A stretch of DNA of 64,000 nt. Source: Nitrosopumilaceae archaeon. Its GTDB lineage: Archaea; Thermoproteota; Nitrososphaeria; Nitrososphaerales; Nitrosopumilaceae. Both the position numbers and the translations under genes were made by a program. Shown piece after piece: positions 1 through 64,000 of this stretch. Positions within the stretch are counted from its first letter, which is position 1. Each line of letters begins with the position of its first letter. Below the pieces are notes generated by a model. That model was not told the origin of the DNA and made no database searches. It was given only the letters and a program-made list of their open reading frames with translations. Location: NCBI GenBank assembly GCA_965208905.1, contig OZ242365.1, positions 960,001-1,024,000 of the forward strand, in the 5' to 3' direction.

Positions 1-148
1 CCTGATCACAACTTCCATTCCAGACTCATCTTCCCAGTCTGCTGTTTTGACCTATGTTTCCATTCCATTATATGGGCCCATTTCCAGTTTGGATCAGTTT
101 TTTACTACCCTTGTCCAGATCAGCATTTCTTACCAGTTCCGATAAATA

Positions 149-1027
149 TCAGACTTTATTGGTATGTTTGAGATTTGCAATGAATTCTGGACAGCATTCA
201 ACATACGAACACTCTCTTTTATTATTTACAGATTCAAGAGCACACTTGATTATGGCCGGTACTCTGGAGAGTGACAAATCCATATAATCTGAGAACGCAT
301 AGCCTCCTACTATCACGGGTACGTCGAACTGCTCAACGATCTTTCTAAAGAGACTTTTGGTTGGGTTTATACTGTCCCGTAGACTTGCAGTAATAAATAT
401 AATATCTGGTCTATTTCTATAGATATATCCCAATAGGTCTGTTGCAGGCAATGATCCTAGATTATACACCTTGTACCCCTTACTTACCAAAAAAGTCTCT
501 AATATGTCAGAGGGAATTTTATGTTCCTCGCCAGCCGGCATGCACAATATTACACTAATATTATTTGGTTTACGATTTGCCCTACTCTGTATTACTCTTA
601 TCATACTCTGTACTGTGTTGCTGGCTATATGCTCAGTAGCCACATCTAGTATGCCATCTGCCCATCTCTGCCCTATATTGTATAATACGGGCCGTAATAC
701 TCTTTCAAAGAATACATCAAATCTTCGCCATTGGACTATGGTCTTATTATATATGGCCATACTGCCATCCAAATCCCCTTTGGTTAACGTATTGTATAAC
801 TTTTCTACATAATCTTCATGTGTATTATTATTTTTAGCAGACAGTATCTTTGAGATATCTATTTTATCCTTATATTCGGGCGGTATGTCATTTTTAGTTA
901 TTAAATCTAATTTTCCCAAATATTTTATAATTATCTGTTTGGATGTTCTTTTGTTACTGTCCCAGACGCTCTTTACTAGATATGCATATTCGACACCCTT
1001 TGCCTTTTTAACACGAAGATATGCCAT
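149..1027 (-). CDS. Cobalamin (B12)-binding domain protein, CarH/LitR-like sensor with a non-MerR N-terminal domain
   Basis: W-x9-EH motif (WADGILDVATEH), ExH motif (GEEHKIP), Rossmann B12 domain (YNLG...PDIIFIT...VIVGG); basic beta-rich N-terminus MAYLRVKKAKGVEYAYLV. Confidence 0.8.
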   Translation of the reverse strand: MAYLRVKKAKGVEYAYLVKSVWDSNKRTSKQIIIKYLGKLDLITKNDIPPEYKDKIDISKILSAKNNNTHEDYVEKLYNTLTKGDLDGSMAIYNKTIVQWRRFDVFFERVLRPVLYNIGQRWADGILDVATEHIASNTVQSMIRVIQSRANRKPNNISVILCMPAGEEHKIPSDILETFLVSKGYKVYNLGSLPATDLLGYIYRNRPDIIFITASLRDSINPTKSLFRKIVEQFDVPVIVGGYAFSDYMDLSLSRVPAIIKCALESVNNKRECSYVECCPEFIANLKHTNKV

Positions 1028-1111
1028 AATACATTATATGCCAATTTATTATTTAAATAATGCCTAAGTCGACAACTAGTGCCAAGAACCCCTAATGTAT
1101 GCTGTGCGGTA

Positions 1112-2476
1112 CTATCTTTTTTGTATATGCTCGTGGCATACCCAGACGGTGCCATTTTTGTAATCCAACAACTCTATATTTTTTGCATTTAATTCATCAC
1201 GAATAATGTCTGCCTGCTTATACTCTCCATTCTGGCGCAGGCTATCTCTCTGTACTGTATAATTTTGTATCTGTCTTGCATCTAAAGGCCTGCTTATCTT
1301 TAACCCAAATATCTCTATTATTCGTGCAAGTCTACCATACAGCACACTTGCAGTATCGGGATTTAATCTTCCCTTAGATGCCATCTCGCCCACCTCTTTG
1401 GTTATGTTGCCAAGTACTATGATGGCTTCATGCGTGTTAAGGTTAGACGATAGTGCCTGATCAAACTCATCACACACTACTTTATCATGCCTACTAGCAG
1501 TCTGCTCTAAAGTATAATAACATGACTCTGTCCGACGCCACAAATCTAATGATTCGACCAACAACTCTTCTGTATAATCTATGGGTTTTTGGTAGTGCCC
1601 AGACAGACAAAACAGGCGAAGAGTGTTGGGCCCCCACTCATCAAGTATGTTTCTTGTGGTTTTTATATTTCCCAATGATTTTGACATCTTTTGACCAGAT
1701 ATGGTAACCATGCCAACATGCATCCATACTCGGGCTAATGGGAGTTTGGTACATGCCTCGGTCTGGGCAATCTCGTTTTCATGGTGTGGAAATATTAGAT
1801 CCCGACCGCCACCATGTATGTCGAATGTCTCACCTAAATGTTTCAGACTCATGGCCGAGCACTCTATGTGCCAGCCTGGTCTTCCAGCACCCCATGGACT
1901 CTCCCAGTGTGGCTTTGAGTCTGTCCTCTTCCATAAAGCAAAGTCCACCGTATCGTGTTTATCCTCTTTTGGGTCTATTCGTGTACCAGAGCGCAACTCT
2001 TTGATGTTCTTCTTTGAGAGTATCCCATACTCACTAAAAGACTCCACCATATAGTATACGCCAGACTTGGCTACATACGCATGCTTTAACTCTATTAACT
2101 TTGATATTATGTCGATTATATCTTGTATATGCGTGGTGGCCTGAGGATACATGTCTGCGCGTTTAACGTTTAATCTATCAAAGTCTTGATGATACCTCTC
2201 TATATATGAAAAACTCAGCTCTAATGCATCTACACCCTCTGCCGCTGCCCTCTGAATTATTTTATCATCTATGTCGGTAAAATTTTGTACCATTGTTGTA
2301 TGCCTACCCATGTCCTCTAGATATCTGCGCAACACATCAAAGACGATTATGGTTCGAGCATGTCCTATGTGGGTGTCATCATATGTGGTGACACCACACA
2401 AGTATATTTTGATATTTTTATTATGTAGCTTTATAGGCGTACCGCTCATCGTATCATGTATCTCTATCGAGTCCAC
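1112..2476 (-). CDS. cysS: Cysteinyl-tRNA synthetase
   Basis: YLCGVTTYD, HIGH, GRPGWHIECSAM, DLIFPHHENE, KMSKS motifs. Confidence 0.98.
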   Translation of the reverse strand: MDSIEIHDTMSGTPIKLHNKNIKIYLCGVTTYDDTHIGHARTIIVFDVLRRYLEDMGRHTTMVQNFTDIDDKIIQRAAAEGVDALELSFSYIERYHQDFDRLNVKRADMYPQATTHIQDIIDIISKLIELKHAYVAKSGVYYMVESFSEYGILSKKNIKELRSGTRIDPKEDKHDTVDFALWKRTDSKPHWESPWGAGRPGWHIECSAMSLKHLGETFDIHGGGRDLIFPHHENEIAQTEACTKLPLARVWMHVGMVTISGQKMSKSLGNIKTTRNILDEWGPNTLRLFCLSGHYQKPIDYTEELLVESLDLWRRTESCYYTLEQTASRHDKVVCDEFDQALSSNLNTHEAIIVLGNITKEVGEMASKGRLNPDTASVLYGRLARIIEIFGLKISRPLDARQIQNYTVQRDSLRQNGEYKQADIIRDELNAKNIELLDYKNGTVWVCHEHIQKR

Positions 2477-2519
2477 TGTCGTATTGTAAATTCTCGTATA
2501 TAAAAAATTAAAAAAAGTA

Positions 2520-3341
2520 TCACTCTAGATTCAACGGTATTGATGCAGAACCAAATGATTCACTGATTCTAAAGTGGTACTCTTTGGTATCATCATATAC
2601 AAACGTTGTACCACCATACCCTATATTTGGTCCAAAAATTATCTCGAACTCTCGGCCCTGATCTGGTTTTAGAGTGATACTTCCACTAGTAAAGTCTGTT
2701 GACGCATACTTGTATGCGTTGGTACCATCCGTCACATCATAGTTGCATATTGCAGGGCCTGAACATGATAGTGTAACGTTGTCATCTCCATGGTTTATTA
2801 CATACATACGAATGGTGAGTAGCGGCTGGCCACCTGCGGTATTCTCAAGATGCGCACCAGGGTAGTAATATGTGATGGGGCCCACCACATAAGAAGTAGC
2901 AGTATCGGTGTACTCTTCACGTAGCATCTCCTCTCTGATGGCATTCTCACAGTCCCGTATCTCGTATGCCCTTGTAAACTCAGCGCATACTGCTAGTCTG
3001 TCATCTGATTGTATGGATATTACTCCAATCTGTATCAGATGAGTTATGGCTGCAACAAACTCAGCATCCGATGTTATATCATCTGCCCACCATTTTACAC
3101 TGGTCTTTACCCATTCGGGTATAGTCTCGCTTGTATTCTCACTCTGTATGTCGCCTACGACTATTACATCAATTTCAATCAGATGAGTTATGGCCCCCAC
3201 AAACTCAGCATCCGATGTTATGCCATCTGCCCACCAACCTGCAGTGGCCTTTATCCACTCTGGGATTACATCATCTGATGCTTGTGCTGTGGCAACCCCC
3301 ACTGATATTACTAGTAGTGCTATGTATGGTATTATATTCAT
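2520..3341 (-). CDS. Secreted thaumarchaeal protein with two IPxWIK/WWADG repeats
   Basis: Signal peptide; two IPEW(I/V)K..A/V.WWAD.ITSDAEFV.AITHLI repeats typical of Nitrosopumilaceae exported proteins. Confidence 0.8.
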   Translation of the reverse strand: MNIIPYIALLVISVGVATAQASDDVIPEWIKATAGWWADGITSDAEFVGAITHLIEIDVIVVGDIQSENTSETIPEWVKTSVKWWADDITSDAEFVAAITHLIQIGVISIQSDDRLAVCAEFTRAYEIRDCENAIREEMLREEYTDTATSYVVGPITYYYPGAHLENTAGGQPLLTIRMYVINHGDDNVTLSCSGPAICNYDVTDGTNAYKYASTDFTSGSITLKPDQGREFEIIFGPNIGYGGTTFVYDDTKEYHFRISESFGSASIPLNLE

Positions 3342-3405
3342 TAAATAATTTATGGCCTTTATAGTATATAACTAGTGGTAAAATGTTAACCTAGTGCTAA
3401 AATCA

Positions 3406-3708
3406 TCACACATCAACGTATATGCTGCTGTCTTGTACTTTTACCGGATATGTGCGTAATTTTATGTCTTTTAGATAGTCTATCAGCTCGCCGGTTCGTA
3501 TGTTGTAGTGCCAAAAGTGCAGAGGACATTCTACTATGTCGCCATCCAAATTGCCCGGGGCCAGCGAGCCGTCTTGGTGTACACATATGTCATCAATTGC
3601 ATGGTATCCATCTTGATTGAATACAGCTATCTTGTTGCCATCTATATCAAAGGCCTTGCCCTTGCCAGGTGCTATATCTCCTTGTGTGGCTACCTTCTTC
3701 CAGACCAT
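3406..3708 (-). CDS. Rieske (2Fe-2S) ferredoxin
   Basis: CxH...CPxH motifs (DICVHQ, ECPLHFW). Confidence 0.93.
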   Translation of the reverse strand: MVWKKVATQGDIAPGKGKAFDIDGNKIAVFNQDGYHAIDDICVHQDGSLAPGNLDGDIVECPLHFWHYNIRTGELIDYLKDIKLRTYPVKVQDSSIYVDV

Positions 3709-3740
3709 TACAATGTCATCTATGGCGAGGTATAAAATTT

Positions 3741-4352
3741 TTAGTCATCGTATAGGTGCTTTGTCTCAAAGTCATCTATCTCCTGTGTCATGTGGCCATC
3801 TTCAGTAAGTTTCTCCTGTTCGATTAGTATACGCCTTACCAGTAGCCAGTATATTGTGGCTAAGGAGCGGCGACCCTTGTTGTTTGCTGGTATTACAAGG
3901 TCTACATTTGCTGTTATGTTGTCTGTATTGGCAATGCCTATTACAGGAATACCAGCGTTTGTAGCCTCTATGATGGCCTGCTCGTCTACTTGGGGATCGG
4001 ATACCAGTATGAGCTTGGGCTCTATGTAGTACTTTAAGGATGGGTTTGTCAATGTGCCAGGCATAAATCTGTTGAGTTTCATCTGCGCACCTGTGATCTC
4101 GCAGAACTTTTCAATAGGAGAGTAGGCAAACTCTCGACCACTACATACTAGTACATTTTCAGGACCCACCTTGTTTATGAACCGACCTGCAGCGTCTATG
4201 CGTTGTAGCGTGGTATCCATATCAAACTGGTACATACCGTCCGGATTGGCCATGGTTATGAACGGTGCCATGAACTTTGTCTTGACGTGTGTGCCAACAC
4301 GAATTCCTGTACTTAGTATCTTGCTTTTGACATCTAGCGGTTCCTGCATCAT
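3741..4352 (-). CDS. rps2: 30S ribosomal protein S2
   Basis: GIRVGT, RFMPGTLTNP, VDLVIPANNKGRRSL. Confidence 0.97.
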   Translation of the reverse strand: MMQEPLDVKSKILSTGIRVGTHVKTKFMAPFITMANPDGMYQFDMDTTLQRIDAAGRFINKVGPENVLVCSGREFAYSPIEKFCEITGAQMKLNRFMPGTLTNPSLKYYIEPKLILVSDPQVDEQAIIEATNAGIPVIGIANTDNITANVDLVIPANNKGRRSLATIYWLLVRRILIEQEKLTEDGHMTQEIDDFETKHLYDD

Positions 4353-4356
4353 GTGT

Positions 4357-5592
4357 TTATAACTCTCCTAACCCACGTATTAAATCGTTTCCAGATATTC
4401 GTAGTAATTCGTTCAGTTTGGCGACGCGCTCACCACCTAGTATGCCTGTCTTTAATAGTGTCGAATCAGTAGATATTCCCACATGTGCTATCTGAGAGTC
4501 GTTGGACTCACCAGAGCGGTGTGATGTTATCAGTTTGATGTTGTTCTGTGTGGCCATATCGGCGAACTGCATGGCTTCGTATAGAGAGCCGGCCTGATTT
4601 ACCTTTAGTATGGCAGCATTGCAGGATTTGTCAGATATGGCCTTTTGCAGTATTGTATAATTGGTGACTGTGAGATCATCACCAACTATTAGGACATCTG
4701 GAAACCTTGATGTTAATATGGACATATCTTTGAAGGCCTCTTCATGTACTGCATCTTCGACGTACTTTATTTTGTAACGCTTTATGATATCTGAGACAAA
4801 CTCTATCTGCTCACCTGTACTGTTCTCAAAACCTGCCCTGTCGTAGATGTACCTGTCTTGTTCTTGGTTGTACTGTGTGGATGATGCAAAATCGACACCA
4901 AGTGCGACCTCCTTGCCGAGTGTGTATCCCAATGATTCACAGGCGCGCGCCGATATCTCTAGTGCCTGTTCATTGTTCATGTTGGGCGCCCAACCTCCCT
5001 CATCACTTCGACCTCGTGTAAATGTAATGTCGCGCTCTGCGAGTAACACACCAAGTTGTTTGTGCACATCAATGTTTGTCTGTATGGCATCTCGTATGGA
5101 GCGACTTGCCAGAGTGAATACCAGTATCTCTTGTATGTCTGGCGCTCCATGGCCAGCGTGGGCACCACCACCTAGTATGTTGCCCAGTGGTATGGGGAGT
5201 TTGTAGTGTTCTTTGGAGTGTATGGACTTGTATAGTGGTATGTCTTGTGTGAGGGCGGCCACCTGTGCTGACGCCATAGATACAGCATAGGCAGTAGAGC
5301 CACCAATTACAGAGTAGTTGTCTGTACTATCTATGGTCTTTAGAGCTTCGTATATGGCCTTTTGATCTGTAGACTCTATACCTATGAACTTTGAGGCATT
5401 ATCCTCTAGTATGTCTAGGGACTTTCGCGCACCGCCCTTTGGAAATGCAGCCGCCTCGTATCGGCCCACACTAGCACCAGATGGGGCTGCTGCACGACCA
5501 GTATGAGTCTTTGTGGATATATCTACTTCTATAGTCGATTGGCCTCGACTGTTGTATATTATACGGCCTCGTACAGATGTTATGAGTGTCAA
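4357..5592 (-). CDS. eno: Enolase
   Basis: NSRG..TIEV, APSGASVG, GDDLTVTN, LKVNQAG, SHRSGES. Confidence 0.97.
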   Translation of the reverse strand: MTLITSVRGRIIYNSRGQSTIEVDISTKTHTGRAAAPSGASVGRYEAAAFPKGGARKSLDILEDNASKFIGIESTDQKAIYEALKTIDSTDNYSVIGGSTAYAVSMASAQVAALTQDIPLYKSIHSKEHYKLPIPLGNILGGGAHAGHGAPDIQEILVFTLASRSIRDAIQTNIDVHKQLGVLLAERDITFTRGRSDEGGWAPNMNNEQALEISARACESLGYTLGKEVALGVDFASSTQYNQEQDRYIYDRAGFENSTGEQIEFVSDIIKRYKIKYVEDAVHEEAFKDMSILTSRFPDVLIVGDDLTVTNYTILQKAISDKSCNAAILKVNQAGSLYEAMQFADMATQNNIKLITSHRSGESNDSQIAHVGISTDSTLLKTGILGGERVAKLNELLRISGNDLIRGLGEL

Positions 5593-5825
5593 ATAATTTC
5601 CCGACGTGTCTCTTCGTTTCTTTTGTGCATGGCCTCATAGAATGGTATTACCTGATGTATGGTCTCTACAGTAGTGAGTAGCATTCGGCGGCAACAGTAT
5701 CTGTGTAAACCTAGACTATCTAGTATCTCTCTGGACTCTCTTCCAGCCTTTAACTCCCTTTTGTATGCACTCATCTTATCGGCGATTAAATTTCCACATG
5801 TAAAACATCTAACCGGTACCAGCAT
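5589..5825 (-). CDS. rpoN: DNA-directed RNA polymerase subunit N (Rpo10)
   Basis: MLVPVRCFTCG...RYCCRRMLLT. Confidence 0.97.
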   Translation of the reverse strand: MLVPVRCFTCGNLIADKMSAYKRELKAGRESREILDSLGLHRYCCRRMLLTTVETIHQVIPFYEAMHKRNEETRREII

Positions 5826-5876
5826 ATGGTACAGCTCCCCTCAAGGAATATAAAAACCATACATCATATTTGCCAT

Positions 5877-5961
5877 GCGGGCGTCGCCCAGCCTGGCCAA
5901 AGGCGCTAGCTTGAGGGGCTAGTCTCTTAGGAGTTCGTGGGTTCAAATCCCATCGCCCGCA
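5877..5961 (+). tRNA. tRNA-Leu (anticodon GAG)
   Basis: GCGGGCG/CGCCCGC acceptor stem, anticodon arm CTAGC-TTGAGGG-GCTAG, long variable arm, GGGTTCAAATCCC T-arm, discriminator A. Confidence 0.96.
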
Positions 5962-6529
5962 TCTCTGATATTAGATATTGTCGTCGCCTCTCCTCAGTGA
6001 TTATTGCCCTAGAGTTCTCTAGTGTTATGCGGCATACATCCAGCTTACGCTTTGACTCTTTTAGTATGGTGTTGTATGCGGCAAACGGATACAGGTCTTC
6101 GTATAGTGACTCCATTGTATCAAATGTATTGTAGGCGGTATCTAGGTTGCCATTGCGGATGCAGTTCAGCATGAAGCGTTTCAACTCTCCAATGGTATCT
6201 AGCATGCCTAGTATGTAGGATTCGGGACTAACACCTATCTGGTCTGATGTGGGGATTGTGTTGTGATTTACTATATTGTATAATGTGTAGGCTTCTGTGT
6301 ACTCTTGCTCAACGGTGACTATGTCGCGGGGTATGGCTATGCGTTGTAGTTTGGTCAAGCTGGACTTTATGTTATGTAGCATCTCTTGAGCTTCCTTGCC
6401 ATCTCCTTGGTGTATCTGTATTATGGTCCTGCTACAGTCAGCTATTATACGCCGGGACTCGGAGTGTATCTGCTCTCGAAATCTCTGCGCCTTCTCCATG
6501 TGCTGTATTATATCATCAAAGTGTTCCAT
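5927..6529 (-). CDS. Translin/TRAX-family protein
   Basis: EQEYTEA and SYILGMLDTIGELKR motifs, helical 200 aa; 3' end overlaps tRNA-Leu antisense. Confidence 0.88.
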   Translation of the reverse strand: MEHFDDIIQHMEKAQRFREQIHSESRRIIADCSRTIIQIHQGDGKEAQEMLHNIKSSLTKLQRIAIPRDIVTVEQEYTEAYTLYNIVNHNTIPTSDQIGVSPESYILGMLDTIGELKRFMLNCIRNGNLDTAYNTFDTMESLYEDLYPFAAYNTILKESKRKLDVCRITLENSRAIITEERRRQYLISEMRAMGFEPTNS

Positions 6530-6590
6530 TATGCTACATTACTTGTGACGATTAAAATTGTTGCTGATATGTATATTGTTTTGCTAATAG

Positions 6591-7151
6591 TCAAACTCTT
6601 GCGTACTGTCGTATGGATGAGGCCAAAATCCTTGCTAATCGTATGGATTCAGGTATGCGACCCTGTATGGTTATGCGGTTCAGGAGGCGTCTTGTCTCAT
6701 GTATGGTGCATCCAGATACATGCACATCTAGTGTATGGCCTGTATGCAGATGTACTGTATGTCTATCTGGTAGTGCGTTGTAGATATGGAGCTTTTCAGG
6801 CGGTAATGTATTCGATATGTCTTTGTGGTGCGTATCTGATATTGCCAGTACGGGTATGTTTAATGACTCTGATATGCTGCATACATCCACAATATTGTAT
6901 CTAGATAGTATGCTCCCCCATGTTATGACATATGACACATCGCATCTTGAACGGCACATCTTTAGTATCGTGTCAGTAGAGTCATCACCTGTAACTTTGA
7001 TGGCATCAAAGACAAAACCATCTAGTAGAAGGTCATTTCTCATTATTATGCCCGCAAGGGTAGATGTTGCAGCCGATGCAGAATAGCTCTCGGCAATGGA
7101 TATACCTCGAATTCCATGCTTGTCTAGGTGTAAGTGTCGCATTGTTATCAT
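6591..7151 (-). CDS. DUF99 family (endonuclease V-like) protein
   Basis: GISIAES, GDDSTDTI, YNIVD, GRIPESIRLARILA. Confidence 0.85.
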   Translation of the reverse strand: MITMRHLHLDKHGIRGISIAESYSASAATSTLAGIIMRNDLLLDGFVFDAIKVTGDDSTDTILKMCRSRCDVSYVITWGSILSRYNIVDVCSISESLNIPVLAISDTHHKDISNTLPPEKLHIYNALPDRHTVHLHTGHTLDVHVSGCTIHETRRLLNRITIQGRIPESIRLARILASSIRQYARV

Positions 7152-7197
7152 ACCTGGATGTAATGGTTTTTAAACGGGCTATAGAATAAATCGGTAC

Positions 7198-7662
7198 TTG
7201 AGTGAATACCGCCATATAGTGAGGATACTGGGAAACGACATACCAGGTGATAAAAAGTCCATAGTGGGACTGACACAGATTCGAGGAGTGGGGTATAACT
7301 TTGCCAATGCCATCCTGTTGAAACTAGATATAGACAAGAACTCTAGCATGGGGTATATGAGTGAGGATAATGCCGCACGCATAGAGGAGTTGATACAGAA
7401 CCCACAATCTGCGGGATTTCCGATTTGGTTTTTAAACCGCCGCAAGGATATAGAGACTGGTCAAGATGTGCATCTGTTGACATCAGATATTCAGTTTACA
7501 ATTCGCAAAGATATAGAGAGAGAACGCCAGGTGAACAGCTGGCGTGGATATAGACATCTATACGGTTTGAAGGTACGTGGACAGCGCACCCGCACCACAG
7601 GACGTGGAGGCGGTACGGTGGGAGTGGCAAAAGGAGGAAAGGCCCAGCCAGGCAAGAAGTGA
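7198..7662 (+). CDS. rps13: 30S ribosomal protein S13
   Basis: [36 protein letters not shown]. Confidence 0.98.
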
Positions 7663-7665
7663 TGA

Positions 7666-8175
7666 ATGATGGGTGACCCAAAGTTTCCACGTAAGGTGTG
7701 GCGTAAACCAGAGCGTCCACTAAATTATGATCTTAAGATGGAGGAGCTACGTACTCTGGGTTCGTTTGGCTTGCGCACAAAGAGAGAACTGTGGAAGGCG
7801 CACACCGAACTGTCTAGAGTGCGACATCAGGCCCGCTCTCTTTTAGCTCTACGACAAGAGGTCCGTGCAGAGCGCGAGCCCATACTTATGAGATCCCTTA
7901 CACGTATAGGTCTGGTAAATGAGGATGCCACACTTGATGATGTATTGAATCTGCAGGTGACTGACCTACTATCTAGAAGACTACAGACTGTGGTGTGGAA
8001 GAATCTAGGATTCAAGTCTCCGTACCAGGCACGTCAGGCAGTGGTACATGGCCATATACTGATAGGTGATCGTATAGTGAACATCCCTTCATATGTGGTG
8101 CGACCCGATGAGGAATCCACAATACGGATAAATCCATCATCAACATTAAAAGTAGAACAAAAGACCAAACAATAA
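7666..8175 (+). CDS. rps4: 30S ribosomal protein S4
   Basis: GDPKFPRK, GLRTKRELW, RRLQTVV, QARQAVVHGHI. Confidence 0.98.
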   Translation: MMGDPKFPRKVWRKPERPLNYDLKMEELRTLGSFGLRTKRELWKAHTELSRVRHQARSLLALRQEVRAEREPILMRSLTRIGLVNEDATLDDVLNLQVTDLLSRRLQTVVWKNLGFKSPYQARQAVVHGHILIGDRIVNIPSYVVRPDEESTIRINPSSTLKVEQKTKQ

Positions 8176-9932
8176 TGTGCTCTATAATTGGATATGTGGG
8201 TAAATCTAATGCTGCACCCATTTTGGTCAAGTCACTACACAGGATGGAGTACAGGGGATATGACAGCGTGGGTGTCGCCACACATGATAATGACTCAATA
8301 TGTATGCGCAAGGGAACTGGCCGCGTACAAGAGGTAAACGACCAAAAGGGTTTGGATGCGCTCTCTGGTGTTACTGGACTGGGACATACCCGTTGGGCTA
8401 CCCATGGTGCCGTAACTGATATCAATGCTCATCCTCACATGAGTAGCTCTGGAGATGTGGCCATCGTACATAATGGCGTTGTAGAGAATCATGAGACATT
8501 ACGTGACAGATTAAAAGAAGATGGCTATACATTTGCAAGCGAAACAGATAGCGAGGTTATAGCCAATCTATTACAGTATCACAAGGATAGAACCGGAGAT
8601 ATCAAAGAGTCACTAATCAATACCATACAGGATATACAAGGCCATTATGCGTTTATAGCGATGTTTGATGATGGCGCTATGGTATCTGCACGATACGGCG
8701 AGCCACTGATAGTGGGCATGGCAGAGAATGGTATCTTTCTGTCTAGTGATGTACTAGGATTCATAGAGCATACCGACGAGGCCATATATCTGGAGAGTGG
8801 CATGTGCTGTATAATACAGAATAACGATGTGCAGATTATGGACTATGCGGGGAATGTTATAAAGCATCGTACCACTACAGTATCAAAGGAGTTTGGCGAT
8901 ACACGCATGGGCGAATACGCCAATTACACACTAAAAGAGATACACGAGCAGCCAAATGCCATACTACGCGCCGGCATGAATTCCCACAAACAGATGGAGC
9001 AAGTATCTGATATGATACGGTCTGCAGGTTTTGCATATGCTACAGGTAGCGGTACTAGTTATAATGCCGCCTTGATAGGCCAAAAGATACTAAGACGGTC
9101 TGCCGGCATACGACTTGAGGTTATACTGTCCAGTGAAATGTCTGCAGAGTCTGATATGCTGCGGTCCGGCGATGTCCTCCTTGCAATATCCCAGAGTGGT
9201 GAGAGCGCCGATGTCTTGGATGCGGTACGCATAGCCAAAAAGGCAGGCTGTGTAATTGTATGTATGGTGAACTCTGTAAACTCATCACTGGCAAAAATAT
9301 CTGATGTGATACTCTTGATGGACTGTGGTCAGGAGATTGGGGTGGCCGCCACAAAGAGTTTCATGGCACAGTGTGGCTTGTTGTTACGTCTAGTCGATAC
9401 ACTGACTGATGGTGCGGGAATTGATCATAATAAAATATCCAATGCAATATCTGATGTAATATCTAACTCTGATATGATCCGTGATGTGGCGTATACACTT
9501 GGTGATACCAAGGATGTCTATGTTTTAGGGCGGGGCATACACCATTCGGTGGCACTTGAGGCCGCCCTGAAGATAAAAGAGTTGACGTATATTCATGCTG
9601 AGGGACTGAACGGTGGCGAGATGAAGCATGGCCCCCTAGCATTGATAGACAAAAGCAGTGTTGTAATCGTAATGAACCCACATGATGATACCTACAATGA
9701 TATGCTGCTTGGCGCCCGTGAGGTGCAGGCTAGAGGCGGTACCATAATAGGAGTATCTGATAAGAGTAGTGATGTATATGACCACTGGATTGGCATACCA
9801 TCTGGTGATGGTGTTACATATTCACTTACAGAGGTTGTGGTCTCCCAACTACTTGCGTATTATGCCGCCCTGGCCCGGGATATCAACCCGGACTATCCTA
9901 GAAACCTGGCAAAGTCAGTCACGGTCAAGTAG
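8175..9932 (+). CDS. glmS: Glutamine--fructose-6-phosphate aminotransferase
   Basis: N-terminal Cys, EYRGYDSVG, GHTRWATHG, SQSGESAD, PRNLAKSVTVK. Confidence 0.98.
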   Translation: MCSIIGYVGKSNAAPILVKSLHRMEYRGYDSVGVATHDNDSICMRKGTGRVQEVNDQKGLDALSGVTGLGHTRWATHGAVTDINAHPHMSSSGDVAIVHNGVVENHETLRDRLKEDGYTFASETDSEVIANLLQYHKDRTGDIKESLINTIQDIQGHYAFIAMFDDGAMVSARYGEPLIVGMAENGIFLSSDVLGFIEHTDEAIYLESGMCCIIQNNDVQIMDYAGNVIKHRTTTVSKEFGDTRMGEYANYTLKEIHEQPNAILRAGMNSHKQMEQVSDMIRSAGFAYATGSGTSYNAALIGQKILRRSAGIRLEVILSSEMSAESDMLRSGDVLLAISQSGESADVLDAVRIAKKAGCVIVCMVNSVNSSLAKISDVILLMDCGQEIGVAATKSFMAQCGLLLRLVDTLTDGAGIDHNKISNAISDVISNSDMIRDVAYTLGDTKDVYVLGRGIHHSVALEAALKIKELTYIHAEGLNGGEMKHGPLALIDKSSVVIVMNPHDDTYNDMLLGAREVQARGGTIIGVSDKSSDVYDHWIGIPSGDGVTYSLTEVVVSQLLAYYAALARDINPDYPRNLAKSVTVK

Positions 9933-10919
9933 TATGGTATCGTACTCCTCATCTATACGTGGCAGTATGTCTGTATTAGTTATGGTCTGAGCCGCATATA
10001 TGGCGCCCCCCGCGCCGGCCCCCTCTTTGGCAAAGCCCTCTGCATACGCCCGGATTCCTGCATGTCTTGAGTCTTCTAGATGTGGATTCACTGATATTAC
10101 ATTAACGCCAAATAGCTCAGCCTGCTTATGGAATGATACTTTTGGGTCATCGGCCACATATGTGGTCGTCGCCAATGTTGTGTCTTGTATGTTATGTTTC
10201 ATCTTGATAGATAAAGCTAATACGGCTAGCATCTGTGTGCCACCTGCTAATATGACATTTGATGATGATCCATTTAGCATGCCGGCCACAAACAGTATCA
10301 TGGGGTCGGCGGTCTGCGCCGCTACATTCAGATATGTGTCCATGTTTAAGCGTGACAGGGCAGCAGATACTACCCGCTCTTTTATATCTGTAGGATTGTC
10401 TGGCATTGATGAGCTCACTTTATACGGCAAGTTTAGTCCCCGTAGGAGCGCCAATGCCGTAGTGGTACCCGCAGGTATGGACTCTCCTATGATTAGATTG
10501 TCACAGAGTGATGATAATGTATGACCCACATACTCGCCTACCTGCATCGTGTATACGGCGTCCTTATACGACATGGCAGGTTTCACCTCTATGTTGTTTC
10601 CAGGTTTTATGCCTGTGTGTATGTGTGGCATCTGGGGTGACACGGCACAGCCGGCATCTATTACGATATGTGGTATATCTGCGTATGTTAGGGCTGCTCT
10701 TGTTAGTAGAGCGGGTGTGGGCTTGCCGTCGGGAGTTACCGGCAGACCTGGTATGGATATGCAGTGACCATGGTGTATCAACTCGGCATCGGCAGGTGGC
10801 GTATATATTGTATCTTGAGGGCTGGCCCCAGCAATTGTGATTCCAGGTATCTTTGCTGTATCGGTATATGATAGTACAAGTGAGAATAGGGTGCGGCCCG
10901 GCTTTAGAGTCAAGATCAT
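9915..10919 (-). CDS. cobT: Archaeal nicotinate-nucleotide--dimethylbenzimidazole phosphoribosyltransferase (CobT type)
   Basis: IPGITIAG, TPPADAE, GESIPAGTTTA, LAGGTQM, KEGAGAGG; start placed at the ATG overlapping the upstream stop (ATGA). Confidence 0.9.
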   Translation of the reverse strand: MILTLKPGRTLFSLVLSYTDTAKIPGITIAGASPQDTIYTPPADAELIHHGHCISIPGLPVTPDGKPTPALLTRAALTYADIPHIVIDAGCAVSPQMPHIHTGIKPGNNIEVKPAMSYKDAVYTMQVGEYVGHTLSSLCDNLIIGESIPAGTTTALALLRGLNLPYKVSSSMPDNPTDIKERVVSAALSRLNMDTYLNVAAQTADPMILFVAGMLNGSSSNVILAGGTQMLAVLALSIKMKHNIQDTTLATTTYVADDPKVSFHKQAELFGVNVISVNPHLEDSRHAGIRAYAEGFAKEGAGAGGAIYAAQTITNTDILPRIDEEYDTILLDRD

Positions 10920-11530
10920 CCCAACAATGCAACAAACTCTTCTTCTGTGCGGGGCTGTAGTGCTAGATTGGTTGCTCTCTGTTCTTGTATGGTGCTTTTG
11001 GTGGTTCTGCCATAGTTGTGTCCTGGGTATATGGTATATGTGCCGTCTAGTTTTGATAGTCGTTGTAGTGAGTGATATAACTGCGATGCATCGCCTCCCG
11101 GCAGGTCTGTTCGCCCACAACTACCCACAAAGAGCGTGTCTCCGGTGAGAATTATCTTTTGTGTATCGTTTAGTAGAGATATACTGTCTTGTGAGTGGCC
11201 TGGCGTATGTAACACTTGTAGTTTACTGTCTCCAAAGTTTACCGTATCACCTTCGTTTATGTCTATATTGTGAGGCATACCTGAGCTGGCATGCTGTATA
11301 ATTGATATGCGTAATCGTTGGGATAATACCTGATTGCCCAGTGTATGATCAAAGTGACTATGTGTGTTGACTATATTGATTGGTTGAAGATCTTTGGCTG
11401 ATATGTAGTCTGTAATCTTGTCTAAATCCCATGACGGGTCCACTATGATGGCCTTGCTGGTGTGGCTATCATGTATCACATAAGTAAAATTTTGCATCGA
11501 ACCTACTGATATCTGCTTTATCAGTATCAT
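10916..11530 (-). CDS. MBL-fold metallo-hydrolase (glyoxalase II-like)
   Basis: THSHFDH, HTPGHS, GDTLF, PGHNY. Confidence 0.93.
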   Translation of the reverse strand: MILIKQISVGSMQNFTYVIHDSHTSKAIIVDPSWDLDKITDYISAKDLQPINIVNTHSHFDHTLGNQVLSQRLRISIIQHASSGMPHNIDINEGDTVNFGDSKLQVLHTPGHSQDSISLLNDTQKIILTGDTLFVGSCGRTDLPGGDASQLYHSLQRLSKLDGTYTIYPGHNYGRTTKSTIQEQRATNLALQPRTEEEFVALLG

Positions 11531-12171
11531 TATATGATGCCCTCCTCGGCTTCGGGAGGGATTCCTATACGTTCTGTGTATAATATACCGGTTATATCTG
11601 GCCGTTTGGGAATGCCCCGTTTCATCTTGTGGAACGTCACAGTTACATCCGCATGTATGCATGCGTCGGCATGTAGACCTGTATCTGGATTCAGACCAGA
11701 TGGCACATCTACGGCCAATACAAATGCCTCTGAATTATTTACGTACTGTATGGCTGTACTGTATGGCTCTCTTATCTCTCCTGTTATACCCGTACCTAGC
11801 ATGGCATCTACTATTATGTCGTACTGTATTGTAGTATCTATACTGCCTGATATTGTTATGGATGGCATCTTTGTTAGTATGTTGTAGTTTTGTTGACACT
11901 CCGTAGTCTTTATCTTTGATGGCTCTCCCATCAGACATATGGTGACATCGGCTCCATAACCGGCCAGATGTCTTGCCATGACTAGGCCATCGCCACCGTT
12001 GTTGCCCATACCTGCTATGACAAGTATGGTTTTGGATGATATGTCATCTGTATGGCTTAGCAGTCTTTGTACGGCGGCCGCCCCGGCATTCTCCATCATC
12101 AATATTTTATGGAATCCCATTTTGTGGCCAGCATTTTCAATGTCGTACATCTGCTTTACCGATATCTCCAT
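11530..12171 (-). CDS. nnrE: NAD(P)H-hydrate epimerase (YjeF N-terminal domain)
   Basis: LMMENAG, GNNGGDG, DAMLGTG, AVDVPSG. Confidence 0.95.
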   Translation of the reverse strand: MEISVKQMYDIENAGHKMGFHKILMMENAGAAAVQRLLSHTDDISSKTILVIAGMGNNGGDGLVMARHLAGYGADVTICLMGEPSKIKTTECQQNYNILTKMPSITISGSIDTTIQYDIIVDAMLGTGITGEIREPYSTAIQYVNNSEAFVLAVDVPSGLNPDTGLHADACIHADVTVTFHKMKRGIPKRPDITGILYTERIGIPPEAEEGII

Positions 12172-12203
12172 GAATGTGTAGTATAATCATCCTGATAATA
12201 TCT

Positions 12204-12384
12204 TTTGCAAAATCGACAGCGGTTCATAATTTGTGACCTGGCACAACCCGGATAGTCCGGCCGCCATGCGAAACCCGGACCGCGCGGCACGTATTGGCCA
12301 ATCATTGATGCTTTTCCTCTTTCAATAGAATTACTTGAGACCTAAATTCCGCATTCTCTTTTTCTAAAAGATCGATTTTGCAGT
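12204..12384. mobile_element. Candidate MITE / IS remnant (about 180 bp)
   Basis: Inverted TGCAAAATCGA (12206-12216) / TCGATTTTGCA (12372-12382); ATATCT direct repeat at 12198-12203 and 12385-12390; GC-rich core. Confidence 0.45.
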
Positions 12385-12547
12385 ATATCTTTCTTAATTA
12401 CTTTCTGAGTAATGCAGAATCTCCCATTAAATTATCTAAATTTGATACCAGCTTAACCTTTCTATCCAAATCTGTCCTTTATGTAGGCCTGAGCATATAC
12501 GAATTGGGGGCTTTAACATTAAATAATAATATCATCTACTAATATTA

Positions 12548-12667
12548 ATGCCAGATATAGATATGACCGAGTATAGGCAGATACGAGCCGAATTGGATGA
12601 GCTAAACACCAGAGTTGACGCAATCCATTCAGAAATTGATAAGATAGAACAAAAATTAGGAAGATAA
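12548..12667 (+). CDS. Small coiled-coil protein, 39 aa (below the ORF-track cutoff)
   Basis: MPDIDMTEYRQIRAELDELNTRVDAIHSEIDKIEQKLGR; heptad pattern; TATA-like TTAAATA upstream. Confidence 0.45.
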   Translation: MPDIDMTEYRQIRAELDELNTRVDAIHSEIDKIEQKLGR

Positions 12668-12847
12668 CCGATAAATTTTGTCTTCTAGTTGACCGACCAT
12701 CTCGTATAACTCTTTGATTTCATTTTTCTGCGTCTCAACCCTTCCAACAATATCACGTGCTTCTTCACTCAGCATGACCAATCTATCTTCCCCCGCACGA
12801 ATACGACGATATATGTTGGCAAGTTCTTCTCGCAGTTCTTCAAACAA
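12656..12847 (-). CDS. Small coiled-coil protein (possibly pseudogenised)
   Basis: Heptad pattern; the in-frame upstream ATG (12858) is followed by a stop (MD*LFEEL). Confidence 0.4.
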   Translation of the reverse strand: MFEELREELANIYRRIRAGEDRLVMLSEEARDIVGRVETQKNEIKELYEMVGQLEDKIYRLSS

Positions 12848-13755
12848 TTAATCCATACTATCAAATTATTCTAGGGTGGTTAAAGGGTTGGCGTGAAGTG
12901 GCTGCGCACACCATTACAAAATCAAAGATATCAACGAGATATCAGCAGAAATTGAATTCGTTTCATCTTTGGTACCACACATCTACACTTACCACATATG
13001 TAATCACCATCTTCCAGTATAGGTTCGCCCATGGTCGATAACGCGTAGTTACATGTCGGTTCTGTAGGTGTCACATGATTGTTGGTAGATGCTTTATGGC
13101 CTGCTGGCTTTTGGTTGCCAGTTGTGGATACCGTCTCTGTCGGCCCAATATCTGACTGGCATCTTTGCCGATACACGTATGCCTCTCTGCCAGGCTCGGG
13201 CCTTTGCCAGATTGCGTATGTTATTTAAAGTCCATACTGGCCAAGATGAGTAGTTTCAAAAGAATCAGGTACACCATACAAAATGACCAGATTCTGGTCA
13301 GCAACACCAATTCGCAAGAGTACATCACGCAAGACAAATGAAGTACGTAATTTATCTGATCCTCCGCGTTTGTCCGAGAACCGGTGTCTTGCCAGTGGTG
13401 GTTATACCAGTCGAGCCGGCCACTATGATGTGTACCTTGTCACCTGTCATCTTAATTGTGATGCAGTTGCCCTTTATAGAGACGGTCTGGGCGCAGGCCA
13501 GCCTCCATAGGGTTATTGTGGTCGGAGCCTTTTCCACCTTGCCCAGCATCTCATCTGCCATTCTTTTGTTATGCGCATACCCTTACCGATCATCCACCGT
13601 GTGTATGCAATGCTGCCCATCAGCAGGTCTGAGTATGCGTATGGTCAACCCCTCTTGGAGCAGTCCATCTCATCCATCTGACTGCCCGTAGGGATCTATG
13701 ATGCCGACCCGTAGTCGGGAGGCATGCAAATTATGAAACGCTATCATGAAATCTA

Positions 13756-15269
13756 GGTTCCTACTGCAAGCACGGGGGCTCCCGCACCTACAATACATTA
13801 CACGTCACACCAGAGGACGACGGTGTATAGAGCATCTCGTTCCCCGGTCTGTGCTTGACGTTTCTCAGGGGAGCTGATGCAAGAACCCTCCACGTCCAGA
13901 CGCCCCTTAACATGGGTGCTGCCGGTATTGTCCGGCAAGTTTCGTAAGTTTAGTTGGCCATGCCTAGCCCCCGGGCCAAGTTTCTTCAGCCCCACATCCT
14001 CTATGTTTGAGCCCGCATTACAGTCGGCATGATACGTGTAGCCACACTTCTTACACAAGAACCGTCTACCATCCCGGTTGTCCTTATGTGTATAACCGCA
14101 CGAGTAGCACCGTTGGCTTGTATACGCTGCAGCAACCCAAATTATTTCGCCAGTCAACTTGTACGCCAACAGTAATGCCAACAGCCCCCAGCACTGCTCC
14201 AGAATGGCCTTATTGAGACCAGATTTCTGCGCAACGTTTTTGCCGGGTTTTTCTTCCGTACCCTTGGCGGACTTTGCCATGTTTTGTATAGGAAGTTTCT
14301 CAAAGGCGGCATGTGTGGTGCTGTCCGATATAACGCGTGATATTTTATGCGCGGTGGTCTTTCGAATATTTGCAGCTTTGCGTTTGTTCTTGGCAGCCCT
14401 CTTGGCAGCTTTGGCCCACCGTCGGGAGCCGGGCTTACGATTTACACAGTCGGGTTTCTGCCTGCGTGATGCTATCTTTTGTGCCTTAGAGGCTGTTTTT
14501 TCGGCGTTGTTCATGCGGCGTGTCATCTTTTCGGGTACCATTATTACACAGTCAGGTGTGGCCACATTACCAACATTCCGGTCTATACCAATAACAGTCT
14601 GTTCGGTCACGGTTGGCTTCTCATCGGGTATATCACAGGATATGGTAATCCTCCACCCGCCATCCGGTAGTTGAAATAGTTGTGCCGTCTTGTATCGGTA
14701 ATTCAAGACGGGAAACTCCCGCGACAGTTTAACCTCGCCCATCTTGGCTATCTTGATTGTACGTGTATCAGTGAAGCGCGCTTGACCAGTAGTGCCATCA
14801 TGCGTTATCGTCAACGGGATGGAGATGTGACCTCCATATTTCTTAAAGTGCGGTTCACCAAATTCCGCCTTAGGTTTGATGTTGACAGCCTTCAGCCTCT
14901 CTGTTTTCACATATTGGTCATAATGCCTGCCCAAGTCATGTAATATTTGGCGCGTCACCCCGGATATGGACTGACGCATCCAACGCGGACCCGAATGGCT
15001 GCGCAAGTCCGTATACCACGCGCTTATCCTACCACGCGTAGTGTTGACCCTCCCGGTTCGACGGTACTCTTCCTTGAAGGTTTCTAACAGTTTGTTATAC
15101 ACGTACCTGTCCATGCCGGCCTGTCTGGCTAACATCTCCTTCTTGAACCCTTTACGAAATCTAACGCCGAATGTGTATGTGCGTAGTACCATTAGCGTAC
15201 AGTACGGTCTACATGTTTAAAAAGATAGTTGAGATGTGATATATGGCACCCATCCTTGCGGGAGGAACC
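13756..15269 (-). mobile_element. TIR/TSD-bounded tnpB element A
   Basis: TIRs GGTTCCTACTGCAAG (13756-13770) and CTTGCGGGAGGAACC (15255-15269), 13/15 match; flanks GAAATCTA (13748-13755) and GAAATCTG (15270-15277). Confidence 0.85.
13798..15192 (-). CDS. tnpB: TnpB RNA-guided endonuclease
   Basis: HTH N-terminus (RYVYN), RuvC-I GIDRN, RuvC-II FEKL, YTSQRC..C/C..C zinc finger, RuvC-III HADCNA..NI. Confidence 0.95.
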   Translation of the reverse strand: MVLRTYTFGVRFRKGFKKEMLARQAGMDRYVYNKLLETFKEEYRRTGRVNTTRGRISAWYTDLRSHSGPRWMRQSISGVTRQILHDLGRHYDQYVKTERLKAVNIKPKAEFGEPHFKKYGGHISIPLTITHDGTTGQARFTDTRTIKIAKMGEVKLSREFPVLNYRYKTAQLFQLPDGGWRITISCDIPDEKPTVTEQTVIGIDRNVGNVATPDCVIMVPEKMTRRMNNAEKTASKAQKIASRRQKPDCVNRKPGSRRWAKAAKRAAKNKRKAANIRKTTAHKISRVISDSTTHAAFEKLPIQNMAKSAKGTEEKPGKNVAQKSGLNKAILEQCWGLLALLLAYKLTGEIIWVAAAYTSQRCYSCGYTHKDNRDGRRFLCKKCGYTYHADCNAGSNIEDVGLKKLGPGARHGQLNLRNLPDNTGSTHVKGRLDVEGSCISSPEKRQAQTGERDALYTVVLWCDV

Positions 15270-15302
15270 GAAATCTGAAACATTAAAAATTAGGCGTTAT
15301 AC

Positions 15303-16811
15303 ATGGGGAGTATGTACTATGGCGTACCTGATGACTATGAGAGCATTCGTACCATAGGCGACCTATTGGATTCGGAGTATGAGTTTGCAGATGCTCCAAG
15401 ACAGTTGCGGGAGAATCTGATGATGAGGCTAAGTGACGATGACAGATATCCGGGTATTATAGGCCTGGACTCTGATGTGATACCCGCCTTGGATAGGGCC
15501 ATATTGGCTGGTCATGATGTCTTGCTGGTGGGACAAATCGGCCAAGCAAAGACTCGCTTGGCGCAGGTGATATCCTCCACACTACTATCTCCCATGCCTG
15601 TAATACATGGCAGTATTACCAATGATACCCCATATGATTTGCCATCTGCGCAACTTGCCGCACTATTACAGAGTGATGATATTGCTTCTGCATCATCAGA
15701 GTTCTATATCAGTCCTGAGAGTTCTGAGTATATACGGGATAATGGTTATGATGCTAAAATTAGATGGGTATCAGGTTTGGATAGATCAAAGTTTGTAGTG
15801 GCCACTCCCGACATTACTGTAAAGGATATGGTGGGGTATATCGATGTGGCCAAGGTGGCAAAGAAGTGTGTCGAGATGTATGATGTGTCAACATACTCAC
15901 CAGGTTATCTAATGCAGGCCAAACATGGCATACTCTGTATTGATGAGCTACCCGTCCTAGATACGCGCAAGCAGGTTGCTCTGCTGTCTGTACTACAAGA
16001 TGGACTCTTCACTGCAGGTTCGTATCCTGTAGTGTTTAGGCCTCGTACTGTATTATTCGCAACGGCAAATCCTGTGGATTACACGCACTCGGGGCGTATC
16101 ATAGAGCCATTGTATGATAGATTAAAGAGTCACATACGCACCAGATATCCCAATACAATACAAGATGAGATGCGTATAATACTACAGGAGGCCAACACAC
16201 CAAAGAGTGCGATAATATCTGATACCGTATTACATGTATTGGCTGGGATAATACGTAATGTGCGCGCCAGCCCACTGGTAAATCAGGAGAAGGGTGTGAG
16301 TGTCCGTATGGGTATACATGGCTTGGAGTTGTTAGTTGCTGAGGCGTATAGGGCAAGACCTGATGCGATACCTTCCCCTAGAATTTCTGATATGCATTGT
16401 CTGTATCAGGTGGCCCGCTTTGAGTTATCTGAGATTGATGATACATCTCAGAACCGACACGATACACTACATGATGTAATTAATCAAACAATACAAAATT
16501 ATGATGATAATATCAATAATGTTACAATGGAGCCGTCTGATGTGGACAAAATAAAATCAGAGTTTGAGGGAGCTGAATTTCATACATCAAATACAATGTC
16601 GTATATAGAGCAGTTGCAGACTTTTCCTACTTTATGTAATATTGTGAAGCAATTTACCAGTAATGGGAATTTTCACACCTTTAATACAAAAAATAATAGC
16701 GAAATAAAAGAGGCAGTCATGCCAGTAATGGTAGAGATTGTACTAGAGTGGTTGTGTAGACAGACGCCTAAAATATTGGAACGTCGTGACTCTAAATATG
16801 TCCTCGCATAA
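15303..16811 (+). CDS. ChlI/MoxR-like AAA+ ATPase
   Basis: Walker A GQIGQAKT, Walker B ILCIDELP, ATANPVDYT. Confidence 0.88.
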   Translation: MGSMYYGVPDDYESIRTIGDLLDSEYEFADAPRQLRENLMMRLSDDDRYPGIIGLDSDVIPALDRAILAGHDVLLVGQIGQAKTRLAQVISSTLLSPMPVIHGSITNDTPYDLPSAQLAALLQSDDIASASSEFYISPESSEYIRDNGYDAKIRWVSGLDRSKFVVATPDITVKDMVGYIDVAKVAKKCVEMYDVSTYSPGYLMQAKHGILCIDELPVLDTRKQVALLSVLQDGLFTAGSYPVVFRPRTVLFATANPVDYTHSGRIIEPLYDRLKSHIRTRYPNTIQDEMRIILQEANTPKSAIISDTVLHVLAGIIRNVRASPLVNQEKGVSVRMGIHGLELLVAEAYRARPDAIPSPRISDMHCLYQVARFELSEIDDTSQNRHDTLHDVINQTIQNYDDNINNVTMEPSDVDKIKSEFEGAEFHTSNTMSYIEQLQTFPTLCNIVKQFTSNGNFHTFNTKNNSEIKEAVMPVMVEIVLEWLCRQTPKILERRDSKYVLA

Positions 16812-18087
16812 TGTGTATACGTCTGCCGGTCCACAGGTAACTGCGCAACAAAATGAGGATGAAATAAATCAAGATAATGGTGAAAAGCTACTAGAAAGAT
16901 TATGCCAGCAAGCACTAAAGGGAAAGAGCACACTAAATGATGTCAATAAGGCATTTGTTTTGATGGAGGGTGATAATAATACTGAGACTGGCGAGACGAT
17001 TGGCGATGGAAAGTCGGCCATAAAGAGACTACAAAACATGGGGTATGTTAAAGATGAAAAAAAGTGGCTTACAAAGAAGGGATTTGATGCCATTAGCCGA
17101 ATGATACTGCGAAATATTATGCAGAATGCAAAATCCTCTGGTGTCGGGGAACATATGACCAATCTGAGGGGAAGTGGTGAGATTACCATGGATATGACCC
17201 GTAAATATGAGTTTGGCGACGACCCAAAGAATTTGAGCGTACATGATACGTTATTTAATGCAATATTGTATAATGGAAATAATAAATTCCCACTAAATGT
17301 AACAACACAGGATATGGCCGTACATGAGACATACTCGGATACTCGGGCTGCCATAGTATACTGTATTGATTTGAGCTCTACAATGAAGACAAAGATGAAG
17401 GATGGTACCAGTCGTATGGAGTCGGCCAAACGGGCGCTCTGGGGCTTGTATGGTGCTAACACAAAATTATTTCCTGACGACTCGGTGTATATTGTGGGAT
17501 TTGCGTCCATGGCGGCGCGTATAACCCCATATGATATACCATACTTGCGCGCCTTTGATGCAGATGAGTTTCTTCATTATACAAATTATCAGGCAGCATT
17601 GCAGTTATCCCGTAGTATTTTACGTAATATGACATCTGAGAATAAAAAAATAATTTTAATTACCGATGGCCAGCCTAGCGCGTGTTATGTTGAAAATACA
17701 TATCAAAAAGATGTAATATTATCCGAGAAACCCTACTCTAACTTTTATGCGCCAGAACAAGATATCTTAAATCGCATATATGCAGAGAAGAGCATGCGAC
17801 TGGATGCCAATAAAGATAGGCAGGTATACCTATGTTATAGATACAAAAAGGTAGATGCGCGCATACATGCGCAGACCATACGTGAGGCGCGTAGGTGCCA
17901 AAGTGATGGCATATCCATAGATACGGTGGTAATCACTGATGAGCCAGAGCTTGTTGAATATGGACAGACATTTGCAAAAGAGACTCACGGTATGATGTTT
18001 CATACATCTGATGGCAGCATGGCCGATATTCTTGTAAGAGACTATATTGGGCGTTCACACATTTGGACTCAATGGAACATGATGTAG
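16798..18087 (+). CDS. von Willebrand factor A domain protein (partner of the AAA ATPase)
   Basis: MIDAS DLSSTM, TNYQAAL, ILITDGQP. Confidence 0.9.
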   Translation: MSSHNVYTSAGPQVTAQQNEDEINQDNGEKLLERLCQQALKGKSTLNDVNKAFVLMEGDNNTETGETIGDGKSAIKRLQNMGYVKDEKKWLTKKGFDAISRMILRNIMQNAKSSGVGEHMTNLRGSGEITMDMTRKYEFGDDPKNLSVHDTLFNAILYNGNNKFPLNVTTQDMAVHETYSDTRAAIVYCIDLSSTMKTKMKDGTSRMESAKRALWGLYGANTKLFPDDSVYIVGFASMAARITPYDIPYLRAFDADEFLHYTNYQAALQLSRSILRNMTSENKKIILITDGQPSACYVENTYQKDVILSEKPYSNFYAPEQDILNRIYAEKSMRLDANKDRQVYLCYRYKKVDARIHAQTIREARRCQSDGISIDTVVITDEPELVEYGQTFAKETHGMMFHTSDGSMADILVRDYIGRSHIWTQWNMM

Positions 18088-18365
18088 ATAAAATACGTGA
18101 TGTACTGTTTGATGAGCGCATATCACTGGCTTTGGCTGAACTTGAGTCTGGGCCAAAAAATATTGATTATTTGGCGCGTGTAGCTGATATGGATGCTGAG
18201 GTTTTAGCCAAACGCCTTGAATATGCAGTACAAAGTGGATTTCTATACTGTACTAATAATATGTACTCGGCAAATACCAAGAAACTGGAAGAGTTCTTGT
18301 CTAATGATGGACAGTTCGACTCTGTTGTGGATAGTATTACAGAGATGGATAGTTACCTGAATTGA
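18072..18365 (+). CDS. Conserved thaumarchaeal hypothetical protein (wHTH-like)
   Basis: Operon-coupled ORF, C-terminal EMDSYLN. Confidence 0.7.
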   Translation: MEHDVDKIRDVLFDERISLALAELESGPKNIDYLARVADMDAEVLAKRLEYAVQSGFLYCTNNMYSANTKKLEEFLSNDGQFDSVVDSITEMDSYLN

Positions 18366-18855
18366 TACGGCGTCTCTGTATTATGAGATATACTGCTGAT
18401 GCGATCATGCCCACTACTCCGACCAACAACATGTATGATGCAAACAATCCCAAGGATGTGGCCACTTCATCAGGTTCAGGCCCTATCACTGCTGTTACCG
18501 ATACTGGATTTAAGTCGGTCTCTATTACCAGTGTGTATTCATGCGTCTCATCCACTGGGAATCTCTCTTCGTATACGCTCTCATCTATTGTGGCAGATGT
18601 GGTTACTGCCCGCAGTGGTCCTAGGACGGTCGCCTTGACGCTCATCCCTTCGGTGTGATCCATAATCTCTACGGCGTATACGCCACCTGCCCCCCTTTCG
18701 ATTTCAGCAGTTATCTCTAGTGGCACGCCTACCTCTACCATGCCTGTACCTACACTGAGATCATCAAATATCATGCTACTTGAAAATGTGCCTATGCCCA
18801 GTCCAGCAGCCAGTAGTGCAGCCATACTTAGTAGTAGTATAGTGGGTTTTTGCAT
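18337..18855 (-). CDS. Membrane-anchored hypothetical protein
   Basis: N- and C-terminal hydrophobic segments. Confidence 0.75.
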   Translation of the reverse strand: MQKPTILLLSMAALLAAGLGIGTFSSSMIFDDLSVGTGMVEVGVPLEITAEIERGAGGVYAVEIMDHTEGMSVKATVLGPLRAVTTSATIDESVYEERFPVDETHEYTLVIETDLNPVSVTAVIGPEPDEVATSLGLFASYMLLVGVVGMIASAVYLIIQRRRINSGNYPSL

Positions 18856-19091
18856 AATATCTGAATTTTATGCTGGCATGATTAAAACTTATGCTATTAC
18901 ATGTCATATCATTTCAAAAGTCATATATGTTGCAACAATTAGCAGTATACTAAAAACAACAATTATCACACGGCAGCAGTTCCAAATACGATTGTAATAA
19001 CGTTTACAGGCCGTGTGATTGTACATGTAAAGTAGATGATTGGACATAAATTATGCAAAACTTCCCCTAAAGGTCGTTATGGAATGTAATC

Positions 19092-20753
19092 ATGTCTATT
19101 GTAGACTCTAACTCGAATTTAATTCCGGTAAGGATGTTGACACAATTTGTATACTGCCCTCGCTTGGCTTACTTGGAATGGGTACAGGGCGAGTTTGCGT
19201 ATTCAGCCGATGTGGTTATGGGTACACAAAAACACAAGAATGTTGATACGCCGGCCAAAAAAAGCATGGATGAAAAGCAAGACACAATACATGCAAAGTC
19301 AATACTTGTTTCAGATGAAAAACTTGGTATTATAGCCAAAATAGATATCATGGATATACAGGGAAATGTGGCGATGCCAATAGAGTACAAACGTGGCAAA
19401 GTTCCAGAAAATTCTGCAAAGGCATGGGAAGATCATATGATACAGCTGTGCGCACAGGGGCTCTTGCTGCGTAAGCACAACTATATGTGTACAGAAGGTG
19501 TGATATATTATGTGGCATCTAAACAGCGCATTACAATAAAATTTGATGATATTCTTGTTGCCAAGACGCTGCAAGCAATACATGATATAAAAGAGATGAT
19601 ACAGCAACAAAAGATCCCCCCACCACTGGTGAATTCTCCTAAATGTCCACGATGTTCTCTGGTGGGTATATGCCTGCCGGATGAGACCAGTTTATTGATG
19701 CCGGGCGTACCGACTGTACGCAAAGACCAAGTACGTAGATTATATCCAATTCGAAATGATGCAGTTCCAGTATATGTTCAGGAGCAAGGAGCCTACGTGT
19801 CCCTATCTGGTGATAATATTGTAGTAAAAAGACAGAGTGGAGATAAACAAAAGATTCGATTAATTGACATATCTGCGCTAGTATTATTTGGAAATGTACA
19901 GGCAAGCACTCAGGCGATACGGACTTTATGTAATCGAGGTATACCAATATGCTACCTTAGTTATGGTGGATGGTTTTACGGACTAACTACTGGCTCTACA
20001 AGCCGAAATGTGGACTTGCGCATACACCAACATAACACCTACAAGAGCAAGTCACTTCTTTTGAATATTGCTCGTGAAATTGTGTCAGGCAAAATTAAAA
20101 ATTGCGCAACACTACTTAGACGTAATGGGAAGCCACAACCAAAATCAGTCTTAGATGAAATGTGTACACTTGCACAAAAATCAAAAACTGCTAAAAACTA
20201 CAATACGCTCTTGGGTTTGGAGGGGCTGGCGGCACGTCTGTACTTTGGAGCATTTCAGACAATGCTGCGAGGCGATATGAATACTTTTTACTTTCAGGAA
20301 CGAAATCGACGGCCGCCCAAGGATCCTGTAAATACAATATTGTCTTTTTTGTACGCTCTGCTGACACGTGAAATGACCACTACTGTATCTCTGGTGGGCT
20401 TTGATGTGTATTTGGGGTTTTTGCACACGCCCCACCATGGGCGGCCCTCACTTGCTCTGGACTTAATTGAAGAATTTCGACCCTTAATAGCAGATTCGGT
20501 ATGTATTTCAATAATAAATAATGGCGTGGTGTCAAAGTCAGATTTTATAATTACACCATTTGGTGTAAATTTGAACGCAGATGGGCGGCGCAAGGTAATT
20601 GAGGCATTTGAAAACAGGTTAAATTCAACAATTCATCATAAATTACTTGGATATTCTGCCAGTTATAGACGAATAATGGAGACGCAAGCCAGGCTTTTAG
20701 CGCGACACATATCTGGTGAAATCCCTGCATATCCGCCCTTCAGGACCCGCTAA
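19092..20753 (+). CDS. cas4-cas1: Cas4-Cas1 fusion
   Basis: YCPR, KID, EYKRG, QLCAQ, C..CSL...C (Cas4); GLEG..AR.YF, RNRRPPKDPVN, LALDLIEEFRP (Cas1). Confidence 0.97.
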   Translation: MSIVDSNSNLIPVRMLTQFVYCPRLAYLEWVQGEFAYSADVVMGTQKHKNVDTPAKKSMDEKQDTIHAKSILVSDEKLGIIAKIDIMDIQGNVAMPIEYKRGKVPENSAKAWEDHMIQLCAQGLLLRKHNYMCTEGVIYYVASKQRITIKFDDILVAKTLQAIHDIKEMIQQQKIPPPLVNSPKCPRCSLVGICLPDETSLLMPGVPTVRKDQVRRLYPIRNDAVPVYVQEQGAYVSLSGDNIVVKRQSGDKQKIRLIDISALVLFGNVQASTQAIRTLCNRGIPICYLSYGGWFYGLTTGSTSRNVDLRIHQHNTYKSKSLLLNIAREIVSGKIKNCATLLRRNGKPQPKSVLDEMCTLAQKSKTAKNYNTLLGLEGLAARLYFGAFQTMLRGDMNTFYFQERNRRPPKDPVNTILSFLYALLTREMTTTVSLVGFDVYLGFLHTPHHGRPSLALDLIEEFRPLIADSVCISIINNGVVSKSDFIITPFGVNLNADGRRKVIEAFENRLNSTIHHKLLGYSASYRRIMETQARLLARHISGEIPAYPPFRTR

Positions 20754-20754
20754 C

Positions 20755-21045
20755 ATGAGGAATAGATACATCGTCTGTTATGACGTGACAGATCCAAAAA
20801 GACTGAATAAAACATACAAAAAGATGAATGGGTATGGTGATCCAGTACAATATTCTGTGTTTCAGTGTGAATTAAGTGACATGGAATTACTGTACATGCA
20901 AGATGATTTAAGAGAAATTTTAAATTTACAGGAGGATCGCGTACTGATTGTGGATACGGGGCCTTCTGAGAATGACATTGACAAACATATATTGACCATG
21001 GGAGTGCCATTACAATCTAGAGGTGAATCTGCTATAATCATATGA
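20755..21045 (+). CDS. cas2: Cas2
   Basis: YIVCYDV.D.KRL, VQYSVFQC. Confidence 0.96.
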   Translation: MRNRYIVCYDVTDPKRLNKTYKKMNGYGDPVQYSVFQCELSDMELLYMQDDLREILNLQEDRVLIVDTGPSENDIDKHILTMGVPLQSRGESAIII

Positions 21046-21217
21046 TGTGGGCGAGTAACCATGTGGACAAACTGGTACGGCTTGCTACTCGCAATTCAAT
21101 TATATGGTATATCAGAATTGCGTTTGATTGTTTGGCATCACGATAAAAAATGTACCAAAATCGTGCAATATGCATAAAATTGTATTGTATGGCATGGTAT
21201 TATGAATTTGTGGTGCT
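21046..21217 (+). promoter_or_regulatory. CRISPR leader
   Basis: AT-rich non-coding region between cas2 and the first repeat; GCGAGTA...TACTCGC inverted repeat; the degenerate repeat lies at the opposite end of the array. Confidence 0.8.
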
Positions 21218-24200
21218 ATTTCCGAGACATTTTTGTCTCGGCCCCATTGAAGCTTAAAAAAAAAGTTAGTTTGTTTGTGTGTGTGTATGATTTCCGAGAC
21301 ATTTTTGTCTCGGCCCCATTGAAGCATTCCGGAATCGACGGTAGTTCCGGTATCGGAGCGAATTTCCGAGACATTTTTGTCTCGGCCCCATTGAAGCTTT
21401 ACCGTTTAACGAAATAACGAAATAACGAAAAGTATTTCCGAGACATTTTTGTCTCGGCCCCATTGAAGCCAGATGGCCATAGACAAATACTATGCGGACA
21501 AGCACGATTTCCGAGACATTTTTGTCTCGGCCCCATTGAAGCCCGGCCAAGAACAGGAACGTTTTGGGATTACGCAGACATTTCCGAGACATTTTTGTCT
21601 CGGCCCCATTGAAGCGCCGCCGGGAGCAACGTACGGGAGGCGAGCGTCTAATGATTTCCGAGACATTTTTGTCTCGGCCCCATTGAAGCGTTTTAGCATG
21701 CCAACGAAAATACATACTGGTAGCGCCATTTCCGAGACATTTTTGTCTCGGCCCCATTGAAGCCGGGCCGCTATGGTCTCTATGGTGTACTTTTGCAAAG
21801 ATTTCCGAGACATTTTTGTCTCGGCCCCATTGAAGCCTGGAGGACTCGGAGCCGTACGCGCCGCTGCCGTAGCATTTCCGAGACATTTTTGTCTCGGCCC
21901 CATTGAAGCGCGGTGCGGTTTTATTATCGTCTGGCCCCGATACCAATTTCCGAGACATTTTTGTCTCGGCCCCATTGAAGCTAAAGTCGAGCCATACACG
22001 TAACATGTATGGTCAGAATTTCCGAGACATTTTTGTCTCGGCCCCATTGAAGCATATACCAAGGAATAAGGGTGTATATGGAAAAAACACAATTTCCGAG
22101 ACATTTTTGTCTCGGCCCCATTGAAGCGGTGCTGCAGACTATGTATGCTTATGGTCTGAAGTCCATTTCCGAGACATTTTTGTCTCGGCCCCATTGAAGC
22201 GCGGCGATGAATCGTTGCCCTTTGTGTTTTGGCAAATTTCCGAGACATTTTTGTCTCGGCCCCATTGAAGCAAGGGTCGGTTGGAAGATTACCGTTATGC
22301 TCCTGAATTTCCGAGACATTTTTGTCTCGGCCCCATTGAAGCAACAGGTAGGATTAAGATTATACGGTTTGATCGAAGATTTCCGAGACATTTTTGTCTC
22401 GGCCCCATTGAAGCCCTAGACCGGTTGACAACCCAAGCCCCTTTGATATATTTCCGAGACATTTTTGTCTCGGCCCCATTGAAGCGTGCCACCTTTATCG
22501 GGGAATATGACGCCCAGTAAATTTCCGAGACATTTTTGTCTCGGCCCCATTGAAGCTTACGTTGTCGCAAAAGGGATCGAGGCATTACACAAGATTTCCG
22601 AGACATTTTTGTCTCGGCCCCATTGAAGCCAGGCTTAACCGATTCCCAAATTGCGAAAGTCGTTGCAAATTTCCGAGACATTTTTGTCTCGGCCCCATTG
22701 AAGCGTGCCGATGAATCGTTGCCCTTTGTGTTTTGGAATCTGATTTCCGAGACATTTTTGTCTCGGCCCCATTGAAGCTCGCAAATGTCAAGATTGTTAG
22801 GCATCTAAGGACGCATTTCCGAGACATTTTTGTCTCGGCCCCATTGAAGCTCCCATCAGATATGATTTGACCACAAGTGGTAAAGCCGATTTCCGAGACA
22901 TTTTTGTCTCGGCCCCATTGAAGCACCCGTTGCACTTGTAAACATCTGTCTCTTAGCCGCATTTCCGAGACATTTTTGTCTCGGCCCCATTGAAGCATCG
23001 CCCATTAAACTATATCCCTCTGGTAGTGTGGGCATTTCCGAGACATTTTTGTCTCGGCCCCATTGAAGCAGGATTCATCAATCATATACAGGACGGTACT
23101 ATTGATATTTCCGAGACATTTTTGTCTCGGCCCCATTGAAGCATTCGCGACCTGGCTAACTTGTCCAACTGTGCGCGGTATTTCCGAGACATTTTTGTCT
23201 CGGCCCCATTGAAGCTTAGAATCGGGCAAAAAAGACAGTGTGTATGACAGAGATTTCCGAGACATTTTTGTCTCGGCCCCATTGAAGCGAAGGCCGTGGA
23301 CCTGGGCACCGCATGGGAGGACTACATTTCCGAGACATTTTTGTCTCGGCCCCATTGAAGCAACGAGGCGTCGGTGTCCATCACGGCCGGGACGAACGGA
23401 TTTCCGAGACATTTTTGTCTCGGCCCCATTGAAGCGAGCAGCGCCTTATGCGTCCACTGGGCCATACGGTTTATTTCCGAGACATTTTTGTCTCGGCCCC
23501 ATTGAAGCTGGACCATTTTATCACCTCATATTATGCCCGTATGGTATTTCCGAGACATTTTTGTCTCGGCCCCATTGAAGCAGAAAGTGAGTATTGTTAC
23601 ATCAAGCGATTAAAGCCATTTCCGAGACATTTTTGTCTCGGCCCCATTGAAGCCAAAGTGCCTTAGCCCCATAGTTTGCTGTGTGCGTATAGCATTTCCG
23701 AGACATTTTTGTCTCGGCCCCATTGAAGCATATCTGTGTATATGTGGGTTCAGATGCGGTCTTAATATTTCCGAGACATTTTTGTCTCGGCCCCATTGAA
23801 GCGTGTATGTTATGAGTACGGGCAAGAGTCGGGAGACATATTTCCGAGACATTTTTGTCTCGGCCCCATTGAAGCTATGAGTCCGGTGTTGGTCGGTATC
23901 TGCTTTACTACAATTTCCGAGACATTTTTGTCTCGGCCCCATTGAAGCCGGAGTTATGTCGCCAGCGAAATAAACCCCGACTATATTTCCGAGACATTTT
24001 TGTCTCGGCCCCATTGAAGCAATGTGGTTATGTCTGCGCCTGGTTGCAAGTCTTCAATTTCCGAGACATTTTTGTCTCGGCCCCATTGAAGCTGTGCTTT
24101 CTGATTGTGTTGGCTGTTGGCCCGGATAATTTCCGAGACATTTTTGTCTCGGCCCCATTGAAGCAGAGACTGTTATGAAAGGCAATAGTGAAGCAATGGA

Positions 24201-27200
24201 GATTTCCGAGACATTTTTGTCTCGGCCCCATTGAAGCTACACGGCATCATACATCAGTTCCACCTTGGACTTGATTTCCGAGACATTTTTGTCTCGGCCC
24301 CATTGAAGCCCAGGCCTAAACTTGTATCCGTGCCACCATCCAGTATTTCCGAGACATTTTTGTCTCGGCCCCATTGAAGCGAGAGTTTGAAGCAGATAGT
24401 AGACATGACATCGGCAATTTCCGAGACATTTTTGTCTCGGCCCCATTGAAGCTAGTAAAAGTACGGTCTAATCTTTATGCCGTTTCGTAATTTCCGAGAC
24501 ATTTTTGTCTCGGCCCCATTGAAGCCGAAAATACCATTTGCGAATGATCTACTTCATTCTTCCATTTCCGAGACATTTTTGTCTCGGCCCCATTGAAGCA
24601 CGCAAGTTATGTATACGTTTGCCGAAAAGGTACAAATTTCCGAGACATTTTTGTCTCGGCCCCATTGAAGCGGACCACAAGGGCCAAAAGGTGATCAAGG
24701 CGATGTTGATTTCCGAGACATTTTTGTCTCGGCCCCATTGAAGCTAACTGGTACCACCCCATACAATGGTGTGCAGAATGCATTTCCGAGACATTTTTGT
24801 CTCGGCCCCATTGAAGCGAGCAGTCGCCGAGTGAATCGTTGCCCAGCACCTGAGATTTCCGAGACATTTTTGTCTCGGCCCCATTGAAGCAATGCACGCT
24901 GGCAAGGGCCATCATACAAGGAAATGCATTTCCGAGACATTTTTGTCTCGGCCCCATTGAAGCAGGTACAATAATACGACCATCTATGATCGCGATGCTC
25001 ATTTCCGAGACATTTTTGTCTCGGCCCCATTGAAGCCGGTACAAAGCGGCATGTCGTCACAACCGACAGGAAATTTCCGAGACATTTTTGTCTCGGCCCC
25101 ATTGAAGCTCTAGGGGGACTAGTTTATCGTGAATCCACTTACCCTTATTTCCGAGACATTTTTGTCTCGGCCCCATTGAAGCAAAATTACTTTGCATGTC
25201 CTGCACCAATGCTTTTTGTGCATTTCCGAGACATTTTTGTCTCGGCCCCATTGAAGCAAAGAAGTACCTAGTCCCCTTAGGCCGGCATTCCCAGATTTCC
25301 GAGACATTTTTGTCTCGGCCCCATTGAAGCTCCGTTATGTATATGGTCGGCCAAGAGGTCCACTCATAATTTCCGAGACATTTTTGTCTCGGCCCCATTG
25401 AAGCTCTGGAGTACATGCAGTACAGTTTCGTTTTATTTTGATTTCCGAGACATTTTTGTCTCGGCCCCATTGAAGCGAAGCAAAGCGACGTCGAGGCCAC
25501 ATAATCGGTGTCATTTCCGAGACATTTTTGTCTCGGCCCCATTGAAGCAGGGCCGAAAAGGGGGGTTCTGGGGTGATATTTGGGGATTTCCGAGACATTT
25601 TTGTCTCGGCCCCATTGAAGCATACAGCGGCCTAACGCATAGACCGGGTGGTATGACGATTTCCGAGACATTTTTGTCTCGGCCCCATTGAAGCCTGTCC
25701 TCGCCAAACTCACCATTGCGCCATTTGCGCATTTCCGAGACATTTTTGTCTCGGCCCCATTGAAGCGAGTTGTTCGCCGGCCGTCTCGGCACACGCAACA
25801 CCATTTCCGAGACATTTTTGTCTCGGCCCCATTGAAGCTCGTTAACAGTTGTGCCTGCAGTATGCGCAGGATTTGCCATTTCCGAGACATTTTTGTCTCG
25901 GCCCCATTGAAGCAGCAATTCCGTACAGGCCACGCAAACGGTAATCAAAATTTCCGAGACATTTTTGTCTCGGCCCCATTGAAGCGACACACCCGAATAC
26001 GGCAAGACCAGCGTCGTATTACAATTTCCGAGACATTTTTGTCTCGGCCCCATTGAAGCACAAGGGAGGGATCTGCCCAGCACGGGGCACCCCCCATTTC
26101 CGAGACATTTTTGTCTCGGCCCCATTGAAGCTTCGCTGAGTTGGTTGGGACTGGGCAATGCTACACATTTCCGAGACATTTTTGTCTCGGCCCCATTGAA
26201 GCCAAACAAGAATCGTATGTCTTCATGGTCGTACTCGGATTTCCGAGACATTTTTGTCTCGGCCCCATTGAAGCCCCAATATGCCGCCCGCCTTTAGTGT
26301 GCGGGCCTCGAATTTCCGAGACATTTTTGTCTCGGCCCCATTGAAGCAATCGACTGCGTAATATGCGCCGAGTACAGTCTGAATTTCCGAGACATTTTTG
26401 TCTCGGCCCCATTGAAGCTAACTGCAATCGAAGCGACACCAAACAGGGACGAATGATTTCCGAGACATTTTTGTCTCGGCCCCATTGAAGCTATGGTCCC
26501 ACTCGGTTACATCCAGCCGCCTTGTATCATTTCCGAGACATTTTTGTCTCGGCCCCATTGAAGCAACAAGGAATGTACACTGGTGTTATCTAGTTCCACA
26601 TTTCCGAGACATTTTTGTCTCGGCCCCATTGAAGCTTGTAAACTCACTGTTGATAGCGAGAGAGTGAGACTCATTTCCGAGACATTTTTGTCTCGGCCCC
26701 ATTGAAGCTCCGTGATACATGATGAATAGCCGTACTGTTTCCACATTTCCGAGACATTTTTGTCTCGGCCCCATTGAAGCTGCTCAAAGACGTCTTGTAA
26801 TACATTCCGCTAGCGTAATTTCCGAGACATTTTTGTCTCGGCCCCATTGAAGCTTATCCCGATTTGCACCCTGAAATTCCAACGCTATTATTTCCGAGAC
26901 ATTTTTGTCTCGGCCCCATTGAAGCTGGGACGTGTCCGCTACTACCTCACCATTCGGGCCTAATTTCCGAGACATTTTTGTCTCGGCCCCATTGAAGCAC
27001 CGCAGCCACACGGAAATCATACTGTGAGCCATTAGATTTCCGAGACATTTTTGTCTCGGCCCCATTGAAGCAGAACCGTGTCTAGGTTGGTTTCACTTTG
27101 TTGCATGATTTCCGAGACATTTTTGTCTCGGCCCCATTGAAGCATCAACCAAGCCGGCTGTTGTTGCTACTGTTGTTGCGATTTCCGAGACATTTTTGTC

Positions 27201-30200
27201 TCGGCCCCATTGAAGCTATCCCAGTCCGTATATTGTATAACAAGGTCCATATTTCCGAGACATTTTTGTCTCGGCCCCATTGAAGCACTCCCGAAGTGGC
27301 AGGTCAAGCATACACAGAACGAACAATTTCCGAGACATTTTTGTCTCGGCCCCATTGAAGCGGTAATACAACCACAACCACTCAGGTTGTCGCCAAAAAT
27401 TTCCGAGACATTTTTGTCTCGGCCCCATTGAAGCTAATCATGCGGCCCTGTAGTTCGCCGGGGTATTCTATTTCCGAGACATTTTTGTCTCGGCCCCATT
27501 GAAGCTTCAAACTTCGGATGAACTCCGCCAAAGTCATAATATTTCCGAGACATTTTTGTCTCGGCCCCATTGAAGCTGAGAACTCTTAGAGATCTTTGTT
27601 TCTATTCCACATCATTTCCGAGACATTTTTGTCTCGGCCCCATTGAAGCTATAACTCTCTAGTCTCTGGCCATACTTTATCTATAATTTCCGAGACATTT
27701 TTGTCTCGGCCCCATTGAAGCCCAACCTACGTTGAGCAAAGTCTTTCAAGTTTGCAGGATTTCCGAGACATTTTTGTCTCGGCCCCATTGAAGCTAAACG
27801 TTTCACCGTATCCAATCGCGGGGTTGTGCGATTTCCGAGACATTTTTGTCTCGGCCCCATTGAAGCAAGCCGGCCCGCGAAATCATAGACAGTGTAATCC
27901 CATTTCCGAGACATTTTTGTCTCGGCCCCATTGAAGCATTTTGTACGTCTGTACAATCTACATAAGCGATCTCTATTTCCGAGACATTTTTGTCTCGGCC
28001 CCATTGAAGCGTATATTGCGGGGTTTGCCTAAAATGAGCATGGGTTATTTCCGAGACATTTTTGTCTCGGCCCCATTGAAGCAATCCGTAGGGGGGAAAA
28101 TACCTAAAAGCGGTCTGTTTATTTCCGAGACATTTTTGTCTCGGCCCCATTGAAGCATAGATCATTCTGGCACCCTCATAACAGGTAAAAAATTTCCGAG
28201 ACATTTTTGTCTCGGCCCCATTGAAGCCTCGCTGTTAAGAATTCTTCAAATTCCGTACTACTAATTTCCGAGACATTTTTGTCTCGGCCCCATTGAAGCT
28301 TTCAGATAGTGTCTCAAATGCACTTTCCATCGCAAATTTCCGAGACATTTTTGTCTCGGCCCCATTGAAGCACCGCTCTGAGAGTTCTGAGAACCCCAAT
28401 AGTATTTTATTTCCGAGACATTTTTGTCTCGGCCCCATTGAAGCATATGTCCGTGGGGCCGGTGGCGCGCCAGACGAATATATTTCCGAGACATTTTTGT
28501 CTCGGCCCCATTGAAGCACCCATTTTGTTAGATTGTTTACCTTCCGTTCTACGATTTCCGAGACATTTTTGTCTCGGCCCCATTGAAGCAGGGACATGGT
28601 GGCGATGGTTCGACATGCCGAGTCCGGATTTCCGAGACATTTTTGTCTCGGCCCCATTGAAGCCGCTAATCTTTTTTCCACGCAACATTTTTTAACAATA
28701 TTTCCGAGACATTTTTGTCTCGGCCCCATTGAAGCAAGTAACCATCATGGAGGACGTGCAATGAAGGACAAATTTCCGAGACATTTTTGTCTCGGCCCCA
28801 TTGAAGCGGCGATGATACAGACGATTGGGTAAAACGTCTTGTAATTTCCGAGACATTTTTGTCTCGGCCCCATTGAAGCGTTAGATGATTTTAGATTTTG
28901 GGTAGTGGTGATTGTATTTCCGAGACATTTTTGTCTCGGCCCCATTGAAGCAATTGCAAGTTTTATCAATGCGACACTTTGTGTAAATGATTTCCGAGAC
29001 ATTTTTGTCTCGGCCCCATTGAAGCGAACATTGCAGTGATAATGAACTTATGGCTTATTGCATAATTTCCGAGACATTTTTGTCTCGGCCCCATTGAAGC
29101 CCTTAATTCGGGAATTATATGCCAAATCAAACGTAAAATTTCCGAGACATTTTTGTCTCGGCCCCATTGAAGCTTAAGTCGCAGTTTGGAGTATGCCCTA
29201 TCCATTCGCATTTCCGAGACATTTTTGTCTCGGCCCCATTGAAGCAGAATGGTCAACGAACCGAGTCGTTGAGGAAGTAGCATTTCCGAGACATTTTTGT
29301 CTCGGCCCCATTGAAGCAGATATTGTACCATGTTCTTATCCGCCTGCTCACTGCATTTCCGAGACATTTTTGTCTCGGCCCCATTGAAGCTTACCAACAT
29401 ACATGGACTTTGGGCGCAACTTTACAATTTCCGAGACATTTTTGTCTCGGCCCCATTGAAGCCACCCGTAAGTTTAAAGATATTGTCTGCAAGTGCCTAT
29501 TTCCGAGACATTTTTGTCTCGGCCCCATTGAAGCCCTGCAGAGATTTGTTAGTTGCAGTGTGGCATCACCATTTCCGAGACATTTTTGTCTCGGCCCCAT
29601 TGAAGCAACGTTGCTAGATTAATCATCAGCCTGGTACGCAACATTTCCGAGACATTTTTGTCTCGGCCCCATTGAAGCTTATTATGACTCTTAAGCACAA
29701 ATGTACACACGAACATTTCCGAGACATTTTTGTCTCGGCCCCATTGAAGCTTTAGAGCCCATAGCCCGATGAACCCTGCGGAGGGATATTTCCGAGACAT
29801 TTTTGTCTCGGCCCCATTGAAGCGATGTGTCTTAAGCCGGCATCGCGCAGGTCCGTCTCGTTATTTCCGAGACATTTTTGTCTCGGCCCCATTGAAGCGT
29901 GGCAAGCTGGCCATTACGGCCGACATACCGCGGGACATTTCCGAGACATTTTTGTCTCGGCCCCATTGAAGCTTGCGGTTTACCCAGAACAGAACCTACG
30001 TATTCTTTATTTCCGAGACATTTTTGTCTCGGCCCCATTGAAGCGTTTGGTTATGTTGACGCCGGCCCGCTTTTTGACTTTATTTCCGAGACATTTTTGT
30101 CTCGGCCCCATTGAAGCGATGTGTCTTAAGCCGGCATCGCGCAGGTCCGTCTCGTTATTTCCGAGACATTTTTGTCTCGGCCCCATTGAAGCGTGGCAAG

Positions 30201-30483
30201 CTGGCCATTACGGCCGACATACCGCGGGACATTTCCGAGACATTTTTGTCTCGGCCCCATTGAAGCTTGCGGTTTACCCAGAACAGAACCTACGTATTCT
30301 TTATTTCCGAGACATTTTTGTCTCGGCCCCATTGAAGCGTTTGGTTATGTTGACGCCGGCCCGCTTTTTGACTTTATTTCCGAGACATTTTTGTCTCGGC
30401 CCCATTGAAGCACGCCTAGGGCTGGCATGTTAAAGTCTAGCCCCATGATTTCCGAGACATTTTTGTCTCGGTCCCATAGAAGC
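21218..30483 (+). CRISPR. CRISPR array, about 128 repeats and 127 spacers (manual count)
   Basis: 36-bp repeat ATTTCCGAGACATTTTTGTCTCGGCCCCATTGAAGC with an 8-bp stem CCGAGACA/TGTCTCGG; spacers about 34-40 bp; terminal repeat degenerate (30448-30483). Confidence 0.99.
29788..30375 (+). repeat. Tandem duplication of four repeat-spacer units (2 x 294 bp)
   Basis: 29788-30081 is repeated at 30082-30375. Confidence 0.95.
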
Positions 30484-30729
30484 TTGAATGGGCGGTATTA
30501 TCCAGCCAAAATCCCCCGGATTCTACTGTACATTTAGAATATTTGCCAAATAACATTGCTAGATCATAACTATTTATACAATATGCATGCCAATCACACA
30601 TAAACTTTATTGTAGGTATAAAGAGATGCAGAATGGTGCCATAGACTTGCCCTGTCAAATGAATGAACAAGAACTGGGCAACAAGCTAAAGAGTTATATT
30701 TTTAAACACAATATGACAACATTGCGGGT

Positions 30730-33246
30730 ATGGAATTTTATGAGCTGTTTAAAAAAGTTAAAGGCTTTTCGCCGTACCCCTGGCAACACAGATTTTATCA
30801 ATCAATAATCGACGGGAAAATTCCGACGTATTTGGACATTCCAACCGGATTAGGCAAAACATCAATAATGCTCATATGGATTATAGCTAAAGCAAAATCG
30901 CTCCAAAACACAAAAATCAGAATTCCGACACGATTGGTGTACATGGTAGATAGACGCGTCATAGTTGATCAAGCTACAGAAGAGGTTAATGACATTATTG
31001 AAAAGACAAAAAATATCCCAGAATTAAAAGACGCGTTAAAAAATTTTAAAGTCAGTAAGATGCGTGGTGGGGGAGGCATGTCGGACAGCAGAGAATGGTT
31101 GTCGCAACCTGAAAATCCGGCAATAATTATAGGGACAATAGATATGATTGGGAGCAGGCTGTTTTTTTCAGGATATGGTGTTAATCACAAATCAAGATCA
31201 TTTCATGCCGGGTTATTGGGTCAGGATTCACTTATAGTGTTAGATGAATCTCACCTGTCACCAGCGATGGTTCGTGCGCTGAAAGATATACGCAACGTCC
31301 AAAGTAAAAAGCTTGAGTTTTTTCCACCAAAAATATTGTTTATGTCTGCAACACAGTCAAATATAGACAGTACTGATAAAATTTTAAAATTAAATGCCGA
31401 GGATTTAAAAGACGAAGAAATAGAAAAAAGATATAATTCAAAAAAAAACATTAGTATAATAAATGTAAAAGATAGAGTGGAGGCTACTATAGAATACTCT
31501 AAAAAAATTCAAGGTAGAATTTTAATTTATCAAAAAAAGCCTAGAGATGTCGAAAAAATCTTTAAAAAATTGGAAACAAATAAACAAAAAGCCATCATGC
31601 TCACTGGAACACTACGGGGATATGAACGAGATAGTTTGGTAGAAAATGAGGTATGGAAGGCGTTTGTATCAAAAGACCACAATAAAGATGAGTCCAAGTT
31701 TTTGGTGTCCACATCTGCAGGAGAGGTAGGAGTGGATTTAGATGCAGATCATATGATTTGTGATATTACTACATTTGATTCCTTTGTTCAAAGGTTAGGA
31801 AGAGTAAATCGGTCAGGGGGGAGGGATTCAAAAGTTTTTGTGCTGTATTCTGATGACGACTTCAAAAAATCAAAAATATTAGAGCAGTTGGAAAAGACGA
31901 GAGATATGTTAAAAAACCTAGCAGCAGACAAAGGATATAATGCAAGCCCTGCCAATCTTGCTAAAATAGATCCTAAAAAAATATACAAAGCATTCTCTCC
32001 GCCTCCAGAAACCCAACCACTTACAACGGACATATTGGAAATGTGGGCCTTGACATCAATTGCACAATATACGTCACGCCCAAACGTCAGTTATTGGTTA
32101 CGTGGGAAGGACGACATCAACCCGTCGGAGACACAAATAGCATGGCGAGACGATGTGGAGTACTTGGCCAGAGTTGAACCCGAGCGAATACAGGATCTTT
32201 TAGAGTTGTATAGAATTTTACCACATGAAACTGCGCGGGAACATTCCAATACAGTATATGAATTATTAAAAAACCTAACGGACAAAATTGCTATGGCAAT
32301 AATAATCAAGTCGAATGGAAAATGTCTGGTGGAAAAAATCCAAGACATTGAGGAGGACGACATAAAGTTTTCAACCATTATACTACCTTGCCGTGTGGGT
32401 GGGCTAGATTCAAACGGATTTGTGACCAACACGGGCAGAAAAGTATCTGATGTTGCAGATGATAAGACATATCAAAAAAGAGTTCGAATAATAGTCGTAC
32501 ATCATGCGGACGGCTCTGCCCGTGTCATTAAAAATATTTCTGGTGCTAAAATAGACGATGACTTGACTGAGTGGCAAAAAAAGAATTCAGGAATGCACAT
32601 TTTAGAACGTATTCCGATAAGCGATCCCGAGGACGAAGGGGAATCTTGTGAAATTCAATATTGGATAAAAAAACCAGAACTACAAATAGCAAAATCTAAC
32701 AAAGAGCAAACATTACAGGAACACCACGAAAAAACGGAGAAAGTTTGTAAAAAAATTCTTAAAACGTTATCATTACCAGAACCAATAAAAGAAGCTATAA
32801 TGCTGGCAACAAGGTTTCATGATATTGGCAAATCCAGGAATTATTGGCAGAGTTGCATGCATGTTAGTGAAGACAAGCGCCCGTTAGCAAAAACCAATTT
32901 TAAAACAGTTCCACTAAATATGTATGGGTTTAGACATGAATTTGCATCAGTTATTGATTGTATGGATCACAAGAAAATACCAGAGCATAATGAAATAGAT
33001 CTCATATTACATCTGATAGCGGCGCACCATGGGTGGGCAAGGCCATGCTTTTTACCAGAAGTATTAAATCATGAGGGCGGCCCTCAAAACAATATTTCAG
33101 AAAGAGGTAAAGATGTCTTTGTGGATGTAATGAGACGCTATCATAAATTACAAAAAAGATTTGGCATATGGGGGTTAGCATATTTAGAAGGCTTGATGCG
33201 CGGTTCGGATTGGCAGGCATCAGACCTTAGCGGTGAAAGTACATGA
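30730..33246 (+). CDS. cas3: Cas3 helicase/nuclease, type I-G (C-terminal HD domain)
   Basis: PYPWQ, PTGLGKT, VDRRVIVDQ, DESH, QRLGRVNR; C-terminal FHDIGK, FRHE, AAHHG. Confidence 0.96.
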   Translation: MEFYELFKKVKGFSPYPWQHRFYQSIIDGKIPTYLDIPTGLGKTSIMLIWIIAKAKSLQNTKIRIPTRLVYMVDRRVIVDQATEEVNDIIEKTKNIPELKDALKNFKVSKMRGGGGMSDSREWLSQPENPAIIIGTIDMIGSRLFFSGYGVNHKSRSFHAGLLGQDSLIVLDESHLSPAMVRALKDIRNVQSKKLEFFPPKILFMSATQSNIDSTDKILKLNAEDLKDEEIEKRYNSKKNISIINVKDRVEATIEYSKKIQGRILIYQKKPRDVEKIFKKLETNKQKAIMLTGTLRGYERDSLVENEVWKAFVSKDHNKDESKFLVSTSAGEVGVDLDADHMICDITTFDSFVQRLGRVNRSGGRDSKVFVLYSDDDFKKSKILEQLEKTRDMLKNLAADKGYNASPANLAKIDPKKIYKAFSPPPETQPLTTDILEMWALTSIAQYTSRPNVSYWLRGKDDINPSETQIAWRDDVEYLARVEPERIQDLLELYRILPHETAREHSNTVYELLKNLTDKIAMAIIIKSNGKCLVEKIQDIEEDDIKFSTIILPCRVGGLDSNGFVTNTGRKVSDVADDKTYQKRVRIIVVHHADGSARVIKNISGAKIDDDLTEWQKKNSGMHILERIPISDPEDEGESCEIQYWIKKPELQIAKSNKEQTLQEHHEKTEKVCKKILKTLSLPEPIKEAIMLATRFHDIGKSRNYWQSCMHVSEDKRPLAKTNFKTVPLNMYGFRHEFASVIDCMDHKKIPEHNEIDLILHLIAAHHGWARPCFLPEVLNHEGGPQNNISERGKDVFVDVMRRYHKLQKRFGIWGLAYLEGLMRGSDWQASDLSGEST

Positions 33247-33974
33247 AAAGCCAATCTGTAAAAATCGATCAAAAAAACCCTGGACATTTTTTTACATGCT
33301 GTGGAATTCTGTATTGTGCAGATAGGATGTTCAAGGAGGCATACGGACATTTTAAAGAGGAACAGTTCGTTCTAAGTGCAGAATGTTACGAAAAACCCCT
33401 AAACGGCATATTACGAAACTTTCAACAATGCCAGTCTGAGACCATAATAGAACCTGATGGTGATAATTCTGACGCGCCACTATGCTTGAAAAGCATTCCA
33501 ACTAGGCTTGACTTTTACAGTCATTTTGACAATAGACCCAAGATCAAGCTATTTGCAGGACAAGAAAAAATCATGGACATTATAATGCGTTGGTTTACCT
33601 ATATAAAAAAATGGGACGGTAGGAACATAATCACACTACAAGATCTGGAAGAGATGAACGTGTCATCTGGGTTTGACACACACACATCGTGGAATTCACT
33701 AGACGTTGGCTTTTCGCTTAATCAACAAAAGATGCAACGACGTTCATATCCGCTGGTAGAATTTTTTGCGCATGTTGGGGCTCAGACATATAGTTGGAGT
33801 AAAAATGGGAATACATTCCAATACCAGATGTGGAACACTCCGCTTCCACTTGCGGTTGCAAGAGCAGTTGGAGCTGGTGCGATAAAGATGTCTAATACAA
33901 AATGTTTTCAATTTAAAGCAGAAAAATCAGGTCAGAAACAAGTTTTAAATAGTTCATACGAAGTGAGTGGATAG
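33243..33974 (+). CDS. csb3: Type I-G small Cas8 (Cas8g2/Csb3-like)
   Basis: N-terminal D..NPG.FF.CCG.L, K.FAGQ, LDVGFS.N, P.VEF.A..G; located between cas3 and csb1. Confidence 0.8.
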   Translation: MKSQSVKIDQKNPGHFFTCCGILYCADRMFKEAYGHFKEEQFVLSAECYEKPLNGILRNFQQCQSETIIEPDGDNSDAPLCLKSIPTRLDFYSHFDNRPKIKLFAGQEKIMDIIMRWFTYIKKWDGRNIITLQDLEEMNVSSGFDTHTSWNSLDVGFSLNQQKMQRRSYPLVEFFAHVGAQTYSWSKNGNTFQYQMWNTPLPLAVARAVGAGAIKMSNTKCFQFKAEKSGQKQVLNSSYEVSG

Positions 33975-33975
33975 C

Positions 33976-35016
33976 ATGGTTACTGATAAGGATATTAATG
34001 CATGGATAGACGGTAATGCTTCAGCCCTTGTTTTGCGAGAATATCTCAAACCAGTGGAGGGGGATCAGACGCCATTTTTTCCTCCTACATTTGCAGGAAC
34101 AGGTCAGGACGGAAGCGATTATTGCATAGACACTATGCGTGACGGAACTATGGTATGTTTGGTTGACACAGTAGGATCTCAGGCAAATCGGATGGAACCC
34201 GTATTTACACAGCAGCCATACGATGCACTCATTCCACAAATTACAATAAAGGCCCATAACGAAACAATAAATCTATGTGAGGTGGGGCACAGAGTTGCTG
34301 ATGCATTCTTGAAGAATTCTTCAATAAGCGATCTAATTGACAGTGCTTTAAATGCTCTGAAAAAAGAAAAGGATGCAACTAAATTGGCCAAGGTGGCACC
34401 CACTTCATTGGTCTTTGGAGTATGGGATTCTCGGAATACTCAGGTGAAAATGCCAAGAATTATCTCATCAGTGATAAGAGCTTATGACGTTGATGTTCTA
34501 AGTAGATCAGCGCAATACTTCCCTCCTGTAAATTATAGAGAAGAAAATATACTTGGCGAGAGCAAGGATAAGAAAGAAACCAATGCGCGTTCTGAACTTG
34601 GCTACAACGAGATCCCATCAACAAACACACACGGTGGAATAATTTCACATGGCCCCATACAAAGAGACACTGTTGTAAATTTTGCGGCGTTACGAAAGAT
34701 CAGGGCATCTGATGAAATCCAAACCAAGACATTGCAGGCATACATCCTAGGCCTCACACTTGTTGCCGCATTATCTATCCGGGAGTGGAATCTCAGGCAA
34801 GGTTGCTTGTTGACAATAGATCCGGACAGAGAAAAGCCCACTTGGAATTTAGTGTACCCTAACGGTGATCGAAATAAGGTCGATTTGAGCCAAAAAACCG
34901 TTCTCAAATATGCACAAGATGTTGCTAACAGATTCGGTATCGGTGAAAACAAAAAGGCCTCATTTGAGACAGAAAAGGCAAGTAAAGCTATAAAGGAAAA
35001 GATAAAAAAGAAATAA
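33976..35016 (+). CDS. csb1: Cas7 backbone protein Csb1 (Cas7g)
   Basis: FPPTFA, DTVGSQANRME, HRVADA, PTSLVFGVWDSR, LRQGCLL. Confidence 0.95.
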   Translation: MVTDKDINAWIDGNASALVLREYLKPVEGDQTPFFPPTFAGTGQDGSDYCIDTMRDGTMVCLVDTVGSQANRMEPVFTQQPYDALIPQITIKAHNETINLCEVGHRVADAFLKNSSISDLIDSALNALKKEKDATKLAKVAPTSLVFGVWDSRNTQVKMPRIISSVIRAYDVDVLSRSAQYFPPVNYREENILGESKDKKETNARSELGYNEIPSTNTHGGIISHGPIQRDTVVNFAALRKIRASDEIQTKTLQAYILGLTLVAALSIREWNLRQGCLLTIDPDREKPTWNLVYPNGDRNKVDLSQKTVLKYAQDVANRFGIGENKKASFETEKASKAIKEKIKKK

Positions 35017-35025
35017 TAACTGCAA

Positions 35026-37086
35026 ATGTTGCGACAAGACACATTCAAACATCAGAACAAGTCGCCACATCTGGTTTTACGGGTTCGTTTTTTATTAAAC
35101 AGATATCATGGGAGTGAATATCCTCCATCCCCACGCAGGCTATTCTTAGCATTTGTATCTGCACTATACCAAAGTACATACCTGCGCATAAACGAAGACG
35201 CTGGAGAAGAAGCACTACATTTTCTAGAAAAACTACAACCGCCAACAATTCATGCGCCGTATCACCGCGGTTGTAAATACACCATATTTGTACCAAATAA
35301 CGACATGGACGTCATAAGTAAAAATTATGCTAGGGGGAAAGGATCGAATTATGATCCGAAGAAACTTACTTCGGGCAAAAAAATGAATCCGCACATAGTT
35401 GACATGATACAGTATTCTTGGAAGATTGGAAATGATAGCAGGAGTGAAAAATACGTACGTGTGTTGTCTCAACTGGCGCAGGAGATACCAGTGTTAGGCC
35501 TAGGCATAGATCCAGTATCTGTACACGGTGATATTGTAGATGGCACACCCTATCTGCAAAATGTAGAACAATATGTGGCAGATGAAAATACGGGTGAAAT
35601 GAGAATACAAGTTCCACAGCCCGGGCTTTTAGAAGATGCCAAGAGACATCACCATGAGTTTTTGAACAGAATTGATGGAGATCTGTTTCGTAAACCAGCA
35701 CCCATAACGAAATATCGTGAACAGAGATACAGTAAGCACAAGCAGCTTACAAAGATAATCGTTTTTAAGGTAACAAACAGTGATGCCAAGCTACGCCTCA
35801 TACCAAACAATAACCTGCCCACCCTTATCAAAAAATTCAGAGATAAAATGGGCTTAAAAGACAGTCAATCGATTAAAACTGTCGCGCTTCCAAGCATAGG
35901 GAGCAAGTACGCAGATGCAAGAGTACGCAGAATTGCAATCATTATGCCCCCCAATAATACTGGAGCTGGTGATGACTTGCATCGTAGACTTCGTATACAA
36001 AAACTTCATGTCGGTGGGGAGAATTACGATATAGAACCAATTCAAGACACGGATGGCGTTTATAGATTTTATGACCGGCCATCTAAATTATGGCGTACTG
36101 TTACGCCAGTAGATTTGAAACTCCCAAAACATTTCACGCGGCAAGATGTCACGCAAAATATCTTAGATCTCCTGCGTGTTGAAAACATTAGTGAACATGT
36201 GACCTTTATAAATTTCAGAAAAGAGCCGTATTGGAACGGACTTGCAAAGTCGTACAGTGACACTTCACTACATGTTGAGTTGGAATTTAAGATGCGTGTC
36301 AAAGGACCTTTTCTCATAGGGCAAAACCAGCATTTAGGGAACGGATTGTTTGCGCCATCAAATATGCCGAAGGTGGCATATTTTACGATCCTTGGAGAAA
36401 AACCCCGAATAGAAAAGACCATGCACGTAGCTACCCTGATGCGCAAATCAGTCATGTCCAGGATTGGAAAGGCGTTTGGCGATGAAGCAATTCCGTCATA
36501 CATATCCGGTCATGATGGCCATGGCAGAGCCTTGCGTGACAATCATAAACAGGCGTTTTGGCTACCAGTAGACACTGATCATGACGGGTTTATTGACAAC
36601 ATAGCCGTATTTGTGAAAGATGGGTTTGATAAAAGCATACAAAATTCGTTCTACGGAATAAGAGAGTTGAACAACGGTAATGACTTAAAACTTGATGTGT
36701 CTTTTAGAGGGTTTTACAGCAGAGAAGATATTGAAAAGAAGTGTGATTTGTTCAGTAAACAAAATAGCTGGAGATCAGGTACTCCGTATTTTATGCCATG
36801 GCACGAAAAGAAAAAATTTGGAAGAAATGAACAGATTGAGAAAGAGTGCAAGATGCGCGGTTTTGATTATGTTGGTGCTGGAGATTACATCATTAATCTT
36901 AACAAAAAACCAATTCAAATCAATAGGTTTTATAGCAGACATAACAAATTAAAGCCCATTAACCATCTTGGAAGCGCGTTAAAGATACACTTCAGCAATC
37001 CAACCAGAGGGCCCATATCCTTAGGGTTTGGTGCTCATTTTGGACTAGGAATGTTCATTCCCGACAATAACTTGGCCAGATCATAA
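35026..37086 (+). CDS. csb2: Csb2 (Cas5-Cas6 fusion), long form with two Cas6-like modules
   Basis: YHG.EYPPSP.RLF.A N-terminus, FVPNND; two G-rich loops GQNQHLGNGLF and GFGAHFGLGMF. Confidence 0.92.
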   Translation: MLRQDTFKHQNKSPHLVLRVRFLLNRYHGSEYPPSPRRLFLAFVSALYQSTYLRINEDAGEEALHFLEKLQPPTIHAPYHRGCKYTIFVPNNDMDVISKNYARGKGSNYDPKKLTSGKKMNPHIVDMIQYSWKIGNDSRSEKYVRVLSQLAQEIPVLGLGIDPVSVHGDIVDGTPYLQNVEQYVADENTGEMRIQVPQPGLLEDAKRHHHEFLNRIDGDLFRKPAPITKYREQRYSKHKQLTKIIVFKVTNSDAKLRLIPNNNLPTLIKKFRDKMGLKDSQSIKTVALPSIGSKYADARVRRIAIIMPPNNTGAGDDLHRRLRIQKLHVGGENYDIEPIQDTDGVYRFYDRPSKLWRTVTPVDLKLPKHFTRQDVTQNILDLLRVENISEHVTFINFRKEPYWNGLAKSYSDTSLHVELEFKMRVKGPFLIGQNQHLGNGLFAPSNMPKVAYFTILGEKPRIEKTMHVATLMRKSVMSRIGKAFGDEAIPSYISGHDGHGRALRDNHKQAFWLPVDTDHDGFIDNIAVFVKDGFDKSIQNSFYGIRELNNGNDLKLDVSFRGFYSREDIEKKCDLFSKQNSWRSGTPYFMPWHEKKKFGRNEQIEKECKMRGFDYVGAGDYIINLNKKPIQINRFYSRHNKLKPINHLGSALKIHFSNPTRGPISLGFGAHFGLGMFIPDNNLARS

Positions 37087-37345
37087 GATAACTGCCGACT
37101 TTACAAAAAGGGTTACGTACTACCATAACATCTCTGCGACTATCCTGCCTCTGGGCCGCCTCCTTGGCATTCCCTATCAGCAAGAAAACTGCCGAGATGC
37201 TCCTTTATCGCATAGATCCTGGCAAGAGTCCAAAATACTTGAATCAACAATGATGAATCCACACCGGGATGCCACTTTATCAAATAGTCCTAGCAAGAAG
37301 CGATATGAGCTGTATTGGATATCCAAAAAGTTACACCTAGCTAAT

Positions 37346-37367
37346 AAATTTAGCCTAGGCTAAATTT
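37346..37367. promoter_or_regulatory. Perfect 22-bp palindrome, DtxR/MntR-family-like operator
   Basis: AAATTTAGCCTAGGCTAAATTT abutting TATA-like TTTATA upstream of the multicopper oxidase-ZIP operon. Confidence 0.7.
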
Positions 37368-37396
37368 TATATACCCATACACCACACACAGAATCA

Positions 37397-38410
37397 TTGA
37401 ATATATCCCGCACCCATCTGATGGCCGCATCCATAGGAGTGTCGTTTGTCATATTTGCCCTTCTTATAACGCCACATAGTTCTACTGCAGTAACTGAGCA
37501 AACATTTGTTACTCATTCAGGCGCCGTAATAAGTACCACCGGCGAGGTACTAGACCCACTATACACAGAAGCGACATTTGAGTTTGACCCAGACAAGTTC
37601 TTGCGCAACTTTGAGTATGGCCGCGTAACCATACAGCCGGATGGCACCACCCTACGCGAATACACTATAATAGCTCAGGATGACCAGATACAAGAGATAT
37701 CGCCCGGCGTATTCTATAACGTGTGGACCTATAATGGGACTGTACCTGGCCCAACCATACGTGCTACCGAGGGCGATACAGTACGAATACACTTTATCAA
37801 TCAGGGCTCAAAACAACACACCATGCACTTTCACGGCATACATCCTGCAGAGATGGATGGCGTCTTTGAGATTGTAGGTCCCAACGGTGGGCAGTTCACA
37901 TACGAGTTTGAGGCCGGACCCGTCGGAGTCCACCCGTACCACTGCCATGTTATGCCCCTTGAAGAGCATATAATACATGGACTGTATGGTGTCTTTATTG
38001 TAGACCCTATACAAGGCAGGCCAGCTGCAGATGAGATGGTCATGGTACTGAACGGCTTTGATACTGACTTTGATGGCGAGAACAACTTTTATGCTGCAAA
38101 TACCATCCCCTTCTATTACCAACATCACCCAATACAGATATCACTAAATCAACTAATACGAATATACGCAGTAAACATGGTGGAGTTTGATCCCATAAAC
38201 AACTTTCACCTACACGGAAACCTATACCACTACTACCCCACAGGTACTGATACTGTTCCATCCACATACACAGACATGATCACGCTATCCCAGACTGAGC
38301 GTGGGATACTAGAATTCTACTACTCCTATCCGGGCCAGTATGTATTTCACGCACACAAAGTAGAGTTCTCTGAGAAGGGCTGGGTTGGAACATTTCTGGT
38401 CTTAGATTGA
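37397..38410 (+). CDS. Two-domain multicopper oxidase
   Basis: HTMHFHG, YHCH...HIIHGL, FHLHG, FHAH; N-terminal membrane/signal segment. Confidence 0.92.
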   Translation: MNISRTHLMAASIGVSFVIFALLITPHSSTAVTEQTFVTHSGAVISTTGEVLDPLYTEATFEFDPDKFLRNFEYGRVTIQPDGTTLREYTIIAQDDQIQEISPGVFYNVWTYNGTVPGPTIRATEGDTVRIHFINQGSKQHTMHFHGIHPAEMDGVFEIVGPNGGQFTYEFEAGPVGVHPYHCHVMPLEEHIIHGLYGVFIVDPIQGRPAADEMVMVLNGFDTDFDGENNFYAANTIPFYYQHHPIQISLNQLIRIYAVNMVEFDPINNFHLHGNLYHYYPTGTDTVPSTYTDMITLSQTERGILEFYYSYPGQYVFHAHKVEFSEKGWVGTFLVLD

Positions 38411-39540
38411 GCCCTAAAACACTGGCAGGCGCCATCATACCATTCATACTGATTACCATACTTGTCATATACATAACAGGCCCCGGCTCAGACTATATCA
38501 TAATAGGTACACCACTACCTGAAGTGACACTAGAACGTATAGATTTTGTAGAGAATGAAATACAAGTTACCATACGAAATACAGGCCCAATACCCGTACA
38601 GGTAGTCCAAGCAGACGTAAATGACAGAATACAACCATCTGCTATAGAACCTGATGGAAGTTTAGAACGGTTCGAGACAGCATTGGTTCGCATACCATTC
38701 TTCTGGAATGAAGCCGAACCATACAATCTAGGCATAACCATACATGATGGTACGCGCTTTGAGAGGGAAGTAGCTGCTGCCTCGCCAGCCGTCACACCCG
38801 ACATTCAGACAACGACAAAATTTGCACTGGCAGGCGTATACATAGGTGTAATACCTGTATTCATAGGACTATTGTGGCTGCCCTTCATACGAAAATTAGA
38901 CTCTAAAAAATTGGGATTTTTTCTGGCCATCACAGTGGGCCTCTTGATATTTTTGGGAATTGATGCCATACAAGAGGCCCTTGAGGTATCAAAAGAATCT
39001 CTGGCAGGCTCCATCAACGGACCATTACTGATACTGGTTGCAGCATCGGGCGCATTTCTTGTATTGCAGTATATATCCGGACGATTCTCATCACATCGCA
39101 CAAAGATAACGGCAGCCATTCTAGTCTCCATCGGTATAGGTTTACACAACTTTGGTGAAGGGTTGGCGTTGGGGGCCGCGCTAAATTTAGGCTCGGTCGC
39201 ATTCTCTGCATCTTTGATGGTCGGCTTTGCCATACACAACACCACCGAAGGAGTGGCCATAGCCTCACCACTATCCAGACAAAAGAACATACTGCCAAAA
39301 TTAATCATATTAGGCATGGTGGCAGGCGCTCCAGCCATACTTGGCACATGGGCCGGCGGCTTTGCATACTCGCCCATTTTTATAGTAGCATTTTTGGCGG
39401 CGGGGGCTGGCGCAATATTTCAGGTTGCAATCGCAATATCTCAATGGATGTTAAAAGATAACACATATCACTCATATCAGATATGTGGAGGCATATTCTT
39501 GGGTATGATAATCATGTATGCAACTGGTATACTGGCATAG
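38407..39540 (+). CDS. ZIP family divalent metal transporter
   Basis: GLHNFGEGLALG and HNTTEG signature helices, multiple TM segments. Confidence 0.93.
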   Translation: MSPKTLAGAIIPFILITILVIYITGPGSDYIIIGTPLPEVTLERIDFVENEIQVTIRNTGPIPVQVVQADVNDRIQPSAIEPDGSLERFETALVRIPFFWNEAEPYNLGITIHDGTRFEREVAAASPAVTPDIQTTTKFALAGVYIGVIPVFIGLLWLPFIRKLDSKKLGFFLAITVGLLIFLGIDAIQEALEVSKESLAGSINGPLLILVAASGAFLVLQYISGRFSSHRTKITAAILVSIGIGLHNFGEGLALGAALNLGSVAFSASLMVGFAIHNTTEGVAIASPLSRQKNILPKLIILGMVAGAPAILGTWAGGFAYSPIFIVAFLAAGAGAIFQVAIAISQWMLKDNTYHSYQICGGIFLGMIIMYATGILA

Positions 39541-40124
39541 GTTCCTCCCGCAAGGACGGGTGTTGGTTGATGTGTGTTGGATAATGTTAAATACGTAATT
39601 AAACCGTACTGTATAGTGGCATCAGTAAAAAATAGCAGGGCAGTAACACGTCCATACGCAAAAAATTTGGGCATGCAACACGTGTTTGAGCATGGCAGAA
39701 GGATGGGAAGTTTGGACGCAGCTTACGTCGCAGATTACATTCTGCCATGATGCGAAAGGCATCGGATTTAATTTATGAAAAGTCCCAATTTTTGGGAGTG
39801 GAGGCACTACATATGCGTCCACACAACACATCCAAGTTGTGTGCTGCATGCAGAACCATATTAACTGGAACTTATCATAAAAAAGACTGCACCCACTGCC
39901 GTACAGTTGGCGTAGATCGTGACGTCAACGCAGTGGAGAACATACGGCGAACAAGCGCCGTATCCCGATATGGTTCGTAAGGTTTCGGCCAGTCTGGGCG
40001 AAGTCCGTCGTGGTGTGGATGTAATACTCGATCCCACACCACTCATACAGGGTTGCTGGAGCAACTGGGCCGACAGACTATCCCGCGTGGTGATGTGACA
40101 TCACCCGACTTTGCGGGAGGAACC
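39540..40124 (+). mobile_element. TIR/TSD-bounded non-autonomous element B with internally deleted tnpB
   Basis: Perfect 14-bp TIRs GGTTCCTCCCGCAA (39540-39553) and TTGCGGGAGGAACC (40111-40124); perfect 8-bp TSD CTGGCATA (39532-39539, 40125-40132). Confidence 0.92.
39617..39980 (+). pseudogene. tnpB: tnpB remnant (C-terminal zinc finger plus RuvC-III)
   Basis: PHNTSKLCAAC...CTHC...DRDVNAVENI; most of the gene missing; short out-of-frame N-terminal stub. Confidence 0.85.
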
Positions 40125-40175
40125 CTGGCATAGAATCATGTTTTAATTATATCATATAATCACGTATAGTATAAC

Positions 40176-40973
40176 ATGATAGATACTACCACCAAATTAA
40201 ATGATCATACAGTAAGATATCTGGATTCAAACTCAAACAAACAACCTGTTATACTACTACATGGCCTTGGTGGCTGCTCTGACAAATGGAAGTCTGTCAT
40301 AGATATACTATCTGCATCGTATCGTGTAATCGCACCAGACATCATAGGATATGGCCAAAGTGACAAACCTGTCGTAAACTACACTCCCACATACATGGTA
40401 TCGTTTGTAAAAAAGTTCATTACAGCAATAGATATTGAAAATCCACACATAGTGGGCGCCTCTCTAGGTGGGCAGGTGGCAGTACAATTTGCCGCCCGAT
40501 ATAAACAGTACATGTCAAAATTAGTATTGGTATCTCCTGCCGGCATAATGAAGCGCTCAACTCCTGCCTTGGATCAATATATTATGGCTGCATTATATCC
40601 CCGCGAAAGCAGTGTATCTCACGCCCTGCAACTTATGGAGGGTAGTGAAAGACCGCCATCTCAAACACTCATTCGACTATTCATGACTAACATGAAGCGT
40701 CCCAATGCAAAGATGGCTTTTATGTCTTCACTACTCTGCTTTAAAAATTCCAATACAATACACAGACACCTAAAGAAGGTAACGACTTCCACCTTGCTGG
40801 TATGGGGGGACGATGATCCTATAATCCCAGTATCATATGCTGGCAAGTTTACATCCGTACTACCAAACTGTACATTTACAACAATCCCTAATTGCGGCCA
40901 CACACCCTACGTTCAATATCCAGAACACTTCTGCAAGATACTCTCTGACTTTTTTGCCACACAAAAACACTAA
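40176..40973 (+). CDS. Alpha/beta hydrolase
   Basis: LLHGLGG, GASLGG nucleophile elbow, WGDDD, GHTP. Confidence 0.93.
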   Translation: MIDTTTKLNDHTVRYLDSNSNKQPVILLHGLGGCSDKWKSVIDILSASYRVIAPDIIGYGQSDKPVVNYTPTYMVSFVKKFITAIDIENPHIVGASLGGQVAVQFAARYKQYMSKLVLVSPAGIMKRSTPALDQYIMAALYPRESSVSHALQLMEGSERPPSQTLIRLFMTNMKRPNAKMAFMSSLLCFKNSNTIHRHLKKVTTSTLLVWGDDDPIIPVSYAGKFTSVLPNCTFTTIPNCGHTPYVQYPEHFCKILSDFFATQKH

Positions 40974-41000
40974 TTTGGCCACATTACAACATCTAAACAC

Positions 41001-42251
41001 TTGACACTTCCTAGAGGTATGAAGGACATACCATACATAGAGACTCAAAATATACGATATATACAATCAAAGTTTGAGGTACTCGCCGAATCATACGGTT
41101 ATGACACAATACATCCCTCACCACTAGAGTTGCTATCCACACTAGAGACAAAGTCCGGCGAGGCCATCAAAGATGAGATATACGAGTTCCAAGACAAGGG
41201 CGGTCGACACGTGGGATTGAGATTCGATCTTACCATGGGCATAACAAGATGCATAACTACTGATCGCTCTGCATCATTACCATCAAAGATATCTAGTTTT
41301 GGAGGTGTCTTCAGATATGATGAACCCCAAAAGAATCGTTATAGATACTTTCATCAGTGGGATATTGAAGTGTACGGAAGACCTCACATATATCAGGATA
41401 TCGAAGTAATAGAGTTTACAGCGCGCTTCTTTGAGTCACTACCACTACAGGTAACCATACATATGAGCCATCGTGAACTTGTCGAGTCTCATATATGCCA
41501 TACCTTTGGCGCTACACCACATAGTGATGTTATACCCGATATGCTGCGCGCCTTAGACAAGATGCAAAAGAGATCCCGCACCGATATAGTGGCGGAGTTT
41601 GCCAAATATGATGAATCCAAACTAAACTGTATACTTGATATGGCATCCCTACACGGTACACCTGAACAGGTTGAACCAGAACTACCATCTCATATTGTAC
41701 ACCATCCAAAATGGCTACATCTCAAAGATGTAGTATCATCATTATACAATATAGGTATACACAACATACAGATAGACTTTGGTATAGTTCGAGGATTAGA
41801 CTACTATACTGGCATGGTCTTTGAGGTGTTTGGCAGTAATGATACGGCCCTGGCAGGTGGTGGAAGATATGACTCTCTACCTGGTGCCTTTGGCCGTACA
41901 GATATGGGTGCGGCAGGCGTAGCCGGTGGCGTTGAGCGCATAATATCCGAGTTGAATCGTAATGTACAAAATACATACGATGTGGCCGTAATCTATACTC
42001 CTGATACATACGATGTGGCCTCCAAACTGGCCTCTACACTACGACAGAAAGAGATGCGTGTCCGCTTTGATGTATCTGCCCGTTCGCTTAAAAAGCAACT
42101 ATCTATATCCTCACAGGACTGCCGCTATGGTATTATCATCGGCCCCTCCGAAGTCAAGGATAACACCGTAATACTGCGAGACATGAAACTACGAACACAG
42201 CATACAATACCATACGCTGAGGGAATTATCTACCTTACTGAACATACGTAA
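41001..42251 (+). CDS. hisS: Histidyl-tRNA synthetase (last 10 codons supplied by element C)
   Basis: PRGMKD, LRFDLT, FRYDEPQ..RYR.FHQ, RGLDYYTG, GGGRYD. Confidence 0.97.
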   Translation: MTLPRGMKDIPYIETQNIRYIQSKFEVLAESYGYDTIHPSPLELLSTLETKSGEAIKDEIYEFQDKGGRHVGLRFDLTMGITRCITTDRSASLPSKISSFGGVFRYDEPQKNRYRYFHQWDIEVYGRPHIYQDIEVIEFTARFFESLPLQVTIHMSHRELVESHICHTFGATPHSDVIPDMLRALDKMQKRSRTDIVAEFAKYDESKLNCILDMASLHGTPEQVEPELPSHIVHHPKWLHLKDVVSSLYNIGIHNIQIDFGIVRGLDYYTGMVFEVFGSNDTALAGGGRYDSLPGAFGRTDMGAAGVAGGVERIISELNRNVQNTYDVAVIYTPDTYDVASKLASTLRQKEMRVRFDVSARSLKKQLSISSQDCRYGIIIGPSEVKDNTVILRDMKLRTQHTIPYAEGIIYLTEHT

Positions 42252-43658
42252 CATACGCGTACATTCCCAGGTGCTTCATGACGCTTGATGTTTTGGGTCG
42301 ATTGCACGCTTGATTCTCACGCCGCCGTCTGGCGTCCGGAACTGCACAAACAGGTGGCTTCCGGGTCCGGCCCATTTCACGCCTTTCGAGGGCCATTCCT
42401 TCCCCCGCGGGAACCTTCATACCGGTCCCCCGTTGAATTATATTCACCGACGCATTGCCGTCGGCGTTTGCTACATGCCCACATCCTATACACTTGAACA
42501 TCTCCCCATTTCGGTTCTCCTTGTTTGTGTAGCCGCACACACTGCACTCCTGACTCGTGCGTTTTGGATTCACTTCTACTACACGGATGCCCAGCCGCTC
42601 TGCGATAATGCGTATCTTTCGCAGTATTGCATAATGCCGAATGAACCGCATACCGCGATTCATACCCTTCTTGTGCCTGCCACCGCGCCTGCTCATGGCC
42701 TCAAGGTTGAGCTGCTCGACATATATTACATCCACGCCCTCGCATATCTTCTTGGCTAGAAGCCACTCCGCATACTCGCGGTCGTTCGCATTACCCTGAT
42801 TGTACTTTTCTCGTTTATGTTTAATTTTACACGTCGAGTTGGAGTGTTTGTTGCGGTGTGAGATGGTACGGCGCGTCTCATCATTCCATGTACGGTTCGT
42901 GCGGAATGCGGTTGCCGTGTCGTACGATATTATACACGAAGTGTTGTGGTCGAATTTGCACACGACGGTCGGATTTGTTATCCCTCTGTCTATGCCGGCA
43001 ACAACACCGGTCTTGGCGCGCCGTTCGGGTGTAGGTACGTCATATGTTATGTGCAACCGGTAGATATGGTCACACGACTTGACGTGCCCCCACGACTTTG
43101 GTGTTACACATACCAAACGGAAAGACCTTGAGCCATACAGCCAGTTGTGTGGGAATTGGTATGGCTGCTCCGCAGGCAACTCAACAACACCAAGGCCCGG
43201 CAATGACGCATGCTTGTTGTCCACATATACAGGCCGCACATCACATGATACTGCCTGTGTATTGTCAAGCTTTTTGGAGCGAAAACTCAGCTCGCCATTG
43301 CCGTACTTGTTCGAGACATCCGCAGCAGTGCGGGCTTGGTTGATGGCCGTATTTTGATATATACGCTCTACTGTTTGCAGCCACTGCACGGAACGCCTCA
43401 CCTTGGTGAACTCCTTGGAGAGGTCATATGTGGTGAGTGTGGGGTCGGCCAACAACCTCTCTACGGCCCAGTTGTACACGAACCGCTGCGAGTTCCGTAT
43501 TTTGGATATGTGACGCGTCTGAGAGCGTGTCAGGTCTATGCGGAAGCCATGTGATCTATACATACCGCTCTATACACTATAGTACTTTAAAAACCTAACT
43601 CATGAGATGGGTTTACAAGTTTGACTGTTTTTAGGTTACAGTTATAGGGATAAGTCCC
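42221..43658 (-). mobile_element. TIR/TSD-bounded tnpB element C inserted in the hisS 3' end
   Basis: TIRs GGGAATTATC (42221-42230) and GATAAGTCCC (43649-43658), 9/10 match; perfect 8-bp TSD TACGCTGA (42213-42220, 43659-43666). Confidence 0.9.
42235..43563 (-). CDS. tnpB: TnpB RNA-guided endonuclease
   Basis: RFVYNWA, RuvC-I GIDRG, RuvC-II VEQL, RTSQECSVCG/CIGCG, RuvC-III NADGNAS.NI. Confidence 0.95.
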   Translation of the reverse strand: MYRSHGFRIDLTRSQTRHISKIRNSQRFVYNWAVERLLADPTLTTYDLSKEFTKVRRSVQWLQTVERIYQNTAINQARTAADVSNKYGNGELSFRSKKLDNTQAVSCDVRPVYVDNKHASLPGLGVVELPAEQPYQFPHNWLYGSRSFRLVCVTPKSWGHVKSCDHIYRLHITYDVPTPERRAKTGVVAGIDRGITNPTVVCKFDHNTSCIISYDTATAFRTNRTWNDETRRTISHRNKHSNSTCKIKHKREKYNQGNANDREYAEWLLAKKICEGVDVIYVEQLNLEAMSRRGGRHKKGMNRGMRFIRHYAILRKIRIIAERLGIRVVEVNPKRTSQECSVCGYTNKENRNGEMFKCIGCGHVANADGNASVNIIQRGTGMKVPAGEGMALERREMGRTRKPPVCAVPDARRRRENQACNRPKTSSVMKHLGMYAYVTYVQ

Positions 43659-43680
43659 TACGCTGATATCGATAAACATA

Positions 43681-44340
43681 TTAGCCTATAAAGGCGCGAG
43701 TCAGCATCATTATCTCTGGACCGGTGGTCTGCCCGCCCACAACAACTGCCTTGTTGTTTGCTAGTATGCCCGAGGATACATAGGGCACGCCATTATTTAT
43801 GGTGGATGGCTCTACTCTGGTATGTAGTATCTCAGATATACGTTGTATCTCATGTTCATCGGCCAATGGATGTACCACAGTACCGGTATCATTGGTCTTT
43901 GTGAGTGACCCACACTGCTCCATGCCAGCTACTTTCATACGTATAACCTCTACATCCAAAGCATCCTGTATCATTTTGCAGTCTGCATTGCTCAACAATG
44001 GCGAGACTATGGCCCCTCGACTGTTTGCGCATATGAGATTTCCTAAAGCTGTATACTGCGCGTCTATTACATGTACATCTGCCACACCTGATAGCGCCTC
44101 ATACTCTGACACTAAAGCCGTCTTTGGCAATAGTATTGTGGACTTTACATGCACTGACATTGCCCCAGATAATCTAGTGCCGCATACGGATACTGCGTGC
44201 CATGGCACATGTAGTGCATCGGCTAGATTTTGCGCCTTTAATGGTGTAAATCCACTGGGTACTAACAGGTAACTGTCACATACTGACGCATACAGACCAA
44301 TATTGGGCCCACCATATACATTGCCATGTGTTATATCCAT
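43681..44340 (-). CDS. eif6: Translation initiation factor 6 (aIF6)
   Basis: PNIGLY, ALGNLICAN, VHP, STINNGVPYVSSG, TTGPE. Confidence 0.95.
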   Translation of the reverse strand: MDITHGNVYGGPNIGLYASVCDSYLLVPSGFTPLKAQNLADALHVPWHAVSVCGTRLSGAMSVHVKSTILLPKTALVSEYEALSGVADVHVIDAQYTALGNLICANSRGAIVSPLLSNADCKMIQDALDVEVIRMKVAGMEQCGSLTKTNDTGTVVHPLADEHEIQRISEILHTRVEPSTINNGVPYVSSGILANNKAVVVGGQTTGPEIMMLTRAFIG

Positions 44341-44415
44341 TATACACCAAGATAGTGTTTGACATTAATTCGTTTTTATTACAATTTAGCCCCAACTAAT
44401 TTTACTTAGATTTAA

Positions 44416-44970
<555 letters not shown>

Positions 44971-45031
44971 ATACATTTTATTTTCCCTTTTTGTCCTAAC
45001 AATTTTATCTTGTACATCATTGTATTATACT

Positions 45032-45118
45032 GCAGAGGTCGCCTAGCCCGGTAGGGCGCGGGCCTTGAGAGCCTGTGTCAGCAATGACGCGGGGGTTCGA
45101 ATCCCCCTCTCTGCGCCA
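45032..45118 (+). tRNA. tRNA-Ser (anticodon TGA), CCA encoded
   Basis: GCAGAGG/TCTCTGC acceptor stem, anticodon loop CTTGAGA, long variable arm, GGGTTCGAATCCC, discriminator G followed by CCA. Confidence 0.95.
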
Positions 45119-45419
45119 CTATTATAATAATATGCAGATTTAGTAAACTATACAAGATATACTGTGACTAGGCATGAAAGACTCAATAGTTTGTGAAGGC
45201 CAGTCACATAGTCAGCAGTCTTTGGTAACTATATCATACCGTATATGGAGGCATCGCAACAGTGTGGAATGTCTACACATTTGATAGTTCCCTTGAACCT
45301 GTATATGATCCTCACAAATAGGCAATCGTCATAACATTTAACAAATAATACGCCGTAATAGCTTACGTACTGTTTACAATGCATAACATATATATACAAT
45401 CCCCAAGTTTAATTCTCCA

Positions 45420-46820
45420 ATGATTAAAGTTATATACGGAATAACTATAATAGCGGCGACTTTGTTAGTAGGCGGAATACCAAATTTGGCCACTGCCCAG
45501 GAACAGATACAGGTACAAGCATCCTTCTTTCCATATGCTGAATTTACTAGGAATGTAGTTGGTGATACTGCAACTGTATCACAGTTTCTACCAGTAGGTG
45601 CGGGACCACACGATTGGGAACCAAGCATACGTCAGGTACAGACACTGAGTAGTGCCGATATCATAGTGTATAACGGTCTAGGTGTAGATATGTTTATGGA
45701 TAGGCTGATCGAATCAGGAGATTTGGGTGACACACATATTATAAAAGCTACTGAGGGTTTGACTCTTCTTACCACAGGCGTCTCTGATGCAATAGCTTTC
45801 ATACTAGAGGAGCATGAACATGGTCACTATGACGATGATGAGGCAATAGATGCAATGCATGATGTTATAGATGATTATAATATTCGTGGCATATTACAGG
45901 AGTACCGTGCAGGAGATCTGTCCACGACAGAGGCACTAGGTGAAATTACTACTATATTGCGTGGCGCAGAACACGGTCATGACCATGACCATGACGACCA
46001 CGATGACCACATGACGACCACCGACGATCATGACGACCACCACGATGAACACGATGAACACGATGAACACGATGAACACGATGAACACGATGAACACGAT
46101 GAACACGATGAACACCACGACGAACACGGCGATGACGCTGAGATTGTCCACGAAGTTCATGAAATACTAGAAGAGGCTGAAGAGGGACACCTCACCAACG
46201 CTGAGGCACTTGAGGAGATAGAGCATCTCTTAGATGACCACGCCCACGACGACCATGATGACCACGGTGATGAGCATGCTCATGATCATGGAATATACGA
46301 CCCACATGTCTGGCTAGACCCAGTATTGGCTCAACACCAAGTGGAGACCATACGAGACGGTCTTGTCGATGCAGATCCAGATAACGCTGCTGCCTACATG
46401 GCAAATGCAGAATCTTATCTACATGAACTTGAAGACCTACATGATCAGTATGTTTCCACACTGGCAGATTGCAGGCATGACACCATTGTGACATTCCACT
46501 CGGCATTTGCCTATTTGGTGGAGCGATACGATCTGAAGGTCGAGTCTCTGACTGGACTTGATGGTGCTGACGCTATAAGTACTGCTGATCTAATCGAGCT
46601 TGCTGACTTCATTAATGATAACAACATCGATTACATTCTTACTGAGTTTGGTGTAGACCAACGTAACTTTGAGGTAATAGCCGAAGAGACCAATACTACA
46701 GTACTGACACTTAGCCCAGTAGAGGGTATTTCACAAGAAGACGTTGATTCAGGCGCTACCTACATCAGTAAAATGATGGAAAACCTCGGTGTGCTAAAGA
46801 CAGCACTAGACTGCAACTAG
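45420..46820 (+). CDS. ZnuA/AdcA-like metal ABC transporter substrate-binding protein with a large His/acidic insert
   Basis: PHDWEP, YNGLG, DPHVWLDP, TFHSAFAYL; signal peptide. Confidence 0.93.
   Translation: MIKVIYGITIIAATLLVGGIPNLATAQEQIQVQASFFPYAEFTRNVVGDTATVSQFLPVGAGPHDWEPSIRQVQTLSSADIIVYNGLGVDMFMDRLIESGDLGDTHIIKATEGLTLLTTGVSDAIAFILEEHEHGHYDDDEAIDAMHDVIDDYNIRGILQEYRAGDLSTTEALGEITTILRGAEHGHDHDHDDHDDHMTTTDDHDDHHDEHDEHDEHDEHDEHDEHDEHDEHHDEHGDDAEIVHEVHEILEEAEEGHLTNAEALEEIEHLLDDHAHDDHDDHGDEHAHDHGIYDPHVWLDPVLAQHQVETIRDGLVDADPDNAAAYMANAESYLHELEDLHDQYVSTLADCRHDTIVTFHSAFAYLVERYDLKVESLTGLDGADAISTADLIELADFINDNNIDYILTEFGVDQRNFEVIAEETNTTVLTLSPVEGISQEDVDSGATYISKMMENLGVLKTALDCN
46041..46112 (+). repeat. 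Coding VNTR (CACGATGAA) x8, encoding (HDE)8
   Basis: Eight perfect 9-bp units. Confidence 0.95.
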
Positions 46821-47053
46821 ATACAATACTAAGTGATTTTTTATTTTTATTTGCCTCTTATACAGATGCGTGTACCCCAAAATCATGCCGCGCCCTATTC
46901 ATTGATATCGACCTCCATCCAGTCTGGATTCAACTCCCTTGTGTTTTCAGTTGCCTGTTTGTGATAAAATCCATCAATGACATTTAGTAGATGTCAATGT
47001 CCAATAAGAAGTGTATCCTCCTTTCATTGTAGAACTCAACATAGTCATCAAGT

Positions 47054-47227
47054 ATGACCAAATGGACCGCAGGCGCAACCGAGTTTAAGGCATCGATCAT
47101 ACACAACGTACGTCGCGGTACCAGTTATTCGTATATTCCAAAGCCCATGCTTGACAAGCTTGGCAACTCTGCAGGGTTGCGGTTCATCATACGAAGCAAC
47201 GAGATCCTATTCATCATGCTGGTTTAG
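47054..47227 (+). CDS. Small AbrB/SpoVT-like protein, 57 aa (below the ORF-track cutoff)
   Basis: MTKWTAGATEFKASIIHNVRRGTSYSYIPKPMLDKLGNSAGLRFIIRSNEILFIMLV; IPKP..D.LG swapped-hairpin-like motif. Confidence 0.6.
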   Translation: MTKWTAGATEFKASIIHNVRRGTSYSYIPKPMLDKLGNSAGLRFIIRSNEILFIMLV

Positions 47228-47313
47228 TTCCGAATAGTCTGGATATATGTACAATCGCCATCAACTGTATCTTCTAGAGCATCAAATTTATCAAGCATAT
47301 TTTCATATTACAT

Positions 47314-47631
47314 ATGGTGGCAGACAAGTGGACTATAATGATAGTATCTGCAGGTATTATAGTTGGTATATCGGTATTAATAATCATGTTTAATCAGGCA
47401 CCAACACTACAAATTTCGCCATCCCAACAGGGTGGCTTTCCATACTGTCTGCGCACATTACAGTGCGCCAACGTTCCAGAGTTTGATCAGATACCATACG
47501 AACAATTACTCATCATATCCAAAAACTATAACCAGTGCTTTGAGGACTTTAAAATCGAACAGACCTGCATCGTGCAGGTATCTCAGGATATAGAGAGGTT
47601 CCACGAGATGGGTTTTGTAACACTACGCTAA
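47314..47631 (+). CDS. Hypothetical membrane-anchored protein
   Basis: N-terminal TM helix, four Cys. Confidence 0.65.
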   Translation: MVADKWTIMIVSAGIIVGISVLIIMFNQAPTLQISPSQQGGFPYCLRTLQCANVPEFDQIPYEQLLIISKNYNQCFEDFKIEQTCIVQVSQDIERFHEMGFVTLR

Positions 47632-48266
47632 AAATCTGGTCTGTAATACCTTTTAGACTCACTCAGAAATAGTTTAATCTCATTCTCATACCAGACATCA
47701 TTCTTGTACTCAAATCCGCCACTATACGCATCATGTATGCCTTGTATATCTTCACTACCTACTCCAGCACGCTCCAACCCTATGCGGTTTATCTTGGTAA
47801 ATGCGCCCCTGTTGATGAGCGCAAAGGGCGGCACGTCTTTGACAATAGGACATCCCATGCCAATCATTGCATAACTGCCAATTCTGCAGTATGGGTGTAT
47901 ATCTGCTCCCTGTCCTATGTTTGCATGTCTATGTATGCATACATGCCCGCCCAATGTCACCCGAGTCGATATTATCACATTATCTTGTACTATACAATCA
48001 TGTTCAATATTACTATGCGCCATGATATAGCACCATGACCCAATTTTAGTCAATTCTCCAGTGGGTCCATGTATAGTGATATACTCACGCATTATGTTGT
48101 TGTCACCTATTATGATGCGGCCATTGGACTTGTCATATGCGGCATGCTGCGGACCTGTACCTATCGTACAATACGGACCTATCTTGTTGTTACTACCTAT
48201 GGTGGTATCTCCGCGTATAATTACAGTCTCATCAATCTCTGTCTTTTTGCCTATCTGTATGCTCAT
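47628..48266 (-). CDS. LpxA-like hexapeptide-repeat acyltransferase
   Basis: IG..PQH, IGDNN.MREYITIH, MAHS.IEHDC, KDVPPF, IN.IGLER. Confidence 0.85.
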   Translation of the reverse strand: MSIQIGKKTEIDETVIIRGDTTIGSNNKIGPYCTIGTGPQHAAYDKSNGRIIIGDNNIMREYITIHGPTGELTKIGSWCYIMAHSNIEHDCIVQDNVIISTRVTLGGHVCIHRHANIGQGADIHPYCRIGSYAMIGMGCPIVKDVPPFALINRGAFTKINRIGLERAGVGSEDIQGIHDAYSGGFEYKNDVWYENEIKLFLSESKRYYRPDF

Positions 48267-48318
48267 GTGTCTAGTGTATATGGAATTGTTTATATATAGT
48301 ATGTTCCAATTATTACCA

Positions 48319-48759
48319 ATGAGTGGTACAAATAACCCATATGATCCGATGGATATGTACAAGAAGTGGCTTGAGCAGAACCGTCAGCTACAAGACAACT
48401 TCCAGCAAGGATTCGATCGTGTCACACAGCAGATGAGTGATATACAAAAGATGTCCGAGGCCTGGAGCCGTATAGGCGAGCAGATGGACACCATGACAAA
48501 GCAGGCAACATACCCCAGTAATGCTATATCATCCCAATTTGTCGATATGATGAAATCATACACAATGCCTTGGCAGCAACATGGCTTTTCATCGATTCCA
48601 AGTATGTTGACAGGCTGGGCGGCGTTCAAGACCAGCATTGGCAGCAATGGACGCATATCCATCCCCGAAGCAGAACGTAGCGCACTAGGACTTAAAGAAG
48701 GTGATCTGGTGCAGGTTATCGTACTTCCCGTATCAAAGAAAAAGGAGGTGAAAGAATGA
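48319..48759 (+). CDS. AbrB-domain regulator (PhaR-like)
   Basis: C-terminal FKTSIGSNGRISIPEAERSALGLKEGDLVQV; adjacent to phasin and phaEC. Confidence 0.8.
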   Translation: MSGTNNPYDPMDMYKKWLEQNRQLQDNFQQGFDRVTQQMSDIQKMSEAWSRIGEQMDTMTKQATYPSNAISSQFVDMMKSYTMPWQQHGFSSIPSMLTGWAAFKTSIGSNGRISIPEAERSALGLKEGDLVQVIVLPVSKKKEVKE

Positions 48760-49178
48760 AGAATGATCAATCACAGGATAAAACAAAGGATGTATTTGCT
48801 GCATATCAGGATATGGTAGATAAGGTGTTCAACAACATCAACCAGACAGTACCAAAGTATCACCAATCCATAACTGATGCTCAACAGGAGGTATTCAAGA
48901 CACTAGAAGGAAACATCACATCAGCAATCAAATTGCAGAAGGAGGTGTCTACCAAAAATGGACTACCCGCAACAGTCCCGGATACTAACTTGCGCTTTAT
49001 GAAGGACTCTGTAGAGTCTTATATCAAACTGGCCAACATTGGCAACCAGATGGTGCTAGCTACAATAGCTACTGCACAGCAGGGTGTCAAGACCGGCAAC
49101 GAAAACGCTAAAGCCATAAACGACTTGAGTCAAAACGTAGCACGTTCTTGGATGACAGCATTTGCCATCCCAAACTAG
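48756..49178 (+). CDS. Phasin-like PHA granule protein (PhaP-like)
   Basis: Helical, Gln/Asn/Ala-rich, 140 aa, within the PHA cluster. Confidence 0.65.
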   Translation: MKNDQSQDKTKDVFAAYQDMVDKVFNNINQTVPKYHQSITDAQQEVFKTLEGNITSAIKLQKEVSTKNGLPATVPDTNLRFMKDSVESYIKLANIGNQMVLATIATAQQGVKTGNENAKAINDLSQNVARSWMTAFAIPN

Positions 49179-50242
49179 TCTGATTTTTTAGACAACCAAC
49201 TGCCCAATTCGGGCAATACCATTTTTTGCGACAGACTACTGGCAATCATGCCCACATGGCCTGTTGGGTATAATCGCAATGTCTTCTCTTTACTGGATAC
49301 GGCATAGTGTAATGGCATACTGCACTCTGGTGAGACGAGGTGGTCTCCCACAGCGACCTGTGTGAATATGGGCATTCTTATCTTGCGCAGGTTGACTTTT
49401 TGATCTGCGACAACCATCTTGTTTTGAATCAACAAGTTCTCTTGGTATATGTTTTTAATCCACTCTCTGAACAGTTCGCCAGGTATGGGTGGTGTGTCAC
49501 TGAGCCACTTCTCAACCCGTAGAAAGTTGTCGACAAATCTCTCATTGTCTATATTTTTAAAAAAGTTGATGTACTTTTCGATTCCCTGCTCGAATGGCTT
49601 TAGAACTGAAAAACAGTAATACATAAACTCTGGGGGCATATTGCCAACCGTGTCTACCAGCTTGTCCACCTCCACATGCTTTGAGAGATTACTGATTACA
49701 GTGGTGTCCTTCCAGCCATCAATGACCGGCGCCGTTGCAATATAGTTTCTCACCTTTTTGGGGTGCAGTGCGGAGTATACTGTGGATATAGTTCCTCCAG
49801 TACAATACCCCTGAAGCGTTACACTATCTGTTGATGTTATATCAAGTACATGCTCTACACATGAATCCAAATATACATTGACATAGTCATCAAAGTTCAG
49901 ATACTTGTCTATGTCTGTGGGCGTGCCCCAGTCTACCATGTATACATCGTATCCCTGTTCCATTAGGTTTCGCACCCAGCTCTTTGTGGGATGTATGTCT
50001 AGTATGTAGTATCGATTTATTAAGGCATATGCGATTAGTATGGGAGTTTTGTGTGTAACTTTTTGATCACTTTTATAATGCAGTAGTCGCACCTTGTCTA
50101 TACTGTGTATTGTGTCATGCGGCGTTATCTCCAAGTCTATCTCGTCGGGAGCTTTGACTAGATTGGGCGCCCGGGCCATGTTGGAGCTGAACTTTAACAA
50201 TTCTTCGATAACTTTGGAGTCTACCTCCAATGCATCCTTCAT
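49175..50242 (-). CDS. phaC: Class III PHA synthase subunit PhaC
   Basis: YALINR.YILD, DWG.P, lipase box GYCTGG, DHLV, TGHVG. Confidence 0.96.
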   Translation of the reverse strand: MKDALEVDSKVIEELLKFSSNMARAPNLVKAPDEIDLEITPHDTIHSIDKVRLLHYKSDQKVTHKTPILIAYALINRYYILDIHPTKSWVRNLMEQGYDVYMVDWGTPTDIDKYLNFDDYVNVYLDSCVEHVLDITSTDSVTLQGYCTGGTISTVYSALHPKKVRNYIATAPVIDGWKDTTVISNLSKHVEVDKLVDTVGNMPPEFMYYCFSVLKPFEQGIEKYINFFKNIDNERFVDNFLRVEKWLSDTPPIPGELFREWIKNIYQENLLIQNKMVVADQKVNLRKIRMPIFTQVAVGDHLVSPECSMPLHYAVSSKEKTLRLYPTGHVGMIASSLSQKMVLPELGSWLSKKSD

Positions 50243-50799
50243 CTCTTTCTCCTCCTATTTGATGACTCTAGCTTGGCCACCCTACGGCGTAATTCGTGCA
50301 ACTCTTTGTATATCTCATCCAACTCTTGACGGTTGGGTAGATTGGCCGACTTTAATATAATTCCTGTAATGCTGTTCCAGTGATTTGCCAGTTCCAACTC
50401 TTGAGAGACCATCTTGCCGTAGTTGGCACCAAAAGACTTTGAGTCAAACAGTTCGGTAAAGTCATTGTCGAATATGTCAATCCATACCCGTTTATAGGCC
50501 TCAAAGTGTTCGGGATCCTGGGGCAGATCTGGTACCTTGAGATTTACCTTCTTTTGCGCCTCGGCCCATGTGTCTGATAACTGCTTGTAGTATTCAATCA
50601 GATATTGATTGAACCCTTCAATCTTTTGATTTATCTCGATTAACTCGGCTGCTATCTTTTTGTTGTTGGCCACCATGGTTCTCATGGGCCCCACCGATGA
50701 GAGCGCCTGTGGTTTGCTGGACATAAGGTATAGTAAATCCGTCCAAAATAATGAGAGGTGTTTGTAGTAGTCCTTTGTATCTCCTATCTCTGGTATCAT
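50239..50799 (-). CDS. phaE: Class III PHA synthase subunit PhaE
   Basis: NLPNRQELDEIYKELHELRRRV; translationally coupled to phaC. Confidence 0.92.
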   Translation of the reverse strand: MIPEIGDTKDYYKHLSLFWTDLLYLMSSKPQALSSVGPMRTMVANNKKIAAELIEINQKIEGFNQYLIEYYKQLSDTWAEAQKKVNLKVPDLPQDPEHFEAYKRVWIDIFDNDFTELFDSKSFGANYGKMVSQELELANHWNSITGIILKSANLPNRQELDEIYKELHELRRRVAKLESSNRRRKR

Positions 50800-50842
50800 G
50801 CTTGTATGTTACCCTCTACTAACTTTAAATTATTGTGCAAAA

Positions 50843-51778
50843 TCATGTAGATTTTGCATCATCATTGTTCTTTATCATCTCGCGAAGACCTGCGCACCTA
50901 TTTCGTATGGTGACCTCGGTTACGCCCGAAGCGTTGGATATCTCTTTTTGTGACTTTTGCTCGTCGGTCTCTATACATGCTAGATACAAGGCTGCAGCAG
51001 CTATTCCCATTGGATCTTTACCTGCTACTAGACCTATCTCTTTTGCCTGGTTTAGTATTACAACCGCCCGCCTCTTGGTCTTCTCTTTAAGACCCGCCTC
51101 ACTGGCTATTCTGGACACTCCCTTGACTGGGTCTACCACCGGCATCTGCAACTCCAACTCTCTATATATCAGTCTGTAGCAGCGCGCCACATCCTTTCGC
51201 CGAATGTTTATACTCTCTGATATGTCATCTAGTGTTCTTGGAGTCTCTGTATTTCTACATGATGCATAAAGGCATGCCGCCACCAAACCTTGTATGGACC
51301 TACCCCGGACCAACTTTTTTTCCATGGCCTTGCGATATATGTAGGCCGCCTTCTCTATTACCGCATCTGTAAGCCCCATCTTGCCTTTGAGCTTGTCCAT
51401 CTCGTTTAATGCCTGTCTTAGATTACGATCTGCTGATGATGCCGCCTGGGTTCTACTATCCCAGGTGCGTAACCTCTCTATGGAACTCTTCATGTTGGCA
51501 GAGAGTGGCTTTCCTGCCGAATCCTTGTTACTGGCATCTATTATGGTTGATAGCCCCATGTCGTGCATTGTGATGGACGTTCCCGCACCTGCCCGGGCTC
51601 GACTTCCCTGATCATTGGAGAACGAGCGCCATTCGGCACCCATATCTTCCACCTTGTCTGTCATCACCCTTCCGCAGTTACTACAAAAGAGTTCTCCGGT
51701 CGAGTCATCAGTAACTATCTTTCCCTTTACGCAGTACTTACAACGTGAATCAACTGTTGTATCACTCACATATGACAA
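50843..51778 (-). CDS. tfb: Transcription initiation factor IIB
   Basis: Zinc ribbon, EWRSF, RGRSI, GKDP.G.AAAALY, VTEVTIRNR. Confidence 0.97.
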   Translation of the reverse strand: MSYVSDTTVDSRCKYCVKGKIVTDDSTGELFCSNCGRVMTDKVEDMGAEWRSFSNDQGSRARAGAGTSITMHDMGLSTIIDASNKDSAGKPLSANMKSSIERLRTWDSRTQAASSADRNLRQALNEMDKLKGKMGLTDAVIEKAAYIYRKAMEKKLVRGRSIQGLVAACLYASCRNTETPRTLDDISESINIRRKDVARCYRLIYRELELQMPVVDPVKGVSRIASEAGLKEKTKRRAVVILNQAKEIGLVAGKDPMGIAAAALYLACIETDEQKSQKEISNASGVTEVTIRNRCAGLREMIKNNDDAKST

Positions 51779-51855
51779 AATACAAAGCCCGTTTTTATAG
51801 TTTTATATATTAAAAAGGTGAAAAGTTTAAGCATTATTGCGTCTATACAATATTA

Positions 51856-52125
51856 ATGTCTAATATAGCAGAACAGCGACAGCGGTTACAGAATCTACTT
51901 GTAAAGTTGAATAATTTGGGCCCGATCCCAGACGATATAGACCAGTTTACAATAAACGCCAATAATATACGAAAGAATGACTATCTTGTACAATATAACC
52001 AGATACAATCTGAAATTATAGACACGTATGGGTTGTATGTTGAGTTTTTAGAGGATAATACCACCTCACTGCTTAAACTTCACGGAAAGATGCTTGATAT
52101 AATCAAAGTTCAGACGGCCAGATAA
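51856..52125 (+). CDS. Hypothetical protein
   Basis: 89-aa ORF with upstream TTTAAG TATA-like box. Confidence 0.65.
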   Translation: MSNIAEQRQRLQNLLVKLNNLGPIPDDIDQFTINANNIRKNDYLVQYNQIQSEIIDTYGLYVEFLEDNTTSLLKLHGKMLDIIKVQTAR

Positions 52126-52127
52126 TG

Positions 52128-52850
52128 TCATGATATGATGACCCGTTTTATATTATCCTCCATCTGAACGAGGAGGGCGCCATCTTTATCTATGTCTATA
52201 GCTAAGCCTTGAATATCTCCATAGTGTACCATGTTGCCTATGGTGGAGCACTCTTCTTTGTATGTCCTTTGTATGTCTCTATACTGATTCATATGGTGTC
52301 GGTTCAGCTCCTTGAGAAATTCCAACAGTATCTCATATGCGGATGCATCTGTTGTATGATTTGACACTGTATCTATACCTGGCATATCTTTTGTTTCTAT
52401 ACTTACATTTACTCCGACACCTATGACTGCCCATTGTATGACATCTGATATGGCAGTATCGATAACTATTCCTGCCACCTTGCCGTCAATCATTATGTCG
52501 TTGGGCCACTTTATGCTTACGGCAGATGTATACCTGCAGAGCACACTGTACAGTGATACGGCCGATGTCATCATTAGTGTTCCAGCTTTGTGTGCTGGTA
52601 TACCTGGGCGTATCAACACTGAAAAAGTCAGCGAGCCTGGTGGTGATAGCCAGACTCGACCGTGGCGACCCCTCCCGGACAGCTGACTGCGTGTCAACCA
52701 TATGGTTCCATCTGATGCTGAATCTGCTATCTTTATTAGTGCATCTTGAGTGGATTGTATGGTATCACTGAATATGATATTACTGCCAAATATGTTAGAG
52801 TCCTTCTGTAATGCAACTCGTAAATAATCTATCTGCTCTTGTTTGATCAA
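52128..52850 (-). CDS. birA: Biotin--protein ligase
   Basis: STQD, Q..GRGRHGR.W.SP, KWPND, KVAGI. Confidence 0.95.
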   Translation of the reverse strand: MIKQEQIDYLRVALQKDSNIFGSNIIFSDTIQSTQDALIKIADSASDGTIWLTRSQLSGRGRHGRVWLSPPGSLTFSVLIRPGIPAHKAGTLMMTSAVSLYSVLCRYTSAVSIKWPNDIMIDGKVAGIVIDTAISDVIQWAVIGVGVNVSIETKDMPGIDTVSNHTTDASAYEILLEFLKELNRHHMNQYRDIQRTYKEECSTIGNMVHYGDIQGLAIDIDKDGALLVQMEDNIKRVIIS

Positions 52851-53386
52851 AAGCCAAAGTCAAAGTCGCCGCCACCAAAGCCGTTGTCGACTCCCACATC
52901 TCCCATGTCACTGCCCGCATCACCGCCAGCATCGCCGGTGTCAAAGCCTTCTGGAATGCTCTCGGCCGGTACATAATCGGTCATAGTGGCTCCCATCATA
53001 CTGAACATCATACTGAACATCATGATATCCATTATGCCAAAGAACATCATCATGGGCAGAAATGAACGGTTCCCATCCATCATATCTTGTAGACCCTTCT
53101 TGTCTTTTGTCTGGTAGAGTTGTTGCATGCGTCCCCACTTTTCGCGTGCTTCATAGAGGCGGTTGTCCAACTCGTTGGAACCCTTGTCGGTAATCAGTAT
53201 TTCTATCTTTTTACCCAACCAACTCTTCTTTGTTACCACCATTATGTGGCCTAGTTTTTCAAGTCGTGAGAGTATGCCTTCAAGCTCGTCCGGTTTGATA
53301 TTTGTCGCCCTCTGTATCTTGTTAAAGTTCTTCTTACCTTGCCTTATGGCTCCTAGAACTATTACCTCGGTTGGTTCTGTATCCAT
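52847..53386 (-). CDS. Winged-helix protein with a Met-rich segment and Gly/Asp-rich tail
   Basis: wHTH N-terminus (L..LEKLG.I...ITDKG), low-complexity C-terminus. Confidence 0.8.
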   Translation of the reverse strand: MDTEPTEVIVLGAIRQGKKNFNKIQRATNIKPDELEGILSRLEKLGHIMVVTKKSWLGKKIEILITDKGSNELDNRLYEAREKWGRMQQLYQTKDKKGLQDMMDGNRSFLPMMMFFGIMDIMMFSMMFSMMGATMTDYVPAESIPEGFDTGDAGGDAGSDMGDVGVDNGFGGGDFDFGF

Positions 53387-53521
53387 CAATACACCATATT
53401 TTGTCCTATCTTAAAAATTTTTTTCGCAACTTACTGTTGTGCATGTCTTGTACATTCTGCTGCGTATACACACAAGACGCACAATCATTAGATGTATAGT
53501 TGCACACTACAAAATTACATA

Positions 53522-55098
53522 GGTGATTATGCAGAAGCCTAATGACGGCAAACACCGGCTTGCATTATCCGACCATCGGATTCAATGACGCATGTCTGTT
53601 CGGATCAATCCGGCCATCCCTTCCTCCAACCCCTTCGGAGCTTATGCGATCAAACCAAAGTACTTTACTTTAAATATTCGTAATTGCCCATATAGGTATG
53701 TCCACAATAACACGCACAATACATGTGGCGCACAACAACGGGCAACTCCTGGGAGGTCTTCTGCACTACATACTCGCCGCGTCCAACGGTACCGCCAAGG
53801 CACTCCGTAGGGGCGTGCGGGGCAAGGAACTGAGGCGCAGGGCGGTACACCACACACGTGTGTATCAAACACGCTTTGCCGACTACATTGTATTGGATGT
53901 ATTTGGAAGTCACAAGGCATGGCGTACAAAGCAATTGACGGATAAACATGCCCGCGCGCCGCACTTTCGTAATCCGGTGGCGCAGACCGACATATTTGAG
54001 TTGGCATTTGATGATACATCAAAACGGTGGAACGGCACGCCGTCAATCCATGTAGCAGTATATGGAACGGGTCGGCAGAATAGGTCGTGGATGGTATTTC
54101 CGGTACCGCCATATGTCGTAAATGAGCTTGGCAGGCCAAACAGGACACCCAAAACCGTATCCATAAACAGGGATGAGATATTCATCACGTATCGGGAAAA
54201 TGTGCAGGATAGTAAAGCCGTAATGTGGGCAGGTGTGGATATGAATGCAAAGAACAACGCGTATTCATTCACTGATGGTACGGTAACTATTGTGGGCAAC
54301 CGAAATGGGAGTGAGTACAACAGGGCGTGTAGCAGGATATTGAAGGTGAGGCGGCGGAACGATGACCGCATCATGACAAAGTATACGGGAAAGGCATGGA
54401 AAACATACGGGAACCGCATACGCAATGATGTACATGTGGAGGCCAAAAGGTTGGCCAATGCGCGGTGTGTCGTAGGGTTTGAGACGCTGAACATCCACAA
54501 TCTGTACAACAAAAATGGTAAAATGTCGCCATATGTCCGCGGCAAGACGAAAGCGACGCTGAATACCGGCCAGAGGCAGGCTGCCCTCAAGAACGCGGCA
54601 GAGTCCGCGGGGCTACCAAGTGTGGGCGTTGAGCCGCGCAACACGTCTGCCAAATGCCACAAGTGTGGCGGAAGACTGGCGTTTCACAGTAAACGGAGCG
54701 GCGAGGTGCCGCTGCGCAACATGCGCTGCGGGGGTGTGTGCAGGGCAATGCGGGAGAGGGATGCCAACGCCAGCACCAACATATTATTGCTTACAATACG
54801 GAAATTAATGGGTGATTCTGTCGTTTCGACTGGAACCATCACGACGTCCGAGCTGCTGCAACTACTCAAAGTGGTGGTTGCCAATCGCACAGTCCCGCAT
54901 CGTAAGAAATTAATCGACATCATGCGGCTCTTAGAGGGTCGTAGCGCAAACACCTTGTGGTGTTTGTCGGGGGCGCACAAACCAAAACACCGTAATTACG
55001 TCGACGGTGACTCCATGGGTGTATTTGGGGTGGGCGATGCCGGCCGGAACGGTCCGGGGCCGCCCAATGCTGCCAAGTTGTGATTATGCATAATCTCT
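53522..55098 (+). mobile_element. Probable TIR/TSD-bounded tnpB element D (degenerate ends)
   Basis: Left end GGTGATTATGCAGAA (53522-53536) versus right-end reverse complement AGAGATTATGCATAA (55084-55098), 12/15; flanks ATTACATA and AATAAATA, 6/8. Confidence 0.6.
53698..55083 (+). CDS. tnpB: Divergent TnpB/Cas12f-like RNA-guided nuclease
   Basis: RuvC-I GVDMN, RuvC-II FETL, RNTSAKCHKCG..C...C, RuvC-III ERDANASTNI; about 100-aa C-terminal extension. Confidence 0.88.
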   Translation: MSTITRTIHVAHNNGQLLGGLLHYILAASNGTAKALRRGVRGKELRRRAVHHTRVYQTRFADYIVLDVFGSHKAWRTKQLTDKHARAPHFRNPVAQTDIFELAFDDTSKRWNGTPSIHVAVYGTGRQNRSWMVFPVPPYVVNELGRPNRTPKTVSINRDEIFITYRENVQDSKAVMWAGVDMNAKNNAYSFTDGTVTIVGNRNGSEYNRACSRILKVRRRNDDRIMTKYTGKAWKTYGNRIRNDVHVEAKRLANARCVVGFETLNIHNLYNKNGKMSPYVRGKTKATLNTGQRQAALKNAAESAGLPSVGVEPRNTSAKCHKCGGRLAFHSKRSGEVPLRNMRCGGVCRAMRERDANASTNILLLTIRKLMGDSVVSTGTITTSELLQLLKVVVANRTVPHRKKLIDIMRLLEGRSANTLWCLSGAHKPKHRNYVDGDSMGVFGVGDAGRNGPGPPNAAKL

Positions 55099-55128
55099 AA
55101 TAAATATGGTAAGAGTCTTGTTGCCATA

Positions 55129-56034
55129 ATGAAGTCTATGGAGGCATATATCAAAGATCTAAAACAACAGTATGTAGAGATTGGAGATTTTACAGCGCCG
55201 CCACCGCTATCAGATACACAGATGGCAGATGCGATATTCACAGGTAGTGGAGACTCGTTGGCGGCGGCCATGTTGGCCGAAGCGTTATCAAATTATACAG
55301 CCAAAGCAGTAGACCCTTTGGAGATACTATACAATCCACAGATTGTACAAAACAAGAGATTGTATGTAATATCCGTATCTGGCAGAACAATAACCAACAT
55401 ACGACTGGCTCAAAGATATACAAGTAATCACATTACTGCCATAACCACCAATACTGGTAGCGAGCTGGCATTACTGGCAGACGACATAATTGAGTTAAAG
55501 TTTCCCAGCTCAGACATACTGACTGCAGGCAGCATCAGTTTTTTGAATAGTGCTCTTGTGTGCATGTCTTTGGTGCGTCCCATAATTTTAGATGATGCAG
55601 TAAATATAATGAACCAGGCCAAAAGAGATGCAGGTACAATACACCAGAGGGGACGTACATTCTTTGTAGGCAATCAGTATACGTTTCCAGTAGCCATGTA
55701 TGCGGCTGCCAAAAGTTATGAAATACGTGGCAGATACGCAAACTACTCCCGGGCAGAACAGTTCGCCCACATGGAGTTGTTCTCGATAAAAAGCAGTGAC
55801 ACAGTCATACTATTTGATGAACTAAATTCCCGTACACGCTCTTTAGCAGAGTCATTAGAGTCTGAGGGAGTACAATGTGTAGTGACAAACCCCAATCTTT
55901 CAGAGCATGTAGAGTCCATACTGTATCATGTGTCTTATGCGCAGCATCTGCCGCTAAACGATATAGAGCAGGACGAGGTATACTTTATGAGGGAAGATAC
56001 ACTCAGAGGCATCAGTGATGAGGCCATCTATTGA
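55129..56034 (+). CDS. SIS-domain sugar isomerase-like protein
   Basis: FTGSGDS, ISVSGRT, EQFAHMELF. Confidence 0.85.
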   Translation: MKSMEAYIKDLKQQYVEIGDFTAPPPLSDTQMADAIFTGSGDSLAAAMLAEALSNYTAKAVDPLEILYNPQIVQNKRLYVISVSGRTITNIRLAQRYTSNHITAITTNTGSELALLADDIIELKFPSSDILTAGSISFLNSALVCMSLVRPIILDDAVNIMNQAKRDAGTIHQRGRTFFVGNQYTFPVAMYAAAKSYEIRGRYANYSRAEQFAHMELFSIKSSDTVILFDELNSRTRSLAESLESEGVQCVVTNPNLSEHVESILYHVSYAQHLPLNDIEQDEVYFMREDTLRGISDEAIY

Positions 56035-56393
56035 TTGTGAGGAAGTTTATTCAACGCATCAGTAACACTTGATAGGCACCATCGAATATCATCCGCATCC
56101 TGATCAGATATATTATTATCCCATCTCTCCAGTGTGATACGGACGGCCTCTGCCAAGCCACTTAAAAGTCGCCAATATGGATGGTGTTCAGCCACAGTAT
56201 ACGTCATCTCTTCAATGTGGCGCAGACCATATATGGCCTCTTTCAATGAGGAGACATCAGTACCATATATGGTAAATATGTCAGCGTCCGCATATTTAGA
56301 GGACCTAACAGTCGCGCAAGATCTGTCCAGCTGTTCTTTTACACGTACGCATGTATCATCAAAGTTATTCAATGTATAATGTGATGTGTACAT
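56028..56393 (-). CDS. Hypothetical protein
   Basis: 121-aa ORF, HHPYW motif. Confidence 0.7.
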   Translation of the reverse strand: MYTSHYTLNNFDDTCVRVKEQLDRSCATVRSSKYADADIFTIYGTDVSSLKEAIYGLRHIEEMTYTVAEHHPYWRLLSGLAEAVRITLERWDNNISDQDADDIRWCLSSVTDALNKLPHNQ

Positions 56394-56599
56394 CTAGGAG
56401 TATATTTTGTTTGCAGTACAAATCAAAGTCCACTACAACAGACATAGTCACCCTAAACGATACAAAGGCTGTGATACAAAATTATAATGAATTTGTATAT
56501 TATGATCGCTCATCTGTTGAGTGTTGGGGGTAAGTGAAGCCCCGCACCAAGCAGGTATAGTCGAAAAAGATCTGTATTGGTAGATCCCTCCATACCTCC

Positions 56600-57262
56600 A
56601 TGGCGTGTAGCGAGATGCAAAAACAAAAAGAATCCGGCCCCCTGTTGCTCCTGCTGGCATTGTTTGTCGATATGGCGGCTACAGCCGAGCTGTTCAGGAC
56701 GGTCCGGTGGGCCAACGGCCTGTTCTGCCCGCGTTGCGGCGGGGTTGATATCGTCTGGTACTGCCGATACCATGGATACGTCCGGAGGCACACATGCAAG
56801 GGCTGCCGCCGGACCTTCAACTACAAGACCGGAACTATTCTTCACTACCGGCATGTCCGGATGGGAGACTGGATGCTAGCGGTCTGAATGTTCCTGTGCG
56901 GGCAGCCCAACGGGATATCGCTAAACTACATTGCAACTTCGATAGGCCGCGCCTACGGGGCCGTCTGCCAGATGTACCGCGACATCATGCGGAAGGTGGG
57001 CGAGCTGCCGGAGGGCAAGCTGTCCGGGACGGGAGAGACCGATGAGGGATACACCAGGGCCGACTCCAAGGGGGTGTCACTGGGCAGCAACGGCGAGAAC
57101 CGGACTGTTCCCAGCCGCCGCCGGCTGCCCCGCGGTCCGGGGAGGGGCACCTTCGAGAAGAACACGCCGATGGTTACCATCTTGACAGTAACCAGAGTAT
57201 ACGCTTTAAGTCTTCGATTTTATAGTCTGCCAGATAGTCTGACCCCTGCTTTACCTGTATAG
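56600..57262 (+). pseudogene. IS1595-family DDE transposase pseudogene
   Basis: RWANGLFCPRCG...CKGCRRTFNYKTGT zinc ribbon, in-frame TGA at 56885-56887, LSG..ETDEGY first catalytic Asp, GRGT; truncated near 57180; GC-rich. Confidence 0.88.
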
Positions 57263-57454
57263 CCTTTGGCATGGGGGTTCAGGGGGAGGATCTAAACGTT
57301 TCGGTTTATTCTAAAAACTTGGGATACCATATCAAACGGCTCAGTGTATGTAAACGATCCTAATTCAACAAATTTTTATCCGAATCCTTTTTCAAATCAC
57401 TACACACACTGCCTATCACTACCTTTAAATGTGTATTTTAAGCAGTGTAATAGC

Positions 57455-58729
57455 GTGACTGCTAACGATCCATTTGAGAGTGCTACAAAGGAGCTCAATG
57501 ATGCTTGTGATATATTGGGAATTGATGACTCTGGCGTAAGAGAGTATTTGGCTACACCCAACAGGGTGATGCGAGTAAAGGTACCGGTTGTAATGGATGA
57601 TGGTAAACTGCGAGTATTTACTGGGTTTAGGAGTCAACACAACAATGACCGTGGACCATACAAAGGTGGTATTCGCTTTTTAGATCCCCAAGGCGGCATA
57701 CAGTACATAGAACGTGAAGTGATGGCGCTGTCTGCATGGATGACTTGGAAGACTGCTTTGGTTGACGTTCCTCTAGGTGGAGGCAAGGGAGCTGTCTATG
57801 TCAACCCAAAGACTGAAAATCTCAGTAGCGGGGAACTTGCGAGAATGACCCGTAGATTTGCATTTGAGATATCTGAGATATTGGGTCCGAACAAAGACAT
57901 TCCCGCACCTGATGTCTATACCACCGGAAATGAGATGGCTGAGATCATGGATGTGTATGGAAAGCTCAACAACAAGACACATCAACCCGGAGTGATAACT
58001 GGAAAACCGATAAACATGGGCGGCTCGCAGGCGCGCAACGTCGCCACTGGTCTGGGCACTGCGTACTGTGTACGTCGGGCAGCCAAAAAGACCGGCATGA
58101 GTCTAAAGGGATCCAGTGTGGTACTACAAGGCTTTGGAAACGCATCCACCTTTGCAGGCGAGTATCTTGAAGAGATGGGCTGCGTAGTGAAAGGTGCCTC
58201 AGACACAAAGGGCAGCATACTGATTGCCGATGGTGCAAAGATGTCTGACTTGGAAAGGCACAAAAATGAGACGGGTACTGTAGTTGGGTTCCCAAATAGT
58301 GAAAAAGTAGAGACTGCACAACTATTGACTGCTGACTGCGATGTCTTGATTCCCGGGGCCCTTGAAAACCAGATTACCACTGATATAGCTGAAGATATCA
58401 AATGCAAAATTATAGGCGAGGCTGCTAACGGCCCCACTCTACCTGATGCCGACCCAATATTGTTCGAGAAGGGCGTTCAGGTTATACCCGACATACTCGC
58501 AAATGCCGGTGGAGTCACAGTATCATACTATGAGTGGGTTCAAAACAACATGGGGTATTATTGGTCATTTGATGAGGTGGCCTCTAAGATGGAAGCACAC
58601 CTTATTCGTGGATTCGATGACTCATATGACATCTCTTTAGACAAGAAGGTAGACATGCGACGTGCTACAATGTCTGTCGCTGTCAAAAGAGTCTATGATG
58701 CCTTTATGACAAGAGGCATTTGGCCTTAG
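57455..58729 (+). CDS. gdhA: Glutamate dehydrogenase
   Basis: GPYKGGIRF, GGGKG, DIPAPDV, QGFGNA, EAANGP, NAGGVTVSYYEWVQN. Confidence 0.97.
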   Translation: MTANDPFESATKELNDACDILGIDDSGVREYLATPNRVMRVKVPVVMDDGKLRVFTGFRSQHNNDRGPYKGGIRFLDPQGGIQYIEREVMALSAWMTWKTALVDVPLGGGKGAVYVNPKTENLSSGELARMTRRFAFEISEILGPNKDIPAPDVYTTGNEMAEIMDVYGKLNNKTHQPGVITGKPINMGGSQARNVATGLGTAYCVRRAAKKTGMSLKGSSVVLQGFGNASTFAGEYLEEMGCVVKGASDTKGSILIADGAKMSDLERHKNETGTVVGFPNSEKVETAQLLTADCDVLIPGALENQITTDIAEDIKCKIIGEAANGPTLPDADPILFEKGVQVIPDILANAGGVTVSYYEWVQNNMGYYWSFDEVASKMEAHLIRGFDDSYDISLDKKVDMRRATMSVAVKRVYDAFMTRGIWP

Positions 58730-58801
58730 ATGCATATGATCATCTGACGTAAACTACATTAGTACAATATATGGTATATTGGGAGTTGTTTATGATGCAA
58801 C

Positions 58802-60516
58802 GGGTGTGTCCCACAGGTAAATATCCAAAAACAGTGAATGGTGTATGCCAATAACGGGAATCAAATATTAAATAGTAAAACATAGTATAGTACTCTATAA
58901 AAAGACGATGTGGTGACACCGTAGCAGTATCAATGCCACACGGCAAGGTGTACAATCCTGCAAAATTCCGTGAACTAACAGGGTCTCGCAGACCACCCAA
59001 ATACGACCCAGATGATATACTGGCATCCGCTTTACAATATGCAGTACACAAGACCGGCCTGGGGTATCATCTGTGGTCTGAGTTCATCAGGGATTTTCCA
59101 AAAGTGCGGGAAGCGTATAGTGGTGGAGAATTAAAAGAGTATGATGCCGGGGTTAAGAAGATATACAGATTGCTCAAGCACCGTGATAATAAATACATGG
59201 CGCAGTTCGCGTTAACTATGAAAGATGAGTGTGAGGCTAAAGTGCGTGCATACTGTATAAGACGTGCGCAAGACCCCAACGCGCGGCGGCCAAAATGCAC
59301 CAACCCAATACTGCGGCAGAATGCTGGGTCTTGTAGGATATATGGTCAAGGTTTTCGATGTAGGTTATCTGACGCACCGAATAAACCACTACATTCATCA
59401 CCATACGTGGTACTGCGATTTCCAATAATCCCACATAAACATACCATGGAGGTACAACTCACGCCCTACATGGTGGAAAAACTAGCTACTGCCGTAAGTG
59501 TGGGGGCCGTTACCGTGACAGATAAGACCATATCTATAGCATATGAGCCGCAACCCATCACACCAGTACAACCCAAAGGTATCACAGGTATGGATGTCAA
59601 CAAAGTACAGCATGTTACGGCTGACACTAACGGGAGTGTAGAGCGTGTTCCAAATATGGCGCTTGAAGCCGCTCAGACACGACGGCAGAAACTCGCGAAT
59701 TTAGGAGTAACTGGCGGCAAACCGAAGAGTAAACAATCCCAAAAACCAAAGAAGCGTACTCTGCCAAAGCACGTCAAACACGTAGGCCGTAGGCCGAAGA
59801 ATAAAAAGCGTCATGATGAACGTGTGAGTCGTTGTGAACGCGCCCACATAAACACCAGATACAACAATCAAAAGAAGGACTGGTTGTTCAAATTAATGCA
59901 TGGGTTGGCTTCCCTGGGCTTTGTGTTGGCGTTGGAGGAGCCAACCATCGACAGGATGATGAAAAAGAGTAACAAGAATATGTCAAACGAGACGCGCGAC
60001 TTGTTGAAGATGGGGCTGAGTCAGGGTATAATATGGGCGGTGGCTAAAAGCGTATACGGAAAGCATGGTCTTCCCGTGATTGGTGTTGTTGCCAAAGGTA
60101 CTAGTTCTACATGTCCCACATGTAATGGAAAGTTATGGGAGCCAGAGTACGGCATGAAAATATGGAAAAAGTGGAGGCGTATTAAGGGGTGTGGGGTTTG
60201 TTTATATCATATCGACAGGGATGATGTCGCAGCCATCAATATTGTACGGCGCGGCATCCTCAAGTATTGTAAACCGGCAGCCGATTCTAATCGGTGGGTG
60301 GCCGGGGATTGGGAGCAGTTGGTCCAACCATTATTGGACCATACGGTCTTGTGGTTTCCGCAGGACCGTGAAGGGCGGCATCCTAAAGGGGAGGTGATGA
60401 ACTCAATGAGTGATGATTTACCATCCCTGGACGACCACCTGGATGTATCCAATTGTGCTGCTGGTGTAGCGCTGCCGGAGGAGACTCCGGTGGCTTTATA
60501 CTAGTGGGACACACCC
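58802..60516 (+). mobile_element. TIR/TSD-bounded tnpB element E
   Basis: Perfect 13-bp TIRs GGGTGTGTCCCAC (58802-58814) and GTGGGACACACCC (60504-60516); perfect 9-bp TSD TGATGCAAC (58793-58801, 60517-60525). Confidence 0.93.
58933..60504 (+). CDS. tnpB: Divergent TnpB/Cas12f-like RNA-guided nuclease (523 aa)
   Basis: RuvC-I GMDVN, RuvC-II LEEP, GTSSTCPTC..CGVC, RuvC-III DRDDVAAINI; Lys/Arg-rich insert; stop codon abuts the TIR. Confidence 0.88.
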   Translation: MPHGKVYNPAKFRELTGSRRPPKYDPDDILASALQYAVHKTGLGYHLWSEFIRDFPKVREAYSGGELKEYDAGVKKIYRLLKHRDNKYMAQFALTMKDECEAKVRAYCIRRAQDPNARRPKCTNPILRQNAGSCRIYGQGFRCRLSDAPNKPLHSSPYVVLRFPIIPHKHTMEVQLTPYMVEKLATAVSVGAVTVTDKTISIAYEPQPITPVQPKGITGMDVNKVQHVTADTNGSVERVPNMALEAAQTRRQKLANLGVTGGKPKSKQSQKPKKRTLPKHVKHVGRRPKNKKRHDERVSRCERAHINTRYNNQKKDWLFKLMHGLASLGFVLALEEPTIDRMMKKSNKNMSNETRDLLKMGLSQGIIWAVAKSVYGKHGLPVIGVVAKGTSSTCPTCNGKLWEPEYGMKIWKKWRRIKGCGVCLYHIDRDDVAAINIVRRGILKYCKPAADSNRWVAGDWEQLVQPLLDHTVLWFPQDREGRHPKGEVMNSMSDDLPSLDDHLDVSNCAAGVALPEETPVALY

Positions 60517-60585
60517 TGATGCAACTCTGACTATTAAAGGCCCCCGCATTGGGTGTTTGTTATGATATGATATGATATGGTACAT

Positions 60586-61125
60586 CTAGGCGAGACCCTC
60601 ATCTTTGAGCTCTTTGGACTCGGCTAGAACTTGGTTGTATCTCTGCTCTTTGTATCTTTTTAGTGCTTCACGTATGTGACTAAACTCGTTTCCCAGAATC
60701 ATGGCTGCATATATACCTGCACTCTTTGCCTTGTTTACGCCCATCGTCCCCACCGGCGAACCTGACGGCATCTCAGATATGGATAACAAAGCATCTAGGC
60801 CACCAAAAGCTGAGAACCTGCCGCCAGGACCCTTGTCTGCATATACCAGTATGGGAACACCTATCACCGGTATTGTGGTGAACGATGATATCATACCTGG
60901 CAGATGCGCTGCCCCACCAGCCCCTGCTATTATTACACGAAGCCCCAACTCCTCTGCGTGTTTGGCGTACTCCTGTAGTCGAGTTGGTGTGCGGTGCGCC
61001 GAGACTATCTGGTCTTCATGTGGTATATCAAATGAGTCGAGCACTTCGGCAGCCTCTCGCATAATCCGACGATCCGATGAGGACCCCATTATGATTCCTA
61101 CCAATGCTGTGTTATTGTTAGCCAT
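60586..61125 (-). CDS. purE: N5-CAIR mutase
   Basis: IMGSSSD, SAHRTP, AGAGGAAHLPG, PVIGVP. Confidence 0.97.
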   Translation of the reverse strand: MANNNTALVGIIMGSSSDRRIMREAAEVLDSFDIPHEDQIVSAHRTPTRLQEYAKHAEELGLRVIIAGAGGAAHLPGMISSFTTIPVIGVPILVYADKGPGGRFSAFGGLDALLSISEMPSGSPVGTMGVNKAKSAGIYAAMILGNEFSHIREALKRYKEQRYNQVLAESKELKDEGLA

Positions 61126-61209
61126 TATACCGACATACAAACTGATACGTATTAACCATGCTGTCCAAAATCAGTATATATTTTTAGAGTTGAGTTTTTT
61201 TGTTGTACT

Positions 61210-62352
61210 ATGAGTAAGGTATTGGGAGTTATAGGCGGGGGTCAACTAGGCATGATGCTCACGCAGGCAAGCTCTCGCATGAGTGATATATCCAAAGTAA
61301 TAGTACTAGACCCCACAGAGGGTTGCCCTGCAGCGCAAGTTGGCGCAGAACAGATACAGGCTTCATTTGATGATGCTACCGCCATAAAAAAACTAGCCTC
61401 ACTATCTGATGTCATAACATACGAGATAGAGTCTGGTGACAGCTACGTTTTAGAGTCTCTACAGGATGTTGCGGAGATAAACCCATCACCGCAGACCCTG
61501 CGCATAATACAAGACAAATATACACAGAAAGAGTTCTTGTCTCAAAATAACATACCTGCCCCGGACTTTGCCATGATATCATCATACGATGATATAGTAT
61601 CTGCTGCCTCAAAGTTTGGTTATCCTATACTCTTAAAGGCCCGAAGAGGCGGATATGATGGCCGGGGAAACTACAAAGTAGACTCTATACGCGACATACA
61701 AAGAGCTCTAGACTATTTTGGTGATACACCATTAATGGCAGAAGAGTTTGTGCCATATGTGATGGAGATATCCGTTATAATATCTCGAAACATATCTGGG
61801 CAAATTGAACACTATCCCGCCGTTGAGAACATTCATGAACACAACATACTGCGCCAGACCATATCGCCTGCCCGCATATCGCCAAGTCTGGCAGATAAAG
61901 CTGCTGATATAGCAATGAAGACTGTAAATGTACTTCAGGGAGCCGGAGTATTTGGGATAGAGATGTTCTTACTACCTGATGACACAATACTGATAAATGA
62001 GATCGCCCCCCGGGTCCACAACTCTGGCCATCACACAATGCATTCTGCAGCGACCTCCCAGTTTGAGCAGCATATACGTGCCGTATCGGGCATGGATTTG
62101 GGCAGTACCAAACTACATGGGCCTGCCGTTATGTATAACATACTGGGCCCACCAAACTTTACTGGCGAGTATATGTCCCCACAAATATCACATGATGCAT
62201 CGCATCTTGTCATGTATGGCAAAAAGATATCAAAACCCCTTCGAAAACTAGGCCACATCAACATACACGACAACAAAGAGTACACCGTATCACAACTGTT
62301 GGATATACTAGAGTCCATAAAACCACAGGCTGCTATCTCACCAATCTATTAA
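61210..62352 (+). CDS. purK: N5-CAIR synthase
   Basis: GGGQLG.M, GGYDGRG, NEIAPRVHNSGH, RKLGH. Confidence 0.97.
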   Translation: MSKVLGVIGGGQLGMMLTQASSRMSDISKVIVLDPTEGCPAAQVGAEQIQASFDDATAIKKLASLSDVITYEIESGDSYVLESLQDVAEINPSPQTLRIIQDKYTQKEFLSQNNIPAPDFAMISSYDDIVSAASKFGYPILLKARRGGYDGRGNYKVDSIRDIQRALDYFGDTPLMAEEFVPYVMEISVIISRNISGQIEHYPAVENIHEHNILRQTISPARISPSLADKAADIAMKTVNVLQGAGVFGIEMFLLPDDTILINEIAPRVHNSGHHTMHSAATSQFEQHIRAVSGMDLGSTKLHGPAVMYNILGPPNFTGEYMSPQISHDASHLVMYGKKISKPLRKLGHINIHDNKEYTVSQLLDILESIKPQAAISPIY

Positions 62353-62531
62353 TCAAACGATACACCACATAATCTCTCTTGTATTATGCGAATATTAGTG
62401 CCAGCCGACACATTTAGGCCAATACTTGATGTGTGATGCCACACAGTCTACAGTATGGGATTACTGCTCGCCAAGGACACTATACGCAGATGTGATGATT
62501 TATTAGTGAATTACCAACCAATTAAACTACA

Positions 62532-62918
62532 ATGGCTATTGTTGCAGGGTTTGTTATGGCATCTGTGGGGTTGGCCATGCTCATAATATATGGCGCCGAT
62601 GTGGCAGTTGGGGGTGGCGGCGCCGGTGATGGATTTCTCCCACTAGATGGAATGACAAGAGGCATAGGATTTGGTATGCCTCCCATAATACTTGCATTTG
62701 TGGCCTTCTTTATCACTCGTCAAGAAGCGTCTATACCTTTGGGCGTCATACTATTGGCGATTGGAATTTTGGTAATTGTAGGCGGTGCTCATACGGTGGC
62801 AAACGTTGATGCTGAATCTGCGGCTCGAGCCATGGGTGAGGGTGGCTCGCTTATCGGCGTAGGTGCTGTCATTGCAGTTCTGGGCGGAATAAAGATCAAA
62901 AAATCCACCTCTCTATAG
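62532..62918 (+). CDS. Hypothetical membrane protein
   Basis: Four hydrophobic segments. Confidence 0.75.
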   Translation: MAIVAGFVMASVGLAMLIIYGADVAVGGGGAGDGFLPLDGMTRGIGFGMPPIILAFVAFFITRQEASIPLGVILLAIGILVIVGGAHTVANVDAESAARAMGEGGSLIGVGAVIAVLGGIKIKKSTSL

Positions 62919-63039
62919 ATATGCCTACATGCGCAAAATGTCATAGTGTGGTACAAAAAGTATATGATTGTGATCACACAAAATACGCAGGTTACTGCAA
63001 GGAGTGTTATATGGAGCTACACTATACTCTCACAGAACC

Positions 63040-63558
63040 ATGAACTGGTTTGAGTCACTCATACAACCAATCTTGTCTACAATAGCCGAGAACGTCTATC
63101 CTGGTGTCTTCATCGCGGCATTTTTAGAGACTATACTGCCCCCAATACCCAGCGAGATAGTATTCCCTCTGGCCGGATACAGCATACTTACAGCTCAGAT
63201 GGCTTGGCCTCACATAATAGGTGTGGGGGTGGCTGGCGGAAGTGGAGCTACTTTGGGTGCGTATATAATATTTCTAGTCGCAAAGAAGGTGGGACGACTA
63301 GGACTACTAAAATACATGAACCGCATACGGCTTACTGAGTCAAAACTACTCCGGGCAGAGAGATGGTTTGCCAAATATGGCGACAAATCAGTTCTGATTG
63401 GACGATGCATTCCCGCAGTCCGTGAGTTGGTATCCATACCTGCTGGCATACTCAACATGAATAGTGTAAAGTTTTTGCTGTATACATTTGCTGGCTCATG
63501 CGCTTGGAGTACGGGCCTTACTGCCGTCGGTTACTACTTTGGCGTCGCTACACTCTAA
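63040..63558 (+). CDS. DedA family membrane protein
   Basis: LET..PPIPSE, WFAKYG, GR.IP.VR..VSIPAG. Confidence 0.93.
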   Translation: MNWFESLIQPILSTIAENVYPGVFIAAFLETILPPIPSEIVFPLAGYSILTAQMAWPHIIGVGVAGGSGATLGAYIIFLVAKKVGRLGLLKYMNRIRLTESKLLRAERWFAKYGDKSVLIGRCIPAVRELVSIPAGILNMNSVKFLLYTFAGSCAWSTGLTAVGYYFGVATL

Positions 63559-64000
63559 TTCATTACAAGCATATCATTCTGTATTATACCCATGATGGGC
63601 ACATCCATCATACCCTCTAGACTTTTTTGTAGTACATCTATACTGTACCCATCATGGTGCATCTTGTTTAATATTATACCATCTAACTGCACATTCCTGA
63701 ATCTGCATACATGTACACTCATTATGCAATGATTGACTGCGCCTATCTTGTTGTCTGAGACTATGATGGCCGGCAGTCCCATGTCTCGGGCAAGATCCAT
63801 CATATAATAGTCGTGTAGTATGGGCACCATGCAACCACCCATGCCCTCGACCACCATCGCATCGAATCTGGACTCTAATGCTCTGTACTGTTGTATTATA
63901 TTCTGCGGGTCTGGCGAAGCATAACCCATCACACATCTGGTGTATGGCGATGCTTCCATCTCTTGATGATCTGGATTTATACTTGAATCTGGTATTACAC
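63555..64000 (-). CDS. bioD: Dethiobiotin synthase (5' part outside the window)
   Basis: ASP, VVEGMGG.MVPI, KIGAVNH, GIILN. Confidence 0.9.
   Translation of the reverse strand, partial: VIPDSSINPDHQEMEASPYTRCVMGYASPDPQNIIQQYRALESRFDAMVVEGMGGCMVPILHDYYMMDLARDMGLPAIIVSDNKIGAVNHCIMSVHVCRFRNVQLDGIILNKMHHDGYSIDVLQKSLEGMMDVPIMGIIQNDMLVMN

Follow-up and report, generated by a model that had tools for sequence, protein, structure and literature searches.

The tnpB elements of the window

Five tnpB loci, A to E, lie in the window, the stretch of 64,000 nucleotides of an archaeal (Nitrosopumilaceae) genome that was analyzed. Element A (13756–15269, minus strand) is a non-autonomous element of the IS6 type, 1514 bp long, with tnpB at 13798–15192 on the minus strand. 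Its terminal inverted repeats (TIRs) are located at 13756–13775 (right end, RE) and 15250–15269 (left end, LE); their first 7 positions all match (7/7), and the match is imperfect beyond. The element is flanked by GAAATCTA on the RE side (13748–13755) and by GAAATCTG on the LE side (15270–15277), as the two copies of a target-site duplication (TSD). On the tnpB strand, the RE-side copy forms the start of the presumed guide, and the TAM-like position next to the LE-side copy reads TTT (15278–15280). The element A protein matches Pfam families PF07282, PF01385, and PF12323.

Element B (39540–40124, plus strand) is a 585-bp deletion derivative of a 1616-bp IS6-type tnpB family. Its TIRs match at 14/14 positions, and its flanks, CTGGCATA, at 8/8 (39532–39539 and 40125–40132), with ATA at 39529–39531 preceding the LE copy on the plus strand. 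Element B retained both TIRs, a broken remnant of the TNB domain, and the 3′ RNA region; of the 1616-bp family, only the 3′ part is preserved in it. The remnant (domain match at 39765–39944) is 85% identical to residues 383–484 of the 1616-bp family and contains stops.

Element C (42221–43658, minus strand) is a non-autonomous element of the IS1595 type (1438 bp; tnpB at 42235–43563, minus strand). Its TIRs match at 9/10 positions, and the TSD TACGCTGA is present in 8/8 identical copies at 42213–42220 and 43659–43666. The protein matches PF07282 and PF12323, with a PF01385 score slightly below Pfam's cut-off. Element E (58802–60516, plus strand) is of an IS5 type, non-autonomous and 1715 bp long, with tnpB at 58933–60504. 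Its TIRs match at 13/13 positions, and the 9-bp TSD TGATGCAAC (9/9) occupies 58793–58801 and 60517–60525, directly preceded by TTA at 58790–58792.

Element D (53522–55098, plus strand; tnpB at 53698–55083) belongs to an IS5/DDE_Tnp_4 type. On its left side, there is an outer end-like sequence at 53522 and an inner left end at 53637, which is homologous to that of its family. The ends of element D are TIR-like with a weak match, and the element has no TSD. The family has a 16-bp TIR, AGAGTTTATGCGTAAT, and makes 3-bp TSDs; the 6/8 direct repeat that had been read as an 8-bp TSD of element D was not significant.

Empty sites in a sister species

The flanks of the elements are 94–97% identical to the genome of a sister species (G005), in which the insertion sites of A, B, C, and E are empty. 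Each of these sites collapses to a single TSD copy, with flank overlaps of 7 bp (A), 8 bp (B and C), and 9 bp (E). This confirms that the repeats flanking these four elements are true TSDs, as the preliminary description had proposed. The empty site of A reads GAAATCTG once, so that the left TSD copy of A must have mutated since. Both boundaries of element D (53522 and 55098) are breaks in the synteny with G005, where the site is rearranged. The claim that all five loci are bounded by TIRs holds for A, B, C, and E, and only in part for D.

Census of tnpB loci in the genome

The genome that contains the window (G000) is a single contig, 99.6% complete, with 74 tnpB loci. In a motif-based census, with motifs derived from this same genome, 66/74 loci had paired TIRs, which fell into five classes (IS6, 23; a second group with an IS6-like motif, 10; IS1595, 26; IS5_E, 2; IS5_D, 5), and 50/74 had a TSD as well. 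The association with DDE-type ends and insertion scars seen in the window extends to nearly all tnpB copies of the genome. A TSD was missing at 24/74 loci and a recognizable TIR pair at 8/74; at least four of these eight are truncated ORFs or have stops inside the domain match. At least two of the pair calls (398 and 1944 bp) look spurious. A blind finder, which required a TIR match of ≥10/12 and a TSD of 8–9 bp with at most one mismatch, recovered 40/74 tnpB loci (30 with exact TSD) versus 43/740 random loci (10 exact), a control that is inflated because random loci can land on real IS elements. TSDs were also kept by two derivatives that lack an intact tnpB: one is 496 bp long, and the other is element B, for which G005 has the empty site.

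As had been noted for the window, the elements contain neither tnpA nor any other transposase. The G000 genome as a whole yielded no PF01797 and no PF00239 match, i.e., no Y1 or serine TnpA.

DDE families that share the TIRs

A search for autonomous DDE elements with the same TIRs, which the preliminary description had called for, produced a partner family for every TIR type. For A and B, these are intact IS6-family elements of 1442–1482 bp in the congeners G009 and G004, which encode a PF13610 transposase, are flanked by 8-bp TSDs, and have the same terminal 14–23 nt. For C, the partners are intact IS1595-family elements in G000 itself, which share the start GGGAATTAT with C and have 8-bp TSDs and a PF12762 transposase (E 2.9e-40). 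The TIR of E is also that of a 1253-bp IS5-family element in the congener G006 (9-bp TSD; PF01609 and DUF772), and D-type TIRs enclose a degraded IS5/Harbinger-like DDE_Tnp_4 remnant. Identity with the partners is confined to the terminal 9–23 nt. Among the DDE families originally named as examples, IS6 and IS1595 are involved and IS256 is not.

Within G000, IS1595 is the only intact partner. For the TIRs of the E and D types, no intact autonomous element was detected there, and the IS6 copy with A/B-type TIRs (926302–927837) is degraded. The 13 intact IS6-like genes of this genome are mostly without a recognizable TIR pair. Elements A, B, D, and E may therefore be immobile now or use other paralogues. 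An IS6-like element of 3.6 kb in G000 carries restriction-modification cargo and has swapped flanks resembling those of a cointegrate.

TSD length tracked the DDE family and not the TnpB family. A single TIR class holds TnpBs that are just 18% identical (A versus the 1616-bp family), and related TnpBs were found in different TIR classes. Moreover, a tnpB element and a degraded IS6 element, 8 bp apart, are jointly flanked by TTAAACTC, which indicates that they moved as one unit.

We conclude that these elements are probably tnpB-only derivatives of DDE insertion sequences, mobilized in trans; for the mobilization by DDE transposases in trans taken by itself, our confidence is high. The original proposal of non-autonomous DDE-type transposons whose sole cargo is an apparently active TnpB is supported, as is its corollary that such elements arose several times. 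In this archaeal genome, the nuclease would thus have repeatedly become cargo carried by the enzymes of other elements.

TnpB proteins and the 3′ RNA region

Six TnpB families (the four TnpBs of the window and two others of G000) are mutually 18–24% identical. The RuvC D/E/D residues and the CxxC..CxxC zinc finger are invariant in their alignment, so the full-length TnpBs of the window do retain these features, as first described. Element A TnpB matched ISDra2 TnpB (8bf8/8exa) over residues 4–402 (E 2.8e-12).

In one family, the last 200 nt contain a covarying RNA structure of 37 pairs, 16 of them with compensatory changes. Pairing was observed in 91% of cells versus 76% in shuffles (0/500 reached 91%) and 37–47% when the structure was slid; the structure was derived from the alignment also used for scoring, which comprises 6 sequences, two of them near-identical. 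Rfam gave no match at the gathering level. Metatranscriptome contigs originate from relatives, and RNA ends and strand are not readable from them. The conservation of the catalytic residues in six families, together with the RNA covariation, speaks for selection on nuclease function. Judged by their sequences, the TnpBs are apparently active nucleases.

A conserved flank motif and the proposed mechanism

When the elements were oriented by tnpB, the bases immediately 5′ of the TSD were conserved per TnpB family, which is a new feature. In IS6-type elements, T was present at −2 in 16/16 cases (TTA, 7; TTG, 4; ATA, 4; TTT, 1), while at the corresponding position beyond RE, 16 different 3-mers were seen. 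The same motif recurred in 9/10 elements from four other species. The main IS1595-type family has G at −1 in 13/13 elements, and the family of C has A at −1 in 4/6. E-type flanks showed no clear motif.

The following model builds on features that were directly observed: the anatomy of the elements, empty sites, common TIRs, absence of TnpA, intact catalytic residues, the flank motif, and the covariation in the RNA. The five loci would be part of a genome-wide population of ~1.4–1.7 kb transposons, each a DDE insertion sequence in which tnpB and its 3′ guide-RNA region took the place of the transposase gene. The parents would be IS6 (A and B), IS1595 (C), and two kinds of IS5 (D and E), the TIRs of which were retained, so that DDE transposases encoded elsewhere could act in trans and generate TSDs of the parental length (8 bp for IS6 and IS1595, 3 bp for D-type IS5, and 9 bp for E-type IS5). 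With tnpB pointing towards RE, the structured RNA over the last ~200 nt, if produced, would exit through the TIR into the flank, and the guide would consist of the TSD copy and the adjoining host DNA. Because the motif (TTR/ATA in IS6-type families and G at −1 in the main IS1595-type family) precedes the TSD at LE, an unoccupied allele reads motif, TSD, and right flank, i.e., a putative TAM followed by the target. The motif looks like a TAM, and the TSD like the initial 8 nt of the sequence that the guide would target. TnpB would cut empty alleles, into which the element would be copied by recombination, whereas the occupied site would be immune because the TIR takes the place of the TAM. We favor such functional TnpB–omegaRNA homing with the flank motif as TAM, if only by a modest degree.

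Alternatively, the elements would likewise be mobilized in trans by DDE transposases, but with TnpB as a passive or otherwise-used passenger; the motif would then reflect the target preference of the transposase, or that of asymmetric ends, rather than a TAM. Consistent with this, tnpB-less IS6 copies with perfect TSDs (n = 8; a small control drawn from other genomes) have TTR on 3/16 sides, above the ~0.6 expected by chance, and the RE TIR of family A systematically differs from its LE TIR (TACT versus TCCC), which makes the ends non-equivalent. However, the motif varies among TnpB families within the IS1595 class, is strictly confined to the side predicted for a TAM with the mirror side blank, and reappears in other species, and the selection suggested by the catalytic residues and the RNA speaks against a passive TnpB. 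We regard this explanation as unlikely, albeit one to be taken seriously.

It is far less probable that TnpB, with its RuvC/RNase H fold, is itself the transposase and the elements are autonomous. The elements do lack a transposase gene, G000 lacks intact partners with A/B-, D-, or E-type TIRs, and tnpB elements greatly outnumber their DDE partners. Nevertheless, every TIR type and TSD length matches a bona fide DDE insertion sequence with its own transposase, unrelated TnpBs share one TIR class while related ones are spread across classes, and a tnpB element was transposed jointly with an IS6 remnant. Furthermore, IS605 transposition is described as not requiring TnpB, an RNA-guided nuclease (PMC13565253). 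Simple nesting of IS605/IS1341-type tnpB elements in pre-existing DDE MITEs, for which MITE-like derivatives with the same TIRs (189–641 bp) could be cited, was rejected as the least credible explanation, since in the 51 intact elements the stop codon lies 5–42 nt (medians 5–26 nt) from RE and the start a median of 66–131 nt from LE, so that the ORF extends up to or into the TIR and no space is left for separate inner ends. In addition, TIRs accompany nearly all tnpB loci, the short derivatives arose from tnpB elements by internal deletion (B retains a TNB remnant), and the genome has no Y1 TnpA that could have inserted such elements.

Comparison with known systems

The elements described here share the TnpB protein family (PF07282) with the IS1341 group of the IS200/IS605 family, which consists of tnpB-only elements with omegaRNA. 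Like this group, they have a gene directed to one end, a 3′ structured RNA that reaches the element end, a conserved short LE-flank motif, and no transposase. According to the accounts in PMC4810608 and PMC13565253, IS605 elements lack TIRs, generate no TSD, and depend on a Y1 TnpA for their movement; in contrast, the TIRs here measure 12–34 nt and the TSDs 3, 8, or 9 bp, in a genome without Y1 or serine TnpA.

The preliminary description considered the arrangement possibly undescribed in Nitrososphaerota. In general terms, DDE-linked TnpBs have already been published: Altae-Tran et al. 2023 (PMC10691335) report branches of the TnpB tree (DDE-1 to DDE-6) that are linked to DDE transposases and to symmetrical ends and that were judged mobile, and a 2026 review (PMC13565253) names ISL2, IS630, and IS1031 as TnpB hosts. 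Our elements likewise are prokaryotic TnpBs within symmetrical-ended transposons of DDE families. By description, they differ in their hosts, which are IS6, IS1595, and IS5 (9-bp TSD type and DDE_Tnp_4 type), and in that four host families occur together in one genome. In the IS630 example of the PMC10691335 text, the transposase and an HTH protein are in the same element, unlike the tnpB-only elements here. In the article texts that were searched, we found neither IS6 or IS1595 tnpB hosts nor a transposase-less high-copy form.

IS6-family MITEs and transporter IS (tIS) resemble these elements in having TSDs of 8 bp, derivatives formed by internal deletion, and TIRs that are tipped with GG and contain a ..GCAAA motif. 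In the 2021 IS6 family review (PMC7986276), two MITEs and one tIS with one hypothetical passenger gene are presented, and the word TnpB is absent. The elements here differ by carrying tnpB in place of the transposase and by reaching ~23–33 copies per genome. The eukaryotic Fanzors, which reside in Mariner/Tc1, hAT, MuDR, and other DDE transposons, are similarly RNA-guided nuclease cargo of transposons with TIRs and TSDs, with a guide RNA that overlaps the right TIR; by description, the proteins studied here differ in being prokaryotic, compact (442–549 aa), canonical TnpBs.

Four window elements are bounded by inverted repeats and target-site duplications

The ends and flanks of the five tnpB loci (A–E) were re-read in the window, which corresponds to G000:C1:960001-1024000 of a single-contig genome of 2,214,775 bp. 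Element A (13756-15269, minus strand) has terminal inverted repeats (TIRs) that start with GGTTCCT, match at 7/7 positions and are imperfect thereafter, and it lies between copies of GAAATCT[A/G]. Element B (39540-40124, plus strand) has the TIR GGTTCCTCCCGCAA (14/14) and the flanking repeat CTGGCATA (8/8), element C (42221-43658, minus strand) the TIR GGGA[A/C]TTATC and the flanking repeat TACGCTGA (8/8), and element E (58802-60516, plus strand) the TIR GGGTGTGTCCCAC (13/13) and the flanking repeat TGATGCAAC (9/9). The preliminary description had assigned TIRs and target-site duplications (TSDs) to all five loci. Its reading was reproduced for A, B, C and E, but not for D (53522-55098, plus strand), where the degenerate ends show only weak similarity and no convincing flanking repeat was seen. 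Of note, the TIRs of family A differ in a fixed way: the end beside the 3' end of tnpB always reads GGTTCCTACTGCAAGCACGG, and the other end GGTTCCTCCCGCAAGGACGG (e.g., 13756-13775 vs 15250-15269).

Among the 20 relatives searched, the sister species G005 was found to carry host DNA that is 94-97% identical around the elements. Both flanks of A, B, C, and E are contiguous in G005, with aligned overlaps of 7, 8, 8, and 9 bp, respectively, equal to a single copy of the repeat. This collapse to one TSD copy, a check set beforehand, indicates that the four duplications were made on insertion. The empty site of A reads GAAATCTG in G005, and the left TSD copy of A was therefore mutated later. At D, synteny with G005 breaks exactly at 53521/53522 and 55098/55099, and an inversion of the adjacent right-hand segment (55099-56506) leaves no empty site there. 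The breakpoints of this inversion coincide with D and with a 676-bp repeat (56506-57182). This repeat has many copies across the genus, and copies elsewhere in G000 are ~25% identical to an IS1595-like transposase.

The window also contains a very large CRISPR array at 21290-30411, in which the repeat ATTTCCGAGACATTTTTGTCTCGGCCCCATTGAAGC recurs about 125 times with a period of 72-73. Behind the array lie six long ORFs (30730-39540), possible cas genes, and B is inserted directly behind the last of them.

TIR-bounded tnpB loci throughout the genome

Searching G000 with PF07282 returned 77 rows, of which 74 were kept at the family cut-off used and three weak rows were dropped. A blind finder, which required 12-nt ends matching at at least 10 positions and a flanking repeat of 8-9 bp (one mismatch allowed), was positive at 40 of the 74 tnpB loci (30 with exact repeats) compared to 43 of 740 random loci (10 exact); the random loci can fall on real IS elements, as 412 kb of G000 is repeated. 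In a census with end motifs derived from G000 itself, a TIR pair of 12-34 nt was found at 66/74 loci, at least two of these pair calls looking spurious, and a TSD was also found at 50/74. The genome-wide scoring of tnpB flanks called for in the preliminary description thus agrees with its claim. The TIRs were of IS6-type at 23 loci, IS1595-type at 26, E-type at 2, and D-type at 5, and a second IS6-like motif group accounted for 10. Since the TSD sequences are all different, the insertions are independent. No match to Y1 TnpA (PF01797) or serine recombinase (PF00239) was detected in G000, which is 99.6% complete, and control searches with these two profiles were positive in 6 and 12 of 14 named genomes, respectively.

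tnpB takes up most of the length of intact elements

A total of 61 elements of 1300-1800 bp were examined, and 51 of them contained an ORF of 400 aa or more. In these 51 elements, the median distance from the stop codon to the element end was 5 nt in IS1595-type and D-type elements, 12-13.5 nt in E-type elements and the second IS6-like group, and 26 nt in IS6-type elements, while the start codon lay at a median of 66-131 nt from the opposite end. With the stop codon so close to the end, the TIR overlaps or abuts the tnpB gene. This rules out IS605 elements nested inside MITEs, the alternative raised in the preliminary description, for the intact elements.

There is no room for a second gene beside tnpB in the window elements or in the 61 elements. 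The sole long ORF of the A and B elements is tnpB, which is absent in intact form from B, and neither has a DDE transposase gene of its own. As tnpB is their only long ORF, A/B-type elements are non-autonomous. The short derivatives are internal deletions. B, for example, is a 585-bp derivative of the 1616-bp IS6-type family in which part of the TNB domain persists in broken form; it aligns at 85% identity with residues 383-484 of this family's TnpB.

PF07282 (TNB domain) was found in all four long ORFs (A, C, D, and E). The A protein also passes OrfB_IS605 and HTH_OrfB, and C passes HTH only, its OrfB_IS605 score of 29.6 bits being just below the Pfam cut-off of 30.5 bits. Six TnpB families, all from G000, were aligned (A, C, D, E, the 1616-bp family, and the main IS1595-type family), and identity to the TnpB of A was 18-24%. 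The RuvC residues D204, E298, and D390, taken as catalytic by comparison with ISDra2 TnpB, are invariant in this alignment, as are the four zinc-finger cysteines (CxxC..CxxC), as had been noted for the four full-length TnpBs. Residues 4-402 of A align with ISDra2 TnpB (8bf8, 8exa) with an E value of 2.8e-12. Judged from its sequence, the TnpB cargo looks functional.

DDE insertion sequences share their ends with the tnpB elements

The A/B ends GGTTCCTCCCGCAAAGACGGGTG (GGTTCCTCCCGCAA..) also bound intact ISs of 1442-1482 bp in the congeners G009 and G004, each of which has an 8-bp TSD and encodes a 388-396-aa protein with a match to PF13610, the IS6-family DDE domain. The sole IS with these ends in G000 (926302-927837) contains a frameshifted transposase remnant. 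An 8-bp TSD is present at 17/23 IS6-class tnpB loci of G000, and the available text of the IS6 review gives 8 bp as the family norm (PMC7986276). At G000:C1:924780-927837, a family-A tnpB element and the degraded IS6 IS lie 8 bp apart and have the same TIRs. Because TTAAACTC is found on both outer sides, the two moved together as a composite.

Three IS1595-family elements of G000 (675271-677401, 1211856-1213986, and 1770047-1772736), all flanked by 8-bp TSDs, start with GGGAATTAT.., the sequence also found at the ends of C and of the most abundant tnpB family. PF12762 is matched (E 2.9e-40) by the 319-aa transposase of the third element, to which tblastn aligns the 316-aa ORFs of the first two at 75% identity. 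Of note, the element at 1770047-1772736 has 34-nt TIRs and the TSD CAATTTTA, and also carries a DNA methylase gene, called by motif only, that is split in two ORFs.

E-type ends, GG[G/C]TGTGTCCCAC, bound a 1253-bp IS in the congener G006 with a 9-bp TSD and a PF01609 + DUF772 transposase, and the same genome holds a 315-bp MITE and 1784-bp tnpB elements with such ends. For the D family, comparison of four members placed the true end at AGAGTTTATGCGTAAT, with 3-bp flanking repeats. The same end bounds a 1585-bp element with a degraded PF13359 (DDE_Tnp_4) ORF (E 3e-10). The 3-bp repeats, a weak sign at this length, occur at 5/5 D-family loci with both ends, including two loci that form a duplicated pair. 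The ends of the 10 tnpB loci in the second IS6-like group have the form GGAGCTGTCAAATC, which fits the IS6-family end signature GG / cTGTt / caaa in the available text of the same review (PMC7986276); no autonomous partner of this group was found.

DDE elements with the same TIRs, which the preliminary description had proposed to look for, were thus found as IS6 (A/B), IS1595 (C), and IS5 (E), and for D in degraded form. The intact IS6 and E-type IS5 partners were found in congeners only. TSD length tracks the DDE family (8, 8, 9, and 3 bp) and not the TnpB family. Together, the empty sites, the shared TIRs, and the lack of an own transposase support and sharpen the earlier view of these loci as non-autonomous DDE transposons with TnpB as their only cargo.

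G000 also has 13 intact IS6-like transposase genes of 355-498 aa (e.g., 18770-20032, 1100943-1102328, and 2145558-2146679), some with SWIM or zinc-ribbon N-termini. Most are 50-88% identical to each other, and one outlier is near 40%. Apart from a restriction-modification element, no clean TIR pair or TSD was found around these genes, several of which have a one-sided end-like sequence, and none was assigned to a TIR type of the tnpB elements. They may be the trans-acting enzymes for the tnpB elements.

Two identical 3602-bp IS6-like transposons with 24/24 TIRs (G000:C1:1337692-1341293 and 1851328-1854929) carry genes for a DNA methylase (PF01555) and for a NotI-like restriction enzyme (PF12183). 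Between these direct copies, the 8-bp flanks are swapped (GTCCGTTG / AAAATAAC), resembling an unresolved cointegrate, and the 354-bp end of one copy is duplicated in tandem. Another flank-exchange signature is seen at two identical 1639-bp IS1595-type tnpB elements in direct orientation (G000:C1:1455264-1456902 and 2049469-2051107), which share the 8-bp flank TAATTTCC, to the left of one and to the right of the other; neither has its own TSD. A 3.8-kb repeat of G005 (L063-L065; G005:C1:836400-846400 and two other copies) has two ORFs, one for an IS6-like transposase and another of 408 aa. It shows a single end-like sequence, GGCAACTGGGAAG.., whose inverted counterpart was not found within 10 kb.

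A one-sided motif precedes the TSD

The elements were oriented by tnpB, which reads towards the right end, and the flank of the left (5') end was read just before the TSD. Among the G000 elements of IS6 type that have an 8-bp TSD, 16/16 carry T at position -2 from the TSD; their 3-mers are TTA (7), TTG (4), ATA (4), and TTT (1). The mirror position past the right TSD copy showed 16 different 3-mers in the same 16 elements. Ten IS6-type tnpB elements of G005, G002, G007, and G009 gave TTA (6), TTG (1), ATA (2), and one exception; in this other-genome set, 9/29 loci were without a TIR+TSD call, and L116 and L114 were dropped as misplaced or spurious. In the main IS1595-type family, G directly precedes the TSD in 13/13 elements, and in the family of C, A does so in 4/6. 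E-type flanks showed no clear motif.

IS6 copies that lack tnpB and have perfect TSDs (n=8, from G009 and G004) had T at position -2 on 9/16 sides and TTR on 3/16. Their flank signal is weaker and not one-sided, yet above chance. The motif at the tnpB elements may stem from random insertion followed by selection, from a bias of the transposase, or from TnpB itself taking part in choosing the site.

According to the available text of a 2026 review (PMC13565253), canonical TnpB systems have their TAM (the motif beside the target) on the 5' side of the left end and take their guide from the DNA past the right end. By its position, the family-specific motif 5' of the TSD is a candidate TAM, and the TSD would be the TAM-proximal part of the guide target. 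The geometry for cutting empty alleles is intact, because an empty allele would read motif-TSD-right flank, and an RNA reading through the right end would carry TSD-right flank.

The last 200 nt of six elements from four species, all of the 1616-bp-like IS6-type family, were aligned and folded. The consensus fold contains 37 pairs, 16 of them with compensatory changes. In this fold, 91% of cells pair, compared to 76% in shuffles (0/500 reach the observed values) and 37-47% with partners slid, for six sequences of which two are nearly identical and a structure derived from the alignment that it scores. Such a covarying 3' structure is what the scaffold of an omegaRNA (the guide RNA from the tnpB 3' region) ending at the right end would look like. 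At gathering level, Rfam detected two tRNAs only in the window and no family for the 3' RNA, and folding two unrelated IS6-type families jointly yielded no useful consensus. The RNA runs found, all of them sponge and marine metatranscriptomes, share 8-14% of sampled words; their contigs come from related strains and are mute on transcription, strand, and ends. Some of them end exactly at the right end of E (60516) and continue into other flanks.

Proposed mechanism

DDE transposases encoded elsewhere would bind the shared TIRs, insert the tnpB elements, and leave the TSD typical of their family. Insertion in trans of this kind is highly probable. TAM-adjacent insertions would then be spread or kept by RNA-guided cutting of empty alleles followed by recombinational repair, and the occupied site would be protected because the TIR takes the place of the TAM. 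We cautiously favor such RNA-guided propagation or retention, although with far less assurance than insertion in trans. In a stronger form, TnpB would help to choose the DDE integration site, with TAM recognition, with or without RNA, licensing integration just 3' of the motif. This we consider improbable. If true, each new copy would be born with a usable guide (TSD and flank) beside a TAM, and the elements would amount to a minimal, CAST-like link between an RNA-guided nuclease and DDE transposition, one that arose independently in several IS families. In the milder version, which belongs to the reading favored above, insertions would be random and only the TAM-adjacent ones would persist, driven through the population by RNA-guided homing.

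Distribution

IS6-, IS5-, or IS1595-type tnpB elements with TSDs were found in the congeners G001, G002, G005, G006, G007, and G009. At the strict threshold of E<=1e-30, the six-family TnpB profile matched 2/121 sampled genomes of the phylum, G000 and G038, the latter from another genus of the same family. In G038, GGGAATTATATAC-type (IS1595-type) TIRs were present at 4/4 loci examined of the 6 returned, with a visible 8-bp TSD at one of the four. A search of genome contigs with the TnpB of the 1616-bp family found one locus only, and a plasmid search with the TnpB of E found two distant matches only.

The nuclease module was apparently captured at least four times by DDE insertion sequences (IS6, IS1595, and two IS5 types) as non-autonomous cargo. 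Its carriage by these insertion sequences would explain the presence of ~74 tnpB genes without any TnpA.

Comparison with known systems

The tnpB elements are not members of IS605 or IS607 on defining features, since they have TIRs and TSDs, both of which are absent from IS605 and IS607 elements in the available texts of PMC4810608, PMC6188088, and PMC13565253. IS200/IS605 elements (IS1341 group) have subterminal hairpins and no TIRs, whereas TIRs of 12-34 nt are found here at 66/74 loci; they make no TSD, in contrast to the 8-9 bp TSDs with empty sites of A, B, C, and E. IS200/IS605 and IS607 elements are moved in cis or in trans by a Y1 HUH or serine TnpA, neither of which is matched in G000. 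Genes annotated as "solo TnpB / IS1341" can therefore conceal other IS families.

The preliminary description knew of no such elements in this lineage, and we found no publication on DDE-hosted TnpB in it. For DDE-linked TnpB in general, this novelty does not hold: branches with symmetrical ends associated with DDE transposases, IS630 among them, are already described in the available text of PMC10691335, and that of the 2026 review names ISL2, IS630, and IS1031 as TnpB-associated (PMC13565253). The D type may correspond to one of the published types. The published elements, as far as the available text of PMC10691335 describes them, combine tnpB and the transposase in one element, whereas tnpB is alone here. 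The available text of the IS6 review never mentions TnpB and lists only one member with a passenger gene (PMC7986276), and no association of the IS6 family with TnpB was evident from titles and abstracts. No association of TnpB with IS1595 was found in the literature searched, where the supplements of PMC10691335 may list such families, and nothing relevant was found on ISC1316 or IS1341.

The elements are distinctive in that four DDE families host tnpB-only elements in one TnpA-less archaeal genome, together with a family-specific one-sided motif. They offer compact TnpBs, possibly with short TAMs, and a natural test of TnpB homing alongside transposition that makes TSDs, in which the TSD would serve as the 8 target nucleotides nearest to the TAM and persisting insertions would lie beside a family-specific motif. 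They are a prokaryotic counterpart of the Fanzors in eukaryotic DDE transposons, whose guide RNAs overlap the right TIR and whose TAMs sometimes agree with the insertion sites, according to the available text of PMC10530073.

Follow-up and report, generated by a model that had tools for sequence, protein, structure and literature searches.

Element B and its insertion site

The window analysed here, by which we mean the whole stretch of 64,000 nucleotides, contains a 585-bp insertion, element B (39540..40124, + strand), at the end of a ZIP-like open reading frame (38407-39540). The reading frame stops at a TAG codon whose G is the first base of B's terminal inverted repeat (TIR), and the same stop is found in the empty allele described below; a preliminary description of this DNA had rightly proposed that the first G of the TIR restores the stop of the ZIP gene. 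The left TIR (39540..39565, + strand) is IS6-like, begins with GGTTCC and pairs with the right TIR (40099..40124, + strand) at 23 of 26 nt (88% complementary). Both the TIRs and the target-site duplication (TSD) had been called perfect. For the TIRs this is slightly overstated, since the perfect stretch is limited to the outer 14 nt; the TSD deserves the term, the 8-bp direct repeat CTGGCATA being present unaltered on the left (39532..39539, + strand) and on the right (40125-40132). A ninth shared base, G, is TIR base 1 on the left side and flanking DNA on the right. When the 23-mer at B's left end was searched in the window, three matches were obtained where chance predicts none: 39540-39562 (+ strand, no mismatch), 40102-40124 (- strand, two mismatches) and 15247-15269 (- strand, one mismatch). 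The third is the end of a second element, A, and reproduces the 22/23 match reported previously. Genome-wide, the B-type TIR occurs at about 60 ends.

The empty site exists in a related population: in a 4590-nt contig of run X5, position 39531 is followed directly by position 40125, so that 593 bp are skipped, and this allele has the duplicated 8 bp exactly once.

BLASTN comparison with the genome identifies B as an internal-deletion derivative of an element of about 1615 bp, the F family. Nucleotides 1-172 of F (left end and promoter-like region) are fused in B to nucleotides 1185-1616 (C-terminus of the TnpB protein and structured 3' RNA region); full F copies match the 5' piece with 80-91% and the 3' piece with 91-96% identity, and 19 nt are common to the two segments aligned by BLAST (B 1-172 and B 154-585). 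The junction (39695..39702, + strand) falls in a short repeat, GCAGAAGG, which, judged against three full F copies, lies near F ~165-175 and again near F ~1185-1195. B had been described as internally deleted and retaining only the 3' end; the deletion and the 3' end stand, but 172 bp of the 5' end are kept as well, among them a TATA-like box and ~45 codons from the beginning of the gene. In the promoter-like region (39587..39613, + strand), the TATA-like TTAAATA (39587-39593) is followed by ACCGTACTGTA (39603-39613), a conserved sequence immediately ahead of the TnpB start. The latter had been recognized as common to A and B and does lie upstream of A's ATG; in alignment, the whole region is shared by A, B and the F copies and absent from the transposase-bearing insertion sequence (IS). 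By analogy with the layout of archaeal promoters, it may well act as one.

What remains of the coding sequence (39696..39980, + strand) specifies the zinc ribbon and the RuvC-III motif DRDVNAVENI. RuvC-I and RuvC-II are missing, leaving B without a full RuvC triad. The open reading frame at 39747-39980 (77 aa) matches Pfam Cas12f1-like_TNB with 35.1 bits and ends at a stop created by an extra T at 39974/39975, a 1-nt insertion relative to all other copies. With no functional protein and with both ends and the TSD retained, B has the anatomy of a MITE or PATE.

Two TnpB clades in one type of shell

The full-length parent of B that the preliminary description had suggested looking for is the F family, present in 12 full-length copies with 86.7-92.1% identity to the query copy F239554, an intact element at 239554-241169. 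These elements are about 1.6 kb long and have as their single gene one for a divergent TnpB of ~505-522 aa. Among 13 copies scored for duplications, nine have a perfect 8-bp TSD, one a 9-bp TSD with one mismatch, and three none. Element A (13756..15269, - strand; 1514 bp) has the same left TIR as B and an 8-bp TSD with one mismatch. Its reading frame (15192..13798) specifies a typical TnpB of 464 aa that matches NCBIfam guided_TnpB (161.5 bits) and PDB entry 8H1J (E 2.6e-12). The TSDs of ten A copies are perfect in four, carry one mismatch in three and are lacking in three.

No similarity between F-type and A-type TnpB was detected by BLASTP (best E 0.98), so the shell is shared while the cargo differs. 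This agrees with the preliminary description, which had found B's residual protein unlike the C-terminus of A and had concluded that one transposon shell carries different tnpB cargos. It had also proposed a test of congruence between shells and TnpBs, and the two do not agree: at least four TIR variants house A-type TnpBs, at least three house F-type TnpBs, and one TIR variant carries A, F and transposase cargos. The F protein finds no match among PDB sequences by phmmer at E <= 0.01; a profile search matches Cas12f and TnpB chains (E 1.5e-9), and the top Foldseek matches are all Cas12f, TnpB or Fanzor2 (E 2e-13). In an alignment of 16 sequences, D221, E379, D464 and the CxxC..CxxC signature are invariant. 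A reading frame of at least 468 aa is kept in 10 of the 12 full copies and dN/dS is 0.20. The F protein is a real TnpB/Cas12f-type protein. It belongs to a rare, divergent clade: among 5.8 billion proteins, a word-indexed search (E <= 1e-5) returned only 34 relatives.

No copy observed here combines a transposase with a TnpB. In this genome, a transposase with the same TIR is found in element C (926302-927837) alone, whose ends match those of A, F and B over 14-27 nt and whose DDE transposase gene is frameshifted; intact versions of 393-396 aa exist in sister genomes, where 11 of 22 transposase-bearing loci show the same TIR and a perfect 8-bp TSD. Against Pfam DDE_Tnp_IS240 (cut-off 27), the two sister transposases tested score 30.4 bits (L043) and 20.1 bits (L047), and PF13610 is present in most relatives. 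Among NCBIfam families, IS6 matches best (E 1.5e-20; 73.8 bits, below the family cut-off of 125), and the N-terminus resembles the zinc ribbon of IS1/IS1595. The shell thus appears to be an IS6/IS240-like DDE insertion sequence, an attribution that goes beyond the preliminary description and in which IS6 denotes merely the nearest family. The matching transposase probably acts on the ends of A, F and B, as suggested by the shared ends, by the TSD length and by one composite of an A copy and C, separated by 8 bp and together bounded by a single TSD, TTAAACTC. Two other candidates were rejected: the 13 remaining DDE_Tnp_IS240-like genes of the genome have no convincing TIRs around them, and the transposase loci of 3.1-4.8 kb in genome G009, considered as elements with transposase and TnpB together, contain IS110-like insertions.

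Members of the IS6/IS26 family have inverted repeats starting with GG, produce 8-bp TSDs and form cointegrates. The elements described here share with them what appears to be a DDE_Tnp_IS240-type catalytic domain, the ends starting with GG, the 8-bp duplications and the two-element composite with one TSD, but differ in having a transposase of ~390 aa with an IS1/IS1595-like zinc ribbon that scores below the NCBIfam IS6 cut-off, and 9-bp duplications as well. In the library searched, the IS6 family or IS1595 together with TnpB returned no relevant paper. A close precedent comes from Altae-Tran et al. (PNAS 2023; PMC10691335), who describe DDE-associated TnpB branches, DDE-1 to DDE-6, along with solo TnpBs having the same ends. 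As far as the text and SI were searched, IS630 (DDE-6) is the sole IS family named for a branch, DDE-1 to DDE-5 being left unnamed, and IS6 figures in the SI solely within a list of profile names; the main text does without the phrase "target site" and is silent on a TAM abutting a variable TSD. As in those branches, TnpB lies here in an inverted-repeat transposon with its 3' end near the transposon end, and, as with the solo TnpBs of that paper, the ends are nearly identical to those of transposase-bearing elements. Unlike the DDE-associated TnpBs presented there, no element here holds both genes.

One could ask whether these are ordinary IS200/IS605 elements of the IS1341 group, moved by a Y1 TnpA, with the TIRs and TSDs a coincidence. 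The elements do consist of TnpB only, and the F motif TTAC/ATAC (see below) resembles TTAC, given as an IS608-type target in the OMEGA review (PMC13565253). Their 23-30-nt inverted-repeat ends are nevertheless shared with a DDE transposase IS, variable 8-9-bp duplications surround most copies, and the single copy of the duplicated 8 bp in B's empty allele is likewise at odds with this reading. IS200/IS605 elements of this group, treated with their derivatives by Meers et al. (2023, preprint) and by Dyall-Smith et al. (2011, PMC3119063), lack TIRs, make no TSDs and move by Y1 through single-stranded DNA, and none of these three traits is found here. Subterminal hairpins take the place of TIRs in that group. 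Furthermore, the Y1 domain PF01797 gave no match in this 99.57%-complete genome, the same search being positive in 6 of 14 control genomes. We have rejected IS605-type mobilization on the strength of the TIRs, the TSDs, the empty allele and the lack of a Y1 enzyme, and consider it extremely improbable.

A putative guide RNA at the right end

The candidate omegaRNA scaffold of B extends from stem 1 (ATACGGCG...CGCCGTAT) through the right end of the element (39942..40124, + strand) and folds with an MFE of -73.1 kcal/mol (z -2.6), z-scores of single-sequence folds being modest overall (-0.5 to -2.6). Within the F copies alone there is one compensatory pair out of 57. As such copies offer little covariation, distant relatives with 33-39% protein identity were added to the alignment. 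The F-clade 3' consensus then comprises 30 pairs, 16 of them compensatory, with 94.5% of cells paired as against 75% in shuffles (0/500); synonymous divergence is 0.089 in the scaffold region versus 0.28 upstream. The 3' region of the clade has a conserved, covariation-supported RNA structure, in answer to the suggestion in the preliminary description that B's 3' end be folded. Its last element is a terminal stem-loop (40081..40118, + strand) in which TCCCGC (40081-40086) pairs with GCGGGA (40113-40118) in both MFE and consensus folds, enclosing the palindrome GGTGATGT-G-ACATCACC at 40089-40105; pairing and palindrome had both been anticipated. The 3' arm of this stem is the inverted repeat itself: in folds of B, of a full F copy and of three distant subfamilies, the TIR supplies the 3' arm and a family-specific sequence the 5' arm. 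An Rfam scan of 39400-40300 (E <= 10) returned no omegaRNA family and two sub-threshold chance matches (t44 and snR36).

In TnpB systems the guide begins directly past the right end of the element. By analogy with TnpB/omegaRNA and Fanzor, we predict that the structured RNA of the F clade is a guide scaffold. TnpB biology would then assign to B's omegaRNA a guide of ~20 nt (40125..40144, + strand) made of the right TSD copy (40125-40132) and flanking sequence. In the empty allele, this sequence directly follows an ATA motif.

Metatranscriptome run X16 yielded one 393-nt contig over 39726-40113, with ~93% identity, which points to another F copy as its source, and with a depth of 24.5 versus 2.8 for the neighbouring gene. 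Contigs cannot show RNA ends, and this one may be DNA carry-over or plain mRNA; with ~13 genomic copies and possible DNA carry-over, it is uninformative on a small RNA.

These features lead us to the following explanation. The unrelated TnpBs of F and A sit in the same IS6/IS240-like shell with 8-bp, rarely 9-bp, TSDs, and the DDE transposase of the matching IS, intact copies of which persist in sister genomes, would move such shells in trans. Deletion between two short repeats removed RuvC-I and RuvC-II from an F copy to give B; spared were the 5' end with its promoter-like region and the 3' portion encoding the structured RNA that ends in the right TIR. This RNA would act as guide scaffold, with the right TSD copy and flank as guide and WTA(Y) as the TAM in the empty allele. 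Since the guide-matching sequence lies directly 3' of WTA(Y) in that allele, the TnpB of intact F copies could cut it, and retention or homing of B would be favoured. We hold the structural part of this account with high confidence; the whole, in which B is a non-autonomous deleted F element whose shell is moved by a DDE transposase and whose guide end is usable in trans, seems to us probable. Actual use of B's guide RNA by F TnpB in trans, argued from analogy and already raised as a possibility in the preliminary description, is plausible, although we lean slightly against it.

A quite possible alternative, which we rate somewhat short of probable, is that B is no more than a relic in decay, derived from a full F copy that lost its middle after insertion, through slippage between short repeats, and of which nothing is now used. 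The guide-RNA end would then have survived by chance, both ends being spared in any internal deletion. The position of the junction within an 8-9-nt repeat and the frameshifting extra T are in line with this view, as are the age of the F copies (87-92% identical to the query copy) and the fact that direct RNA evidence from B itself is wanting. Genome-wide BLASTN detected no second locus with B's junction, and one locus only aligns to B end to end, so that spread of the deleted form as a MITE, which would leave several copies with one junction, is not seen; this deletion form, being single-copy, may simply have died in place. Set against the relic view, though not proof of use, are three observations. 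The promoter-like 5' part is kept; B's 3' piece is 96% identical to the copy at 945644, its best match among F copies, with no disruptive changes in paired columns; and the 3' ~460 nt are also retained in another short element that arose independently from F (626859-627354; 496 bp, TSD CATGAGGG, TTA motif).

The preferred explanation, in which B remains a usable guide-only derivative, has parallels in the IS1341-group elements and the PATE derivatives that keep omegaRNAs, as far as these are treated by Meers et al. (2023, preprint) and Dyall-Smith et al. (2011). There, too, non-autonomous TnpB-only elements give rise to end-only derivatives through core deletions at short repeats, TnpB from other copies has been proposed to serve guide-only derivatives in trans, and the empty site follows a TAM-then-target logic.

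The motif beside the left duplication

In its accepted selfish role, TnpB cuts once more the empty site that IS605 or IS607 elements leave without a scar on excision, and this depends on the transposase always inserting beside a TAM. Two unrelated TnpB clades here ride DDE shells that make variable 8-9-bp duplications and whose TnpB-free relatives show little site preference; nearly all TnpB-bearing copies nonetheless adjoin a clade-specific TAM-like motif. At B the motif is ATA(C) (39529..39532, + strand), which abuts the left TSD on its 5' side and whose C is the first duplicated base. WTA abuts the left TSD at 14 of 16 F left ends when measured at a fixed distance, and at 15 of 16 when the copy with the 9-bp TSD is anchored at its TSD; given a genome background of 3.9% the latter count has a binomial probability of 1e-20, a figure that overstates independence, as do the other motif statistics, since the element copies are kin. 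The A copies of the same genome have TTD in 9/9 and TTG in 6/9. The two families are thus unlike in the base that adjoins the TSD (A in 15/16 F copies, G in 6/9 A copies; Fisher 5e-4).

Eight F-like relatives with TSDs in other shells have TTA (five), ATA (two) or GCA (one), hence WTA in 7/8. A-type relatives are mixed, the 13 scored among 19 loci having TTG (six), TTA (three), TCA (two), TTC (one) and TGT (one). The youngest family available, 97-98.6% identical, has four copies (TTG in three, TTC in one), too few to separate targeting from survivorship. Elements of the F clade thus have WTA(Y) as their motif and those of the A clade mostly TTG, and the motif tracks the TnpB clade across shells.

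Might the motif be the DDE transposase's own target preference, with no relation to TnpB? Transposase-only IS copies with a TSD in sister genomes, scored by eye, have TTN on the left in 6/11 and on the other side in 2/11 (WTA on the left, 2/11), and part of the motif could reflect such a preference for T. In known TnpB systems, moreover, the TAM coincides with the transposase target motif, according to the OMEGA review (PMC13565253). This reading must contend with the different motifs of F and A despite the same left TIR, with the persistence of WTA in F-like relatives within different shells, and with the near-symmetrical F TIRs, which offer no obvious basis for a one-sided motif. Also against it, a transposase-only multi-copy family of genome G007 with the same 14-nt TIR and near-identical ends, partly masked (N) and free of TnpB as far as can be inferred, has WTA at merely 3/20 and 0/19 ends. 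We regard a pure transposase preference as rather unlikely. The variation of the motif with the TnpB clade and its scarcity in transposase-only relatives fit the preferred reading, that WTA(Y) and TTG are TAMs and the TSD provides the first guide bases.

It is tempting to go one step further and let TAM recognition by the cargo TnpB decide where the IS6-like DDE shell ends up. At integration, TnpB might help to place the staggered cut of 8-9 bp immediately 3' of its TAM, or homing driven by TnpB might be efficient enough to let no insertions but those beside a TAM persist; either way, the variable TSD would be the guide seed. We think this improbable as matters stand. Were guided placement real, an RNA-guided nuclease would here be coupled, naturally and in a prokaryote, to a DDE transposon with a transposase of little target preference. 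The association of motif and TnpB clade described above, for its part, predicts WTA(Y) and TTG as the TAMs of two compact archaeal nucleases, F and A respectively. If it is real, the elements would offer a concrete system for asking whether TnpB biases integration or retention of DDE transposons, how guides function when the seed is the target duplication, and how Fanzor-like architectures arise outside eukaryotes.

The comparison with Fanzors is instructive. Fanzor1 and Fanzor2 have been captured by non-autonomous DNA transposons with TIRs and TSDs, as recounted by Yoon et al. (2023, preprint; 10.1101/2023.08.09.552727) and in the OMEGA review. In those accounts, as here, a TnpB-family nuclease is the sole gene of a non-autonomous TIR/TSD transposon, and the last stem-loop of the scaffold, which here is a candidate guide scaffold, is built in part from the TIR. 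The hosts described there are eukaryotes and viruses, in contrast to an archaeon here, and the Fanzor TSDs are short and fixed (TA, TTAA or TTAN) and lie within the TAM or scaffold, whereas those flanking the archaeal elements are variable in sequence, 8-9 bp long and would start the guide, with the TAM outside.

An insertion at the end of a ZIP-like gene

Element B spans 585 bp (window 39540-40124; the window is G000:C1:960001-1024000), with a direct repeat on its two sides, CTGGCATA, whose 8-bp copies (39532-39539 and 40125-40132) match perfectly. All the sequence details given for it in the preliminary description were present on checking, with a small qualification: the target-site duplication (TSD) is perfect (8/8), as claimed, while the 26-nt terminal inverted repeats (TIRs), also called perfect, are so over the outer 14 nt and complementary at 23/26 positions overall. 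A ZIP-like gene (ORF 38407-39540, with a weak Zip match in Pfam) has the insertion precisely at its stop codon, and an alpha/beta-hydrolase gene starts 51 bp downstream of the element. The first base of the inverted repeat is indeed the G that restores the TAG stop, and the uninterrupted site also reads TAG.

To assess occupancy, contigs from four public sequencing runs were aligned to window 39000-40600. The site is occupied in X1, the best-matching of the four. In X5, from a separate study, a 4590-nt contig covers 39001-39531 and 40125-40600, directly joined, with flanks differing from the window at 9 and 2 positions. As this contig skips 593 bp, equal to the 585-bp element plus one 8-bp copy of the duplication, and retains a single CTGGCATA with ATA just before it, element B is a real insertion and an empty site exists in a related population. 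Contigs of run X10 cover both flanks (39001-39540 and 40128-40597, 97-98% identical) and continue for about 1.7-2.0 kb into sequence without a match to B of at least 90%; the site or its vicinity may be occupied differently in that population.

Parent families and their TnpB proteins

A BLASTN search of the entire 2.21-Mb, single-contig genome traced the full-length parent of B to a family of about 1615 bp, F, with 12 full-length copies (86.7-92.1% identical to the query copy, F239554), one 5'-truncated copy and fragments. B 1-172 and B 154-585 align to opposite ends of F, at 80-91% and 91-96% identity, respectively. Two occurrences of a short repeat (GCAGAAGG or near) delimit the missing ~1010 bp, and because of this deletion B is without RuvC-I and RuvC-II; an extra T at 39974/39975 stops the residual TnpB frame. 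BLASTN found the deletion junction nowhere else in the 2.21 Mb. A second, independent short element derived from F (626859-627354, 496 bp), with its own TSD, CATGAGGG, preserves about 35 left-terminal nt together with the 3' ~460 nt.

Element A (window 13756-15269, minus strand) belongs to a second family, with 8 full copies in the genome, one IS-interrupted copy and a 355-bp short derivative. The latter (G000:C1:539996-540350) joins A 1-240 to A 1400-1514 and has a TSD with one mismatch, adjoined by TTG; the 115 nt left of its 3' end are possibly too little for a full scaffold. The interrupted copy (G000:C1:805876-808440) is split by an insert whose 388-aa product is a transposase of the rve (integrase-core) type, and a left end at this locus also resembles that of F, GGTTCCTCCCGCAAAGTCGGGTT.

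That A and B carry distinct TnpBs, as originally proposed, is upheld by BLASTP: the A and F proteins show no similarity (best E 0.98) and are unrelated at the sequence level. The 464-aa A protein is typical of TnpBs (NCBIfam guided_TnpB, 161.5 bits) and is matched end to end by ISDra2-type structures. The F protein, a 522-aa ORF that is probably ~505 aa counted from the conserved start, matches the TNB domain alone in Pfam (28.3 bits), and the single protein has no sequence match in the PDB; Cas12f and TnpB chains are matched once 16 relatives are combined in a profile (E 1.5e-9). Top structural matches of its AlphaFold model (mean pLDDT 72) are exclusively Cas12f, TnpB and Fanzor2 (E 2e-13), with a global TM of only 0.28-0.37. 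D221, E379, D464 and two Cys pairs are invariant in the F-protein alignment; ORFs of at least 468 aa are retained in 10 of the 12 full copies, among which the mean pairwise dN/dS is 0.20. The clade is small: a word-indexed search of 5.8 billion proteins recovered 34 members (E <= 1e-5), and the close ones, from Cenarchaeum sp. MAGs, are annotated merely as "transposase". Separately, tblastn with the A TnpB against the whole genome returned more than 40 further TnpB-like loci (23-34% identity), some recurring as several similar copies.

A common shell and its transposase

IS200/IS605 and IS607 elements have neither TIRs nor TSDs according to PMC13565253; the A, F and B elements have both, which excludes membership of these groups. 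The Y1 transposase (PF01797) has no match in the genome. A search for the 15-nt end pattern gave 61 genomic occurrences, against one for the reversed control; the pattern is frequent in 8 of the 9 other genomes from the genus, and none of the 51 genomes searched beyond the genus has more than two. Element C (926302-927837, 1536 bp) has A/F-type ends, no TnpB and a frameshifted DDE gene. Intact copies of this IS (1.44-1.48 kb, 393-396-aa ORF) are found in same-genus sister genomes, and perfect 8-bp TSDs flank 11 of 22 transposase-bearing loci in sister genomes. Pfam DDE_Tnp_IS240 exceeds its cut-off in one of two tested shell transposases; NCBIfam ranks IS6 first (E 1.5e-20, below cut-off), then IS1; at the N-terminus there is a match to a zinc ribbon of IS1/IS1595 type, and most database relatives carry PF13610. 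We describe the shell as IS6/IS240-like, stopping short of IS6 membership.

An A copy (924780-926293, minus strand) lies 8 bp from C, and a single TSD, TTAAACTC, surrounds the pair, which means that a single event made joint use of one A end and one C end. The 8-bp gap reads AGCGTTGA, and the whole (G000:C1:924772-927845, outside the window) resembles a composite transposon mobilised through its outermost pair of ends. Elsewhere, a 789-bp chimera with the same TIRs (G000:C1:1047821-1048609) suggests that shell relatives have recombined: one of its strands has remnants of the C-type transposase gene, and the opposite strand has the C-terminal portion of an A-type TnpB. Thirteen more DDE_Tnp_IS240-like genes (open frames 356-501 aa; for example 18890-19306, 1337897-1338319 and 1851533-1851955) have no convincing inverted repeats around them in this genome and may be immobile or domesticated copies. 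In genome G009, four transposase-bearing copies of the shell IS (L121-L124) are interrupted by IS110-like (DEDD) elements, two of them by two inverted copies.

The GGTTCC... shell carries an A-type TnpB, an F-type TnpB or a transposase. A-type TnpBs (60-87% identity, five sister genomes) also occur in at least three other TIR variants, and F-like TnpBs (33-39% identity, other Nitrosopumilaceae MAGs) in still other IS6-like variants with 8-9-bp TSDs. The proposal of one kind of shell with different cargos gains support from this spread: shell and cargo do not co-vary, and the distribution also shows that TnpB has long been associated with such shells in both clades. Six DDE-transposase branches with prokaryotic TnpB, inverted repeats and same-end solo copies were reported in 2023 (PMC10691335), so the general architecture was already known. 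No paper linking TnpB to IS6 or IS1595 was found in the literature searched. What appears to be new is an identified IS6-like partner in these archaea and the presence of two unrelated TnpB clades inside IS6-like shells.

A candidate guide RNA and the motif beside the duplication

Synonymous divergence among F copies falls from 0.28 (codons 20-470) to 0.089 over the last 52 codons. The last 187 nt of B fold at -73.1 kcal/mol (z -2.6; 2/200 shuffles as stable). Covariation is almost absent within the F copies alone. With distant relatives added (11 sequences, amounting to about three lineages; mean column identity 71%), the conserved structure anticipated at the 3' end of B emerged, with 30 consensus pairs, 16 of them compensatory. 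Scored on the alignment from which it was derived, it has 94.5% of cells paired, versus 75.0% in shuffles (0/500 equal) and 34-41% in a slid-partner control. A further hairpin (GTTGC/GCAAC in F), kept with different sequences, was read by eye and excluded from the pair count, one subgroup being off register by one column. The right inverted repeat serves as the 3' arm of the last stem-loop in B, in a full F copy and in each of three distant subfamilies; the 5' arm fits each family's own repeat, and the terminal 5-6 nt stay unpaired (single-sequence z -0.5 to -2.6); the palindrome and TCCCGC/GCGGGA pairing noticed earlier correspond to this stem-loop. A TIR is likewise reported as part of the last scaffold stem in insect-virus Fanzor1 RNAs (10.1101/2023.08.09.552727).

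The triplet adjoining the left TSD in F copies of this genome is TTA (8), ATA (6), CTA (1) or TAC (1), the TAC copy having a 9-bp TSD and reading TTA once anchored at it. WTA (W, A or T) thus precedes 15/16 ends against a background of 3.9% (binomial p 1e-20), and the duplication itself begins with C in 12 cases and with T in 4. A-family left ends read TTG 6, TTA 2, TTT 1 (n=9; TTD background 5.5%), and the adjoining base differs between F and A (Fisher 5e-4). By eye, the right side of A and F elements has no matching motif. F-like relatives in other shells read TTA 5, ATA 2, GCA 1 at the 8 of 11 loci with TSDs (one other has ends without a TSD and two are cut by contig ends); A-type relatives read TTG 6, TTA 3, TCA 2, TTC 1, TGT 1 at 13 of 19 loci, six being without a readable left end. 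As a control, a multi-copy family in genome G007, with nearly identical ends of two types, the same 14-nt end and no TnpB detected, has WTA at 3/20 and 0/19 ends (Fisher against F, 4e-6 and 5e-9) and TTD at 4/20 and 3/19.

The transposase itself may contribute a weak T preference, since its own copies with TSDs (TTT, TTC, TGG, TTG, CCC, TGC, GTG, TTA, TTA, TTC, GCT) include TTN in 6/11; WTA, however, occurs in just 2/11, and the strict, clade-specific motif accompanies TnpB. In the empty site, TSD and right flank come directly after the motif, which would be exactly the guide content of an RNA running out of the right end. Once the site is occupied, the match following the left motif is limited to 8-9 nt, and the right copy is preceded by ...AACC. 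IS605 TnpB follows the same TAM/guide logic (PMC13565253; Meers et al. 2023 preprint); here it would operate on an element that duplicates its target. A variable TSD as presumed guide seed and a TAM-like motif tracking cargo rather than shell both appear new.

Given the observed anatomy, family relations, empty allele, RNA covariation and motif statistics, the following pathway seems the most likely. A DDE transposase with the same TIRs would move A, F and the short derivatives in trans. Transcription would start in a TATA-like/ACCGTACTGTA region, which is conserved, common to A and F and missing from C, and would continue past the scaffold as far as the flank. Guide RNA is produced by TnpB from its own transcript; F TnpB from intact copies might load the B RNA and cut the empty allele, favoring retention or homing. 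The preliminary description is confirmed in its observations and partly supported in its interpretation, namely for the deleted TnpB element, the shared shell with different cargos and the 3' structure; guide RNA, trans use and cleavage are predicted for B/F from sequence. Guide-only PATE derivatives served in trans have been proposed for IS605 (Meers et al. 2023 preprint). The TAM adjacency of nearly all TnpB-bearing copies could reflect targeting at insertion, or it could arise because, over long periods, copies defensible by TnpB are the ones that survive; every F and A copy is old, and the youngest family consists of only four copies.

Follow-up and report, generated by a model that had tools for sequence, protein, structure and literature searches.

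The insertion-sequence groups ISL2 and IS1031 are subgroups of the IS5 family. In the accessible part of a 2026 review (PMC13565253), pairings of TnpB nucleases with DDE transposases are described as rare in prokaryotes, the DDE partners are summarised as ISL2, IS630 and IS1031, and IS200/IS605 elements are characterised as lacking inverted terminal repeats (TIRs) and target-site duplications (TSDs) and as being inserted 3′ of a fixed 4-5-nt motif. DDE-transposase-associated TnpB branches, designated DDE-1 to DDE-6, and solo TnpBs mobilised in trans were reported by Altae-Tran et al. (2023, PNAS, PMC10691335). The element described here, designated element E, lies in a 64,000-nt stretch of DNA from a Nitrosopumilaceae archaeon (the window). 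It resembles the DDE-associated TnpBs, as presented in the available sections of that paper, in having its TnpB gene between symmetrical TIRs and in satisfying the rule that the tnpB 3′ end lies less than 250 bp from the transposon end, the stop codon here overlapping the TIR, and it resembles the trans-mobilised solo TnpBs of the same sections in that its ends nearly match the ends of an element with a DDE transposase. It differs from the branches as set out there in that, among the copies examined, the transposase is carried by one element (1.25 kb) and TnpB by another (1.7-1.8 kb), with 315-bp MITEs in addition, and in its host range, which is confined to one Nitrosopumilaceae genus living in association with sponges. 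The general picture is unchanged, because DDE-associated and trans-mobilised TnpBs are already described in those sections (PMC10691335). Literature searches on TnpB in sponge-associated Thaumarchaeota with transposases, and on TnpB with non-autonomous IS5 elements or DDE transposases, returned no paper and nothing relevant, respectively.

Element E occupies window positions 58802-60516 (1715 bp), in the 3′-3′ spacer between two convergent genes that lie outside it, a glutamate/Leu/Phe/Val dehydrogenase gene (57344-58729, + strand; PF00208, 3.2e-66) and a purE-like AIR carboxylase gene (60586-61140, - strand; PF00731, 5.2e-53). The left TIR, GGGTGTGTCCCAC (58802-58814, + strand), is 13 bp long and has a conserved counterpart, GGSTGTGTCCCAC, in related elements from other genomes, and the right TIR (60504-60516, - strand) is its exact reverse complement, reading GTGGGACACACCC on the + strand; an imperfect likeness of the left end to the right end extends past the TIR to about 58826. 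The two copies of the 9-bp TSD, TGATGCAAC (no strand), are found at 58793-58801 and 60517-60525. The left end and 5′ leader (58802-58932, + strand; 131 nt) includes A/T-rich sequence that may act as a promoter, and is followed by a single intact ORF of 523 aa (58933-60504, + strand), the TAG stop of which (60502-60504) overlaps the right TIR by one base, the G of TAG being the first base of the TIR. The perfect 13-bp TIRs, the 9-bp TSD, the 523-aa ORF and the stop overlapping the TIR had been reported in the initial annotation, and all were located. Most homologues begin 12 codons upstream at an ATG, which is ATA here (58897-58899).

The exact 13-mer of the TIR occurs four times in the 2.21-Mb genome, two of these occurrences being the ends of element E. 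A scan of the whole genome for inverted TIR pairs (separated by 80-8000 bp, with no more than 3 mismatches between the repeats and no more than 1 between the 9-bp flanks) returned only element E and a sister copy; the rarity of the 13-mer and these two sole returns place the TIR/TSD structure of element E beyond chance. The sister copy (E2, genome positions 877423-879145) is frameshifted, has its own TSD, CTGCAACAC, and is 87 % identical to element E (E1) over the whole element and 97.1 % identical over the first 140 nt. TGCAAC is common to the TSDs of E1 and E2, in opposite orientations and different registers, and its sharing was treated as unproven. The genome of the window otherwise contains about 10 solo right-end remnants, and only one intact copy of the gene. 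A perfect 9-bp TSD, different in sequence each time, flanks 11 of the 18 full-length relatives found in other genomes of the Nitrosopumilaceae; one further relative has an 8-bp TSD and, by eye, three match at 8 of 9 positions and one matches after a shift of a single base; two have none. By eye, the five bases that precede the TSDs of these 18 relatives show no conserved TAM. The upstream pentamers at three insertions of the lineage of the window are GTTTA, CTTTG and TTTTG, a sample too small to serve as evidence.

The encoded 523-aa protein is a very divergent member of the TnpB/Cas12f fold, with a RuvC D-E-D triad, a zinc ribbon and a WED-REC-RuvC fold. The catalytic residues are the probable RuvC-I Asp, D221, assigned by motif position (codon 59593-59595, + strand; GMDVNK), the RuvC-II Glu, E335 (59935-59937, + strand; LEEPT), which aligns with the VED Glu of the TnpB-like PDB chain 9yyg, and the RuvC-III Asp, D430 (60220-60222, + strand; DRDDVAAINI), which aligns with DRDENAA(K/L)NI of 9b0l and 9yyg. 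All three are invariant in 29/29 homologues, as are the four cysteines (C394, C397, C420 and C423) of the CxxC...CxxC zinc ribbon (60112-60201, + strand). The ribbon belongs to a TNB domain situated between RuvC-II and RuvC-III and matched by PF07282 at residues 377-437 (1.8e-8, 34.9 bits against a cut-off of 26.3). The genome of the window contains 77 PF07282 matches. The curated TnpB models of NCBIfam were matched only below their cut-offs, guided_TnpB at 40.8 bits (cut-off 100, E=1.6e-10), IS607_TnpB at 25.5 bits (cut-off 350) and IS200_TnpB at 24.8 bits (cut-off 425), in agreement with the high divergence noted earlier, and no match to Pfam HTH_OrfB_IS605 or OrfB_IS605 was obtained at E≤1, as expected from the reported absence of the usual TnpB HTH signature. 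The initial annotation had proposed a genome search for the TIR and an HMM placement of the protein, and would have given up its reading had the TIR occurred nowhere else or the protein fallen in a standard IS605/IS607 TnpB clade; the TIR recurs elsewhere and the protein lies outside the standard IS605/IS607 TnpB models, so neither ground for giving it up applies.

The structure model of the protein is only moderate (mean pLDDT 62.5, pTM 0.42). The top Foldseek matches were AsCas12f (8.5e-9), mimivirus Fanzor2 (1.3e-7) and TnpB 8h1j (4.2e-6), with a probability of 1.00 to all three over 437-488 columns and TM-scores of only 0.32-0.43. Mimivirus Fanzor2 (9b0l) was also the best PDB sequence match (7.9e-5) and ranked fifth by fold; this sequence match is weak and barely ahead of the next (1.2e-4), and thus no specific kinship with Fanzor is indicated. 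A Lys/Arg-rich segment, KPKSKQSQKPKKRTLPKHVKHVGRRPKNKKR (residues about 263-294; 59719-59814, + strand), lies between D221 and E335, where an insert had been described, and retains its basic character in homologues at variable length; the structure model shows disorder over residues 260-294 (pLDDT <50). The tail that had been put at about 85 aa after RuvC-III is present, but its length is 93 residues when counted from D430 or about 78 aa beyond the last modelled RuvC helix. Compared with the homologue from L020, dN/dS is 0.12 over codons 1-445, and the gene appears to be under purifying selection. From this value, the invariant residues and the fold matches, the protein looks functional; it is most likely an RNA-guided DNA endonuclease. 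Clustering among 1.84 billion representative proteins gave essentially one full-length cluster at 50 % identity. The suggestion of a new compact nuclease clade is borne out only as regards a divergent, genus-restricted branch, and the superfamily to which that branch belongs is already known.

The 3′ end of the gene may also specify an RNA. Over the final ~190-230 nt, synonymous change is depressed (dS 0.30 in codons 446-523, against 0.97 in codons 1-445) and covarying helices occur, and the terminal ~190 nt were taken as a candidate omega-RNA. This candidate scaffold, or structured right end, was placed at 60317-60502 (+ strand), in the stretch that also encodes the C-terminal tail, and both its existence and its boundaries are putative. 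RNAalifold predicted 41 pairs, with compensatory changes in 16; 93.9 % of cells were paired, against 34-46 % when the partners were slid by 1-3 columns, and the observed covariation was matched in 0/500 shuffles, the structure having been derived from and counted on one alignment of a region that also codes for a conserved peptide. A terminal hairpin (helix 9; 60471-60494, + strand) with the core CCGGAG-GAGA-CTCCGG ends 10 nt before the right TIR, has 7 pairs with changes on both sides in 3, and is kept in the solo right-end remnants. A scan of 58600-60700 against Rfam at E≤1 gave only two sub-threshold matches, RF02706 (27.2 bits against 86, opposite strand) and RF00385, and both were rejected as chance matches.

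The ends of element E are shared with insertion sequences and MITEs of a Nitrosopumilaceae congener, genome G001. With one mismatch allowed, the pattern GGCTGTGTCCCAC has 42 matches in G001, compared with 3 for a control pattern; some of the 42 form inverted pairs at spacings of 1242-1254 bp or 315 bp. The longer pairs delimit a 1.25-kb IS encoding an intact 327-aa IS5-type DDE transposase, which matches DUF772 and DDE_Tnp_1 (PF01609, 4.6e-18) and contains the motif YHQRSIIEAVFGAIKK, the Y-x2-R-x3-E-x6-K signature of the IS5 family. Its match to the NCBIfam model transpos_IS5_2 (E=1.5e-31) reaches 110 bits, below the cut-off of 140, and several of the transposase copies in G001 are complete only after a change of frame. 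A 9-bp TSD was found at 2 of 3 IS copies inspected and at the single 315-bp MITE that was read, and end A of the IS is identical to the left end of an E-type element over the first 20 nt. Element E is thus like IS5 family elements in having TIRs that start with GG, a 9-bp TSD and short, internally deleted derivatives that keep both ends; it is unlike them in having no DDE transposase, the TnpB-like gene being its only ORF of more than 103 aa, and in an interior unrelated to the IS beyond about 20-25 nt at each end. Lacking a DDE transposase of its own, element E is non-autonomous. An element with both transposase and TnpB inside one TIR pair was not seen among the copies examined, and the only transposase found between GGSTGTGTCCCAC-type ends is of IS5 type. 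The initial annotation had likened the ends to those of IS256-like elements and inferred a transposase family different from that of its elements A and B; the likeness to IS256 is not supported, as detailed below, and the 523-aa protein is best read as cargo, because the DDE transposase belongs to the congener element with the same ends.

E-type TnpB genes are present in 7/10 genomes of the genus. The full-length cognate transposase (80-100 % identity) was found in G066 and G136, of which the latter has 6 TnpB matches, while the record behind G001/G066 yielded at least 12 near-full-length E loci, most of them units of 1774-1784 bp. Genomes G000 and G126 contain 1-2 E copies and only remnants of the cognate transposase (74-78 % identity over 39-155 residues). 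In the E-bearing genomes G084 and G101 only transposase relatives of 28-29 % identity were found, and in E-bearing G044 no relative was found at E≤1e-8; the assemblies of G044 and G101 are draft ones (160-210 contigs). Judged from these sequences, the co-occurrence of a full-length cognate transposase with many E copies is suggestive, and only that, of mobilisation by the partner. No intact cognate transposase was found in the genome of the window, where a 39-codon remnant adjoins a decayed end, and a 367-aa IS5-like ORF of 25 % identity, present in two copies, has different ends. Six multi-copy transposase families were typed in that genome (two rve, DDE_3, IS240, IS1595 and IS110); the ends of the two rve, DDE_3 and IS1595 families were read off and are unlike those of element E, and these families were rejected as sources of the partner IS. 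Two further TnpB-only families in the same genome are also bounded by TIRs; one of them has 16 copies, 8-bp TSDs and up to 99.75 % identity, and its TIR was not seen on any partner IS there.

Element E is clearly real and recently mobile, and it has moved within a species-level population. Contigs from 3/4 public runs (X8, X13 and X16, from different studies) join position 58792 directly to 60517, skipping the 1724 bp that make up element E and one TSD copy and keeping a single TSD, whereas in run X5 the site is occupied by element E; the suggestion of a recent insertion was thereby supported. At least one of these runs, X8, also contains a near-identical copy elsewhere (9 differences in 1653 nt), the flanks of which give the TSD GAGCTGATA, and this alternative site, located by blastn-short, is uninterrupted in the genome of the window. 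Contigs from X13 and X16 have the left flank of the alternative site of X8 in common, and their right-hand loose ends differ from it.

The explanation we consider well supported and probable is that element E is a non-autonomous, IS5-ended element which carries a divergent TnpB nuclease, depends for movement on the transposase of a sister IS, acting in trans, and has an omega-RNA at its right end. Under this explanation, element E would be a cut-and-paste transposon with IS5-family TIRs and a 9-bp TSD in which one divergent TnpB-family nuclease gene has taken the place of the DDE transposase gene. A sister IS with the same ends, intact in congeners and a remnant in the genome of the window, would supply the IS5-type transposase. 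The TnpB-like protein would act as an RNA-guided DNA endonuclease, its omega-RNA scaffold being a transcript of the final ~190 nt of element E, across the codons of the disordered C-terminal tail, and its guide being read from DNA at or just beyond the right end. Trans-mobilisation of element E and cutting of a target by the nuclease are both presumed. Several observations count against this explanation: the genome of the window has no intact cognate transposase although the element has moved in the population; G084, G044 and G101 carry E-type TnpB and no cognate transposase was found in them with the query used; the 18 relatives have no conserved TAM upstream of their TSDs, which sits poorly with a flank-derived guide serving homing; and to these are added the frame changes needed in several G001 transposase copies, the failure to see both genes within a single TIR pair, the moderate structure model and the counting of the RNA structure on the alignment from which it came.

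The first two of these observations would be accommodated if the TnpB-like protein were itself the transposase, its RuvC site cutting the TIRs and making the 9-bp staggered cut, so that element E would be autonomous. The two further TIR-bounded TnpB-only families, the 16-copy one without a visible partner, and the absence of Y1 TnpA from the genome of the window point the same way. TnpB is dispensable for the transposition of IS608 and ISDra2 and acts as an RNA-guided nuclease, which speaks against such a role. In addition, the IS5-type IS and MITEs of G001 agree with the E-type elements in their first 20 terminal bases and in their 9-bp TSD, and hence explain the ends of element E without a new activity; the 315-bp MITEs are mobile without encoding TnpB; and the genomes with a full-length cognate transposase are those with many E-type copies. 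We regard a TnpB transposase as very unlikely. An IS256-like origin, to which the GGGNGTGTC-type termini and a TSD of 8-9 bp had pointed, was given even less weight: a 9-bp TSD is compatible with IS256 as well as with parts of IS5/IS4, but the IS256-type transposase PF00872 has 0 matches in the genome, although control genomes are positive, and only an IS5-type transposase was found between these ends.

The protein belongs to the TnpB superfamily, a hairpin stands near the right end and the genome has its 77 PF07282 matches, all of which would suit an ordinary, TnpB-only IS200/IS605 element (IS1341 group) that a Y1 TnpA mobilises in trans in single-stranded form. Such an element should lack TIRs and TSDs, but TIRs and 9-bp TSDs differing in sequence are found in element E and its relatives, and no fixed motif flanks the insertions in 18 relatives; Y1 TnpA (PF01797) has 0 matches in the 99.57 %-complete genome, with control genomes again positive; the IS200_TnpB and IS607_TnpB cut-offs were missed by a wide margin; and the reading is already contradicted by the empty and occupied sites, which differ by exactly the element and one 9-bp copy. 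Of all the alternatives it was accorded the least credence. What the gene does share with IS200/IS605 TnpB (ISDra2, IS608, IS1341) is the superfamily and, putatively, a guide-RNA scaffold over the gene 3′ end and the right end, and it differs from those proteins (typically ~400 aa) in being about 120 aa longer, with an N-terminal half undetectable by sequence and a basic insert. Domestication, in which an immobilised TnpB would have a regulatory or defensive role and the repeats would be relics, draws on the single intact copy, the frameshifted second copy and the about 10 solo right-end remnants in the genome of the window; it is contradicted by the presence or absence of the element at its site in different populations, the near-identical copy at another site and the at least 12 near-full-length copies in the congener, as well as by the intact catalytic triad, and was considered about as improbable as the IS256-like origin.

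A wider extension of the trans-mobilised, IS5-ended explanation, which is speculative and rather improbable, is that, within one genus of ammonia-oxidising archaea associated with sponges, several TnpB lineages have abandoned IS200/IS605 and become 'parasites of parasites', living on cut-and-paste DDE transposons with a re-wired or TAM-relaxed nuclease. Because insertion occurs without a fixed motif and with a 9-bp TSD, the omega-RNA would then include the transposase-binding repeat, and the guide would be either the TSD plus flank or a fixed guide. If so, the nuclease would have a job unlike the TAM-coupled homing of IS605 TnpB and might cut empty alleles or partner IS ends, biasing repair or transposition. 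The locus bears on the question of what benefit, if any, TnpB brings to a transposon whose excision involves double-strand cuts and whose insertion needs no fixed motif, and by what means; it offers a compact natural system for this purpose, comprising an intact, selected nuclease gene, a candidate guide-RNA region, the partner IS and MITEs of a congener, and occupied and empty alleles in public data. The very divergent 523-aa TnpB-fold protein, with its canonical catalytic residues, may also be of use to compact-nuclease mining. The extension, if true, would amount to a prokaryotic counterpart of the Fanzor lifestyle. In the available part of a preprint on Fanzor (bioRxiv 10.1101/2023.08.09.552727), a TnpB-type nuclease is likewise the sole gene of a non-autonomous TIR/TSD cut-and-paste element; unlike Fanzor, element E has an archaeal host, and its protein keeps the RuvC-II Glu (LEEPT) where the aligned position of Fanzor2 reads IGKLN.

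Element E is a 1715-bp unit (window 58802-60516) bounded by 13-bp terminal inverted repeats (TIRs), GGGTGTGTCCCAC at 58802-58814 on the plus strand, repeated exactly in inverted orientation at 60504-60516 on the minus strand, with copies of the 9-bp target site duplication (TSD) TGATGCAAC outside each TIR at 58793-58801 and 60517-60525. It is filled by a sole long open reading frame (ORF) of 523 aa, called at 58933-60504 on the plus strand, and the last base of its TAG stop is the first base of the right TIR. The perfect TIR, the perfect TSD and the overlap of stop and TIR had been listed in the initial annotation and were confirmed by direct reading of the sequence. The ATG with which most homologues start (M-K/R-R-R...) is ATA in element E (58897-58899), and the ORF therefore begins 12 codons downstream, at MPHGK, as it does in a few relatives. 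The neighbours of the element are a Glu/Leu/Phe/Val dehydrogenase gene and a gene for a purE-like AIR carboxylase, two housekeeping genes that converge on the spacer in which it sits. The genome search for the TIR proposed initially located four exact copies of the 13-mer in the 2,214,775-bp genome, two of which are the ends of element E, and a genome-wide scan for inverted pairs (up to 3 mismatches, 80-8000 bp spacing, 9-bp flanks agreeing with at most 1 mismatch) returned only element E and one sister copy, E2. Because the 13-mer is rare and the pair scan gave just these two, the TIR/TSD features of element E exceed chance expectation. E2 lies on the minus strand at genome 877423-879145 and shares 87% identity with element E; its ORF is disrupted both by a frameshift and by an in-frame TAG, and a separate perfect TSD, CTGCAACAC, flanks it.

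Contigs of four public sequencing runs from four studies were aligned over window 57800-61500. Contigs of three runs (X8, X13 and X16) run from 58792 straight into 60517 and omit 1724 bp, the length of the element (1715 bp) and a single TSD copy together, whereas the site is occupied in X5; the earlier proposal of a recent insertion is upheld by these empty and occupied sites. A 5989-nt contig of X8 carries a near-identical element (9 differences in 1653 nt) at another site, between two copies of GAGCTGATA. The left flank of this second site is also present in X13 and X16, with right-hand loose ends that differ from that site, and the site is uninterrupted in the window's genome, at 664742-664701. 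Between populations the flanking chromosome diverges by about 2% (23 differences in 993 nt for X8) and the element by about 0.5%. Element E is a recently moved TIR/TSD transposon of cut-and-paste type, with 9-bp staggered target joining. A 1044-bp rve-type insertion sequence (IS) directly adjoins the X8 element site in the window's genome (664701-665808), and is bounded by a long direct repeat of target, GGTGAATTTTTGGAG.

The product of element E is a divergent TnpB-superfamily protein. Its sole Pfam match is to PF07282, the Cas12f1-like TNB zinc ribbon, which passes its cut-off at 34.9 bits, and the NCBIfam TnpB models align to the C-terminal half with scores far under their cut-offs (guided_TnpB 40.8 against 100, IS607_TnpB 25.5 against 350 and IS200_TnpB 24.8 against 425). 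Searching 5.8 billion proteins by word index gave 41 relatives at 48-99% identity, every named one labelled Nitrosopumilaceae, Thaumarchaeota or Nitrososphaerota. Exhaustive phmmer against 1.84 billion cluster representatives gave one full-length cluster plus fragments, and the nearest matches beyond these, at E about 1e-7 and 28-31% identity, were confined to residues about 270-450. An alignment of 29 homologues shows no variation at D221 (GMDVNK), E335 (LEEPT), D430 (DRDD) or any of the four ribbon Cys (CxxC...CxxC). A PDB profile search paired LEEPT with VED, the catalytic motif in a TnpB-like chain, and matched DRDDVAAINI to DRDENAA(K/L)NI. An AlphaFold2 model built from the same alignment was of moderate quality (mean pLDDT 62.5, pTM 0.42), with disorder at residues 1-42, 260-294 (a Lys/Arg-rich stretch) and 473-523. 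Against the PDB, Foldseek matched this model to AsCas12f (8.5e-9), mimivirus Fanzor2 (1.3e-7) and TnpB 8h1j (4.2e-6), and since these matches span 437-488 alignment columns, the N-terminal half is predicted by the model to adopt the TnpB-family fold, though it is undetected by sequence methods. Codons 1-445 have a dN/dS of 0.12 against the homologue at locus L020 (78% identical, tblastn), and the protein is probably catalytically competent. The initial call of a TnpB/Cas12f-like nuclease, divergent and carried by an element with TIRs and TSDs, is supported by PF07282, the triad, Foldseek and the sub-cut-off NCBIfam scores; its transposase label is not supported.

Element E has no second gene, and the window's genome gave no match to Y1 TnpA (PF01797). 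The ends had been called IS256-like; this attribution is not supported, as the genome holds no match to the IS256-type transposase PF00872 and the partner IS with these ends encodes an IS5-type transposase. That IS was located in the congeneric genome G001 (2.74 Mb), which has at least 12 near-full-length E-type loci, mostly 1774-1784-bp units. G001 holds 42 matches to GGCTGTGTCCCAC with at most 1 mismatch, against 3 for a control pattern, and among the 42 are inverted pairs spaced 1242-1254 bp and 315 bp. The gene in the 1.25-kb unit is for a DDE transposase of IS5 type, intact at locus L071 as a 327-aa ORF ending ...EYHQRSIIEAVFGAIKKMYGNHLR... (PF01609 4.6e-18 plus DUF772; NCBIfam transpos_IS5_2 1.5e-31, 110 bits, under the cut-off of 140); the copies at L070 and L072 reach the EYHQRSIIEAVFGAIKKMYGNHLR motif only via a frame change. 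Of three partner IS copies examined, two are flanked by 9-bp TSDs, as is the one 315-bp MITE that was read (L074, TSD TGGGCATTG). The first 20 nt, GGCTGTGTCCCACAGACATA, are identical between one partner IS end and the left end of a G001 E-type element. The most economical reading of these sequences is that element E is a non-autonomous relative of the partner IS, moved in trans, in which a TnpB gene replaces the transposase gene. What the window's genome retains of the transposase is its first 39 codons, preceded by a decayed end (GGCTGTGCCCTACGGACATA...). At one G001 locus (1769010-1771515), a partner IS copy (1769510-1770751) is followed after 251 bp by an E-type element starting at 1771003, which may be a chance adjacency or a composite. 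The window's genome also holds two 99.8%-identical copies (184960-186191 and 2069492-2070722) of a 1232-bp IS encoding a 367-aa DDE_Tnp_1 protein with just 25% identity to the cognate transposase; the ends of this IS (CTGTGTCATAAYTATTC) have a TGTGTC core in common with the element E repeat.

Scanning a single genome for each prokaryote species recovered 30 loci, all from Nitrosopumilaceae or Thaumarchaeota MAGs, with the terminal motif kept as GGSTGTGTCCCAC. Perfect 9-bp TSDs of unrelated sequence flank 11 of the 18 full-length elements and an 8-bp TSD flanks one; by eye, three of the other six agree at 8 of 9 positions, one agrees if shifted by one base and two have none. No common motif was visible at these 18 insertion sites. 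E-type TnpB (E<=1e-20) was found in 7 of 201 family genomes, all seven in the window's genus (6/9 other genomes of the genus against 0/191 genomes in 26 other genera). Among 10 genomes of the genus, the full-length cognate transposase (80-100% identity) is present in G066 and G136, G066 appearing to be the same record as G001 (coordinates coincide). The window's genome and G126 retain it only as remnants (74-78% identity over 39-155 residues), the E-bearing G084 and G101 have only 28-29% relatives, and the search in E-bearing G044 gave nothing at E<=1e-8. Full-length cognate transposase and many E-type copies coincide in the same genomes, a co-occurrence that fits trans-mobilisation followed by decay but is suggestive only, the genomes being kin and the sample small.

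E1 (element E) and E2 are 97% identical in the first 140 nt, nearly identical in the last ~110 nt and 87% identical overall. About ten solo E-type right-end remnants of 34-235 bp, with terminal hairpin and repeat kept, are dispersed in the window's genome (for example 250376-250593, 285949-286121, 1802791-1803021, 722319-722387 and 461543-461575), and comparable left-end remnants are almost absent there. These remnants are products of decay or else independent guide-RNA-like units; the neighbouring ORF coordinates, by inspection only, suggest truncation of two by insertion of other IS. Ten elements and three remnants, which are related sequences, were aligned over their last 173-220 nt, and from this alignment RNAalifold predicted 41 pairs in 9 helices, 16 pairs having compensatory changes. 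Cells pair at 93.9% on the predicted structure, against 34-46% with partners slid by 1-3 columns, and the covariation was matched in 0 of 500 column shuffles, the structure being scored on the alignment from which it was derived. A 9-bp stem with 5 double-change pairs and the terminal hairpin CCGGAG-GAGA-CTCCGG, 10 nt ahead of the repeat, are the best of the helices. Between E1 and L020, dS is 0.30 in tail codons 446-523 against 0.97 in codons 1-445, and dN/dS in the tail reaches 0.62. The covarying structure, the low dS and raised dN/dS of the tail and its disorder in the model suggest that the '~85-aa tail' is in large part incidental to a function that the right end serves at the nucleotide level, most likely as a candidate omega-RNA scaffold plus a transposase-binding repeat.

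TnpBs are tied to DDE transposases in six branches, all with inverted terminal repeats and with the tnpB 3' end usually <250 bp from the transposon end (Altae-Tran et al. 2023, PMC10691335), and element E likewise has inverted terminal repeats and a tnpB 3' end at the transposon end. A 2026 review (PMC13565253) gives the DDE partners as ISL2, IS630 and IS1031 and such pairings as rare in prokaryotes, and a preprint (bioRxiv 10.1101/2023.08.09.552727) describes eukaryotic non-autonomous TIR/TSD elements with Fanzor as sole cargo. The kind is therefore known; element E is a new member of it, confined to one genus and unusually divergent, with a clearly separable partner IS, MITEs and insertion polymorphism at the population level. 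A literature search for TnpB in sponge Thaumarchaeota found nothing. Element E has ends in common with an IS5-type IS, a TnpB-fold gene that is selected and catalytically complete, and a structured 3' region. The IS5-type transposase would bind the terminal repeats of about 20 nt and move the element in trans, and the TnpB-like protein would bind a putative right-end RNA and cut DNA that matches a guide located at the end or past it. As no insertion-site motif is visible, IS605-style TAM-coupled homing cannot be assumed to apply directly; the TAM may be relaxed, the guide may be internal and fixed, or the role may differ.

The window's genome has 77 PF07282 (TnpB TNB) matches against zero for Y1 TnpA. 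A second TnpB-only family outside the window (16 ORFs, up to 568 aa, PF07282 7.6e-7; for example 92958-94566, 239557-241166 and 329445-331054) forms units of ~1608-1612 bp that are 90-99.75% identical, with a ~23-bp TIR, GGTTCCTCCCGCAAAGTCGGGTG, and 8-bp TSDs in 8 of 12 inspected by eye; no DDE partner element bearing this TIR was seen in the genome. A third family (6 ORFs, ~465 aa, 16-bp TIR AGAGTTTATGCGTAAT) has a member at window 53698-55083 on the plus strand, probably element A or B of the initial annotation. A degraded 1585-bp unit (1564409-1565993) with the same TIR contains a DDE_Tnp_1 fragment, which hints at a second pairing of TnpB and DDE IS. The largest TnpB family of the genome comprises 54 ORFs.

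What the first reader, a model, noticed from the sequence alone, without database searches (positions are those of the whole stretch)
60250..60545. All full-length tnpB ORFs run almost into the right TIR, predicting an omegaRNA that includes the TIR and a guide starting at the TSD
Seen: distances from stop codon to element end are 42 bp (A), 14 bp (C), 15 bp (D) and 12 bp (E). Each ORF has a ~60-100 codon non-conserved tail after RuvC-III, whereas the 5' spacers are 77-176 bp. Established: TnpB omegaRNAs overlap the 3' end of the gene, and the guide derives from DNA flanking the right end. Inference: the tails are RNA-scaffold sequence. The guide is either TSD plus flank, which would cut empty alleles to restore the element after DDE excision, or a fixed sequence inside the end. 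Because DDE transposases do not select a TAM, the TAM-target coupling must differ from IS605; no shared motif is visible upstream of the five TSDs.
Basis: inference. Interest (0 to 1): 0.7.

Follow-up and report, generated by a model that had tools for sequence, protein, structure and literature searches.

The report
TnpB guide-RNA scaffold reaching the transposon end
In this ammonia-oxidising archaeon, dozens of small transposons with inverted-repeat ends carry only the RNA-guided nuclease TnpB, and the end of each gene doubles as a folded guide-RNA scaffold running to the last base of the element, so the guide should be read from the duplicated target site and the DNA beyond it.

Summary
In the window the tnpB stop codons lie 42, 14, 15 and 12 bp from the right element end.

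Genome-wide, 43 of 54 full-length copies keep a TIR plus an 8- or 9-bp target duplication with at most one mismatch.

The last ~220 nt of element E (window 60296-60516) form a conserved RNA structure:
- 61 pairs, 23 with compensatory changes, 0 of 500 shuffles as good.
- A terminal 5-bp helix covaries at the very last base of the TIR.

Its statement that no motif precedes the TSDs is wrong family by family. Immediately 5' of the left TSD, in TnpB orientation only:
- Family B has TA in 10 of 10.
- Family R1489 has G in 11 of 11.
- Family A has ATATTG-like bases.

The motif follows the TnpB family, not the TIR, as a TAM would. Element E's own motif is unresolved.

The genome has no Y1 or serine TnpA. 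An IS1595 element shares ends with family C.

TnpB inside DDE-type ends is already published. The TAM-then-TSD-then-flank arrangement is a new variant. RNA ends were not measured.

The parts
58802..60516 (+). Element E: a non-autonomous TIR-bounded transposon carrying only tnpB (1715 bp)
   Evidence: The second copy in the genome aligns over 1-1715 at 87%. The empty site in sister genome G083 breaks exactly at these ends.
58793..58801 (+). Left copy of the 9-bp target-site duplication TGATGCAAC
   Evidence: It is present once in the empty site of G083.
58788..58792 (+). Candidate TAM position (GTTTA), the 5 nt before the left TSD
   Evidence: Inference from position. The three insertions of the closest subfamily read GTTTA, CTTTG and TTTTA. 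This is too few to call a motif.
58802..58827 (+). Left TIR: 13 nt perfect (GGGTGTGTCCCAC), 26 nt at 81%
   Evidence: (I11).
58933..60504 (+). tnpB ORF of 523 aa. RuvC motifs are intact. The stop TAG lies inside the right TIR region.
   Evidence: PF07282, 34.9 bits against a cut-off of 26.3. alignment (GMDVN, LEE, DRDD conserved)..
60296..60516 (+). Predicted ωRNA scaffold, overlapping the last ~70 codons of tnpB and the whole right TIR
   Evidence: 61 pairs, 23 with double changes, 94.2% of cells paired, 0 of 500 shuffles as good; the 5-bp helix 60296-60300 with 60512-60516 covaries at the last base.
60491..60516 (+). Right TIR. The inner part forms the 3' arm of terminal hairpin helix 9. The last 5 nt pair with 60296-60300.
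60517..60536 (+). Predicted guide: the right TSD copy (60517-60525) plus flank. The length is assumed, not measured.
   Evidence: Inference from where the scaffold ends and from the motif position in other families. The same 20 nt stand next to GTTTA in the empty site of G083 with 1 difference.
13756..15269 (-). Element A: tnpB 13798-15192, TIR GGTTCCTCCCGCAAGG, 8-bp TSD 13748-13755 / 15270-15277 with 7 of 8 matching
39540..40124 (+). Element B: a 585-bp deletion derivative of a 1.6-kb tnpB family that keeps the last ~430 nt, including the structured 3' region. TSD CTGGCATA, preceded by TA.
42221..43658 (-). Element C: tnpB 42235-43563, TIR GGGA(A/C)TTATC, 8-bp TSD TACGCTGA at 42213-42220 / 43659-43666
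   Evidence: Its TIR terminus is shared with an IS1595 element.
53637..55098 (+). Element D: tnpB 53698-55083, TIR about AGAG(T/A)TTATGC. Its family makes 3-bp TSDs; this copy has none.

Best explanation
Window 60296-60516 is the scaffold of a TnpB guide RNA (ωRNA/reRNA). It is written over the C-terminal tail of tnpB and runs through the right inverted repeat to the last base of element E.

Transcription that continues past the end would add the 9-bp target duplication and the flank as the guide. The nuclease would then recognise only the unoccupied allele, where a TAM, the single TSD copy and the right flank are contiguous. In the occupied allele the match stops after 9 nt at the left TIR, and the right-hand copy is preceded by TIR bases that are not a TAM.

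Cutting the empty allele and repairing it from a filled copy would spread or restore the element.

The elements themselves are moved in trans by DDE transposases. For families C and R1489 this is an IS1595-type enzyme present in the genome. For E, A and B the enzyme was not found.

Because such transposases do not choose a TAM, only insertions that happen to land right after the family's TAM can be driven. That would explain the family-specific, one-sided motif next to the left TSD.

Shown: the element anatomy, the RNA structure and its extent, the motifs, and the empty site.

Inferred: the 3' end of the RNA, guide length, cleavage, homing, and selection as the source of the motif.
For: Structure:
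- E family, 15 sequences from 7 genomes: 61 pairs, 23 with changes on both sides, 94.2% of cells paired against 41-47% with slid partners, 0 of 500 shuffles as good.
- B family: 54 pairs, 25 with double changes, 93.5% paired against 35-44% slid, 0 of 500.
- R1489 family: 69 pairs, 11 with double changes.
- Many invariant G:U pairs place the structure on the tnpB sense strand.

Extent of the scaffold:
- In 17 of 17 loci, elements ending ...CACACCT (7) have AGGTG about 240 nt upstream, and those ending ...CACACCC (10) have GGGTG.
- On 12 aligned sequences all 60 cells of this 5-bp helix pair, with G:C in 9 and A:U in 3 at the terminal base.
- A long-range pair of this kind near the scaffold's 3' end is a tested feature of a TnpB reRNA (PMC10711439, passages).

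Coding signal: third-position differences fall from 0.503 in the core to 0.333 in the tail.

TAM-like motifs:
- B: T at -2 and A at -1 in 10 of 10, and C at TSD base 1 in 9 of 10.
- R1489: G at -1 in 11 of 11, while the mirrored C at +1 occurs in 2 of 11.
- A: A-T-A-T-T-G in 6, 6, 5, 7, 7 and 5 of 7.
- Relatives: B-like TTA in 4 of 5, R1489-like G in 3 of 4.

The motif tracks the TnpB family rather than the TIR:
- A and B share the left TIR (I8, 96% over 23 nt) but differ in motif and in TnpB.
- A-like elements of G083 with a different TIR keep TTA in 3 of 3.

The TIR-end bases before the right TSD (GAACC, TTCCC, CACCC, TCTCT) match none of these motifs.

No Y1 or serine transposase was found in a 99.57% complete genome. 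An IS1595 element with the same terminal GGGAATTATA and 8-bp TSDs is present.

Empty site: G083 carries ...GTTTA TGATGCAAC TCTGATTATTA... uninterrupted.
Against: - No RNA end was seen. The only RNA runs are contigs, which cannot show starts, ends or strand.
- For E itself the upstream motif is weak. The 12 insertions give gttta, tttta, ttgtg, cgcag, cttgg, actgc, ctttg, cttgg, agtgc, ctaca, aaagt and tgacc.
- The terminal-base covariation is one evolutionary event in one clade (2 of 500 shuffles reach it).
- The A family shows almost no covariation (2 of 27 pairs).
- The two IS1595 copies without tnpB also have G at -1 in transposase orientation (2 of 2).
- Six of 6 A-like relatives have C at +1. 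Some of the signal may therefore be transposase preference.
- The C/C2 family shows no clear motif.
- A cut-and-paste transposase already leaves a break at the donor, which weakens the need for restorative homing (PMC13565253, passages).
Confidence: 0.68

Rival explanations
1. The one-sided motifs are target preferences of the transposases, not TAMs. The ωRNA exists, but its coupling to a TAM is not reflected in the insertion sites.
For: The two IS1595 copies that lack tnpB have G at -1 in transposase orientation. A-like relatives have C at +1 in 6 of 6, and G at -1 in 3 of 6, a partly palindromic G-N8/9-C pattern. TSDs of R1489 are AT-rich and start with T or A in 11 of 11.
Against: Elements with the same left TIR (A and B) have different motifs. 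A-like elements with another TIR keep TT[A/G]. The motifs are not mirrored at the right flank: for B, TA at +1/+2 occurs in 1 of 10, and for R1489, C at +1 in 2 of 11. A transposase acting on near-identical ends should give mirrored preferences.
Confidence: 0.15
2. Fanzor-like arrangement. The TSD is absorbed into the scaffold or skipped, and the guide starts only after it, so that the TAM would be the 3' part of the TSD.
For: In eukaryotic Fanzor1 and Fanzor2* elements, the TIR and the TSD are predicted parts of the reRNA scaffold, and reRNAs extend about 15 nt beyond the TSD (PMC10711439, passages).
Against: The TSDs here are 8-9 bp and differ at every insertion: 12 different ones in the E family, and no conserved 3' end in 10 B TSDs. 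The conserved motif lies 5' of the TSD, not inside its 3' part.
Confidence: 0.08
3. The 3' structure is not a guide-RNA scaffold. It would instead be an mRNA stabiliser or terminator, or a DNA-level binding region for the transposase.
For: The terminal hairpin uses TIR sequence that the transposase must also read. There is no direct RNA evidence.
Against: About 220 nt with nine helices and 23 covarying pairs is far more than a terminator. G:U pairs are strand-specific. The structure begins right after RuvC-III, as in described TnpB ωRNAs. Unrelated TnpB families each have their own covarying 3' structure. The MITE B keeps exactly this part.
Confidence: 0.05
4. The guide is a fixed sequence inside the end, for instance the TIR itself, so that the nuclease acts on element ends or on a fixed host site.
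For: The last 9 nt of the TIR are mostly unpaired in the consensus fold.
Against: The last 5 nt pair with the scaffold's 5' end and covary. A fixed guide would not produce family-specific motifs beside variable TSDs. The RuvC residues are intact, unlike in described repurposed TnpBs.
Confidence: 0.04

Closest known systems
TnpB/ωRNA of IS200/IS605 and IS1341-type elements (for example ISDra2)
   Same: A compact TnpB with RuvC and a zinc finger. The ωRNA scaffold overlaps the 3' end of the gene and ends at the element boundary. The guide is read from the right flank. The TAM lies 5' of the target in the empty site.
   Different: There is no Y1 TnpA anywhere in the genome. The ends are perfect TIRs rather than subterminal hairpins. 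Target duplications are 8-9 bp (3 bp in D). The TAM is not the transposase's target motif. The first 8-9 guide bases would be the TSD.
DDE-transposase-associated TnpB branches and solo TnpBs moved in trans (Altae-Tran et al. 2023, PMC10691335; section 9 read in full)
   Same: Inverted terminal repeats. The tnpB 3' end is within 250 bp of the end. Solo tnpB lies between ends like those of a transposase-bearing element.
   Different: A 2026 review names ISL2, IS630 and IS1031 as the DDE partners (PMC13565253, passages). Here the one identified partner is IS1595-type. The text I read gives no TAM/TSD relation and no RNA structure. The supplement held as text names IS1595 only in a list of profiles.
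Fanzor1 / Fanzor2* reRNAs in eukaryotic TIR/TSD transposons (Yoon et al. 2023, PMC10711439, passages)
   Same: [quoted passage not shown] The carrier is non-autonomous and encodes only the nuclease.
   Different: There the TSD is short and of fixed sequence and is folded into the scaffold or read as part of the TAM. Here it is long and variable and must be guide.
IS1595-family insertion sequences
   Same: 8-bp TSDs and GG-starting TIRs. The 2131-bp IS1595 element of this genome shares GGGAATTATA with families C and R1489.
   Different: Elements A to E carry no transposase. E makes 9-bp TSDs, and its TIR matches no transposase-bearing element found here.

Membership tests
TnpB / OMEGA effector with ωRNA | RuvC-like nuclease with a zinc-finger TNB domain and intact D/E/D residues | tested here: met
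   PF07282 scores 34.9 bits against a cut-off of 26.3 for E, and is also met for A, C and D. GMDVN, LEE and DRDD are conserved in 7 of 7 aligned E-type proteins. The best solved relative aligns over 271-442 at E = 1.7e-4.
TnpB / OMEGA effector with ωRNA | A structured non-coding RNA overlapping the 3' end of the gene | tested here: met
   for E, for B, for R1489. The A family is uninformative. No Rfam family matches.
TnpB / OMEGA effector with ωRNA | Scaffold ends at the element boundary and the guide comes from the flank | tested here: inconclusive
   The terminal helix covaries at the last base, but this is one event. RNA-library contigs cross 60516 into other flanks but cannot show ends.
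TnpB / OMEGA effector with ωRNA | TAM immediately 5' of the guide-matching DNA in the empty site | tested here: inconclusive
   Family-specific one-sided motifs are seen for B, R1489, A and D. E is unresolved over 12 insertions. No cleavage assay was done.
IS200/IS605 or IS607 transposon | Y1 (HUH) or serine TnpA as the mobilising enzyme, with no TIR and no TSD | tested here: not met
   PF01797 gives 0 matches and PF00239 gives 0 matches in a 99.57% complete single-contig genome. TIRs and TSDs are present.
DDE-associated TnpB element (Altae-Tran 2023) | Inverted terminal repeats with the tnpB 3' end close to one end | tested here: met
   A 13-nt perfect TIR, with the stop 12 bp from the end.
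DDE-associated TnpB element (Altae-Tran 2023) | A DDE-transposase-bearing element with the same ends | tested here: inconclusive
   Found for C/R1489: an IS1595 element whose first 10 nt of TIR are identical, with 8-bp TSDs. Not found for E, A or B in this genome. The longer E-type elements in G065 are nested insertions of other ISs.
IS1595 family | 8-bp TSD and a DDE_Tnp_IS1595 transposase inside the element | tested here: not met
   E has a 9-bp TSD in 11 of 12 scored insertions across the genus and carries no transposase. A, B and C have 8-bp TSDs but also carry no transposase.
Fanzor-type reRNA | A TSD of fixed sequence folded into the scaffold | tested here: not met
   12 different 9-bp TSDs in the E family. 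The TIR is in the scaffold, and that part is met.

The most novel reading that the evidence does not exclude
The TAM-reading nuclease takes part in choosing the integration site. TnpB, bound to its scaffold RNA that contains the right TIR, would dock on a TAM and hand the DDE transpososome a target whose staggered cut starts at the very next base. This would be a protein-guided forerunner of Cas12k-type guided transposition. It would explain why the motif abuts the TSD with no spacing in four unrelated TnpB families, and why it follows the TnpB family rather than the TIR.
Probability: 0.12. Interest if true: 0.9.

Novelty: new variant of a known kind. Interest (0 to 1): 0.6.

Why it matters
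TnpB is understood as the partner of scarless, TAM-selecting TnpA transposases. A 2026 review calls the pairing with DDE transposases in prokaryotes rare and leaves open how it can work.

This genome is a natural data set. It has more than 60 tnpB copies in at least six families, no TnpA, and exact duplications that mark each insertion.

It gives a concrete, testable layout of TAM, then TSD, then flank. It also gives ready-made predictions:
- candidate TAMs for the A, B, R1489 and D families;
- a complete scaffold for E and B;
- an empty-site target in a sister species.

If the motifs are TAMs, insertion-site surveys alone can read out the TAMs of uncultured archaeal TnpBs. They would also show that RNA-guided homing decides which cut-and-paste insertions survive.

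Tried and rejected
- Rfam at gathering threshold found only two tRNAs in the window and no RNA family at any tnpB 3' end.
- Seeds from E's TIR found no transposase-bearing element. The one 1272-bp pair is a chance match with unrelated ORFs.
- Two 3-kb E-type elements in G065 looked like transposase-plus-tnpB units, but they are nested insertions of IS5-like and IS3-like elements.
- An exact-TSD search around the other IS1595-like ORFs found nothing.
- A second IS1595-like family has ends unlike any tnpB family.
- The 3' end of the IS1595 element has no similarity to the R1489 3' end.
- RNA runs: only contigs of sponge and marine metatranscriptomes hold small shares of the stretch. Bins over the tnpB bodies of D and E have little or no cover. 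Contigs in X1 and X2 (one study) follow E-like tails to 60516 and go on into other flanks. Neither result shows transcription ends or strand.
- A-family covariation is too weak to use, because the sequences are too conserved.
- A clear TAM for E was not obtained.
- Our-findings look-up for this genome returned nothing.
Full report
**What is at the coordinates.**
Window 58802-60516 is a 1715-bp element. It is bounded by a perfect 13-nt inverted repeat (GGGTGTGTCCCAC; 26 nt at 81%) and an exact 9-bp direct repeat, TGATGCAAC.

Its only long ORF is 58933-60504, 523 aa. It matches the TnpB TNB domain above Pfam's cut-off and keeps the RuvC motifs. The stop codon is 12 bp from the element end. The finding's interval, 60250-60545, is the ORF tail after RuvC-III, plus the right TIR, the right TSD and 20 nt of flank.

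The other three full-length tnpB genes of the window end 42, 14 and 15 bp from their element ends. Their tails are 67-99 codons long.

One correction concerns D. By alignment with three other copies, D starts near 53637, not 53522. Its family makes 3-bp duplications, and the window copy has none.

**Genome context.**
The window lies in a single-contig, 2.21-Mb, 99.57% complete genome that encodes archaeal AmoA. The public runs that hold parts of this DNA are labelled sponge and marine metagenomes.
- 68 ORFs of 100 aa or more match the four window TnpBs.
- A fifth family, B, adds 18 matches.
- 16% of the genome is repeated.
- Of 54 full-length copies of 13 repeat families, 43 keep a TSD of 8 or 9 bp with at most one mismatch beside matching TIRs.
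- Stop-to-end distances across families are -2 to 54 bp.

**Who moves them.**
The genome has no Y1 transposase and no serine recombinase. It has nine matches to the IS1595 DDE domain above cut-off.

Two near-identical 2131-bp elements encode an IS1595 transposase (138.5 bits). They have 8-bp TSDs and share the terminal GGGAATTATA with tnpB families C, C2, R1489 and K913. These families are therefore best read as passengers moved in trans.

No transposase-bearing element with the ends of E, A or B was found in this genome.

E-type TnpB was found in 6 of the 9 other genomes of the genus. It was found in none of the 141 genomes searched from 26 other genera of the family, at E <= 1e-20 with this query. 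In the relatives it again has GG[C/G]TGTGTCCCAC ends, 9-bp TSDs and a stop 12 or 9 bp from the end.

**The tail is an RNA.**
Fifteen E-type 3' ends from seven genomes were aligned. Their proteins are only 51-79% identical to E. The alignment folds into nine helices:
- 61 pairs, 23 of them with changes on both sides.
- 94.2% of cells paired, against 41-47% when partners are slid.
- 0 of 500 shuffles as good.

Invariant G:U pairs place the structure on the sense strand.

The B family, which includes the window's MITE at 39540-40124, gives 54 pairs with 25 double changes and 0 of 500 shuffles. R1489 gives 69 pairs with 11 double changes. The A family is too conserved to test, with 2 of 27.

In E the tail's amino-acid divergence equals that of the core (0.395 against 0.384). 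Third-position differences drop from 0.503 to 0.333. The frame stays open to a conserved TAG inside the TIR in all intact copies. The tail is therefore dual-coded, not junk.

**Where the scaffold ends.**
Helix 9 has 20 pairs. Its 3' arm is the inner half of the right TIR, and it stops 9 nt from the end.

The last five bases, CACCC (60512-60516), can pair with GGGTG (60296-60300). In the G135/G065 clade the element ends in ...CACCT and the upstream block reads AGGTG. This holds in 7 of 7 loci, and the other 10 of 10 loci have C with G. On 12 aligned sequences all 60 cells pair, and 2 of 500 shuffles reach the observed values.

This is one evolutionary event. It nevertheless ties the final base of the transposon to the RNA. 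It also resembles the tested long-range pair near the 3' end of an IS607 TnpB reRNA (PMC10711439, passages).

**A one-sided motif next to the left TSD.**
Counted family by family, in TnpB orientation, and only for copies with a verified TSD:
- B: T at -2 and A at -1 in 10 of 10, with C as the first TSD base in 9 of 10.
- R1489: G at -1 in 11 of 11 (binomial p about 9e-8), while the mirrored C at +1 occurs in 2 of 11.
- A: A-T-A-T-T-G in 6, 6, 5, 7, 7 and 5 of 7.
- D: TAC in the 3 of 4 copies that have a TSD.
- Relatives in other genomes: B-like TTA in 4 of 5, R1489-like G in 3 of 4.

The motif follows the nuclease, not the ends. A and B share 23 nt of left TIR (I8) yet differ in motif. A-like elements of G083 with a different TIR keep TTA in 3 of 3. 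More distant A-like elements of G125/G043 have TCA in 3 of 4.

The TIR bases that precede the right TSD copy match none of these motifs, so the donor would not be cut.

Against this reading:
- C/C2 shows no clear motif.
- E's 12 insertions give only a weak T/G-rich signal: TTT[A/G] in 3 of 3 for the closest subfamily, TG[G/C] in 4 of 7 for the other.
- The two IS1595 copies without tnpB also have G at -1.
- Six of 6 A-like relatives have C at +1.

**Empty site.**
In sister genome G083 the two flanks of E are contiguous. They overlap by exactly the 9 bp, reading ...GTTTA TGATGCAAC TCTGATTATTA.... This proves the insertion and shows the predicted target.

**RNA runs.**
Only contigs were available. 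In two runs of one study, contigs follow E-like tails to 60516 and then continue into other flanks. This fits read-through into flanks at other copies. It cannot show ends, strand, or even that the template was RNA.

**Mechanism and rivals.**
The best reading (0.68) is a canonical TnpB-ωRNA unit transplanted into DDE-type ends. The scaffold runs to the last TIR base, the guide is TSD plus flank, and the TAM lies just 5' of the TSD in the empty allele.

Since the transposase does not supply the TAM, the motif is most simply a survivorship filter. Only insertions landing behind a TAM can be copied into empty alleles or restored.

The rivals are:
- transposase preference as the source of the motifs (0.15);
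- a Fanzor-like layout with the TSD outside the guide (0.08);
- a non-guide role for the structure (0.05);
- a fixed internal guide (0.04).

**Relation to print.**
- TnpB within DDE-type inverted repeats, with its 3' end near the end and solo copies moved in trans, is published (PMC10691335, section 9 read in full).
- A 2026 review names ISL2, IS630 and IS1031 as partners and calls the association rare in prokaryotes (PMC13565253, passages).
- TIR-containing reRNA scaffolds are described for eukaryotic Fanzors (PMC10711439, passages).
- My four searches found no paper linking IS1595-type ends, long variable TSDs and a TAM 5' of the TSD.
- The one supplement held as text names IS1595 only in a profile list. 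Other supplementary files of that paper, which hold the transposon-end alignments, were not available to me and may bear on this.

Noticed in passing
window 21192-30500 and 19092-20753: A very large CRISPR array, with about 124 copies of a 36-nt repeat at 71-75 bp spacing. It contains an exact internal 294-bp duplication (29787-30080 = 30081-30374). It lies next to a Cas4-Cas1 fusion gene.
   Followed up: no
G000:C1:675271-677401 and 1211856-1213986 (L126): The autonomous IS1595 element carries a tRNA-Leu(CAA) gene and about 1 kb of unassigned sequence as passengers between its transposase and the far TIR.
   Followed up: partly
window 42213-42251: Element C sits inside the last codons of the histidyl-tRNA synthetase gene (41001-42251). 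The ORF now ends in TIR-derived codons instead of its own C-terminus.
   Followed up: no
G000:C1:250376-250593, 285949-286121, 1802943-1803021, 1351318-1351400, 722319-722387, 638479-638543: Solo right-end fragments of E-type elements, 65-218 nt long, all ending exactly at the TIR end and with no left TIR. They are either remnants or stand-alone scaffold RNAs. Many more lie in G083 and G065. Similar solo 3' ends exist for D and A.
   Followed up: partly
window 50839 (run X4): One RNA-library contig joins the last 22 nt of an A-type right TIR to window 50839 onward. This points to an A-type insertion at that site in another strain (table 7).
   Followed up: no
window 56506-57181: A fragment of a second IS1595-like transposase family lies between element D and the glutamate dehydrogenase gene.
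   Followed up: no
window 45964-46290: A 9-bp-period repeat encoding a His/Asp-rich stretch lies inside the ZnuA-like gene 45420-46820. RNA-library contigs show length variants there.
   Followed up: no
L027 and L030 (G065): E-type elements are interrupted near their left end by IS5-like and IS3-like elements. In L027 the E-type left TIR is present twice.
   Followed up: partly
L103, L109, L112, L115 (G083): TnpBs 82-86% identical to family A sit between a different TIR (GGTTCTCGGACAAACT). The same nuclease lineage has therefore changed carrier ends.
   Followed up: partly
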